In this document: piece by piece, positions 1 through 64,000 of the stretch
Layout: the number at the start of each line of letters is the position of its first letter
How positions within the stretch are numbered: the stretch's first letter is position 1
Source: Tubulanus polymorphus
Taxonomy: Eukaryota; Animalia; Nemertea
Assembly (NCBI RefSeq): GCF_964204645.1
Contig: NC_134028.1
Span: forward strand, 992,001-1,056,000
Direction of reading: 5' to 3'
Length of the DNA stretch: 64,000 nucleotides
Translations under genes and position numbers: made by a program
The notes under the pieces: model-generated
What the model saw: the letters and a program-made list of their open reading frames with translations, nothing else
Databases searched by the model: none
What the model was told of the DNA's origin: nothing

Positions 1-132
1 TACGTCCGGAGGTCGTTATAACGAGGTATCCACTATAGTCGGAATCTATGCGGGGATGACATGAGAAAGGGAGCTGTATGGTGCTAAATGACAGGCCTGA
101 TATAAATGAGAGAACGCGATGCATCAGTTACA

Positions 133-207
133 TCTCTCCCTCTCTCCCTCTCTCCCTCTTCCTTCTCTCCCTCTCTCCCCCTCTCTCTTTCTCTCTCTCT
201 CTCTCTT
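133..207. repeat. (CT)n-rich microsatellite
   Basis: Imperfect CT/CCCT run seen directly. Confidence 0.9.
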
Positions 208-875
208 CATATCGGGTATAAAAATAACAAAGCTTTGACTTAAGATATACATGTATAAATATGTGAATGACGTTGAATGACTGTTTGCGTGACGTCTTAT
301 ATCTTAAAACTGATAATTTTATCATAGAAAAAAATCGTCTCCTAAAATATACGGAGATAATCTTATCAATATTATCATCACCAGCATGGCGCGACGTGAA
401 GCGGCTGTATGCTGACACAGCTGTGTGTTATAATAGTACTGATTTATCATACATTCACTCCGCTATATCGATTTATAGCTACTTAAAATATATATATATA
501 TAAGATAGCGCCAACAATATATTCTCTTCTCTTCTCTAAAAGGAATGCTTCTTAATTAAACAGGACTCTCTTTAGCCACATATACACAATTATTACATCT
601 CATCACAGTCCACATTCAACATACAGACAGTATATATCTATATCTATATATATATATATATAATATTCATTTTCACAAAAATATCCAGTAAATTAATTAC
701 ACGTATTAATCATTCGATTTAAAACTACTATATAATATTAATAATAACAATCATCATAATATATATGTATATAATAATAGTTATCATTAGTAATAGATTT
801 GTTCGATTTAAAACCAATTTGTTATTGCACATAGATTTATAACGCGATTTCGACGCCTGGCCGAAGCGACCGTCA

Positions 876-1050
876 GTGACCGTCGCCGCCTGGCCAAAAC
901 CGGCCCATCGGTGACCGTCGCCGCCTGGCCAAAACCGGCCCATCGGTGACCGTCGCCGCCTGGCCAAAACCGGCCCATCGGTGACCGTCGCCGCTTGGTC
1001 AATGCCGGTCCATCTGTGGCTGTCGCCAGCTGGCCGAGTCGGACCATCAG
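876..1050. repeat. 35-bp GC-rich minisatellite downstream of ATOH8 (probable 3' UTR)
   Basis: GTGACCGTCGCCGCCTGGCCAAAACCGGCCCATCG exact at 876, 911 and 946, then degenerate units at 981 and 1016. Confidence 0.92.
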
Positions 1051-1181
1051 CGACTATTCCAGCGTTTACGGCACTCGGCGTGAAAAAAAACTTTCATTCC
1101 CAAATAAATTCCTTCAAACTCCAAGAACTACTTGATATTTTCGCGGATGGCAGGTGGTATTAAAGCGGTGGGTTTTAATCC

Positions 1182-2039
1182 TTAATGTCGTTTTTTTGCG
1201 CGACCCTCAGTTTGAATGGTGCGCGTGCACAAATCGACACATTCTCCGAACGATGGGCGACTCTGATCACGGCTGTAGTCCATCTCGGCTAATCTGGACA
1301 ACGACAAAATATAACAACAGGCGATTCGTAATATTGCTAATTTCGATAGTTTTTGATTATAAGAATAAGACGGTACTGCTCGTCTGAGATTCTCGAAAGC
1401 GGCGCTGATCGTGTGAACCCTCGACCGTTCACGGGCATTAGCCTCGATACGGCGTTCCATCGTCATACTTTTATAATTTTTGCGCGGTTTTCGACCGGAC
1501 TGGTCCTCGTCGTCTCCCTGATAGAACGAATTCGGAGACTGGTTGCCGGCTCGGTTCATCTCGTCACCGGACTGATTGTGCGAGAAGAACGCGCCGGACA
1601 TAGCGCCGTATTCGAATCCTTGAGGTACAGGTATAACCCCGGGTGGGAGGCGAATAGCGTCTAAATCCGGATCCGAACTGGACGAGACCCGAGACTCACG
1701 AGTTCTCAGCGTTAATTCCTCCTCGTCATCGTCTAAAGACGGAGTCGCCCCATCGTCGGAGCCATCCGAGCGGCGCGGACATATCTCAGGTGGTTCCAAC
1801 GAACCCTCCATCGACCCAGGACTATCCGGACAAAATCGTTTAGTGCTATAATCACTCAATCGTCGCGGCTGGCTCATTTTGCGTTTATTTTTACGCGGAT
1901 TGTGATGATTTTTGCCGCTGTTTTGAGAACCGGTCTTTTGGTTAATCCGTACGCATAATACATCATCATTATCGGACGATGTCGAATTGTTCGCATAATT
2001 CCCTTCGCTAACACTGCAGGTGTCTAGTGAATCCTCCAT
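1182..2039 (-). CDS. ATOH8: Atonal-family bHLH transcription factor ATOH8/Net, intronless, 285 aa
   Basis: C-terminal bHLH RRIEANARERSRVHTISAAFENLRRAVPSYSYNQKLSKLAILRIACCYI plus the Net/ATOH8-type tail SFGECVDLCTRTIQTEGRAKKR, and an N-terminal KNKRKMSQP motif. Confidence 0.93.
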   Translation of the reverse strand: MEDSLDTCSVSEGNYANNSTSSDNDDVLCVRINQKTGSQNSGKNHHNPRKNKRKMSQPRRLSDYSTKRFCPDSPGSMEGSLEPPEICPRRSDGSDDGATPSLDDDEEELTLRTRESRVSSSSDPDLDAIRLPPGVIPVPQGFEYGAMSGAFFSHNQSGDEMNRAGNQSPNSFYQGDDEDQSGRKPRKNYKSMTMERRIEANARERSRVHTISAAFENLRRAVPSYSYNQKLSKLAILRIACCYILSLSRLAEMDYSRDQSRPSFGECVDLCTRTIQTEGRAKKRH

Positions 2040-4505
2040 TCTCTGACACTGTGTATAATAACCAGGCTCTGAAGGAGAGAGAGAGAGAGAGAGAGAACTC
2101 GGCTGCTGCTACCAGATGTTCCACCGTTAAAGAATGCTTTCCATGCGGCGTGATGTATTATTTATCGATAAACCAACTCTAACTAATCCGCATTTTAATC
2201 TCGAATAGTACTGCCACATCAGTATTAATACTCATTACAGTCAAAACGTATCTTATACCGGCACCGACGAGGTCTCAATGACTGATGAAATAGCTCAGCT
2301 GTTGTTCGAGTTTAAACAACAATAGCTTATGAAAATCACAACTCAACGCGTCCTGCGCAATCGCATGCTATTCAATGATATCACGACCAGGTGTTCTATG
2401 CTGTTCGGCGAGCGTAATTATTTAAACACACGGGGTGACGGCTGTCTGTTAGATTTCTGGTCGACGTTCAAATTCAAACCGCACAAAATCAACCCGACTC
2501 GACTAACGGTAATTAATCTTGTCGGCGCGTTTTAATTTTCGGAGGCATTTTTGTTTTATGGCGCACTGCGACATTTTACAGCGCAGCCAACAACCTGCCA
2601 CCCCCAGGCACTGCACAATAGCTGCAACCTTAGCAACACAAAGTCTGATGGAGAGAGAGAAACATCTGTCTAAATGCAAAATCAATGGGGACATAAATTA
2701 CAGGCAGCTGGCAAGGCAAGTGGTCGCCTGCACCGCGCGGCTGTGTGTATGATTGGTGCACGAATAATTAATAAGGCGCAGCGCGGTTAATTAACCGCTA
2801 AAATATTTGCAGCCGAACAAAACCAGCGCCCTAAATAACAGCGCGAACTGAGCGCTTACACGGCGGCACCAGTCAAATTAAACACAGGTCATAGCAGCAA
2901 TTCCGATAGTTTACTCGACGAATAAAAATCCGCGAGATATCGGTGACAATCCCGATACCGGTTACCAGGGATACTGTCGAAATTTCGAGAATTTTGGACG
3001 GGGAAGCGATAACTGGAATTGGTCATCTAATTGCGGAAGTCGCGATGTCACCGATGACTGCGTGGGTGACGCTAAGTCTTCTCGACATAAAAAGGCAAAA
3101 GAAAAGGTTGTCGTCGGTTTTTATTCCTAGAAATGGCAATTAATGCCCGCTAATGATTTTCTTATTGACTGCATGTCACTTCGCATAGAACCTTAGCGTC
3201 GTCGACAGTTTGGTATAAAACTGGACCGTAGAGTGGATACAATCAGTTCCTCTAGGACCGCGAGGACACGTCGGGGTGTCTTCTACACCAACCCGTATAA
3301 AATTCACATAAATGCCTCAACACGATTTGAGGTTTCAAAATTCTCGGATTCCTAAACCTACCCACATTCACTGACTCTGACTATTCGTCACAGTTTCTTG
3401 TGGGCGCAGCTGTTTATGTGATATCATAAAATAAAAGCTATGTAAATTTGCCGTGAATCATCAAACAAATATATGTGAATACTATCGATATTCCATTCGG
3501 TAAATACTAGACAATACACGATATGTGTAGGACTGATGGGACACAAGTTGAACGAACCGAAAAATCTATAGCAATAGTGACCGCAAGTGGTTGTTGATGT
3601 ATCCACACCTGGCATAGTAACGACCTTCGTTCCGTGGAGTGCGTGAAATCTATTCTTAAAAAGCCTCACAATCAAATGCAATAAACCAGCCCCGCAGTGG
3701 ATGATTCAGTTTGGACGATATTTAGTTTATCTTGTAGCTCGAGACATCTGGTCGAACAAAAATCGATCTATTGTATTCGATTGTGTGGTGTTTATTTAGC
3801 GCAGTTTCCCGGCACTTGTTCTGACAAATAGCCGTTTGCTCTCGCGACGACCTGCTGGAAAGAAAGGCGAGAACAAGTGCAATATGGGCCGCGGGAGGCA
3901 GACACAGGTCATCACTATTCAATCCATTGTTTACCCGGGTTAATCAGGTGTATTAGGACCTCCCGGTGTCGGAAATTAAATCGCGATAGTTTCTGCCCCT
4001 CGTTCCGGGTCGAGATTAACGACACCGGATAAATAATTTGACGGATTTGAAATCACCCCGATCCGAATATCAACGATCCGTAAGACCCTCAAATCGACAA
4101 ATTCCAAGAATTGTTTATTTAGCACTGCTCGCTAAAATGTACGCAGCCATAACGTATTGCGATGATTAATATCACCTACATTGAACATTGCACAGATGTA
4201 ACGAATAAAATAATACATTTTTAGAAATCCAGATGGCAGCACCTTACAACCTGAAAATTTCAGTCCAACTCCACGATTTTCCGAACACTCACAACGATAC
4301 CAAAGTCCAAAACCATGATTTAGCGAAAAATTATCATACATTTGATTATTATTACCAAATTAAACACGCATTGTGTGTTATCGGTATTCATTTATAATAA
4401 AATCAATATCCCGAATGTTTCTTTTATGTTTAAAACTACAAAATGCAACAAAAATTGCACATGCAAACATCGCCACCACCGACATCCAACGGACCTTCAC
4501 TCTCC

Positions 4506-12833
<8,328 letters not shown>

Positions 12834-12859
12834 TTTAAATGATTTTAAACCTTCAAGCG

Positions 12860-14953
12860 GCAAAAGGTTGAAAGCCTGTTTTGGTCGATGGCGAGTGACG
12901 TCACTAGTACAAATTCCGAGCGGTTCGAATCCCACAATACGCCAAAGTCACTACGGCCGCTCTGAGCGCACATCGCATTTCAACGTTGCCGTTTAATAAT
13001 TGTAAAATAACTAATAATAGTTTAAGTTTTATAAGGGTTAGAAGTACATTGTATTTACTGCTAGTGTATGTATATATCATGTACGGTTGCGAGAAATCCC
13101 TGCCCTGGTTAAACAGTAAGTCCACTAAATCTTTAAATTTTAAGTTGTTTAATGAAACTATTATTGTTTTAAATTGTTAAAACTGCAAACTATGGTTGTC
13201 GAAGATGCACCTTCTTCACATCCTTTGAAATCCTGGATAGCATCGCTGTCGGCAAAGACCTTCAGGTCTGTCTTCAACGGCACATCGCTTTGGAACAAGC
13301 GACTACTGTGTTATCAAATCTGAACTAGGTAAAAAAATGTTCCCCAAAAATAAAGACAAGTAAACGGATTAATTTGAGGTTTGAATGTTTTTGTTTATTT
13401 GTTGGTTCAAATCGAACCCTCGTCATCCTGATCTCCATAAATCTAAGAAAAGTATTCGCACACTTAAAACAATAAAATACGAGCAATAAGCAATAACATC
13501 AGACTGGAGTAAGTAACTTTACTTAATTCACAGATACAATCCTACACAAAACAATAGCTATTCAGTGGCGGATCCACCCCTCTATTTTTACCGATGTAGC
13601 CGCAAATCTATGCGTTACTGAGTAAAAACCGAATGAAATCTTTCTATTAAATAATGCTCAGAATGCACCTGCTTGCATCTATTTTTCCAAAAAATTTTTA
13701 GGGAGGGTCTTCGCGTTATCGGTGCTTGCTCTGGAATGGCTTACAGCCATCTGTTGTTGCTTTCATTTGCCCCCCCCCCCTTCAAAATGCTAAATCCGCC
13801 CCTGAGTGCAGACAAAATGATCGACAAAGACATACAGAACTCTAAAACAACAGTTAACAATTTAAGCAACGATAGACAAAACAGATAGCTGATTACTTTA
13901 CAAACCTGTTGTCAGAACCTTAATTATTTTTACATGTACATACAGAGGACTGTTAACAATTCAACCAATGAAATTGCGATAGAGATACAGAACAAACAGC
14001 TTTAACAGTAATTAACAGCTTAATTGTTGGCTAACTAGCTCAGTGAAACTGGGACCAGACCTAATGCATACACCCTCAGTGGCCAGGGCCAGGATTAAAC
14101 AGTTAGGCTACGTATATAAATAAAGGAATGAAAAGTACTTATCCTGAAATTGGTTAGGCTATCTATCTGCAACAAGAAATACATTTTCATTGACTCTGAA
14201 TACAGGGAACTACCATTCTTCTGTTTCGAGGCCTTAAAATTTATTGTTTATTTTTTGTTGCTGGATTTGGAATGGTTGTTGGAATATTTAAGGCCTAGTA
14301 GGTGGTGACTGTGAACGGGCAACATAGGCCTATACCCAGTGGCATGGCAATGGCATGCCACTGGGTACCCACTACTGCACTATAGTATACTGCCTACGGC
14401 TACTGCGACTGGTGGTTCGGTTGGCAGAAATTACTTGTTAACATGGGGGGGGGAGGGGGGAAGTAAGCGTGGATGAAGACAAATTAATTTAGCCGAGTAA
14501 GTAGCAAGCAAGTAAAGTAGTGGCAGTACAGTAGGCCTAGCGACAATGTGAGTGTGGTGGTAACGTGGCCGTGGTGGCAATAACAAGACTCCAAAACTGG
14601 CAAAAGCCAAAATTAAAAAGCCCTGCCGCCGCGCGGTCGCGACGCCTCGCCTGCACCACCGTGTACGATGCTCGCGGCGTTCACCAGTGTTACCCAGTGA
14701 GTTTTTTATAATCTTGCAATCTACCTCTTTTTTCAAACCAATATTCCCACCAACTGGTCCGGAGACAAGCTTAACACGTTCGGAAAACATGATTCACAAT
14801 CTTTTAATCAACAGCCAGCAAGAATACACTTGACAGCAAATTCAAATTCAGCGGTTAACCGTTAAAAGTGAGTTGTTTAGCTGTGGGAGTAACAAAAAGG
14901 CGATCTTGATGACGTCACTAGCCATCGACCAAAACAGGCTTTCAACCTTTTGC
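12860..14953. mobile_element. Non-autonomous TIR DNA transposon (~2.1 kb; 44-bp TIRs; 9-bp TSD CTTCAAGCG; Mutator-like by TSD length)
   Basis: 12860-12903 is the reverse complement of 14910-14953 with one mismatch. CTTCAAGCG flanks both ends (12851-12859 and 14954-14962). No long transposase ORF inside. Confidence 0.88.
13563..13804. mobile_element. MITE nested in the TIR element
   Basis: Termini CAGTGGCGGAT... and ...ATCCGCCCCTG form an imperfect inverted repeat around ~240 bp. Confidence 0.6.
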
Positions 14954-15411
14954 CTTCAAGCGCAGAAAAAAACGTAAATTCCACTTGTGATTAGATTCAA
15001 AACGCCAAACACCGATTGAACCAATTCAATTCAACCTATATTCGTTAACCCTTTACCCTTTAATCAAATACAAGTCAATATTTATTTATTGGCAGTAGTT
15101 TAACTTGGAAGTTTTACCTTGAAGTTCTGAAGGCCTATACAAACTAAACGGGTCCATAAGTTCAGTACAGTAATTCGGTATGCCGTGACACGGTGGTGGT
15201 GGAATGACGGGTTGATACGGGTTCAGGAGTAATTCTGGGCCTATAATAGATCATTTGAGAAAAGAACTTATAAACATTGACCAGTAACCACATGCCTCGA
15301 GTTCACTAGGTAGACTGTGACCGTGACTAGCGTTGTGTGAAAGCTGAACAACCACTAAAGACACATTCGATCTCGTCATATTCATATGATACACCGTGGT
15401 GATAAGGCATC

Positions 15412-18400
15412 ATGGAGAATAAATTTATAGGATTTATCGTTGTTTTAACGCTTGGAAATGTCGTTTTATCTGACGGTCACGATCCCAAATGGCGCAGCGA
15501 ATATCTCGACAGCGCAAATAAATTCAAGTTAGAATGGCGAATGAAAGATATGAAAGTAGAGTTTCGAGTTTCGGTACACGCTGACGGCTGGTTCGGGTTC
15601 GGTATCTCTCCGGATGGGCGGATGGCCAATAGTGATGTCGTGGTTGGCTGGATGTCTGGCGCGACTACAGGAAAATTAGTGGTAAGTATTTATAAGGAGT
15701 AAAATGGAACGTGAGCATTTTCTTCGGGGAGCAATTTCGTAGATCTTAGGAGAACAGTTGATAAATAGATTTTGTGGTCATCATGAAAACGCATGCCCCT
15801 ATTACTTGGGCTCATAAACAAACCTATATTAACGTTACATTTGTTTTATTGATAAATGAAATTCTAATTAAGTCTTGATGAAACCTTACGAACATAAAAC
15901 TAATTCAACGTGTTCCAGTACGCATATGCGAGTCCCAAGTATTTCCGCGTCATAGAATTCTGCGATTTCTGGGAAGGTAATTTTGCTTAAAACCATTTTC
16001 GCACCCTTTCTCTGCACGAACGCTTCTTATGAATCGCAGATATTTATAGTACTAGTTAGATTTCATAAGAGTTTAAGATATGAAGGGTTAATTTTGTTGT
16101 GAACAAACCGACGACATGTCACAAAACGCCGTGTTTGTTTCGGTTATTCTGGAATGCTGGAATATTTACATTCTATAGTGCATGCTATAAACTTTTGAAT
16201 GTGAATGATTGATATCATCTACAACGATACTCACATCTTCCAACTAACTAAATGAACACGAAATTAATTTCAGGATGCCCATGTAGGAGCGGGTCATGCT
16301 AAACCAGTTGCGGATACTGATTCCAATTGGTTCCTTACCGAAGCCGCTTCTACCAATCAGCGACTGGTTTTTACCTTTCATAGATTACCAAAAACTGACG
16401 ACAGTAAACAAGACATGGAAATAAAACCTGTAAGAGAAGTATTGTATATTTGTTTGGATTTATTATGATTATAAAATAGTTTCAATTGTACGTGATTTTG
16501 TAGAAATCAAAGAATTTGGCAAAGTATCAGAATTTGCTTTCACGATTGACCAGCATTTCCGAAAGGAAATCTAATTGACATAACCAGTTATTAGATTAAC
16601 TAGACTCTTCTTTGCCGCTTCAAACAGCGACACAGGGGGTCGCGCAGAAGGCAGACTGTGAGATATATTCAATTATTTATTGAATAGATCTTAATTATTT
16701 ATAGAGCGCCGATTTCTCTGATCACAATGTCCAGAGGCAAATTCTTTTTTGTCTATTCCGACCACAGGAAATATTTTCTATTCCAGTTTTATAATACATT
16801 TTGAAAATCATGGCTTTTTTATAACATTTTATAGCAGGAATTATCAGGAATAAATTAATAGACTTTTAACCTGCAGTGTTTGACTTGTGAAAGCGTATGA
16901 TATTATGTTTTTAATTTTCATCCTCTTTCGTAACATTAGGGTATGACGAATGTAATCTGGGCGTACTCTGACAGTAAAGCCACATCAATGGACTCGATAT
17001 CGTATCATGGCCCGGCCAACAGGGGCAGCAAGTCCATCGAGATCCTACCAGCGGTAACTGATCCGATGCCTGAACCAAAACCGGAGCCCACCCCGTCGAC
17101 AGAATATCCTCGAAAAGCATACCTCGATCATAAAATGAAATATTTATTGGAATGGAAATACGACGAAAAAGAAATGAAGGGTGGTAAAATAACATTCCGA
17201 GTGACAGTAAAAACGACAGGATACGTGGGTTTCGGGCTGTCCGAGAACGGCGCAATGAAAGGATCTGATATCGTTATCGGCTGGGTGAACGGTGGCAAAG
17301 CGCAACTTTACGTAAGAAAAAACACATCTTATTTCTCTTCAATCTACGTGAAATTTAAACCTCACAGAAAATGTCAGATGATCTGATTTTCTAATAGGAT
17401 ATGCACGGTATCGGAAATCAAATACCCGTCGAGGACAAGACAAACAACTGGAACCTGAAAGAGGGAAAAGAAGAGAATGGTTTTACACAACTGACGTTTT
17501 ATCGCAGTTTGGACACGTGTGACGAAGATGGTGATATTAAGATCGGGGTAAGGAACCTCGTGACGTGTTCCATTTTTGCCAGTTTCCCATTTCTCAATTG
17601 ATTCTGTAGCTTAGAAGCTCAACACAAGTTCCATTAACTTACTGAGATTTACGTGAATACGGGACCATGCGGCCAGCTAAGCAGTCGTGACTAAGATCCT
17701 GGGGCCGGTTCCATAGTCGAGATTCAAGTCCAATCGTGGTCTTAAATCTTAAAACTGGTCTTAAGTTGTTAGATTTGCTATAGAACTAAGTTGGTCTTAG
17801 AACGGTCTTAAGTCTAAGCCATGACCATGGAACTGGCCCCCTGGTCTTAAGATGTCATATTGGTTATAAAAATACGATAACCCAGACTGGTCTTAACACT
17901 AAACATGGCCGCGCAACTAGTTTGTTTAGTCGAGGACTCTAGGTGAACATCTAGTGAGCTCGAATTATCTCCTATTCTACATAAACATCTTCTTCAATTG
18001 TTATATCAAGAACGAACTCTTTTTGATACATCGATGTCCTGATAATCTTTCTCTCGTTTCACAGTCTGGAGCGACGAGAATAATATTTTCATTTAACGAC
18101 GAAGACCCGACTGATGTCAGCAATGCTATATACCACGGTTCAAACCGAGGCGTACGCACTCTGTATCTGCTGGATGAACCCGAACCGACCGTTAAACCGG
18201 GACCTGACGTAAAAACTATCGAATTAAAACCACGTCAGGTACAATATTTCGTTAAAGTCATGAGTTTAGCATGAAACTAATTCATTTTCGATGACGTCGA
18301 GGTATTAAGATAACTGGGCGATAGTTAATCTTGATTTCATCGTTTTGTTCAAGGTCACCCTTACGTCTGCCAGGACGACCTATTTCTGCTCGTTTACTAA

Positions 18401-21400
18401 GATGCAGTTACCGACCGCGCAGAAATACCACGCTATCCAGGTAAACTGATGGCTTATTACGTGTTTTACGTTAACAAGACAAATCGGAAAGAGTTAATAT
18501 TTCAGTTTAGGCACAGACCATCTGAAACCACTGCTTTTGATCACATCATTCTGTATTCATATTGTCATATTGTACAAATAGTTGTTATTCATTTCTGAAT
18601 AGATTCGTAGCTATCATAAAACATTCTGATTGTTTTTGAGTCACAAAACATTTTAGATACTTTTGGTATATTTGCCCTCTCAATACCATGTGCAAAATAT
18701 CATTTTCTGTTTTTTTTTTTCATAATTCTGTAGATGTCACAAAAGCTCGTTAAAGGCAATGAACCGTACGTGCATCACCTGCTGGTCTACAAATGTGCGG
18801 TGGGGAGGTATAATGATTCTATATTAAATGTTTACGGTAATTGTTTCACGCCGGAATTCCGTAAATTGAGATGTCGCGAAATTCTGGTTGGTTTCGCTAT
18901 CGGTTCACATGTACGTACTTACAATAAACGACTCTTTCAAAACTATTTCAAACTTGTTATATCCGTTATTATAGTGCATTCCAATATACATTAGAATGTT
19001 TTATATATCATTCTAAACCAAGTAGAATTGTCCGTTGTGATGTTCGTAATCCAATTACTTAACTCAAGATTTGTGTCTTTCTAATTGCAGGAAACTTCAT
19101 TCCCCGAAAATGTGGGAATGCCAATAGGTGGCGCTGAAGATTCAATGTACTACATGTTCGAAACCCATTATGATAATCCAGAAGGAAGAACTGGTAAATA
19201 TTTCATCTTAAATTAAATTTCCGATTTCAAAATCAAACCCTCTGTTTCGTTCCCGGAAGGTGTAACTGGTGCGTTCGTAGGGGTCTGAAGGCTATAGTGT
19301 TTATGAATTTAAAAGTGGAACATTTCCCTTAAAAGATATTAAACCATAGAATTCATCTGCGTTACTCATCATGAAGTACATTTCTAGAAATGTTAAAAGT
19401 TTTTTTCTGAAATTATTTTCCAGATATCGTCGATGATTCCGGCATAGAAATAACATACACGAGTAATCTACGTGAACAGGAAGCTGGAACGATGTTTATT
19501 GGATCGTCAGTGAGTCCTCTAGCTATGGTTATACCGCCTCGTCAGGAGAAATTCATCGCCCGAGGAATGTGCTCAAATTCCTGTTTAAGCAAGGCAAGTG
19601 AGATTTCTCTCAAAATGTTAAATCGTTCAGGGAAATATATCCAGAAGAATTCCTGAAAATGAAACACAAATTGTGATGCCGAGTTATCTCTATATTGTAG
19701 GCTTTGAACAAGTACACTAGCCAGAAAGAGATTCACATTTTTTCCGTACTAGGCCACGCCCATTTACTGGGTTCAGGCATACGCACACGTCATTTCCGTG
19801 AAGGATATGAGTTGCCATGGATACTGAACGATATGTCCTACGACTTCAACTATCAAACATGGCGACCGCTGAAAAAACCCGTGACCATTAAATCGGTAAG
19901 AATCTTATTGAAAATGTTAATAATCTATAATCGTAGAGAATCTCAGTGAGCATCAATGATTTCAGTGTTCTACTGCATCCGGTGGTCAGTTTATGCACTG
20001 TCATGGTTTAGATTTAGACCAGTCTAAGCTCTTTTTAGTTCTAATGCCCATCCAAAACAACTTAAGACAAGTTTAATGATTTTAGTCAACCGGGTCCCGA
20101 TATTCAGAAGAGAATGAAAGGATATATATATATACATGTATATTTCGTCATGATGACCGTATTCAATTAGAATTTTCAATATTTTCTTTCATATTTGCAA
20201 AGACTGATACAATTGTTACTGATTGCTACTACAATTCGGAGAAAAGAGAGGGCGTTACGTTCGTAAGTTATCGATATAAAATCAGAAATAGGTTCTACAA
20301 TTCTGAGTTTGAATTTAACGTTTTCAGCCGTTCAGGAGTTTAACTCGCAGGTTGAATACAGAAACATCAATTCCATTGTGAATGTTTCTTTTTCTAATTT
20401 AATTTCAAGGCCGGTGAAGGAACTAATGCAGAAATGTGTTACACAGTCATCCTCTACTACCCCAAATTACCGATGTCGTTCTGTACAACAAATGCTGATA
20501 CAACCACACCCGCCCTGCAAAATATGAACTGGGTCTATAAAATGGGCCAGTAAGTTCGTGTTTCTATCCATGTCGATCTTAAGTCTAGTTTAGTTCACAG
20601 TTTATCTTGCTTTTACGTCGTTCGGATATTGGTTTCCCAAGACTAAAGGAACCTCACCACGGCCTTTGAAGTGTTGCCTGATCATGATCTTGTTCTGATC
20701 ATCATAATTAAAAGAATTTGAATATCATTGCAAGATAGAGTTCTATAGTTTAAGATGGAGCTCATTTGAAATATTAGAATAGTTAATTTATCTAAAACCC
20801 GAATGGTTAATTGTGACAATTTTTTCAGAGTAAACAATTGGAACGATTGGAAAGAGGTTCGCGGTAAAATGATGAAAATGTACCAGTCGAAGGACACGTG
20901 GAGCGATCAATCCGATATCGATGACTTCCAGGAACGAGTTCTTCAGACTGATTACTATCCGGAATGTTTCGCAAAATATTCAGCCCTTGTAAGTTTCTAA
21001 TTGATAATTCCAGTCGACTGTGGCAATCGAGGATTCTGTTTGTGGCAAGCGAGGATTGGTGTTTTTGTTTATATCAGTTCGAATCTTGGTTTCCTAAAGA
21101 CAAACCCTTTACCCACAAACCGTCAGCAGTCCAGGCTCGCTACCGAATCTCCTTTCGGAGTCAATAGAAAATCTTTCTATAATTTCTCAAATTCTATGAA
21201 TGATGAATGAAAATCAGGCTAGGCTGAGTTTATAAAGAGACAATTTCTGATGCAGAAGCGAGAATTAAAAACTTTGATCCTGCAGGGTTTAGGGTTGTCC
21301 TGTGATATTGTTGTCCACGCCAGAGATGGTTGTACGGTTCCTCGAATGAGATTTGACTAAATTCTTTTAAATTCATTCTGTCTGATAAACCGTATCATTC

Positions 21401-21580
21401 ATAATGTTTCTATTCCAGGCCGATCCGTCTAAAAAGTTCAAATTTCAAATGAAACAGAAATACGAACCGATGCGACGAGACATTTGTATGAAGGTCTCTC
21501 CAGCTCCCCGAGTACAATCTTCTATCGCTGTTCTTATTCTGTCGACGCTGTCCATCCTAACCCTGATTACACGTGCTTAA
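15412..21580 (+). CDS. DBH-like copper type II ascorbate-dependent monooxygenase (MOXD1-like), two DOMON domains, ~14 exons
   Basis: Signal peptide MENKFIGFIVVLTLG. DOMON1 GWFGFGISPDGRMANSDVVVGW and DOMON2 GYVGFGLSENGAMKGSDIVIGW. CuH ligands VHHLL (18734 exon) and ETHYDNP (19091 exon); CuM ligands GHAH (19701 exon) and EMC (~20430). YDFNYQ motif. Hydrophobic tail IAVLILSTLSILTLITRA*. Confidence 0.9.
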
Positions 21581-22746
21581 ATAAATTATTGATTTAATCC
21601 ATGAATTTGAATTTCGGTTGATTTTAGTTCCATACCGTGTTTATTACTAACTAATCTCCGCAGTGAAAGTGAAGATACTACTCTTATTTATTACTAATAC
21701 CTCACTGTGAAAGTTAAGATATATTATTCACCTTTACCTCATAATCTCTCGTATTCGTAGTCGAAATGTTCAGGGTGTGTTTTTCCGTAATCAAATGCAA
21801 AATAAATCGTTTTGATTTTGAAATATTCGTTGTCTTGAATTAAACGTATGTGATCAGTGTGTTCTGTAGTCCGCGGTGTTTGAATTCTAGCGCGCGGTTT
21901 CTGGCTTGTGCTTGTGCGTTATTATGATCGAATAGAAACGTGAATGCAACCTGAACTATTTATTTCATCTCGACCCTTGTAAGTGATAGACCAGAAATGC
22001 CTCGTACAAGATGCCACAATAAATCCAGAAAATGGCAGAAGATTCTGAATTATAAGTGAATGTATTGATAAAGAATAAAAGTGTACAATAATCAAAGACC
22101 AAAAATAACAGAAAAGAAATTGTCTTGTAATATTTCATAGGTGGTTATCTTATATCGTATCACAGTAGTTAGTTTTATTGTGTATATTATATATTTTGAG
22201 TTGTTTTATAAATACAACACATTTAAATACAGGAAGAGGGTTAACTGTTAGTATCGGTGTTAGTCACAAAGGCTTCACGCATTATAATATCTGATACACT
22301 CATAATATACTTTAACATTTCACTAAGTATAAATAGAATAATAAATAAGGGAATAAACCCAGGTATTTGTTTAGTTACTTGGAGCACGGATCTTGAGAGG
22401 GCTTGGGAACAGGAAAAACAATTTCTCTTTATCATTTGAGTATTTTCCACATAAAAACTCGGAAGGGCTGCAGAAAAAAGAATACTTTTTTGCAAATCAC
22501 GAGATTGGAATTAAGATGAACATAACATTTACAAGTTACTAGATTGAAAATAAGGATGGGCATAACAAAAAACTTTTGTTTTTTAAAATTTGTTGATGTT
22601 TGCAGAATTGTGGGAGGCGGAATCCGTGCTCCATGTAAATACATGAATACATAATGAATATTTTCAAGCATGAACACTCAGCAGCAGCAGCACAAATAGA
22701 ATCTCATTACATCATTTACCATTGCAGGTTTTTAAGTAATTCTCAC

Positions 22747-22788
22747 GCACCTGACGATGATCTCTGACGAGGGTTCGAAACGTCGTGT
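22747..22788 (+). ncRNA. Putative minimal type I hammerhead ribozyme motif (Penelope-like relic); second copy 31848-31889
   Basis: GCAC-CTGACGA-T-G...C-GAAA-C-GTC-GTGT: CUGANGA and GAAA cores, GUC cleavage triplet, palindromic ACGT helix III, 4-bp helix I (GCAC/GTGT). Helix II is weak. Confidence 0.4.
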
Positions 22789-23071
22789 CAATCTAATTAA
22801 ATTAGTATATTATAAATTATATTGAACAAATTCATCTATTCTCTACACGTGGTTTCTTTGTACATTGTATCATTTTCGATGGTTTATGTAAGGTACGACG
22901 GACACATATATGACGTCCAGTAAGCCCGGAAGACGAATGAGATGAACATACAACCGATGAAAATTACACAAAATTCATTTTATCGAGAGATGTGTCGTTA
23001 TGAAAATTGCTAACACTTGAAATTGGTGAGTAGTGTAAAAACGGCTCCGTGAAGCAAGTATAGAAAAAACA

Positions 23072-26000
23072 CTAAAAGCTGAACTGTCTCAGAATTGTGA
23101 TGACAAAAACCAAGAACGTGAAAGACAGGATGAAATTAGTAGCTTGAAGTGAAGTTGCGTGAGACATTCCATCGTCGCCGCATGTATTTCGCTTTAGTGG
23201 TTTATATTCCTCCTTGATCGCGAAAGTAAAAGGTTTGTCCGGTACCTACAAATATAAGACCATTGAATTACTATAGCAACGATAGCAGTAAAATTACGAT
23301 AAAAAAACATCGGAACAAATAGATTTGTATTGAGGCTAATATCATAACATCACGTGGTCATAATGTTTGATCTGTTTGTCGTTATTTTTCGTCACTTGTA
23401 TCTGTTATTTTCTATACATCCTTAATTCATTCTCATAATTCCTACATATCTTAAGCCGCATAAAAATGTATATCAGCAGATGAGTAAAATACGCACCAGT
23501 TGATTCTTCATCGAACTGCCGCATAGGGGCCAATATTGTGTGTTCAATATTTCATGTTGGAATTGGCGGATCTTTTCCTGGTCAGTCCATGTATCGCTTT
23601 CTTCATAAAAACTCAACATTATCTTTTTAAGTTTGGGCCAATTCGTCCAATCTATATTCTTACTAAGAATTCATAGAAAATTTATTTCAGTTATATTCTT
23701 TTCGAATCGATGAAGTCAGTTTTCTGATACATACTCTTTGAACTGGTCCCACCAGACTTTAGTCGCTGGTCCTGTTGTATCGGTAGTTGTATGACAATAT
23801 GTGAACGGTATTTTCGGATAGTAAGATATGAACGAATAACACATTTCGGAGGTCGTAGCTCCACCAGCCTTATAGTAATATCAAAACATGACAAATATCA
23901 TTCATATGCGGGAAAGATTTTGTTGAGTTAGTTATAGTGAACTGGTGTCAGTGTACAAAATATCTATCATTTCAGGACGTAAATTCAGGATCTTGTGATA
24001 AAAATGCGTGGATTTGGCTTCAGTTTTAACTATCTTTATATAAATCGTTTGAACTTACGAAAATAGATTGTAACCATGTAGGCCTATCAAAGATAGCTTC
24101 AGTTAAAGACGTTTTCATATCATATTACAATGTATCCGTACTTACGGAAGTCAATCATATCATTTATATCACTATGTACGCGTACTTACGTAAGTCACAT
24201 TTTCGCGCTCTTCGGTATTGAAAGTACATTCGGTCATAATCGTATCGCCCTAAAATACACAAATTAATATGAAACAAGATATAGAAAATTAGACAAAATT
24301 AAAGTAACATTTTAAAAGGCAAACTACATACCGGCTTTACAATGACAGGTTCCCTCAGCGGTCGCCATATCTGATAGTTAAAATCGTATGACGTATCGTC
24401 AGATATCCATGGCAACTCGAAACCGTCACGGAAATGACGTGTGCGAATTCCTACTCCGGCCAAGTGCGCATGTCCTAACACTGAGAAAATCTTGATTTCT
24501 TTTTCATCACCGGTGTATTCTTTAAACGCCTGAAATCAATATATTCATTTTCTAACATCAAATACTGAAATGAAAATTCTCGTTTTCTGTACTGCATTTT
24601 CACTACGTTCTTTCAATTTGCAAATAACCTCTTTGAAATACGTGTTTGTAGAACATACGAAACAATCATCTCACCCCTTCTAGACATCCTTGTGGACAAA
24701 ATCCACGATATTTAAACTTTTCTTGGCGCGGAGGGATAACTGTAGAAAGTCGCTCGCCAAAAAACATACCAGCCGTCATTAAACCCACGTCGTATTTACG
24801 CAGTTTCGACGTGTAAGTAAATCGCACCCCAGATGTATCGTATATACCTGAAATATCATATCCGATAATAATCAATCATAAACTCTGTTATAACAAGTCG
24901 ACGATGGTTTTTTTAGTGAAAAACCGAAAATTTGAATTTCAATAAATTACAACATTACGATATCTAAGTTTTTCGATTTCGTGATTGTGGGACTTATATT
25001 TTACTCTTCTTTTGCGATTCGCATTTGCGAAGTTTTACGCCGTCATGTCATAATGTGTTAAAATGATGTATTTAAAATGTTTTGGTCTCAGCAGAGATAA
25101 AACCCATGAATGAACACCCTTTCATAATTGATTGATTGAATGATGGTAACAGATTGATCTGCGCTGATCAATCTGATCACACGCACTAACTGAAGCGGCT
25201 TGCAACACTTCAACGCGGCCTGTTGGTCTAGGGGTATGATTCTCGCTTTGGGTGCGAGAGGTCCCGGGTTCAAATCCCGGACAGGCCCAAAAGTTTTATT
25301 GTTTTTCCTTATCAAAGGATCCCGCGACAGCATAAATCTGCCGGTCCCGCACTAAACGCATTTCTTAAATGCAGGTTTATTGACGTCGCAAGACATATAT
25401 TTCGAAAATCTTTCTACGCACCTGATTTCCGGTGCGGGTTATCGTAATGTATTACCAGACGGTAGTAAACACTATCGTGCGTGTCTCCAATCGATAAGCC
25501 AGTGTCTCGCGGAAAGATGATCGCCTAACAAACGGAAATAATATGAGCGAAAATGAAAATATATGATTTAGATTAGAATTTAGAAAAAAGCCGGTCATTC
25601 ATAGTATAACTAATGATAACTTACTTCACCGCCGATACCAAAAACAGCAGTGAATGTCCAACAATCTTTTGAATAACTCCTCACGCGTGGTGACTTATTA
25701 TCTCCATGAACCGATAAAACTGAATCGTTCATTTTTTTGTTACGACATTCCTTGACGGCCATATGATGGATGTGCAACTCATTTCCAGGCTGCACAATTT
25801 GTTCGATCTGCAAAATATTAGAAAAATTATTTGATATGTTGCTATGTTGATATTTCAGGTGCGCCCGAAAAAACACTGCCATTGTTTGTCGAATGGTACG
25901 AGAAAATTGCCTCTTGTCCTTCCGTTTGGATCTGACCTTGAGTTAGTACCTTTACTTTAATTTAATGCAAAAAGTGTAAAAAAAGATCAAGATCTCTCTA

Positions 26001-28506
26001 CAATGTCAACATTATATTTTTGTTTTTCCTACCGTGACACCAGTTTCCAATCGAGGCATGAATTGGTTGGTCCCGAACTATACTCAAGGTCATTTTGATT
26101 TCATATATGCGCGCGCAAACTTAATCATGATTAAATACCTTCAACACATGATGCTTTCCGGTAACTGGTATCTTGTGGAACGATCGATAATACGTGGTCC
26201 TCGCTGAGGGAAGTTCAATCTAAATAAAACAGTATATATTAATCATTCTCTAAAACCAATATATTTGCTCGTTTCAATTATAGATAGCTGTAAACTTACG
26301 AGAGGTGTTCTGAATTCAAAGCTTTTGAAATCAGGTCCTGGTGTGAAGGTTGGTTCCGGTTTGTCTAACAGATACAATGTATGAGCACCCCGATTAGATT
26401 TGTGATACTTCATTTCATCGGGTCCGGTCGGATCTTCGTCGCTATATGCGTATATGATTCTCTGAGCTCCCGACTGCTCGAAATTTATATAGAAAACAAA
26501 ATATTAATTTAATCGTGAAACTCGGATTTAGTTCTTTAGGATCCAGTTTCCAGTTGAAACGAAACATATAAAGTTATTTTCACTGATCAAATGAACAACC
26601 GTTGAACGGAATCCTGGATTCCCAGTTGCGCAGTCACGACTTACGTCAAAAACTGGTTATAGAACCAAGATGATCGACTGGTCTAGGTCTGGACTGTCTG
26701 GTCAACTGGCCCCTAATTGTTTACATTCATATCGATTTTTGAGATTAAAATCTTCAACATAATCTTCATTTGAATATATACCTCAATTTTAAGGTCACCA
26801 TTTTTATCACAAGTGTCCAATTGGCGGTAGAATGTTAATTGTGTATATCCATCTTTCTCATATCCTTCCTTCAATGTCCAGTTTGCGTATGCGTCAGGAA
26901 CAGGCATCGTATTACCCACTCCATGCATATCCTGTTTTTAACAAAGACAATCATTTTTTCTTGTTTTTTTTTCATATATAATTCATGCGATTCAATGTGA
27001 AACGGTTTCTGTACCCGTATGAACGCCGAGCCATGGTTCACCCATCCCACTACAATATCAGCATCTCTCATGCCACCGTTTTTGGACAGCCCGAAACCCA
27101 CGTATCCTGTCGTTTTGACGGTCACTCGGAATGTTATCACTGTAGATGGTGGTCCGTCATATTGCCATTCGAGTAGGTATTTCTTGGCTGGATCGAGGTA
27201 GGATCTTCTCGAGAAATGATGAGGAGCTGGTAGAAATGTACCAGGCATAGTAGTGGTTGTATATGCTGTAGTAGCATTAACGGCATGTCTAGTTGTTGTT
27301 CGTGCGGTTGGACCTGGTGTTGGTTCTGGTTCTGGTCCCGGTGATCGTATTGTTGAATTCACTGCGTCCGTTGCCTGTAAGTTTGATATTCAACGGTTAT
27401 CTATTTCACTACAATCGTATTAAACGATTTTACGGTTTAAAAACCGACACTTCAATAGGAAAAAACGAGTCCGCAGTTTCCTCTAGTTGTGGTTTAAATC
27501 AATGTTTCGAATTTATCCTGGTCATCTTCAGGCATCCTGACTATCGGAATAAGGATATCAATAGAGGGCATAATCTCTATTTACTTGATGATCTTCTGAG
27601 TGATCAAACAACATTCATTATATTCACTAAATCTTATTTGTGAAACAGCTTATTCTCACAGGAAACTGTGCGGAACATCGTGAACAGTGCAACATATACC
27701 GGTAACTAAAACTATACAAGAGATTTTAACGAAAATACTTGTTGAGAAGTTATTCAAAAAGGTGAAACTAGATCGGTGCAAAATGAACGATAGATACAAA
27801 CCTTGTATAGTTCGAGCTCTCTGCTTCCTCTGGTGTCATAACCGTGGTATGTTGTATTCCTCAACGAGGGAATCTTAGAATTGGAATATGCCCAAATTAT
27901 ATGCACCATGCCCTGAAATATATCGATACCAATATATCAACACCAGACGGATGAAGATTAATCAGATATAATCAGAAAGAAATATTAGGAAATAAAATTG
28001 TACAGGGTTGATGGTCATATCATGGGCGTCGTCTCCCGTGTCCAGATATCGCTCGAATGTAAAATTCATGCGTCCATTTGTGGAAGATGCGTTCAGTAAT
28101 TTCCAATCGGACATAGGATCTTCAGTAGGTTTAGATCTGCCAGTTAAATGAGCGTCCTTGAATATAAATACAATATCTTCTATTAGTATTTATGCACAAT
28201 TCGTTAGTATTTCGAGCTTTGTTTTAGTATGAGAAGGTTTAAGTTACTTACAACTAATCTTGCTTTAGTTGTATTTGTATCCATCCAACCGACTACGACA
28301 TCGCTACCGGGCATGTTCCCGTCCGGAGAAATACCGAACCCGAACCAGCCGTTAGTCGGTACAGAAACTCGAAATATTATCAAATTGTTCTTCACTGCCC
28401 AATACATGTGAACTGTATCTCGTTTGTCGAGATATTCGCTCCTCCATGCCTCGGTCACCGCGAAGGAAACTGCCAGCAGCAACGAAAATAGGCAAAATGT
28501 TCTCAT
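23072..28506 (-). CDS. MOXD1/DBH-like monooxygenase, double DOMON, duplicate copy 1
   Basis: Signal MRTFCLFSLLLAVSFA, two DOMON domains, IHHM, VIHYDNP (exon ~25423-25524), GHAH, SEMC, and a hydrophobic C-terminus FILSFTFLVFVITILRQFSF*. GT-AG exons are traceable. Confidence 0.88.
25217..25288 (+). tRNA. tRNA-Pro(TGG), antisense within a monooxygenase intron
   Basis: GGCCTGTTGGTCTAGGGGTATGATTCTCGCTTTGGGTGCGAGAGGTCCCGGGTTCAAATCCCGGACAGGCCC has a perfect 7-bp acceptor stem, CTCGC/GCGAG anticodon stem, A/B boxes and downstream T runs. Confidence 0.93.
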
Positions 28507-29389
28507 ATCGCCAGCGATTTGATAGATCGATATGGATCGATACTTTTGATTTAGATGAAGAAAGTTACTCTTTTCGATGCTACGTTTTTGACGTCCAGTT
28601 TTCGTGTGCGAAAAGATCATAATATGGAACGGTTTTTTACAAGGCAGTCACGTGAGTCGTAGTTCAGATGACGTAATATGTTATATTGTTCGTGAATCTA
28701 ATTTTGAGTCTGATCGAAATATCGAACTAGTTTTCGTTCGTAAAACAATTCATTGCCGGTTTTCAATTACAAATTCTGAGAATTCTTCGACTGTATTTAT
28801 CAACACAGTTTGTAACTAGTTTGATATCTTAAAGTCGAATATTCTAATATTGTTTATTGGCCGTTTTATTACATGGACCAAGAAAAAAACATAAAGATTA
28901 GCCGCTCCTAAAGAAACTTTTTCGCAATTTCAATGACACGTTCCTGTGCGCATACATCATACACGTCACATTGGCCGTAGGAGCATGTGGCTAACTGGAA
29001 TTAAAACCCAAAGTTTATGGCCAATATGACGTATGTGAGCTACATCAAAAATACATAAAGCGGTCCTCTCTGCCTGAGGCCAGTTTCACGAACACGTGAC
29101 TGGGTGTGAGTTTTAATGACTGTCAAGTCTTCCCGTGAACGCAACCCTAAATACCTAATAACCGAAATGCAATTATCTTTCAAATGTCGTCATTTGCGTG
29201 GATTGAAGGCCGTGGGAAATGACACGTGGGGATTTAAAACGTTAAACCATCGAATTATATTATAATTATAAATCGTATTCGACTGTGTATCTATGTTTCA
29301 GGCTGATTTATACTCAGATGTGATAAGATGTTTTATCTCTATCGACCATTGGCTCTATTTAACGCGCAATGAACGTCATAGAATTCACA

Positions 29390-30548
29390 AATTCAGTGCT
29401 TTCGAGCATTGTGGGAACGTCTTCACAGGTAAATAGATCACTCAGTAACACTATCTTTTAACCTTTTACTTAGCGCAAAGAAATGAACCAGGTTCGTTAA
29501 TTAATAACCGGTTCTTTTGTCATAGTCGAGCATGGCGCAACAAACGATCTATTGAAAATTGTCATTCGATCCTCAATCGTTACAGATATATAATTTACAA
29601 TCTAAATATTGACTGAAGCCGCAAAATGAGTCCTAACAAGATTTTTCGAAGATTGATATCTTTTATCCCGCAACGAAAGAAATACTTACATCGCTCGGGG
29701 CTTTGAGCTTCAGTAAATAAAGTATTGAATGATAGAATTAATATACAAAAATCAGTCGTGAATTGAGAATGTCTTTTCAAATCAGCAATGATATACAGAG
29801 GTGGTAAAAAGATATGTTTAAAAGGGCAAATTGTGTCTGGCTTAAATCCCTGGAGGACCTACCTGTTCATCCCTTCATACAGCGCCAGTGTAAAAAAGGT
29901 TAATGGGAAATAGATTCTGAAAATGAAACCGCTTTGTTAAGTATACGGTGGGAGGGGTAACTGTCTCTTAATCCCTTTTTTGTATATCAATGTCTCTTTC
30001 TGAAAATTGCTCATGAAAAACGAATTCGCGGTCGGAATTCAACGAGAATGACACTTGTAGCCATCTATTGGAATTTCGTGGAACTAATAGTTCAACGCTA
30101 CAATTTGACGAGTCCGTAAGCCGGGATGATTTCACTCAATCGCCATCTAGTAGAATAATTAAATAACTGATAATCTTCTGAAATAATTACCCAGATGTAT
30201 GGAGTTCTAAACATTGAAAATCAACCAACTGGAGACTTAACTCTCAATCATAACTGTGAAAATGGATCCAAAATTCTTCATTCAAGTCAAAACTAAATTG
30301 ATTTTCATTTTGTGTCTTTTTTCAGTTTTCACCTGAATTCATTGAATATAAACGTAGCTTTAAATTGTTGTTAGCGCGTGGCACTAGGTGTCGCTGTAGC
30401 CCACTTTCAGGCTTTAGGTCCTAGTGACCCAATTAACTGATTTCTTTATTTTGGTTGCAGAGACTCATCCTGAAGAGTTTTCCGGAAAAATTCGAAGGTG
30501 ACATCGAGATTGCACCGGATCAAAAAGTACGTAACATGTATACATCAC
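29390..30548 (+). pseudogene. Truncated astacin pseudogene (5' exons only)
   Basis: Homologous to 38480-39697. A deletion removes the ATG of the signal exon, an extra G (TTCCGGAAAAA vs TTCCGAAAAA) frameshifts the FEGDI exon, and the copy is cut at the duplication junction. Confidence 0.85.
30012..30160. mobile_element. Dispersed repeat; copies at ~39160-39305, ~51410-51555 and inverted at ~62465-62610
   Basis: Shared motifs GCCATCTATTGGAATTT..TGGAACTAA..GACGAGTC..CGCCATCTAGTAGAATAA, with a reverse-complement match near 62465-62600. Confidence 0.65.
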
Positions 30549-30689
30549 ATTTCAAATGAAACAGAAATACGAACCGATGCGATGAGACACTTGTATGAAG
30601 GTCTCTCCAGCTCCCCGAGTACAATCTTCTATCGCTGTTCTTATTCTGTCGACGCTGTCCATCCTAACCCTGATTACACGTGCTTGAAT
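30549..30689 (+). pseudogene. Duplicated fragment of the last exon of the plus-strand monooxygenase
   Basis: Matches 21442-21580 but lacks the splice acceptor and has CGA->TGA (CGATGAGAC) early. Confidence 0.85.
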
Positions 30690-32184
30690 AAATTATTGAT
30701 TTATTCCAAGAATTTGAATTTCGGTTGATTTTAGTTCCATACCGTGTTTCTTACTAACTAATCTCCGCAGTGAAAGTGAAGATATTACTTATTATTTATT
30801 ACTAATACCTCACTGTGAAAGTTAAGATATATTAACTACTCCTATTTATTCACCTTTACCTCATAATCTCTCGTATTCGTAGTCGAAATGTTCAGGGTGT
30901 GTTTTTCCTTTATTAAATGCAAAATAAATCGTTTTGATTTTGAAATATTCGTTGTCTTGAATTAAACGAATGTGATCAGTGTGTTCTGTAGTCCGCGGTG
31001 TTTGAATTCTAGCGCGCGGTTTCTGGCTTGTGCTTGTGCGTTATTATGATCGAATAGAAACGTGAATGCAACCTGAACTATTTATTTCATCTCGACCCTT
31101 GTAATGGATGCCTCGTACAAGATGCCACAATAAATCCAGAAAATGGCAGAAGATTCTGAATTATAAGTGAATGTATTGATAAAGAATAAAAGTGTACAAT
31201 AATCAAAGACCAAAAAAGAAATTGTCTTGTAATATTTCATAGGCGGTTATCTTATATCGTATCACAGTAGTTAGTTTTATTGTGTATATTATATATTTTG
31301 AGTTGTTTAAAAATACAACACATCTAAATACAGGAAGAGGGTTAACTGTTAGTATCGGTGTAAGTCACAAAGGCTTCACGCATTATAATATCTGATACAC
31401 TCATAATATACTTTAACATTTCACTAAGTATAAATAGAATAATAAATAAGGGAATAAACCCAGGTATTTGTTTAGTTACTTGGAGCACGGATCTTGAGAG
31501 GGCGCGGGAACAGGAAAAACAATTTCTCTTTATCATTTGAGTATTTTCCACATAAAAACTCGGAAGGGCTGCAGAAGAAAATATACTTTTTTTCAAATCA
31601 CGAGATTGGAATTAAGATGAACATAACATTTACAAGTTACTAGATTGAAAATCAGGATGGGCATAACAAAAAACTTTAGTTTTTTAAAATTTGTTGATGT
31701 TTGCAGAATAGTGGGAGGCGGAATCCGTGCTCCATGTAAATACATGAATACATAATGAATATTTTCAAGCATGAACACTCATCAGCAGCAGCACAAATAG
31801 AATCTCATTACATCATTTACCATTGCCGGTTTTTAAGTAATTATCACGCACCTGACGATGATCTCTGCCGAGGATTCGAAACGTCGTGTCAATCTAATTA
31901 AATTAGTATATTATAAATTATATTGAACAAATTCATCTATTCTCTACACGTGGTTTCTTTGTACATTGTATCATTTTCAAGTAAGATGATGGTTTATGTA
32001 AGGTACGACGGACACATATACGACGTCCAGTAAGTAGCCCGGAAGACGAATGAGATGAACATACAACCGATGAAAATTACACAAAATTCATTTTATCGAG
32101 AGATGTGTCGTTATGAAAATTGCTAACACTTGAAATTGGTGAGTAGTGTAAAAACGGCTCCGGGAAGCAAGTATAGAAAAAACA

Positions 32185-35100
32185 CTAAAAGCTGAACTGT
32201 TTCAGAAATGTGATGACAGAAACCAAGAACGTGAAAGACAGGATGAAATTAGTAGCTTGAAGTGAAGTTGCGTGAGAAATTCCATCGTCGCCGCATGTAT
32301 TTCTCTTTAGTGGTTTATATTCCTCCTTGATCGCGAAAGTAAAAGGTTTGTCCGGTACCTACAAATATAAGACCATTGAATTACTATAGCAACGATAGCA
32401 GTAAAATTACGATAGCAAAAACATCGGAACAAATAGATTTGTATTGAGGCTAATATCATAACATCACGTGGTCATAAAGTTTGGTCTGTTTGTCGTTATT
32501 TTTCGTCACTTGTATCTGTTATTTTCTATACATCCTTAATTCATTCTCATAATTCCTACATATCTTAAGTCGCATAAAAATGTATATGAGCAGATGAGTA
32601 AAATACGCACCAGTTGATTCTTCATCGAACTGCCGCATTGGGGCCAATATTGTGTGTTCAATATTTCATGTTGGAATTGGCGGATCTTTTCCTGGTCAGT
32701 CCATGTATCGCTTTCTTCATAAAAACTCAACATTATCTTTTTAAGTTTGGGCCAATTCGTCCAATCTATATTCTTACTAAGAATTCATAAAAAATTGAGA
32801 ATATCAAAAAAATCATTTTTGTAAGATTGACCTCTTTATTTCAGTTATATTCTTTTCGAATCGATGAAGTCAGTTTTCTGATACATACTCTTTGAACTGG
32901 TCCCACCAGACTTTAGTCGCTGGTCCTGTTGTATCGGTAAATGTCTGACAATATGTTAGCGGTATTTTCGGATAGTAAGATATGAACGAATAACACATTT
33001 CGGAGGTCGTAGCTTCACCAGCCTTATAGTAATATCAAAACATGACAAATATCATTCATATGCGGGAGATTGAGGACTTTTGTTATCAAATGTTTAGTTA
33101 TAGTGAAGTGGTGTCAGTGTACAAAATATCTATCATTTCAGGACGTAAATTCAGGATCTTGTGATAAAAATGCGTGGATTTGGCTTCAGTTTTAACTATC
33201 TTTATATAAATCGTTTGAACTTACGAAAATAGATTGTAACCATGAAGGCCAATCAAAGATAGCTTCAGTTCAAGACGTTTTCATATCATATTACAATGTA
33301 CCCGTACTTACGGAAGTCAATCATATCATTTATATCACTATGTACGCGTACTTACGTAAGTCACATTTTCGCGCTCTTCGGTATTGAAAGTACATTCGGT
33401 CATAATCGTATCGCCCTAAAATACACAAATTAATATGAAACAAGATATAAACAATTAGACAAAATTGAAGTAACATTTTAAAAGGCAAACTACATACCGG
33501 CTTTACAATGACAGGTTCCCTCAGCGGTCGCCATATCTGATAGTTAAAATCGTATGACGTATCGTCAAATATCCATGGCAACTCGAGACCGTCACGGAAA
33601 TGACGTGTGCGAATTCCTACTCCAGCCAAGTGCGCATGTCCGAACACTGAGAAAATCTTGATTTCTTTTTCATCACCGGTGTATTCTTTAAACGCCTGAA
33701 ATCAATGAATTCATTTTCTAACATCAGATACTGAAATGAAAATTCTCGTTTTCTGTACTGCATTTTCACTACGTTCTTTCAATTTGCAAATAACCTCTTT
33801 GAAATACGTGTTTGTAGAACATACGAAACAATAACTATCATCTCACCCCTTCTAGACATCCTTGTGGACAAAATCCACGATATTTAAACTGTTCTTGGCG
33901 CGGAGGGATAACTGTAGAAAGTGGCTCGCCAAAATCCATACCAGCCGACATTAAACCCACGTCGTATTTACGCAGTTTCGACGTGTAAGTAAATCGCACC
34001 CCAGATGTATCGTATATACCTGAAATATCATATCCGATAATAATCAATCATAAACTCTGTTATTACAAGTCGACGATGGTTTTTTTAGTGAAAAACCGAA
34101 AATTTGAATTTCAATAAATTACAACATTACGATATATAAGTTTTTCGATTTCGTGATTGTGGGGCTTATATTTTACTCTTCTTTTGCGATTCGCATTTGC
34201 GATGTTTTACGCCGTCATGTCATAATGTGTTAAAATGATGTATCTAAAATGTTTTGGTCTCAGCAGAGATAACATCCACGAATGAACACCCTTTCATAAT
34301 TGATTGATTGAATGATGGTAACAGATTTATCTGCGCTGATCTATCTGATCACACCCAATAACTGTGACGGCTTGCAACACTTCAACGTGGCCTGTTGGTC
34401 AAGGGGTATGATTTTCGCTTTGGGTGCGAGAGGTCCCGGGTTCAAATCTCGACAGTTCAAAAAGTTTTATTGTTTTTCTTTATCAAAGGATCCCGCGACA
34501 GCATAAATCTGCCGGTCCCGAGCTATACGTATTTCTTAAATGCAGGTTTATTGACATCGCAAGACAAATATTTCGAAAGCGAATCTTTCTACGCACCTGA
34601 TTTTCGGTGCGGGTTATCGTAATGTATTTCCAGACGGTAGTAAACACTATCGTGCGTGTCTCCAATCGATACGCCAGTGTCTCTCGGAAAGATGATCGCC
34701 TAACAAACGGAAATAATATGAGCGAAAATGAAAATATATGATTTAGATTAGAATTTAGAAAAAGCCGGTCATTCATAGTATAACTAATGATAACTTACTT
34801 CAGCACCGACGGCAAAAACAGCAGCAAATGTCCAACAATTATATAAATAACGCCTCACGCGTGGTGACTTATTTTCTCCATGAACAGATAAAACTGAATC
34901 GTTCAATTTTTTGTTTCGACATTCCAAAACGACCATATGATGGACGAACAACTCATTTCCAGGCTGCACAATTTGTTCGATCTGCAAAATATTAGAATAA
35001 AATCTGAATCAAACTCGACTTTCAAATTTCCATGTGTTGGAAATTAAATCATCCTAAATCATCTCTCTACAATGTCAACATTACATTTTTGTTTTTCTTC

Positions 35101-37611
35101 CCGTTACACCAGTTTCCAATCGAGGCATGAATTGGTTGGTCCCGAACTATACTCAAGGTCATTTTGATTTCATATATGCGCGCGCAAACTTAATCATGAT
35201 TAAAAATAATATGGAAAAGATTTTGTAGTTTGAAATAAGAGTTACCTTCAACACATGATGCTTTCCGGTAACTGGTATCTTGTGGAACGATTGATAATAC
35301 GTGGTCCTCGCTGAGGGAATTTCAATCTAAATAAAACAGTATATATTAATCATTCTCTAAAACCAATATATTTGCTCGTTTCAATTATAGATAGCTGTAA
35401 ACTTACGAGAGGTGTTCTGAATTCAAAGCTTTTGAAATCAGGTCCTGGTGTGAAGGTTGGTTCCGGTTTGTCTAACAGATACAATGTATGAGCACCCCGA
35501 TTAGATTTGTGATACTTCATTTCATCGGGTCCGGTCGGATCTTCGTCGCTATATGCGTATATGATTCTCTGAGCTCCCGACTGCTCGAAATTCATATAGA
35601 AAACAAAATATAAATTTAATCGTGAAACTCGGATTCAGTTCTTAAGGATCCAGTTTCCAGTTGAAACGAAACATATACAGTTATTTTCACTGATCAAATG
35701 AACAACCGTTGAACGGAATCCTGGACTCCCAGTTGCGCAGTCACGACTTACGTCAAAAACTGGTTATAGAACCAAGATGATCGACTGGTCTAGGTCTGGA
35801 CTGTCTGGTCAACTGGCCCCTAATTGTTTACATTCATATCGATTTTTGAGATTAAAATCTTCAACATGATCTTCATTTGAATATATACCTCAATTTTAAG
35901 GTCACCATTTTTATCACAAGTGTCCAATTGGCGGTAGAATGTTAATTGTGTATATCCATCTTTCTCATATCCTTCCTTCAATGTCCAGTTTGCGTATGCG
36001 TCAGGAACAGGCATCGTATTACCCACTCCATGCATATCCTGTTTTTAACAAAGACAATCATTTTTTCTTGTTTTTTTTTCATATATAATTCATGCGATTC
36101 AATGTGAAACGGTTTCTGTACCCGTATGAACGCCGAGCCATGGTTCACCCATCCCACTACAATATCAGCATCTCTCATGCCACCGTTTTTGGACAGCCCG
36201 AAACCCACGTATCCTGTCGTTTTGACGGTCACTCGGAATGTTATCACTGTAGATGGTGGTCCGTCATATTGCCATTCGAGTAGGTATTTCTTGGCTGGAT
36301 CGAGGTAGGATCTTCTCGAGAAATGATGAGGAGCTGGTAGAAATGGACCAGGCATAGTAGTGGTTGTATATGCTGTTGTATTAACGGCATGTCTAGTTGT
36401 TGTTTGGTCTGTTGTTGAATTGTCTACCTGCGTTGCCTGTAACATGAATGAGTTTAACATTCAATGGTTATCTATTTTCACTACATTCTTATTAAACGAT
36501 TTTACGGTAAAAACCGACACTTCAAAAGGAAAAAAACGGGTCCGAAAGGTTTCCTTTAGTTAGTGGTTTATATCAATGTTTTAATCTATCCTGGTCATCT
36601 TCGGGCACACAATAGTTTTTCTATTTTGGGTTTTTACCAGCGAATAAGGCCATCTGAATAATGGTAGGGTATAATCTATTTACTTGATGATCTTCTGAGT
36701 TCAACAGTTTAAACAACATTCATTATATTCACTAAATCTTATTTCTGAAACAGCTTATTCTCACAGGAAACTGTGCGGAACATCGTGAACAGTGCAACAT
36801 ATACCGGTAACTAAAACTATACAAGAGATTTTAACGAAAATACGTGTTGAGAAGTTATTCAAAAAGGTTAAACTAGATCGGTGCAAAATGAACGATAGAT
36901 ACAAACCTTGTATAGTTCGAGCTCTCTGCTTCCTCTGGTGTCATAACCGTGGTATGTTGTATTCCTCAACGAGGGAATCTTAGAATTGGAATATGCCCAA
37001 ATTATATGCACCATGCCCTGAAATATATCGATATCAATATATCAACACCAGACGGATGAAGATAAATCAGATATAATCAGAAAGAAATATTAGGAAATAA
37101 AATTGTACAGGTTTGATGGTCATATCACGGGCGTCGTCTCCTGTGTCCAGATATCGCTCGAATGTAAAATTCATGCGTCCATTTGTGGAAGATGCGTTCA
37201 GTAATTTCCAATCGGACATAGGATCTTCAGTAGGTTGAGATCTGCCAGTTAAATGAGCGTCCTTGAATATAAATACAATATCTTCTATTAGTATTTATGC
37301 ACAATTCGTTAGTATTTCGAGCTTTGTTTTAGTATGAGAAGGTTTAAGTTACTTACAACCAATCTTGCTTTAGTTGTATTTATATCCATCCAACCGACTA
37401 CGACATCGCTACCGGGCATGTTCCCGTCCGGAGAAATACCGAACCCGAACCAGCCGTTAGTCGGTACAGAAACTCGAAATATTATCAAATTGTTCTTCAC
37501 TGCCCAATACATGTGAACTGTATCTCGTTCGTCGAGATATTCGCTCCTCCATGCCTCGGTCACCGCGAAGGAAACTGCCAGCAGCAACGAAAATAGGCAA
37601 AATGTTCTCAT
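32185..37611 (-). CDS. MOXD1/DBH-like monooxygenase, double DOMON, duplicate copy 2
   Basis: Same exon structure as 23072-28506, with VHHM, EIHYDNP, GHAH, SEMC and the hydrophobic tail. No stops seen in the exons read. Confidence 0.88.
34389..34459 (+). pseudogene. Degenerate tRNA-Pro(TGG) copy
   Basis: Compared with 25217-25288 it has a D-arm T>A, an anticodon-stem C>T, T-stem CCCGG>CTCG and acceptor 3' strand ACAGGCC>ACAGTTC. Confidence 0.85.
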
Positions 37612-38512
37612 ATCGCCAGCGATTTGATGGATCGATACTTTTGATTTAGATGAAGAAAGTTACTCTTTTCGATGCTACGTTTTTGACGTCCAGTTTTCGT
37701 GTGCGAAAAGATCATAATATGGAACGGTTTTTACAAGGCAGTCACGTGAGTCGTAGTTCAAATGACGTTATATGTTTTATTGTTCGTGAATCTAATTTTG
37801 GGTCTGGCCGAAATATCGAACTTGTTTTCGTTCATAAAACAAGAAATTCATTGCCGGTTTTCAGTAAAAAATTCTGAGAATTGTTCCACTGTATTTATCA
37901 ACGCAGTTCGTAACTAGTTTGATATCTTAAAGTCGAATATTCTAATATTGTTTATTGGCCGTTTTATTACATGGACCAAGAAAAAACCATAAAGATTAGC
38001 CGCTCCTAAAGAAACTTTTTCGCAATTTCAATGACACGTTCCTGTGCGCATACATCATACACGTCACATTGGCCGTAGGAGCGTGTGGCTAACTGGAATT
38101 AAAACCCAAAGTTTATGGCCAATATGACGTATGTGAGCTACATCAAAAATACATAAAGCGGTCCTCTCTGCCTGAGGCCAGTTTCACGAACACGTGACTG
38201 GGTGTGAGTTTTAATGACTGTCAAGTCTTCCTGTGAACGCAACCCTAAATACCTAATAATCGAAATGCAATTATCTTTCAAATGTCGTCATTTGCGTGGA
38301 TTGAAGGCCGTGGGAAATGACACGTTTAAAACGTTAAACCATCGAATTATATTATAATTATAAATCGTATTCGACTGTGTATCTATGTTTCAGGCTGATT
38401 TATACTCAGATGTGATAAGATGTTTTATCTCTATCGACCATTTGGCCCTATTTAACGCGCAATGAACATCATAGAATTCACAAATTGGGACTAAATTCAG
38501 CCTAAATCCTAA
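37612..38512. promoter_or_regulatory. Putative bidirectional promoter between monooxygenase (-) and astacin (+); copies 28507-29390 and 49848-50760
   Basis: Start codons face away from each other ~900 bp apart. TATTTAA lies ~60 bp upstream of the astacin ATG, with TGACGT half-sites and CACGTG E-boxes. Function is inferred. Confidence 0.45.
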
Positions 38513-41500
38513 ATGCTGTTCGTATTGATATCAGTCGTGCTTTCGAGCATTGTGGGAACGTCTTCACAGGTAAATAGATCACACAGTAACACTATCTTTT
38601 AACCTTTCACTTCGCAAAGCAATGAACCAGGTTCGTTAATTAATAACCGGTTCTATAATTTTGTCATAGTCGAACATGGCACAACAAACGATCTATTGAA
38701 AATTGTCATTCGATCCACTGAATGGTTACAGATATATGATATACAATCCAAATGTTAAGTCGCAAAAAGAGAGTCCTAAAAAGATTTTTCGAAGGTTGAT
38801 ATCTTTTATCCCGCAACGAAAGAAATACTTACATCGCTCGGGGCTTTTAGCTTCAGTCAATAAAGTATTGAATGATAGAATTAATATACAAAAATCAGTC
38901 GTGAATTGAGAATTTCTTTTAAAATCAGCAATGATATACAGAGGTGGTAAAAAGATATGTTTAAAAGGGCAAATTGTGTCTAGCTTAAATCCCAGGAGGA
39001 CCTATACCTGTTCATCCCTTCATACAGCGCCAGTGTAAAAAAAAGGTTCATGGGAAATAAATTCTGAAAATGAAACCGCTTTGTTAAGTATACGGTAGGA
39101 GGGGTAACTGTCTCTTAATCCCTTTTTTGTATATCAATGTTTCTTTCTGAAAATTACTCATGAAAAACAAATTCGCGGTCGGAATTCAACGAGAATGACA
39201 CTTGTAGCCATCTATTGGAATTTCGTGGAACTAATAGTTTAACGGTACAATTTGACGAGTCCGTAAACCGGGATGATTTCACTCAATCGCCATCTAGTAG
39301 AATAATTAAATAACTGGTAATCTTCTGAAATAATTACCCAGATGTATGGAGTTCTAAACATTGAAAATCAACCAACTGGAGACTTAACTCTCAATCATAA
39401 CTGCGAAAATGGATCCAAAATTCTTCATTCAAGTCAAAACTAAATTGATTTTCATTTGTGTCTTTTTTCAGTTTTCACCTGAATTCATTGAATATAAACG
39501 TAAGTAGCTTTAAATTGTTGTAAGCGTGTGGCACTAGGTGTCGCTGTAGCCCACTTTCAGGCTTAAGGTCCTAGTGACCCAATTAACTGATTTCTTTATT
39601 TTGGTTGCAGAGACTCATCCTGAAGAGTTTTCCGAAAAATTCGAAGGTGACATCGAGATTGCACCGGATCAAAAAGTACGTAACATGTATACATCACGGG
39701 CCAGTTGCACAGTCAACACCATTCTAAGACCGTATTAGTTCTATAGATAATCCAAATTAAAACCACCCTTAAGATTAAAGACAATTTTTTGACTGAGTCA
39801 TGAATATGCAACTGCTGCCCAGTTGCTCAAAATTTCGTTAAAGTTAAGCAGTTGACACGGTGATGATTAGGGCGCATTATAACCGTGGTATTTGTGGGAG
39901 CAAGTTCTGTCAAACGTGTTCTAACTACGATCCATCAGATTCCCTGAAATTATGTTTTTCTTTGTAACGGAAGAATGCTGGGAAACACATCAAAAAATGG
40001 ACGAAAGGAATTGTATATTATGACGTCAGTCAGTTAAGTAAGTTTCGTTATGTGACGTCACAAACGTCCTTCAAAAATAAAAATGCGTCTTTCTTAAACA
40101 TTCACAAAACTGATCGTCGAAAATACTTGATTATCACTTTTTAAGTATAATAGACTCTGTGTGCTAGTGATAGCAATTCATCCTGACGAAGGGTAAGTTT
40201 TTTGGTGTGAATATTACCTGTGATATTTTGTTACAGGTTCGAGGGGTAAAAGTGCAGTGAGAAATGCGCTTCGGGATCTTCAAGTTGCTGTTCAGTCGTG
40301 TGTTCGATTCGAAGAGAGGACACATCAGAAAAACTACATCAGAGTTTACAGTGGTTCGGGGTAAATGGTTTATCTTGGTTACACAGTTATTAGTGGCAGT
40401 ATTTTCATCACTGCTTCTAATTTACACTTATTGTGCACTTCCCAGATATTTACAAAGCTCCGAAGAATGGACCTTAATGTTAACAGCGCTGACAATTTTT
40501 CTATTTATAAAAAAACCGTAATGTTGACTAGATATGAAATCTGCTTGTTGATATTTCGGTCAGCTTTTTCTTTCCATCTTCACGGATCGATTCAAAATTA
40601 CAATTAGTTGTTCAAACGAAGATGTTAATATGATAACTAACCGCCATTTTGAATAAACTTCTGAAGACGGAAAAAAAAATTTCTAGATAGACTTCGCAAC
40701 TAATTTGGTCGTCAATTCGTATATTTGCATTTGTTCGAAGAATATCAGTGCATTTAATTTCAAAACGACGAACTTTTTCAACAAATTCAATTAGATTTTG
40801 TCTATGAAATTAATCAAATATGTTTTTAATTATTTCATGTTGTAGATGTTCGTCGTTTGTAGGAATGATAGGTCGTGGTGCACAAGATCTGTCACTGAAT
40901 GAACATGGGTGTCTCGGTATGGGAACGATTCAACATGAATTTCTACACGCTCTGGGATTTAAGCACGAACAATGTCGAAGTGACCGAGACGAGTATATAG
41001 ATATTCACTGGCAGAATATCGACTCTAGTAAGAGATAGAAAAACATATATATATATATATATATTTGTTGGTTATCACAAGCCGGTTCCATTGTCATAGG
41101 CTTAGACTTCAGATCAGTCTAATACCATCTTAGTTCTATAACCAATCTAACAACTTAAAATCAGGCTTAAGATTTAGCACCTCATATGCTATACCTGCTG
41201 CAGTGCTAGTAAATGTTTCTAGTTAAAATAAATGATTTCTAAAACGTTTTTCTTTTTTCTAGAAATGCAATACAATTTTAGAAAGGCTCAAACTGACAAC
41301 CTCGGTTTAGGTTATGCTTACGAATCAATAATGCATTATGGCAAATATGCTTTTAGGTACAGCAAATTCTCAATTCCATCAGGTTCGAATCCCAGAAATT
41401 GAGGATGATTTTTCCTGTTTTCTATTATCTCTTTTTTTAATCCTAGCTCAAACGGCAAACCGACCTTGACCCCAAAAGATCCCCGAGCTATAATCGGTAA

Positions 41501-42420
41501 GCGTGCACTTCACAAAAGAGATATCGCGATGGTGAGAAAACTTTACGGATGCTCCACAACTATGGGTAATTATATATATGTGAATCTGAGAGCGTTAACG
41601 CTATCGCTACGTTTTTCAACCGATCCAAATTTAGCCCGGGCATAAACTGGTGCGAACCAAACGTTTAAACTCGTTCCGAGTGGGTCCGTGTCTGTTTGGC
41701 GCCAACAAACGTTGGGAAAAAGCCCGGGTCAAACTTCAACATGAGTCAAATTATTCCGTTAAATGCTCAGGCATCGTTTTGATAGCACTTTGAAACGAGT
41801 GAGTGATCTGCACTAATGAAGAGCGGACTAAATCTAACTCGGGCCTGGACCGGGCTAAATCATCTCCGTGTGGTCGCAGTAAACTTCTCGTTTCGGTAAC
41901 AGTACACTCTTATATTTTGGTTGTAATGAAATAGAATGCGTTTGTTCAGATATTCGTTGTTTCCATTTAAAGAAAAGGATTGTCTTTTTTTCTTTCTATA
42001 GAGAAAAATGAGTGCGATTGCGACTATTATACCGGGGGATGTCGTGTGAGTAAACCAGCTCCTAAAGGTTTGGCGTGTAGATGTGTGTATAAAGGCGCCT
42101 GGTCATGTTCTGGTGTAGTTACTCGATGTAAAGATCACGCGTCTGCTAAATGTTCTCAACCGGATAAAACGTTTGAATCTTGCCAGAACGGTGGCGGAGA
42201 CTGCGAAGGTTATCCGTGTGACTGTAATTACAGACGTGGTGGTTGTTACATCAGTGTACCTCCCCTGCCAGGGTCGGCGTGTAAATGCATCTATAAGGGC
42301 GCATGGACGTGTCGCGGACATTCGATAGCGTGTAGAAACTCTGATGATGAGAAATGTAAAAATCCGGATAAATCGTACGCGACGTGTGAGCAAGGTCGTG
42401 GAGATTGCGGGGGATATTAA
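38513..42420 (+). CDS. Secreted astacin (M12A) metalloprotease with two C-terminal 10-Cys repeats, copy A
   Basis: Signal exon [19 protein letters not shown] (38513-38569), 28-nt exon 39472-39499, prodomain FEGDI (39611-39675), KNA..KW mature start, [19 protein letters not shown] zinc motif, Met-turn SIMHY (~41330), and a Cys-rich last exon ending TAA at 42420. Confidence 0.9.
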
Positions 42421-43213
42421 ACTACAGTGCGCGGATGGACCCAGGGTCAATGAAGGAGGCGCGCCCGAACGGAAGGTGTCCATTTAAGAAATTTAGGGCC
42501 ATTTCCAAGCTTTGTAGTGATTTCATTGCTTATACAGTAAGATTTCAGAACTTCTCATTAAAATGGTAAAACGTCTCAAAAAATTTAAATATTCTAATAG
42601 TTATTCTTTATATTCAATCCCGAGGTAAAGGGAATTTTAAGGGACCTCAAAATTCTAGGTTGGTCGGGCCTGGTCTGCCACAACTGTGCACCCTGTAACA
42701 TGTCCTTGTTTGTAAATGTGATCATACTTGTTTTGAGTAAAAATAAATCTGCCGCAGTGAAACCGGTTACTTATTAATCAGCTCGTGTGTCTTCCTTGCT
42801 TTTCTTTATATTGCATTCATGCGAATCTAGCTTACTTGTGTCGTACACTGTTTCAGAATAATGTATGCCATGTTGTGTAGGTCGAAATCCTGTTTTTTCG
42901 GTTCAAAACTCATACATAGTCATGTGCTACGCATATTTTTGTAATTAAAGAGGAATTTTTATTTTGCTTTCGGCATCTCTCTCACCACGCTGACTAATTA
43001 GATTGGATTATATATCAGCAGCGCTTAAACGGTCGTTTTATCAATTGCGCACAATCAAAGCCCAATTAAACAATCATTAAACTAAGCAGTGTATGTGCCA
43101 TAACTTATCTACGAGGAGTCTCTACAACAGTTCGTTCGATGTTATCTACTCAAAAGGAATTTAAGTGAAGTTTAGGCCTCCTTTATATCCACAGTCGCTA
43201 CCGAATCTCCTTT

Positions 43214-44740
43214 ATGGGTATATCAGAAGAGGATGACGGAGAACGTGGTCGACTCATCGATAACAATGGTGGTAAACACAATAATGCGGGCGCAACCGAA
43301 GAAACGCTTGAAACACTGCAAGATGCCACAAAAATTACCGATGATTCTAACAAAGACGATACTTCGTGTATTTTTCACTGTCGCCGAAACCCGATAACTT
43401 TGATATCGATCGTCGCTTTAGCTTTACTGATCGACAAGATGGCTATAGCGGCTTTTTTGCCCATTTTGCCGGATTACCTACGAACGATGCCATCGAATGT
43501 CAACACTACAACCGCGGCCGGCTACGACAATCAGTCGCAACAAATCGGTATTATCATCGCATTGTTTAATGCTGTACAGATAGCTGGTCAGATATTCGCT
43601 GGGATTTTAACTCATAGATGCGGACACAAATGCTCGTTCATGTTGGGGGTCGTATTATCATTCGCTAGTTTATTAGTGTGCGCATTGGCCGATAGGTGGT
43701 GGATGTTGATTTTTACGAGTGTTCTATTGGGTGCTTCAGCGTGTCTCACTCATGTAGCTGGAAATTCGTACGTGGCGACAATTATCGAAGAAAAAGAACG
43801 TCGCGTTTTTGCATTTTCCATCATTTCATACGCGAAATTACTCGGCCATGGCTTGGGATATTCGTTAGCCTCATACTTGTATCAATGGCTCGGCCGTTCA
43901 GCTCCATTCCTGTTCATGTTGTCGCTGGTAGTAATTGACGGAGTTTTGAGAATTTTCGTGTTCGTCGACGTCGATCCGGCGGATGACATCAAAACTGGCA
44001 CCACCAGCAACAACAACAGCAATACCAGCAACAGCAACAGCAGTACCAGCAACAGCAGCAACAACAACAACAGCAACAGCAGCAGCAATGGCAACGGCAA
44101 CAGCAGTACCAGCACCACCAGCAACTGTTGCAAATCGGCTAATTATTTCGCTGGCGTTTGTAAATCAATCCTCAGTGATCGTCAAGTTATTATCATGTTC
44201 GTCTGGCAGTTTCTAATCGCCATGTGTCTCAGTACGTACAATTCGTTCGTACCATTTTGGGCGATCAACTCGATGGGAGCCAAACAATGGGAAATAGGTA
44301 CAATGATGACAATCACTTTAATCATATGCGCGTTCAGTTCTTTTATATTTGCAGTAATCGTATCCAAATTCCTCACACACCGTTGGGTTTTTATGCTCAT
44401 CAATCTCATCCTAACCGGAATATCATTTATAACGTTCACATTTTGCCGCAATATCTGGCAGTCTTTAGCGCCGGATTTACTGTTACGCGTTGCTCATAGT
44501 ATATTCGGAACTGTATATGTATCATGGTTAACGGATCTGTGTCATTCGAGGTTTGACGATAATTACGAAACGATTATATCGCTGAATCTAATCATAGTTA
44601 ACGCCGGAGCGGTGACAGGGTCACTAACGCCAGGGACTCTAATCATTCCGTATGTTGGTTTTGTAGTTTTATTCCGGGCGATCGGTGCAGTACTCATCTC
44701 CTATTCGTTCATGTCACTGTGTTTGAGAAATGCTGCCTAA
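43214..44740 (+). CDS. Intronless MFS transporter, divergent SLC18 (VMAT/VAChT)-like, copy 1 (508 aa)
   Basis: ~12 hydrophobic segments. TM1 ALLIDKMAIAAFLPILPDYL resembles SLC18A LLDNMLLTVVVPIIP, and APFLFMLSLVVIDGVLR resembles APFLVLAALVLLDG. Ser/Asn central loop. Confidence 0.85.
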   Translation: MGISEEDDGERGRLIDNNGGKHNNAGATEETLETLQDATKITDDSNKDDTSCIFHCRRNPITLISIVALALLIDKMAIAAFLPILPDYLRTMPSNVNTTTAAGYDNQSQQIGIIIALFNAVQIAGQIFAGILTHRCGHKCSFMLGVVLSFASLLVCALADRWWMLIFTSVLLGASACLTHVAGNSYVATIIEEKERRVFAFSIISYAKLLGHGLGYSLASYLYQWLGRSAPFLFMLSLVVIDGVLRIFVFVDVDPADDIKTGTTSNNNSNTSNSNSSTSNSSNNNNSNSSSNGNGNSSTSTTSNCCKSANYFAGVCKSILSDRQVIIMFVWQFLIAMCLSTYNSFVPFWAINSMGAKQWEIGTMMTITLIICAFSSFIFAVIVSKFLTHRWVFMLINLILTGISFITFTFCRNIWQSLAPDLLLRVAHSIFGTVYVSWLTDLCHSRFDDNYETIISLNLIIVNAGAVTGSLTPGTLIIPYVGFVVLFRAIGAVLISYSFMSLCLRNAA

Positions 44741-45310
44741 TTTTCATTCTCGATAACTTTTGGAAAATCAGGTTTAATGACAAAATGGTGAATGCTATGG
44801 TGTTATGTATGGTTTATGGTGCATGGATAGTAAGTATTTCTCTCAAGCTCAGACGTTTATATATTGCTGTATTTTCAGAAATAAAATAAATCTTGCCTCA
44901 GATCAAAATTTTGTTGCCTGTGAATTTGACCTGATGATATCTTCGTGAGCAAGCTTATGCATCTCGACAACTCGACGTTGACATTTTCCGAAACCTGGAC
45001 ACATTGACGACGCGCGACCTCTCTGAATGAAGAGGAATAAACTTTAATTTGCTATGAATTCTTCCTGTGGCATGTGAGTTGTCACTCTACGCTGCCGCTT
45101 TACCGTACGCTGAAACATTCGCTGAGCAAAAGAGTTCCACTAAAAGTGGCTTGAAACCTGATTTTAAAAAGCAGATGTACCTGAAATAAAGCCTTTTGTA
45201 TTGAAAAAATTATTCATTTTACAACAAACTAGTGTTGGTGAATGAGTGAATTGACTAGGAAATGTTTCAGTATTCCTCACATGCCGTAGTAGACTGACTA
45301 GGCTGGACTA

Positions 45311-45904
45311 GATCTAAACCGTTCGGTGCTGCCCCTATGAATAACGATAGCGGAATTTCTGTGAACTAAAATAGTAGCGCATATTTACGACGGAATATAA
45401 TTTTCCGTTTAGTAAACAATAGGGATCACTGAGGCGCCTATTTCTAATAAACTACGATACTATGAATTCGTCCTAAATTTTTAATGCTTTTCCCACCTTA
45501 TTTGGGGTACGGTAACTATAATGTATTTTATTAGCAAAAATTATCTTGGTCAAATCAATTACACTTACATTACATAATTACATCAATATTACATGATCAC
45601 ATGTATTTGTACACAGGCAAAGAGAATGAATTATTCACTTACATCTTAACAAACATAAAAAACATTTGGTAAATATCCACCTTTTTCCTTCCAAAATCCC
45701 TCGTTCTCCCAATACAAATTTACTTAGAACTAATTTACTAATTCTATTATAGTCAAATTGCCAGTTGTGTTCTCGATAACCAACCTACATATCATACCTG
45801 TCCACTACGGCCGGCTGTCGAAAGACTCTGGCGAGCGAGTATTATTTTAGTTCACGTTTCCCCCGCTATCGTTATACATAGGGGCAGCACTAGACGGCAA
45901 GATC
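45311..45904. mobile_element. Foldback/MITE-like element with ~60-bp imperfect inverted arms; copy ~57565-58160, left arm only ~48993-49150, diverged single arm ~60820-60890
   Basis: GTGCTGCCCCTATGAATAACGATAGCGG (45326) vs CCGCTATCGTTATACATAGGGGCAGCAC (45863) is an inverted match with one mismatch. Confidence 0.7.
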
Positions 45905-46880
45905 ACTATTTCTACTGCGGCGGGCTTCTGTTGTTTTAATATCCCGGAACCATTGAACGCTGTTGCTTTACTGAATGAAATAATTCTCTCAATTGATAAA
46001 CACTCTGAACGCTCTGATTACTTTGTTTAGAAAATATTCAGTTCGTAGGTATAGAGGAGGGAATTTCTAAGGTACCTAAAAAATTCGGACGGCCCATGGA
46101 ACCGGCCTCGCGTGACATCTCCTTGTTTGTTAAATGGGATTATACCGGTTTTGAGTGATGATAAATCTACTGCAGTTAAAATGTCTACAACTTGTCTCAT
46201 TTTCATATCATTCTTCATTGGCGCGCAGAAAATTGTTTCTATACAAGTCTGGTATAATTTCAATGATTTAATGCATAATTCTGCTGATTATCAATGTGTG
46301 TGTCTATAAGCGATGTTGTTTGGTCCGGGGTCGCGTCAGTATATATGCTGCCTATTGGAATAAACACTCGAGTGTCGTGAATGTTATGGAATTATTTTTT
46401 CAGACATTTCTGTCACTACACTGAGACTAATGCATCAACGTATTCCGCTTCGAGAAACTCTAATTAGATTATATATTAGCAGCGCTTTAAAGTTCGTTTG
46501 ATCAATTACGCACAATCAAAGCCCGATTAAACTATCATTAAACAATCCGAGCTTTCTAATCTACGAGCATCACATTACCATAACTATATCAGACAAGCAG
46601 GTGTTCTGTGAAATCAAATACCAATATGTGTGCAGTGTACATGGTATATCTGAGTGGATATGTTTAAAGCCATCTTGATACTGTAATTGGAATTGAATAA
46701 ACTGTTATATCTGCGCTCATTATATTTACTTTATATGGGTCAATAAACTAAACTGTAAACTGTAAACTCATCTGCGTGGAGTCTGTACAACAGTTCGTTC
46801 GATCCGGATCTACTCTAAAGGAGGAATTTACGTGAAGTTTAAGCCTCCTTTATACTCGCGGCCGCTACTGAATTTCAGTT

Positions 46881-48422
46881 ATGGTTATAACAGAACCGGA
46901 ACTCCGGAATGACGGAGAACGTGGTCGACTCATCGATAGCAATGGTCGTAAACACAATAATGCGGGCGCTACTGAAGAAACGCTTGGAACACTGCGAGAT
47001 GTAACAAAAATTACCGATGATTCTAACAAAGACGATACTTCGTGTATTTTTCGCTGTCGCCGAAACCCGATAACTTTGATATCGATCGTCGCTTTAGCCT
47101 TACTGATCGACAAGATGGCTATAGCGGCTTTTTTGCTCATTTTGCCGGATTACCTACGAACGATGCCATCGAATGTCAACACTACAACCGCGGCCGGCTA
47201 CGACAATCAGTCGCAACAAATCGGTATTATCATCGCATTGTTTAATGCTGTACAGATAGCTGGTCAGATATTCGCAGGGATTTTAACTCATAGATGCGGA
47301 CACAAATGCTCGTTCATGTTGGGGGTCGTATTATCATTCGCTAGTTTATTAGTGTGCGCATTGGCCGATAGGTGGTGGATGTTGATTTTTACGAGTGTTC
47401 TATTGGGTGCTTCAGCGTGTCTCACTCATGTAGCTGGAAATTCGTACGTGGCGACAATTATCGAAGAAAAAGAACGTCGCGTTTTTGCATTTTCCATCAT
47501 TTCATACGCGAAATTACTCGGATACGGTTTTGGCTATTCATTGGCCTCGTACTTTTATCAATGGCTCGGCCGTTCAGCTCCATTCCTGTTCATGTTGTCG
47601 CTGGTAGTAATTGACGGAGTTTTGAGAATTTTCGTGTTCGTCGATGTCGATCCGGCGGATGACATCAAAACTGGCACCACCAGCAACAACAACAGCAATA
47701 CCAGCAACAGCAACAGCAGTACCAGCAGCAGCAGCAGCAGCAGCAGCAGTACCAGCAGCAGCAGCAGCAGCAATGGCAACGTCAACAGCACCACCACCAC
47801 CAGCAACTGTTGCAAATCGGCTAATTATTTCGCTGGCGTTTGTAAATCAATCCTCAGTGATCGTCAAGTTATTATCATGTTCGTCTGGCAGTTTCTAATC
47901 GCCATGTGTCTCAGTACGTATAATTCGTTCGTACCATTTTGGGCGATCAACTCGATGGGAGCCAAACAATGGGAAATAGGTACAATGATGACAATCACTT
48001 TAATCATATGCGCGTTCAGTTCTTTTATATTTGCAGTAATCGTATCCAAATTCCTCACACACCGTTGGGTTTTTATGCTCATCAATCTCATCCTAACCGG
48101 AATATCATTTATAACGTTCACATTTTGCCGCAATATCTGGCAGTCTTTAGCGCCGGATTTACTGTTACGCGTTGCTCATAGTATATTCGGAACTGTATAT
48201 GTATCATGGTTAACGGATCTGTGTCATTCGAGGTTTGACGATAATTACGAAACGATTATATCACTGAATCTAATCGTAGTTAATGTCGGAGCGGTGACAG
48301 GGTCACTAACGCCAGGGACTCTAATCATTCCGTATGTTGGTTTTGTAGTTTTATTCCGGGCGATCGGTGCAGTACTCATCTCCTATTCGTTCATGTCACT
48401 GTGTTTGAGAAATGCTGCCTAA
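46881..48422 (+). CDS. Intronless SLC18-like MFS transporter, copy 2 (513 aa)
   Basis: Near-identical to copy 1, with a different N-terminus (MVITEPELRN) and loop repeat. Confidence 0.85.
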   Translation: MVITEPELRNDGERGRLIDSNGRKHNNAGATEETLGTLRDVTKITDDSNKDDTSCIFRCRRNPITLISIVALALLIDKMAIAAFLLILPDYLRTMPSNVNTTTAAGYDNQSQQIGIIIALFNAVQIAGQIFAGILTHRCGHKCSFMLGVVLSFASLLVCALADRWWMLIFTSVLLGASACLTHVAGNSYVATIIEEKERRVFAFSIISYAKLLGYGFGYSLASYFYQWLGRSAPFLFMLSLVVIDGVLRIFVFVDVDPADDIKTGTTSNNNSNTSNSNSSTSSSSSSSSSTSSSSSSNGNVNSTTTTSNCCKSANYFAGVCKSILSDRQVIIMFVWQFLIAMCLSTYNSFVPFWAINSMGAKQWEIGTMMTITLIICAFSSFIFAVIVSKFLTHRWVFMLINLILTGISFITFTFCRNIWQSLAPDLLLRVAHSIFGTVYVSWLTDLCHSRFDDNYETIISLNLIVVNVGAVTGSLTPGTLIIPYVGFVVLFRAIGAVLISYSFMSLCLRNAA

Positions 48423-49142
48423 TTTTTCTTCTCGTTAACTTTTGGAAAATCAGGTTTAATGACAAAATGGTGAATGCTATGGTGTTATGTATGGTTTATG
48501 GTGCATGGATAGTAAGTATTTCTCTCAAGCTCAGACGTTTATATATTGCTGTATTTTCAGAAATAAAATAAATCTTGCCTCAGATCAAAATTTTGTTGCC
48601 TGTGAATTTGACCTGATGATATCTTCGTAAGCAAGCTTATGCATCTCGACAACTCGACGTTGACATTTTCCGAAACCTGGACACATTGACGACGCGCGAC
48701 CTCTCTGAATGAAGAGGAATAAACTTTAATTTGCTATGAATTCTTCCTGTGGCATGTGAGTTGTCACTCTACGCTGCCGCTTTACCGTACGCTGAAACAT
48801 TCGCTGAGCAAAAGAGTTCCACTAAAAGTGGCTTAAAACCTGATTTTAAAAAGCAGATGTACCTGAAATAAAGCCTTTTGTATTGAAAAAATTATTCATT
48901 TTACAACAAACTAGTGTTGGTGAATGAGTGAATTGACTAGGAAATGTTTCAGTATTCCTCACATGCCATAGTAGACTGACTAGGCTGGACTAGATCTAAA
49001 CCGTTCGGTGCTGCCCCTATGAATAACGATAGCGGAATTTCTATGAACTAAAATAGTAGCGCATATTTACGACGGAATATAATTTTTCCGTTTAGTAAAC
49101 AATAGGGATCACTGAGGCGCCTATTTCTAATAAACTACGATA

Positions 49143-49847
49143 CTACGATACTTCGAGCTCTCTGCTTCCTCTGGTGTCATAACCGTGGTATGTTGTATAC
49201 CTCAAAGATGGAATCTTAGAATTGGAATATGCCCAAATTATATGCACCATGCCCTGAAATATATCGATATCAATATATCAACACCAGACGGATGAAGATT
49301 AATCAGATATAATCAGAAAGAAATATTAGGAAATAAAATTGTACAGGTTTGATGGTCATATCATGGGCGTCGTCTCCTGTGTCCAGATATCGCTCGAATG
49401 TAAAATTCATGCGTCCATTTGTGGAAGATGCGTTCAGTAATTTCCAATCGGATATACGATCTTCAGTAGGTTGAGATCTTCCAGTTAAATGAGCGTCCTT
49501 GAATATAAATACAATATCTTCTATTAGTATTTATGCACAATTCGTTAGTATTTCGAGCTTTGTTTTAGTATGAGAAGGTTTAAGTTACTTACAACTAATC
49601 TTGCTTTAGTTGTATTTGTATCCATCCAACCGACTACGACATCGCTACCGGGCATGTTCCCGTCCGGAGAAATGCCGAACCCGAACCAGCCGTTAGTCGG
49701 TACAGAAACTCGAAATATTATCAAATTGTTCTTCACTGTCCAATACATGTGAACTGTATCTCGTTTGTCGAGATATTCGCTCCTCCATGCCTCGGTCACC
49801 GCGAAGGAAACTGCCAGCAGCAACGAAAATAGGTAAAATGTTCTCAT
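49143..49847 (-). CDS. Truncated monooxygenase copy 3: signal peptide plus a single DOMON domain (~172 aa, 3 exons); could be a pseudogene
   Basis: Exons 1-3 are open with intact splice sites. The reading frame crosses the duplication junction ...RGSRELE-VS-TAG (stop 49143-49145). Confidence 0.6.
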
Positions 49848-50760
49848 ATCGCCAGCGATTTGATGGATCGATATGGATCGATACTTTTGATTTAGATGAA
49901 GAAAGTTACTCTTTTCGATGCTACGTTTTTGACGTCCAGTTTTCGTGTGCGAAAAGATCATAATATGGAACGGTTTTTACAAGGCAGTCACGTGAGTCGT
50001 AGTTCAGATGACGTAATAAGTTATATTGTTCGTGAATCTAATTTTGAGTCTGATCGAAATATCGAACTTGTTTTCGTTCGTAAAACAATTCAGTGCTGGT
50101 TTTCAATTACAAATTCTGAGAATTCTTCCACTTTATTTATCAACGCAGTTCGTAACTAGTTTGATATCTTAAAGTCGAATATTCTAATATTGTTTATTGG
50201 CCGTTTTATTACATGGACCAAGAAAAAACCATAAAGATTAGCCGCTCCTAAAGAAACTTTTTCGCAATTTCAATGACACTTTCCTGTGCGCATACATCAT
50301 ACACGTCACATTGGCCGTAGGAGCGTGTGGCTAACTGGAATTAAAACCCAAAGTTTATGGCCAATATGACGTATGTGAGCTACATCAAAAATACATAAAG
50401 CGGTCCTCTCTGCCTGAGGCCAGTTTCACGAACACGTGACTGGGTGTGAGTTTTAATGACTGTCAAGTCTTCCTGTGAACGCAACCCTAAATACCTAATA
50501 GCCGAAATACAATTATCTTTCAAATGTCGTCATTTGCGTGGATTGAAGGCCGTGGGAAATGACACGTGGGGATTTAAAACGTTAAACCATCGAATTATAT
50601 TATAATTATAAATCGTATTCGACTGTGTATCTATGTTTCAGGCTGATTTATACTCAGATGTGATAAGATGTTTTATCTCTATCGACCATTTGGCCCTATT
50701 TAACGCGCAATGAACATCATAGAATTCACAAATTGGGACTAAATTCAGCCTAAATCCTAA

Positions 50761-53700
50761 ATGCTGTTCGTATTGATATCAGTCGTGCTTTCGAGCATTG
50801 TGGGAACGTCTTCACAGGTAAATAGATCACACAGTAACACTATCTTTTAACCTTTCACTTCGCAAAGCAATGAACCAGGTTCGTTAATTAATAACCGGTT
50901 CTATAATTTTGTCATAGTCGAACATGGCACAACAAACGATCTATTGAAAATTGTCATTCGATCCACTGAATGGTTACAGATATATGATATACAATCCAAA
51001 TGTTAAGTCGCAAAAAGAGAGTCCTAAAAAGATTTTTCGAAGGTTGATATCTTTTATCCCGCAACGAAAGAAATACTTACATCGCTCGGGGCTTTTAGCT
51101 TCAGTCAATAAAGTATTGAATGATAGAATTAATATACAAAAATCAGTCGTGAATTGAGAATTTCTTTTAAAATCAGCAATGATATACAGAGGTGGTAAAA
51201 AGATATGTTTAAAAGGGCAAATTGTGTCTAGCTTAAATCCCAGGAGGACCTATACCTGTTCATCCCTTCATACAGCGCCAGTGTAAAAAAAAGGTTCATG
51301 GGAAATAAATTCTGAAAATGAAACCGCTTTGTTAAGTATACGGTAGGAGGGGTAACTGTCTCTTAATCCCTTTTTTGTATATCAATGTTTCTTTCTGAAA
51401 ATTACTCATGAAAAACAAATTCGCGGTCGGAATTCAACGAGAATGACACTTGTAGCCATCTATTGGAATTTCGTGGAACTAATAGTTTAACGGTACAATT
51501 TGACGAGTCCGTAAACCGGGATGATTTCACTCAATCGCCATCTAGTAGAATAATTAAATAACTGGTAATCTTCTGAAATAATTACCCAGATGTATGGAGT
51601 TCTAAACATTGAAAATCAACCAACTGGAGACTTAACTCTCAATCATAACTGCGAAAATGGATCCAAAATTCTTCATTCAAGTCAAAACTAAATTGATTTT
51701 CATTTGTGTCTTTTTTCAGTTTTCACCTGAATTCATTGAATATAAACGTAAGTAGCTTTAAATTGTTGTAAGCGTGTGGCACTAGGTGTCGCTGTAGCCC
51801 ACTTTCAGGCTTAAGGTCCTAGTGACCCAATTAACTGATTTCTTTATTTTGGTTGCAGAGACTCATCCTGAAGAGTTTTCCGAAAAATTCGAAGGTGACA
51901 TCGAGATTGCACCGGATCAAAAAGTACGTAACATGTATACATCACGGGCCAGTTGCACAGTCAACACCATTCTAAGACCGTATTAGTTCTATAGATAATC
52001 CAAATTAAAACCACCCTTAAGATTAAAGACAATTTTTTGACTGAGTCATGAATATGCAACTGCTGCCCAGTTGCTCAAAATTTCGTTAAAGTTAAGCAGT
52101 TGACACGGTGATGATTAGGGCGCATTATAACCGTGGTATTTGTGGGAGCAAGTTCTGTCAAACGTGTTCTAACTACGATCCATCAGATTCCCTGAAATTA
52201 TGTTTTTCTTTGTAACGGAAGAATGCTGGGAAACACATCAAAAAATGGACGAAAGGAATTGTATATTATGACGTCAGTCAGTTAAGTAAGTTTCGTTATG
52301 TGACGTCACAAACGTCCTTCAAAAATAAAAATGCGTCTTTCTTAAACATTCACAAAACTGATCGTCGAAAATACTTGATTATCACTTTTTAAGTATAATA
52401 GACTCTGTGTGCTAGTGATAGCAATTCATCCTGACGAAGGGTAAGTTTTTTGGTGTGAATATTACCTGTGATATTTTGTTACAGGTTCGAGGGGTAAAAG
52501 TGCAGTGAGAAATGCGCTTCGGGATCTTCAAGTTGCTGTTCAGTCGTGTGTTCGATTCGAAGAGAGGACACATCAGAAAAACTACATCAGAGTTTACAGT
52601 GGTTCGGGGTAAATGGTTTATCTTGGTTACACAGTTATTAGTGGCAGTATTTTCATCACTGCTTCTAATTTACACTTATTGTGCACTTCCCAGATATTTA
52701 CAAAGCTCCGAAGAATGGACCTTAATGTTAACAGCGCTGACAATTTTTCTATTTATAAAAAAACCGTAATGTTGACTAGATATGAAATCTGCTTGTTGAT
52801 ATTTCGGTCAGCTTTTTCTTTCCATCTTCACGGATCGATTCAAAATTACAATTAGTTGTTCAAACGAAGATGTTAATATGATAACTAACCGCCATTTTGA
52901 ATAAACTTCTGAAGACGGAAAAAAAAATTTCTAGATAGACTTCGCAACTAATTTGGTCGTCAATTCGTATATTTGCATTTGTTCGAAGAATATCAGTGCA
53001 TTTAATTTCAAAACGACGAACTTTTTCAACAAATTCAATTAGATTTTGTCTATGAAATTAATCAAATATGTTTTTAATTATTTCATGTTGTAGATGTTCG
53101 TCGTTTGTAGGAATGATAGGTCGTGGTGCACAAGATCTGTCACTGAATGAACATGGGTGTCTCGGTATGGGAACGATTCAACATGAATTTCTACACGCTC
53201 TGGGATTTAAGCACGAACAATGTCGAAGTGACCGAGACGAGTATATAGATATTCACTGGCAGAATATCGACTCTAGTAAGAGATAGAAAAACATATATAT
53301 ATATATATATATTTGTTGGTTATCACAAGCCGGTTCCATTGTCATAGGCTTAGACTTCAGATCAGTCTAATACCATCTTAGTTCTATAACCAATCTAACA
53401 ACTTAAAATCAGGCTTAAGATTTAGCACCTCATATGCTATACCTGCTGCAGTGCTAGTAAATGTTTCTAGTTAAAATAAATGATTTCTAAAACGTTTTTC
53501 TTTTTTCTAGAAATGCAATACAATTTTAGAAAGGCTCAAACTGACAACCTCGGTTTAGGTTATGCTTACGAATCAATAATGCATTATGGCAAATATGCTT
53601 TTAGGTACAGCAAATTCTCAATTCCATCAGGTTCGAATCCCAGAAATTGAGGATGATTTTTCCTGTTTTCTATTATCTCTTTTTTTAATCCTAGCTCAAA

Positions 53701-54668
53701 CGGCAAACCGACCTTGACCCCAAAAGATCCCCGAGCTATAATCGGTAAGCGTGCACTTCACAAAAGAGATATCGCGATGGTGAGAAAACTTTACGGATGC
53801 TCCACAACTATGGGTAATTATATATATGTGAATCTGAGAGCGTTAACGCTATCGCTACGTTTTTCAACCGATCCAAATTTAGCCCGGGCATAAACTGGTG
53901 CGAACCAAACGTTTAAACTCGTTCCGAGTGGGTCCGTGTCTGTTTGGCGCCAACAAACGTTGGGAAAAAGCCCGGGTCAAACTTCAACATGAGTCAAATT
54001 ATTCCGTTAAATGCTCAGGCATCGTTTTGATAGCACTTTGAAACGAGTGAGTGATCTGCACTAATGAAGAGCGGACTAAATCTAACTCGGGCCTGGACCG
54101 GGCTAAATCATCTCCGTGTGGTCGCAGTAAACTTCTCGTTTCGGTAACAGTACACTCTTATATTTTGGTTGTAATGAAATAGAATGCGTTTGTTCAGATA
54201 TTCGTTGTTTCCATTTAAAGAAAAGGATTGTCTTTTTTTCTTTCTATAGAGAAAAATGAGTGCGATTGCGACTATTATACCGGGGGATGTCGTGTGAGTA
54301 AACCAGCTCCTAAAGGTTTGGCGTGTAGATGTGTGTATAAAGGCGCCTGGTCATGTTCTGGTGTAGTTACTCGATGTAAAGATCACGCGTCTGCTAAATG
54401 TTCTCAACCGGATAAAACGTTTGAATCTTGCCAGAACGGTGGCGGAGACTGCGAAGGTTATCCGTGTGACTGTAATTACAGACGTGGTGGTTGTTACATC
54501 AGTGTACCTCCCCTGCCAGGGTCGGCGTGTAAATGCATCTATAAGGGCGCATGGACGTGTCGCGGACATTCGATAGCGTGTAGAAACTCTGATGATGAGA
54601 AATGTAAAAATCCGGATAAATCGTACGCGACGTGTGAGCAAGGTCGTGGAGATTGCGGGGGATATTAA
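50761..54668 (+). CDS. Secreted astacin metalloprotease with two 10-Cys repeats, copy B
   Basis: Essentially identical to 38513-42420 at +12248; ATG at 50761. Confidence 0.88.
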
Positions 54669-55461
54669 ACTACAGTGCGCGGATGGACCCAGGGTCAATG
54701 AAGAAGGCGCGCCCGAACGGAAGGTGTCCATTTAAGAAATTTAGGGCCATTTCCAAGCTTTGTAGTGATTTCATTGCTTATACAGTAAGATTTCAGAACT
54801 TCTCATTAAAATGGTAAAACGTCTCAAAAAATTTAAATATTCTAATAGTTATTCTTTATATTCAATCCCGAGGTAAAGGGAATTTTAAGGGACCTCAAAA
54901 TTCTAGGTTGGTCGGGCCTGGTCTGCCACAACTGTGCACCCTGTAACATGTCCTTGTTTGTAAATGTGATCATACTTGTTTTGAGTAAAAATAAATCTGC
55001 CGCAGTGAAACCGGTTACTTATAAATCAGCTCGTGTGTCTTCCTTGCTTTTCTTTATATTGCATTCATGCGAATCTAGCTTCCTTGTGTCGTACACTGTT
55101 TCAGAATAATGTATGCCATGTTGTGTAGGTCGAAATCCTGTTTTTTCGGTTCAAAACTCATACATAGTCATGTGCTACGCATATTTTTGTAATTAAAGAG
55201 GAATTTTTATTTTGCTTTCGGCATCTCTCTCACCACGCTGACTAATTAGATTGGATTATATATCAGCAGCGCTTAAACGGTCGTTTTATCAATTGCGCAC
55301 AATCAAAGCCCAATTAAACAATCATTAAACTAAGCAGTGTATGTGCCATAACTCATCTACGAGGAGTCTCTACAACAGTTCGTTCGATGTTATCTACTCA
55401 AAAGGAATTTAAGTGAAGTTTAGGCCTCCTTTATACCCACAGTCGCTACCGAATCTCCTTT

Positions 55462-56994
55462 ATGGGTATATCAGAAGAGGATGACGGAGAACGTGGTCGA
55501 CTCATCGATAACAACGGTGGTAAACACAATAATGCGGGCGCTACCGAAGAAACGCTTGAAACACTGCAAGATGCCACAAAAATTACCGATGATTCTAACA
55601 AAGACGATACTTCGTGTATTTTTCACTGTCGCCGAAACCCGATAACTTTGATATCGATCGTCGCTTTAGCTTTACTGATCGACAAGATGGCTATAGCGGC
55701 TTTTTTGCTCATTTTGCCGGATTACCTACGAACGATGCCATCGAATGTCAACACTACAACCGCGGCCGGCTACGACAATCAGTCGCAACAAATCGGTATT
55801 ATCATCGCATTGTTTAATGCTGTACAGATAGCTGGTCAGATATTCGCTGGGATTTTAACTCATAGATGCGGACACAAATGCTCGTTCATGTTGGGGGTCG
55901 TATTATCATTCGCTAGTTTATTAGTGTGCGCATTGGCCGATAGGTGGTGGATGTTGATTTTTACGAGTGTTCTATTGGGTGCTTCAGCGTGTCTCACTCA
56001 TGTAGCTGGAAATTCGTACGTGGCGACAATTATCGAAGAAAAAGAACGTCGCGTTTTTGCATTTTCCATCATTTCATACGCGAAATTACTCGGCCATGGC
56101 TTGGGATATTCGTTAGCCTCATACTTGTATCAATGGCTCGGCCGTTCAGCTCCATTCCTGTTCATGTTGTCGCTGGTAGTAATTGACGGAGTTTTGAGAA
56201 TTTTCGTGTTCGTCGACGTCGATCCGGCGGATGACATTAAAACTAGCACCACCAGCAACAGCAACAACAGTACCAGCAACAGCAACAGCAGTACCAGCAA
56301 CAGCAACAACAACGGCAACAGCAGTACCAGCAGCAGCAGCAGCAATGGCAACGTCAACAGCACCACCACCACCAGCAACTGTTGCAAATCGGCTAATTAT
56401 TTCGCTGGCGTTTGTAAATCAATCCTCAGTGATCGTCAAGTTATTATCATGTTCGTCTGGCAGTTTCTAATCGCCATGTGTCTCAGTACGTATAATTCGT
56501 TCGTACCATTTTGGGCGATCAACTCGATGGGAGCCAAACAATGGGAAATAGGTACAATGATGACAATCACTTTAATCATATGCGCGTTCAGTTCTTTTAT
56601 ATTTGCAGTAATTGTATCCAAATTCCTCACAAACCGTTGGGTTTTTATGCTCATCAATCTCATCCTAACCGGAATATCATTTATAACGTTCACATTTTGC
56701 CGCAATATCTGGCAGTCCTTAGCGCCGGATTTACTGTTACGCGTTGCTCATAGTATATTCGGAACTGTATATGTATCATGGTTAACGGATCTGTGTCATT
56801 CGAGGTTTGACGATAATTACGAAACGATTATATCGCTGAATCTAATCATAGTTAACGCCGGAGCGGTGACAGGGTCACTAACGCCAGGGACTCTTATCAT
56901 TCCGTATGTTGGTTTTGTAGTTTTATTCCGGGCGATCGGTGCAGTACTCATCTCCTATTCGTTCATGTCACTGTGTTTGAGAAATGCTGCCTAA
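55462..56994 (+). CDS. Intronless SLC18-like MFS transporter, copy 3 (510 aa)
   Basis: Copy-1-type N-terminus; open 510-codon frame. Confidence 0.85.
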   Translation: MGISEEDDGERGRLIDNNGGKHNNAGATEETLETLQDATKITDDSNKDDTSCIFHCRRNPITLISIVALALLIDKMAIAAFLLILPDYLRTMPSNVNTTTAAGYDNQSQQIGIIIALFNAVQIAGQIFAGILTHRCGHKCSFMLGVVLSFASLLVCALADRWWMLIFTSVLLGASACLTHVAGNSYVATIIEEKERRVFAFSIISYAKLLGHGLGYSLASYLYQWLGRSAPFLFMLSLVVIDGVLRIFVFVDVDPADDIKTSTTSNSNNSTSNSNSSTSNSNNNGNSSTSSSSSNGNVNSTTTTSNCCKSANYFAGVCKSILSDRQVIIMFVWQFLIAMCLSTYNSFVPFWAINSMGAKQWEIGTMMTITLIICAFSSFIFAVIVSKFLTNRWVFMLINLILTGISFITFTFCRNIWQSLAPDLLLRVAHSIFGTVYVSWLTDLCHSRFDDNYETIISLNLIIVNAGAVTGSLTPGTLIIPYVGFVVLFRAIGAVLISYSFMSLCLRNAA

Positions 56995-59057
56995 TTTTTC
57001 TTCTCGTTAACTTTTGGAAAATCAGGTTTAATGACAAAATGGTGAATGCTATGGTGTTATGTATGGTTTATGGTGCATGGATAGTAAGTATTTCTCTCAA
57101 GCTCAGACGTTTATATATTGCTGTATTTTCAGAAATAAAATAAATCTTGCCTCAGATCAAAATTTTGTTGCCTGTGAATTTTACCTGATGATATCTTCGT
57201 AAGCAAGCTTATGCATCTCGACAACTCGACGTTGACATTTTCCGAAACCTGGACACATTGACGACGCACGACCTCTCTGAATGAAGAGGAATAAACTTTA
57301 ATTTCCTATGAATTCTTCCTGTGGCATGTGAGTTGTCACTCTACGCTGCCGCTTTACCGTACGCTGAAACATTCGCTGAGCAAAAGAGTTCCACTAAAAG
57401 TGGCTTGAAACCTGATTTTAAAAAGCAGATGTACCTGAAATAAAGCCTTTTGTATTGAAAAAATTATTCATTTTACAACAAACTAGTGTTGGTGAATGAG
57501 TGAATTGACTAGGAAATGTTTCAGTATTCCTCACATGCCATAGTAGACTGACTAGGCTGGACTAGATCTAAACCGTTCGGTGCTGCCCCTATGAATAACG
57601 ATAGCGGAATTTCTGTGAACTAAAATAGTAGCGCATATTTACGACGGAATATAATTTTTCCGTTTAGTAAACAATAGGGATCACTGAGGCGCCTATTTCT
57701 AATAAACTACGATACTATGAATTAGTCCTAAATTTTTAATGCTTTTCCCACCTTATTTGGGGTACGGTAACTATAATATATTTTATTAGCAAAAATTATC
57801 TTGGTCAAATCAATTACACTTACGTTACATAATTACATCAATATTACATGATTACATGTATTTGTACACATGCAAAGAGAATGAATTATTCACTAACATC
57901 TTAACAAACATAAAAAACATTTGGTAAATATCCACCTTTTTCCTTCCAAAATCCCTCGTTCTCCCAATACAAATTTACTTAGAACTAATTTACTAATTCT
58001 ATTATAGTCAAATTGCCAGTTGTGTTCTCGATAACCAACCTACATATCATACCTGTCCACTACGGCCGGCTGTCGAAAGACTCTGGCGAGCGAGTATTAT
58101 TTTAGTTCACGTTTCCCCCGCTATCGTTATACATAGGGGCAGCACTAGACGGCAAGATCACTATTTCTACTGCGGCGGGCTTCTGTTGTTTTAATATCCC
58201 GGAACCATTGAACGCTGTTGCTTTACTGAATGAAATAATTCTCTCAATTGATAAACACTCTGAACGCTCTGATTACTTTGTTTAGAAAATATTCAGTTCG
58301 TAGGTATAGAGGAGGGAATTTCTAAGGTACCTAAAAAATTCGGACGGCCCATGGAACCGGCCTCGCGTGGCATCTCCTTGTTTGTTAAATGGGATTATAC
58401 CGGTTTTGAGCGATGATAAATCTACTGCAGTTAAAATGTCTACAACTTGTCTCATTTTCATATCATTCTTCATTGGCGCGCAGAAAATTGTATCTATACA
58501 AGTCTGGTATAATTTCAATGATTTAATGCATAATTCTGCTGATTATCAATGTGTGTGTCTATAAGCGATGTTGTTTGGTCCGGGGTCGCGTCAGTATATA
58601 TGCTGCCTATCGGAATAAACACTCGAGGGTCGTGAATGTTATGGAATTATTTTTTCAGACATTTCTGTCACTACACTGAGACTAATGCATCAACGTATTC
58701 CGCTTCGAGAAACTCTAATTAGATTATATATTAGCAGCGCTTTAAAGTTCGTTTGATCAATTACGCACAATCAAAGCCCGATTAAACTATCATTAAACAA
58801 TCCGAGCTTTCTAATCTACGAGCATCACATTACCATAACTATATCAGACAAGCAGGTGTTCTGTGAAATCAAATACCAATATGTGTGCAGTGTACATGGT
58901 AGATCTGGGTGGTTATGTTTAAAGCCATTTTGACACTGTAATTGGAATTGAATATAGTGTTATATCTGCGCTCATTATATTTACTTTATATGGGTCAATA
59001 AACTAAACTGTAAACTATAAACTCATCTGCGTGGAGTCTGTACAACAGTTCGTTCGA

Positions 59058-59120
59058 TCCGGATCTACTCTAACGGAGTCCGGATCTACTCTAACGGAGT
59101 CCGGATCTACTCTAACGGAG
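59058..59120. repeat. 21-bp tandem repeat x3 upstream of transporter copy 4
   Basis: TCCGGATCTACTCTAACGGAG three times; a single unit at the paralogous site ~46803. Confidence 0.92.
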
Positions 59121-59177
59121 GAATTTACGTGGAGTTTAGGCCTCCTTTATACCCGCCGCCGCTACTGAATTTCAGTT

Positions 59178-60716
59178 ATGGTTATAACAGAACCGGAACT
59201 CCGGAATGACGGAGAACGTGGTCGACTCATCGATAACAATGGTCGTAAACACAATAATGCGGGTGCTACTGAAGAAACGCTTGGAACACTGCGAGATGTA
59301 ACAAAAATTACCGATGATTCTAACAAAGACGATACTTCGTGTATTTTTCACTGTCGCCGAAACCCGATAACATTGATATCGATCGTCGCTTTAGCCTTAC
59401 TGATCGACAAGATGGCTATAGCGGCTTTTTTGCTCATTTTGCCGGATTACCTACGAACGATGCCGTCGAATGTAAACCCTACAACCGCGGCCGGCTACGA
59501 CAATCAGTCGCAACAAATCGGTATTATCATCGCATTGTTTAATGCTGTACAGATAGCTGGTCAGATATTCGCAGGGATTTTAACTCATAGATGCGGACAC
59601 AAATGCTCGTTCATGTTGGGGGTCGTATTATCATTCGCTAGTTTATTAGTGTGCGCATTGGCCGATAGGTGGTGGATGTTGATTTTTACGAGTGTTCTAT
59701 TGGGTGCTTCAGCGTGTCTCACTCAGGTTGCTGGAAATTCGTACGTGGCGACAATTATCGAAGAAAAAGAACGTCGCGTTTTTGCATTTTCCATCATTTC
59801 ATACGCGAAATTACTCGGATACGGTTTTGGCTATTCATTGGCCTCGTACTTTTATCAATGGCTCGGCCGTTCAGCTCCATTCCTGTTCATGTTGTCGCTG
59901 GTAGTAATTGACGGAGTTCTGAGAATTTTCGTGTTCGTCGATGTCGATCCGGCGGATGACATTAAAACTAGCACCACCAGCAACAGCAACAACAGTACCA
60001 GCAACAGCAACAGCAGCAGCAACAGCAACAACAACGGCAACAGCAGTACCAGTGCCAGCAGCAGCAGTACCAGCGCCAGCAGCAGCAGTACCACCAGCAA
60101 CTGTTGCAAATCGGCTAATTATTTCGCTGGCGTTTGTAAATCAATCCTCAGTGATCGTCAAGTTATTATCATGTTCGTCTGGCAGTTTCTAATCGCCATG
60201 TGTCTCAGTACGTACAATTCGTTCGTACCATTTTGGGCGATCAACTCGATGGGAGCCAAACAATGGGAAATAGGTACAATGATGACAATCACTTTAATCA
60301 TATGCGCGTTCAGTTCTTTTATATTTGCAGTAATCGTATCCAAATTCCTCACACACCGTTGGGTTTTTATGCTCATCAATCTCATCCTAACCGGAATATC
60401 ATTTATAACGTTCACATTTTGCCGCAATATCTGGCAGTCTTTAGCGCCGGATTTACTGTTACGCGTTGCTCATAGTATATTCGGAACTGTATATGTATCA
60501 TGGTTAACGGATCTGTGTCATTCGAGGTTTGACGATAATTACGAAACGATTATATCGCTGAATCTAATCATAGTTAATGTCGGAGCGGTGACAGGGTCAC
60601 TAACGCCAGGGACTCTAATCATTCCGTATGTTGGTTTTGTAGTTTTATTCCGGGCGATCGGTGCAGTACTCATCTCCTATTCGTTCATGTCACTGTGTTT
60701 GAGAAATGCTGCCTAA
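59178..60716 (+). CDS. Intronless SLC18-like MFS transporter, copy 4 (512 aa)
   Basis: Copy-2-type N-terminus; open frame; unique 3' flank. Confidence 0.85.
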   Translation: MVITEPELRNDGERGRLIDNNGRKHNNAGATEETLGTLRDVTKITDDSNKDDTSCIFHCRRNPITLISIVALALLIDKMAIAAFLLILPDYLRTMPSNVNPTTAAGYDNQSQQIGIIIALFNAVQIAGQIFAGILTHRCGHKCSFMLGVVLSFASLLVCALADRWWMLIFTSVLLGASACLTQVAGNSYVATIIEEKERRVFAFSIISYAKLLGYGFGYSLASYFYQWLGRSAPFLFMLSLVVIDGVLRIFVFVDVDPADDIKTSTTSNSNNSTSNSNSSSNSNNNGNSSTSASSSSTSASSSSTTSNCCKSANYFAGVCKSILSDRQVIIMFVWQFLIAMCLSTYNSFVPFWAINSMGAKQWEIGTMMTITLIICAFSSFIFAVIVSKFLTHRWVFMLINLILTGISFITFTFCRNIWQSLAPDLLLRVAHSIFGTVYVSWLTDLCHSRFDDNYETIISLNLIIVNVGAVTGSLTPGTLIIPYVGFVVLFRAIGAVLISYSFMSLCLRNAA

Positions 60717-61429
60717 GTTTCCTTCTCGATAATTTCTTTTATGAATATACATCTAAAATTATGTTCTCTTCCTTGTGTATATTGTTGTATTTTTTAATAA
60801 AAAGAAAGCTCTGGCAAGCGAGTATTGTGTTAGTTCACCTTTTTCCCGCTATCGTTATACAAGAGGGCAGCACTAGACGGTCGAGATCGCTAATTCTTAC
60901 TGTGGCGGGCGCTAACGCTCTTTTTAATTAAATTATGCTCTGAATTCATTAAGACTTAAAAACCTCTTTTATAAAGAAATGATTCTCAATTTTTCATTTC
61001 GCTTTTTGATTGTGGTTTTGAAAGATGAGAATATTTGTACCGGCGGTGGTCAGAGTGTCCAGAGTGAGGATGGTGTCACGAGATGGGGAACAATTCACTA
61101 AAAAACGCTTTTCTGCACAAAAAGTGCTGAAAAGTGCTTAAAAGTGCTTGCAACTATAAAACCATGCTGGCCGAGCTGTTCATCACCTAGCGCACCGTCC
61201 TGAAAATCACAAAAAAAGAGACTTCTTCACAAATCAACTATTTCTAATTCTGAATCTAATTGTTGTATAACATCAGTATCGAAATCACAAGTCGTCCATA
61301 GATTTGTTCCGCCGGGTATTGAGGATAGAACGATCCGGTTATGCGGGTAAACAATGGCGCTGCTCGCACGCTTCCGAACCTGGAAAATGTATATATAGTA
61401 ATCGGGAGATTATAACAAAAAGAACTCTT

Positions 61430-62242
61430 TTAGATTTGCTTCAAAGTAAGACTGTCAAAGGGCTGGAAAAACATATTTTGCCTGTTTGGGCTGTAGGCAC
61501 TTGTAAATACCTGTTGTTGTGACGCTTTTGAAGTTGCCGGTTCTTCCGCACTATAATCTCTGATAATGGTTGCCAATCTTGGTGGTTTTACTGGTGAAAT
61601 GCGATCTTGGTTTCGTTGAGACTTCGGGCTGGTTAATCCTAGCGTCATTTCCGTGTCCTGGGACGGGGCGTTCCGACGCCCCTTGGCCGCTTTGGGTCGA
61701 ATGAACATTCGGAATCGATGCGGCGTGCGTTCACCTCGCGCGGCCTTCGGTCGTTTGCCCCGACTCACCCGTAACGAATCCATCGAACTACACGATGTAT
61801 TAGAACTGAACATGCTGTGAACTTCTAACGAATCGACGGAGGATTCATTTTTCAAAAGATCACCAATCGGCGATTTCGGCCGTTTATAGAGACTTCCGTG
61901 GACGCTGTCAACCGATCTTAGCGTTTCTTGTGAAATACTGTTGTCGACTCGGAATAGAATTTCTTCTACAGATGACGCCGTCGATGACTGACACAAACTA
62001 GTAAATGACGCGTCCTTCCAAGTGAATACATTGATATCTAGTTTTTCTATAGAGATTGCTGACGTCACGTGTCCTACGCATTGTTCTTGTCCTACGCAAA
62101 TGTTCGAAGATATAACTTCCAAAGTATCGTCAAATGATGCTTTCTTACCGTTAAATTGATTTGCCAAGTTTACCAATTGCCATTTTTTATTTTTCTTTAA
62201 GTCCACTACTTTATTAGTAGCTTTTGATATACAATTCCCCAT
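61430..62242 (-). CDS. Hypothetical Ser-rich protein (270 aa) with N-terminal MGNCxS myristoylation/palmitoylation-type motif
   Basis: An 813-bp ATG-initiated ORF in AT-rich DNA starting MGNCISK. No recognisable domain. Confidence 0.55.
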   Translation of the reverse strand: MGNCISKATNKVVDLKKNKKWQLVNLANQFNGKKASFDDTLEVISSNICVGQEQCVGHVTSAISIEKLDINVFTWKDASFTSLCQSSTASSVEEILFRVDNSISQETLRSVDSVHGSLYKRPKSPIGDLLKNESSVDSLEVHSMFSSNTSCSSMDSLRVSRGKRPKAARGERTPHRFRMFIRPKAAKGRRNAPSQDTEMTLGLTSPKSQRNQDRISPVKPPRLATIIRDYSAEEPATSKASQQQVFTSAYSPNRQNMFFQPFDSLTLKQI

Positions 62243-63182
62243 GTTGCTATGGCTCGGTCGCCCGAGGATACTGCAGTAGGGCCGCTGGGAGAACTGCCTA
62301 GTAACTACATGTAGTTATCTCAATCGTTTTTAACATTACAAACACATCTTTCTGAAAAATATGAATGGTTCTAAAAACGAATTCGGCAGTAACTCAGGTG
62401 CCCTCAGCAGGATAAGGCTGTTTCCTTCACCATAGTGCCGAGTGATAAGCGGAATTAATTCTTACTTATTCTACTAGATGGCGACTTGGTGAAATCATAC
62501 CGGCTTACGCGACTCGTCGAATTGCAGCATCAGACTATTTAGTTCCACAAAATTCCAATAGATGGCGAAAAGTGTCATTCCATTGAATTTCGACCGCGAA
62601 TATTATTTTGGGACCGTAAAAAATGTGGCGTACGACTTCAGAGTGCAGGGATGGCAGAAACGTATTCAAATATGTCCGGCCATAGGAAAATGACCTCTGG
62701 AATATTTTGTTGAGGCTAAAAGCAGCGGAAATGTCTCCTATAGAAAGAAAGGGGGGTACGGTTTGAGAATCGGTTTTATTATAGGTGATAAACCACGTCA
62801 TACTCCAGTTAGTAGAGGTCATCAGGGTAGTCGAGAGATAAAACTGAAGTTTTTTTGGAAGAAAAATTGGAGGAACTGTGCCGACAATAACGCCCCAAAT
62901 GCCACGCCACCCGTAGAGTGACGGTACCAGGCGGTTAAAATAAACAACAACAAATTTCATTTCGACTTGCATCAAAAATTTATTTATAAAACCATTTGAT
63001 AAAGGCTTAATTAACATCATCATCATATACATAAAACTGTATACAGAACACATAGAACTCTTTAACTTATGAAAAATGTATTTTTATTCAAAAGCCTAGT
63101 ATGATATATATTTGTGTTACAGGATTATTTGGTGATGGAACTCAAGCCGTGACTGGAGCACGATTCACGAGACATGTTTGAT

Positions 63183-64000
63183 TTAACACTTGAAGTTTGG
63201 TTTACCAGGCATCGTGCAGCCATTATTCTGAATGATTAAATTCGCTGCATAGTGACCGCATTTCACACACGTTTCTAAGTCTTTCTCCTGAACTAATTGA
63301 GCGAGAAAACCTGTAAAATATCAAAAATCATGAAACAAATGCTTCTCGACTAAAATGTAGGGAAAATTGCGAGAAGATACAGCGAGTGGTTCTAGGAAAA
63401 TTGCAAGAAAGGTGGCGTCCTCGGATAGGGCAGCGACATCAAAGGCTGAAAGCGGTTTCAACTGCTGCATTTTTAAAAAGAGTCAAATCTGCAAATTTTT
63501 AATTATCTCTATCTTGACAAAAGGGCAACTTCAATATGGTAAGAAGGAAAGGATTCTGGATCCCATAACAAATTCTCTAGAATTGTCAATGAGAGTGAAT
63601 TTAACATATACAAACCTCCGACAAATGCATCTCCAGCACCATTCGTATCAACGATATCTTCTGGGGCCAATTTGATCACCGGAAATTCTTTTACTTCGCC
63701 ATCTGAATGGTTACAAAAATATTTCAAACATTAGAATCTGTTGGGTCAAGCAACTTTCAATAAAGAACAATTTAAGAGGGTACTTTAAGTACCTACATTA
63801 GAAAGGACACTACATATCTAAACTAAGGGGCTGTCTGTATGAGGCTTATAGCCTTCTTTGACGGTAGATAATATGATATGATATATGACACGATATACTG
63901 AGCCCCGAGATATTCTTTATTAAGTTTGATATAACATTGATTTCTCTGACCTTTAGCGACAATAGTAGCTTTATCTCCTTGAGTTATGACAACCATTCGA
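63183..64000 (-). CDS. ADK: Adenosine kinase (PfkB family), 3' exons only; gene continues beyond the window
   Basis: Exons RMVVITQGDKATIVAK (63951-64000), IVDTNGAGDAFVG (~63615-63702) and GFLAQLVQEKDLETCVKCGHYAANLIIQNNGCTMPGKPNFKC* (63183-63311). Confidence 0.9.

What the first reader, a model, noticed from the sequence alone, without database searches (positions are those of the whole stretch)
15412..60716. Candidate animal secretory/biosynthetic gene cluster: Cu-monooxygenases + vesicular amine-transporter-like genes + astacin, co-amplified
Seen: three unrelated gene families are interleaved over 45 kb between conserved genes (DDX46 on the left, ADK on the right) and were multiplied by at least two overlapping tandem duplications. 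Established: DBH/tyramine beta-hydroxylase act inside secretory vesicles on amines imported by SLC18 (VMAT) transporters, and astacins are secreted proteases common in venoms, mucus and hatching fluids. Inference: the cluster may encode a gland-cell module that imports a small molecule into granules, hydroxylates it and co-secretes it with a protease (toxin, adhesive or tube/mucus hardening). Such functional clusters are rarely described in animals.
Basis: partly seen in the sequence, partly recalled or inferred. Interest (0 to 1): 0.85.

Follow-up and report, generated by a model that had tools for sequence, protein, structure and literature searches.

The report
Ribbon-worm copper enzyme and transporter array
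In a ribbon worm, copper enzymes of unknown substrate sit in a recently duplicated array beside vesicle-type transporters that have lost their amine-binding residues, and the same two families likely sit together on a second chromosome, so they may handle one non-amine molecule while the neighbouring protease likely rode along.

Summary
The array is real. Database labels on identical proteins name the nemertean Tubulanus polymorphus. It holds three intact MOXD-type copper monooxygenases (A, B1, B2) plus a 5' fragment, two identical astacins plus a fragment, and four intronless SLC18-derived transporters.

The enzymes are MOXD-like, not DBH/TBH. The transporters keep the VMAT fold but lack N305, E312, Y341, D399 and D426, and have an Arg in TM10, so amine import is unlikely.

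'Co-amplified' is only partly true: no duplicated unit carries an intact enzyme together with a transporter. One transporter copy is a chimera that one sequenced sample seems to lack.

New here: a second B-type enzyme on another chromosome has the accession number directly before a transporter of a different divergent SLC18 lineage (rough chance 0.6-2.6%, computed after the fact). This rests on accession order, not on DNA.

Best reading (0.42): a loose enzyme-transporter pair acting on a non-amine small molecule, with the astacin as passenger. Close rival (0.38): incidental neighbours in an unstable region. Co-expression and synteny in relatives are untested.

The parts
15412..21580 (+). MOXD-A: 14 exons, 791 aa; hydrophobic N-terminus, two DOMON domains, Cu monooxygenase N and C domains, C-terminal hydrophobic tail; six copper ligands intact
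23072..28506 (-). MOXD-B1: 15 exons, 824 aa, open frame, six copper ligands; carries more of the B1/B2 differences (16 vs 6 polarised against P0006, 12 unresolved)
29396..30548 (+). Broken astacin 5' fragment: start of the signal exon missing, gene cut at the duplication junction
32185..37611 (-). MOXD-B2: 15 exons, 809 aa, six copper ligands
38513..42420 (+). Astacin 1: 9 exons, 383 aa (first two exons are my model); hydrophobic N-terminus, FEGDI pro-motif, HExxHxxGxxH, SxMHY, two 10-Cys repeats; head-to-head with MOXD-B2
43214..44740 (+). T1: single-exon SLC18-derived 12-helix MFS transporter, 508 aa, Thr/Ala-rich central loop
46881..48422 (+). T2: transporter, 513 aa; T4-like 5' part and T1/T3-like downstream flank (chimera)
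49148..49847 (-). MOXD-B3: 5' fragment only (exons 1-2 and most of exon 3), cut at the 12.2-kb junction
50761..54668 (+). Astacin 2: identical to astacin 1 (0 differences over 38412-42411 vs its copy)
55462..56994 (+). T3: transporter, 510 aa
59178..60716 (+). T4: transporter, 512 aa
21438..39697 (.). 9.1-kb tandem duplication (21438-30548 / 30545-39697), 93-94% identical
36912..60735 (.). 12.2-kb tandem duplication (36912-48441 / 49148-60735), 98.2% identical

Best explanation
Nested tandem duplications built an array of three intact MOXD-type copper monooxygenases, two astacins and four VMAT-fold transporters that lack the amine-binding acids, and the B-type enzyme and the transporter likely form a loose metabolic pair in which the transporter would move a neutral or acidic small molecule across a secretory-pathway membrane and the membrane-anchored enzyme would hydroxylate it in the lumen, while the astacin likely came along as a neighbour. 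Shown: gene structures, intact copper ligands, loss of the VMAT residues, purifying selection on the transporters, the duplication units. Inferred: the second-locus adjacency (from accession order), a shared substrate, a shared cell, the compartment, the direction of transport, and the non-amine nature of the cargo.
For: Second locus: B-type paralog P0006 (80.6% identical to B2) is XP_074653681.1. The SLC18-like P0183 is XP_074653682.1 and P0184 is ...684, all on a 23,044,209-bp contig, not this 27,379,721-bp one. The eight proteins of this window run 533-543, so close numbers can mark neighbours. The transporters at the two loci are about 25% identical and are rejected as one clade (AU p 1.4e-5; the group was named after I had seen the trees). 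The pairing is therefore not one recent block duplication. Both four-copy transporter sets found have a B-type enzyme next to them, and both have the TM10 Arg and lack E312/D399/D426. Rough chance that at least 1 of the other 4 known MOXD loci has such a neighbour: 0.006-0.026 (gene numbers assumed; computed after the fact). Transporter copies are under purifying selection, pN/pS 0.12-0.19 over 430 codons. All six copper ligands are kept. A spliced MOXD-B transcript is in run X8.
Against: The second locus rests on accession order only; its DNA was not seen, and accession blocks may skip intervening genes. The other two transporters of that set are ...646 and ...660, 35 and 21 numbers away. 3 of 5 known MOXD loci (P0005, P0007, P0008) have no known transporter neighbour. 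The three single transporters (P0012, P0013, P0052), two of them the closest relatives of T1-T4, have no known MOXD neighbour (both family lists are incomplete). No duplicated unit holds an intact enzyme plus a transporter. B1 vs B2 has pN/pS 0.92, which looks like relaxed selection on a spare copy. Run X8 gave contigs on MOXD-B (depth about 5) and on the PfkB gene (41.5), but none listed on the coding exons of the transporters or the astacin apart from a repeat-like loop match (contigs cannot show absence). Two transporter lineages 25% identical need not share a substrate.
Confidence: 0.42

Rival explanations
1. Incidental neighbours. Three families that each expand freely in this worm share a rearrangement-prone interval. 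Tandem duplication and unequal crossing-over multiplied whatever lay between the breakpoints, and the genes have no shared substrate or cell.
For: Breakpoints cut through MOXD-B and the astacin and leave fragments. The enzyme family has members on at least 4 contigs, and the divergent transporters on at least 4. B1/B2 pN/pS is 0.92. T2 is a chimera, and transporter number seems to differ in X1. Several MOXD paralogs per genome also occur in bivalves (passage of 10.64898/2026.08.17.745212).
Against: The enzyme-transporter adjacency seems to recur on another contig with a different transporter lineage, at a rough chance of 0.6-2.6%.
Confidence: 0.38
2. A three-part gland or gut module. Enzyme, transporter and astacin are co-regulated in one secretory cell type and their products are released together. 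In the first reader's form the cargo is a biogenic amine.
For: MOXD-B and the astacin start about 900 bp apart, head to head. Astacin-like proteases are reported in nemertean mucus proteomes (passage of PMC11768458). The astacin's Cys repeats match a domain described on a family of probably secreted phospholipase D homologs.
Against: The amine version fails on residues. The enzymes have C-terminal hydrophobic tails, and mammalian MOXD1 is placed in the ER (PMC11918410 table and cited title). No astacin is known at the second locus (not searchable). X8 holds MOXD-B but no listed astacin coding contig.
Confidence: 0.13
3. The 12.2-kb repeat is largely an assembly error that placed two haplotypes in tandem.
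For: 98.2% identity is close to the level of difference between the window and X1 in single-copy DNA (28 other letters in 2784). Astacin copies are identical over 4 kb. X1 shows the T-T spacer at depth 29.8, one copy's worth, although the two spacer copies differ at only 5 sites there. The junctions were not tested with spanning reads.
Against: X1 contigs over the astacin have depth 75.1-75.7 against 37 in single-copy DNA, and 89.9-99.3 over transporters. X5 gives 1.5x over the astacin and 2.6x over the MOXD-B 5' region (selected bins). The 9.1-kb pair is 6-7% diverged. At most T2 and its spacer are in doubt.
Confidence: 0.07

Closest known systems
MOXD1/MOXD2 (monooxygenase DBH-like; copper type II ascorbate-dependent monooxygenase family)
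   Same: DOMON plus Cu2_monooxygen plus Cu2_monoox_C; six copper ligands; C-terminal hydrophobic tail; top structural neighbours are MOXD1 clusters, TM 0.90 and 0.88; not functionally characterised (PMC10244343 passage).
   Different: Two DOMON domains joined by a Pro/Thr linker; expanded in this species; only about 36% identical to the scorpion DBH-like proteins found.
DBH/TBH with VMAT (SLC18A1/2) in chromaffin granules and synaptic vesicles
   Same: Same enzyme fold (E 4e-62 to human DBH) and same transporter fold (Z 52.3, rmsd 2.2 A over 388 residues to VMAT2).
   Different: The enzyme lacks DBH's Glu after His-His. The transporter lacks K138, R189, N305, E312, Y341, D399, D426 and Y433, keeps D33 and W318, has a TM10 Arg, falls outside the VMAT/VAChT clade and is intronless.
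Animal biosynthetic gene clusters or 'bundles' (sponge oro bundle; mollusc bursatellin-oxazinin and soft-coral terpene clusters, as described in PMC12833800)
   Same: Ordinary animal metabolic genes gathered in one region and possibly repurposed.
   Different: Here there is one enzyme type only and no scaffold-forming enzyme in the window; no product, no cross-species conservation and no assay are shown.
Astacin family M12A (hatching-enzyme-like) and DUF-B of Aquatic-clade GDPD-like SMaseD/PLD homologs (PMC6299612)
   Same: Zinc motif, Met-turn and pro-motif; two repeats of about 68 aa with Cys spacing identical to the four repeats of P0160.
   Different: The passages read describe DUF-B on phospholipase D homologs; here it is fused to an astacin.

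Membership tests
Copper type II monooxygenase (DBH/MOXD/PHM) | Cu2_monooxygen and Cu2_monoox_C domains with three CuH His and two His plus Met for CuM | tested here: met
   (A, B1, B2)
MOXD subfamily | DOMON + catalytic core + C-terminal hydrophobic tail; nearest neighbours are MOXD1 | tested here: met
   (names are automatic labels; tail as a MOXD trait is recalled)
MOXD subfamily | Falls in the MOXD clade against DBH/TBH in a tree with named references | not tested
DBH/TBH | Glu two residues after the His-His motif (seen in DBH; its role in amine binding is recalled) | tested here: not met
   Leu/Ala/Val in A, B1, B2
SLC18-derived MFS transporter | 12-helix MFS fold with VMAT as best sequence and structure match | tested here: met
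   (the model was built on an alignment containing VMAT-like rows, so it leans that way)
VMAT (SLC18A1/2) | N305, E312, Y341, D399, D426 for amine binding and proton coupling (PMC11695631) | tested here: not met
   Ala, Asn, Cys, Gly, Leu in T1; no Asp/Glu within 3 columns in the second of two MAFFT alignments
VMAT / VAChT | Nested in the canonical SLC18A clade | tested here: not met
   canonical rows form a 100/100 side without T1/T4; long branches, midpoint root; only P0020 was named, the other canonical rows were chosen by residue signature
SLC18B1 (VPAT) | Groups with SLC18B1 | tested here: inconclusive
   no named SLC18B1 row; T1/T4 fall outside an unnamed group that I take from recall to be SLC18B-like (quick tree)
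Astacin (M12A) | HExxHxxGxxH, SxMHY Met-turn, pro-segment motif, hydrophobic N-terminus | tested here: met
DUF-B | About 70-residue repeat with 10 conserved Cys | tested here: met
   the paper's own alignment (Additional file 3) was not seen
Animal biosynthetic gene cluster | Linkage conserved across producing species | not testable with these tools
   no genome is held for this window and the genome search covers prokaryotes only
Animal biosynthetic gene cluster | Co-expression of members | tested here: inconclusive
   X8 contigs hold MOXD-B only; no tissue data
Animal biosynthetic gene cluster | Members act on one pathway to a known product | not testable with these tools
   needs assays

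The most novel reading that the evidence does not exclude
Ribbon worms have assembled, twice and from different transporter lineages, a two-gene module of a MOXD copper monooxygenase and a charge-reversed SLC18 transporter that makes or sequesters a specialised non-amine metabolite in gland or gut cells. This would give a genetic handle on the unknown MOXD substrate and on an uncharacterised spiralian SLC18 clade with a TM10 Arg, seen here in Owenia, Lineus and Macrostomum.
Probability: 0.3. Interest if true: 0.8.

Novelty: new variant of a known kind. Interest (0 to 1): 0.5.

Why it matters
MOXD enzymes have no established substrate (passages of PMC10244343 and PMC11918410). SLC18 transporters are known for amines, acetylcholine and polyamines. 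A locus that pairs a MOXD with an SLC18 derivative lacking the amine site, apparently twice in one genome, offers a cheap test: find the cell that expresses both and screen a shared substrate panel. If the pairing is chance, the locus is still a clear example of nested duplication and probable copy-number variation, and it flags a divergent SLC18 group that databases label as amine or acetylcholine transporters despite the missing residues. The RefSeq models here look faulty: B1 and B2 are fused and the transporter frames are spliced through.

Tried and rejected
No whole genome is held, so synteny and the second locus could not be read as DNA.

No RNA holder was listed for 39500-49400; this is no evidence on expression. 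Run X7 laid 1 record only. A second read-laying over the left half gave no result, so the 9.1-kb junction and full MOXD-B expression are untested.

Positive selection between B1 and B2 was considered because exon 8 has 23 differences in 183 bp. Rejected: synonymous sites (pS 0.157) and intron 7 (0.177) are just as divergent, which fits an older or converted tract; no partition had an excess of nonsynonymous change.

Recent block co-duplication of the enzyme-transporter pair to the second locus was rejected.

The Pfam 'New_glue' hit on the transporter loop is below the cut-off and low-complexity; not taken as evidence for an adhesive.

The ESM Atlas gave no usable hit for the Cys repeats. Earlier scan notes: nothing by place, words or sequence.

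Literature searches for a MOXD-SLC18 cluster or this locus listed no paper whose title or abstract start describes it; one search gave 0 papers. Most subscription papers are not covered.

No link to pigment or alkaloids was found in passages of PMC13565374 and PMC6410017.

The 58-row careful tree did not finish; one search is the quick tree. No complex was predicted, since binding is not claimed.
Full report
Source. Proteins identical or nearly identical to the window's carry NCBI labels for Tubulanus polymorphus, a palaeonemertean ribbon worm, on a 27,379,721-bp contig.

Gene content. The order is: DEAD-box helicase (-), MOXD-A (+), MOXD-B1 (-), astacin fragment (+), MOXD-B2 (-), astacin 1 (+), T1 and T2 (+), MOXD-B3 fragment (-), astacin 2 (+), T3 and T4 (+), an orphan frame (-), PfkB kinase (-). 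A has 14 exons and 791 aa; B2 has 15 exons and 809 aa. B1, mapped from B2, has 15 AG/GT-bounded exons and 824 aa without an internal stop. All three keep the six copper ligands. They have two DOMON domains and hydrophobic N- and C-termini. The astacin model has 9 exons and 383 aa with the zinc motif, Met-turn and two Cys repeats; its first two exons are my prediction, and the stored models begin differently. T1-T4 are single open frames of 508-513 aa.

Duplications. Self-comparison shows a 9.1-kb pair at 93-94%, a 12.2-kb pair at 98.2%, and a 2.4-kb transporter unit at 96%. The first copies MOXD-B whole, cuts the astacin and has no transporter. The second copies the astacin and two transporters but only the first 2.9 exons of MOXD-B. 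So no unit multiplied an intact enzyme with a transporter. T2 shares derived sites with T4 up to about 48300, and its flank after 48441 follows T1/T3. My inference is an 8.6-kb duplication followed by unequal crossing-over.

Reads (4 runs laid on 44100-64000). In X1, contig depth is 37 in single-copy DNA, 75.1 and 75.7 over the astacin, 89.9 and 99.3 over transporters, 60.3 over the end of T3 and its downstream flank, and 29.8 over the spacer between transporters. This fits two astacins, three transporters and one spacer, so T2 with its spacer is either polymorphic or an assembly join. Contig depth is a rough measure. In X5 raw reads the ratios to single copy are 1.5 for the astacin and 2.6 for the MOXD-B 5' region. 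These use 3 single-copy, 3 astacin and 4 B bins of 30; I left out repeat-laden bins, the end bin and bins where reads fit two places. X8 shows spliced joints in the PfkB gene (depth 41.5) and across MOXD-B intron 1 (depth 5.5). It shows no listed contig on transporter or astacin coding exons beyond repeat-like matches, which cannot show absence. X7 laid one record. The left junction was not tested.

Enzymes. A matches human DBH at E 4e-62 but has Leu where DBH has Glu two residues after His-His; B1 and B2 have Ala and Val. The nearest Atlas structures are MOXD1 clusters (its feature search ranked generic and PAM-named clusters first). MOXDs are a clade apart from DBH/TBH and are uncharacterised (PMC10244343, passages). 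Mammalian MOXD1 is placed in the ER with a proposed hydrophobic substrate (PMC11918410, passages). Bivalves have several MOXD paralogs with larval gut expression (10.64898/2026.08.17.745212, passages). B1 vs B2 has pS 0.029 and pN 0.027 without exon 4. Of 34 residue differences from exon 5 onward, 16 are on B1, 6 on B2 and 12 unresolved against P0006. This suggests relaxed selection on B1.

Transporters. The best solved matches are VMAT2 (E 3e-27), then VMAT1, then VAChT (9e-11). The model (pLDDT 82.6) superposes on VMAT2 at Z 52.3, rmsd 2.2 A over 388 residues. At the VMAT columns T1 has D33 = D74, K138 = F118, R189 = S169, N305 = A336, E312 = N343, W318 = W349, Y341 = C372, D399 = G432, D426 = L459 and Y433 = A466, plus R425 in TM10; two alignments agree on the nine columns tested in both. 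Mutating N305, E312, Y341, D399 or D426 lowers VMAT2 transport (PMC11695631, passages). Amine/proton exchange of the VMAT kind is therefore unlikely; a neutral or acidic cargo is my inference from the charge change. An Arg at that column occurs in 19 of the 109 other rows aligned (109 of the 148 non-self hits listed, kept at 400-700 aa). They include Owenia, Lineus and Macrostomum proteins, do not form one clade in the quick tree, and some may be misaligned. The closest relatives P0012 and P0013 have Thr there. In the 20-row tree T1/T4 join P0012/P0013 outside the canonical group. Copies are under purifying selection: pN/pS 0.12-0.19, with the loop and first 20 codons left out.

Astacin. It is an ordinary M12A catalytic domain. 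Its two C-terminal repeats have the same ten-Cys spacing as four repeats in an unnamed protein with a phospholipase-D-like N-terminus. This fits DUF-B as described in PMC6299612 (passages; supplement not seen). Astacin-like proteins occur in nemertean mucus (PMC11768458, passages). Its predicted start lies 902 bp from that of MOXD-B2, on the opposite strand.

Does the linkage recur? I looked up names for 22 of the 150 listed transporter hits and for the 6 Tubulanus MOXD proteins found. The window's proteins have accessions ending 533, 536, 537, 538, 539, 540, 541 and 543. On a 23,044,209-bp contig the B-type paralog P0006 ends 653681, and SLC18-like proteins end 653682, 653684, 653660 and 653646. 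These transporters are about 25% identical to T1, also have the TM10 Arg (in the three whose models cover it) and lack the acids, and are rejected as one clade with T1/T4 (group named after seeing trees). P0006 is 81% identical to B2. So 2 of 5 known MOXD loci have such a neighbour and 3 do not. Three single transporters have no known MOXD neighbour. The chance for at least one of the other four loci is 0.006-0.026 under assumed gene numbers. It would be higher if unsupported models share accession blocks or if both families gather in unstable regions. This is the one result in favour of a functional pair, and it is indirect.

Verdict. The array and its duplications are real, and the DBH/VMAT amine story fails at the residue level. 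I put a loose MOXD-B/transporter pair on a non-amine substrate at 0.42, incidental neighbourhood at 0.38, a three-part gland module at 0.13 and a mostly artefactual repeat at 0.07. Animal gene bundles are known (PMC12833800, first of five parts read). Searches listed nothing on this locus or pairing. Other papers consulted as passages only: PMC6410017, 10.64898/2026.10.09.757917, PMC8213819 and PMC13565374. Supplements were not read; those of the preprints and the DUF-B figure may bear on family assignments.

Noticed in passing
literature, PMC8213819: In mouse, Moxd1 and Slc18b1 are both named among the genes flanking the TAAR cluster, so a MOXD gene and an SLC18 gene are also near each other in mammals. 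The worm transporters look closer to SLC18A, so this may be coincidence.
   Followed up: partly
window 25217-25288 and 34388-34460 (+): tRNA-Pro(TGG) inside intron 9 of MOXD-B1 and MOXD-B2, on the opposite strand, duplicated with the 9.1-kb unit.
   Followed up: no
window 61433-62242 (-): Single open frame of 270 aa from the first Met, starting MGNC (possible myristoylation/palmitoylation start, recalled motif); no Pfam match.
   Followed up: partly
window 1185-2108 (-): Single-exon bHLH transcription factor gene, Pfam HLH E 6e-17.
   Followed up: no
window 25625-26138 vs 34799-35245: Intron 7 and exon 8 of B1/B2 are 13-18% divergent against about 2-3% elsewhere; likely an older or gene-converted tract covering the His-His region.
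   Followed up: partly
RefSeq models P0001, P0002, P0004, P0162, P0170: The public models appear wrong: B2 and B1 fused into one 1472-aa protein, 'introns' cut through open transporter frames, astacins without a signal peptide.
   Followed up: partly
P0014-P0018, P0023, P0028, P0052, P0125: A group of divergent spiralian SLC18-like transporters with a TM10 Arg and without the VMAT acids, several labelled as amine or acetylcholine transporters; the two Owenia ones have consecutive accessions.
   Followed up: partly
window 17701-17837, 41081-41176, 53329-53424, 6748-6850: Pieces of a short, very high-copy interspersed repeat in introns.
   Followed up: no
window 30024-30162, 39164-39309, 51412-51557 vs 62462-62609: A 140-bp element shared in inverted orientation between astacin intron 1 and the region upstream of the orphan frame.
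   Followed up: no
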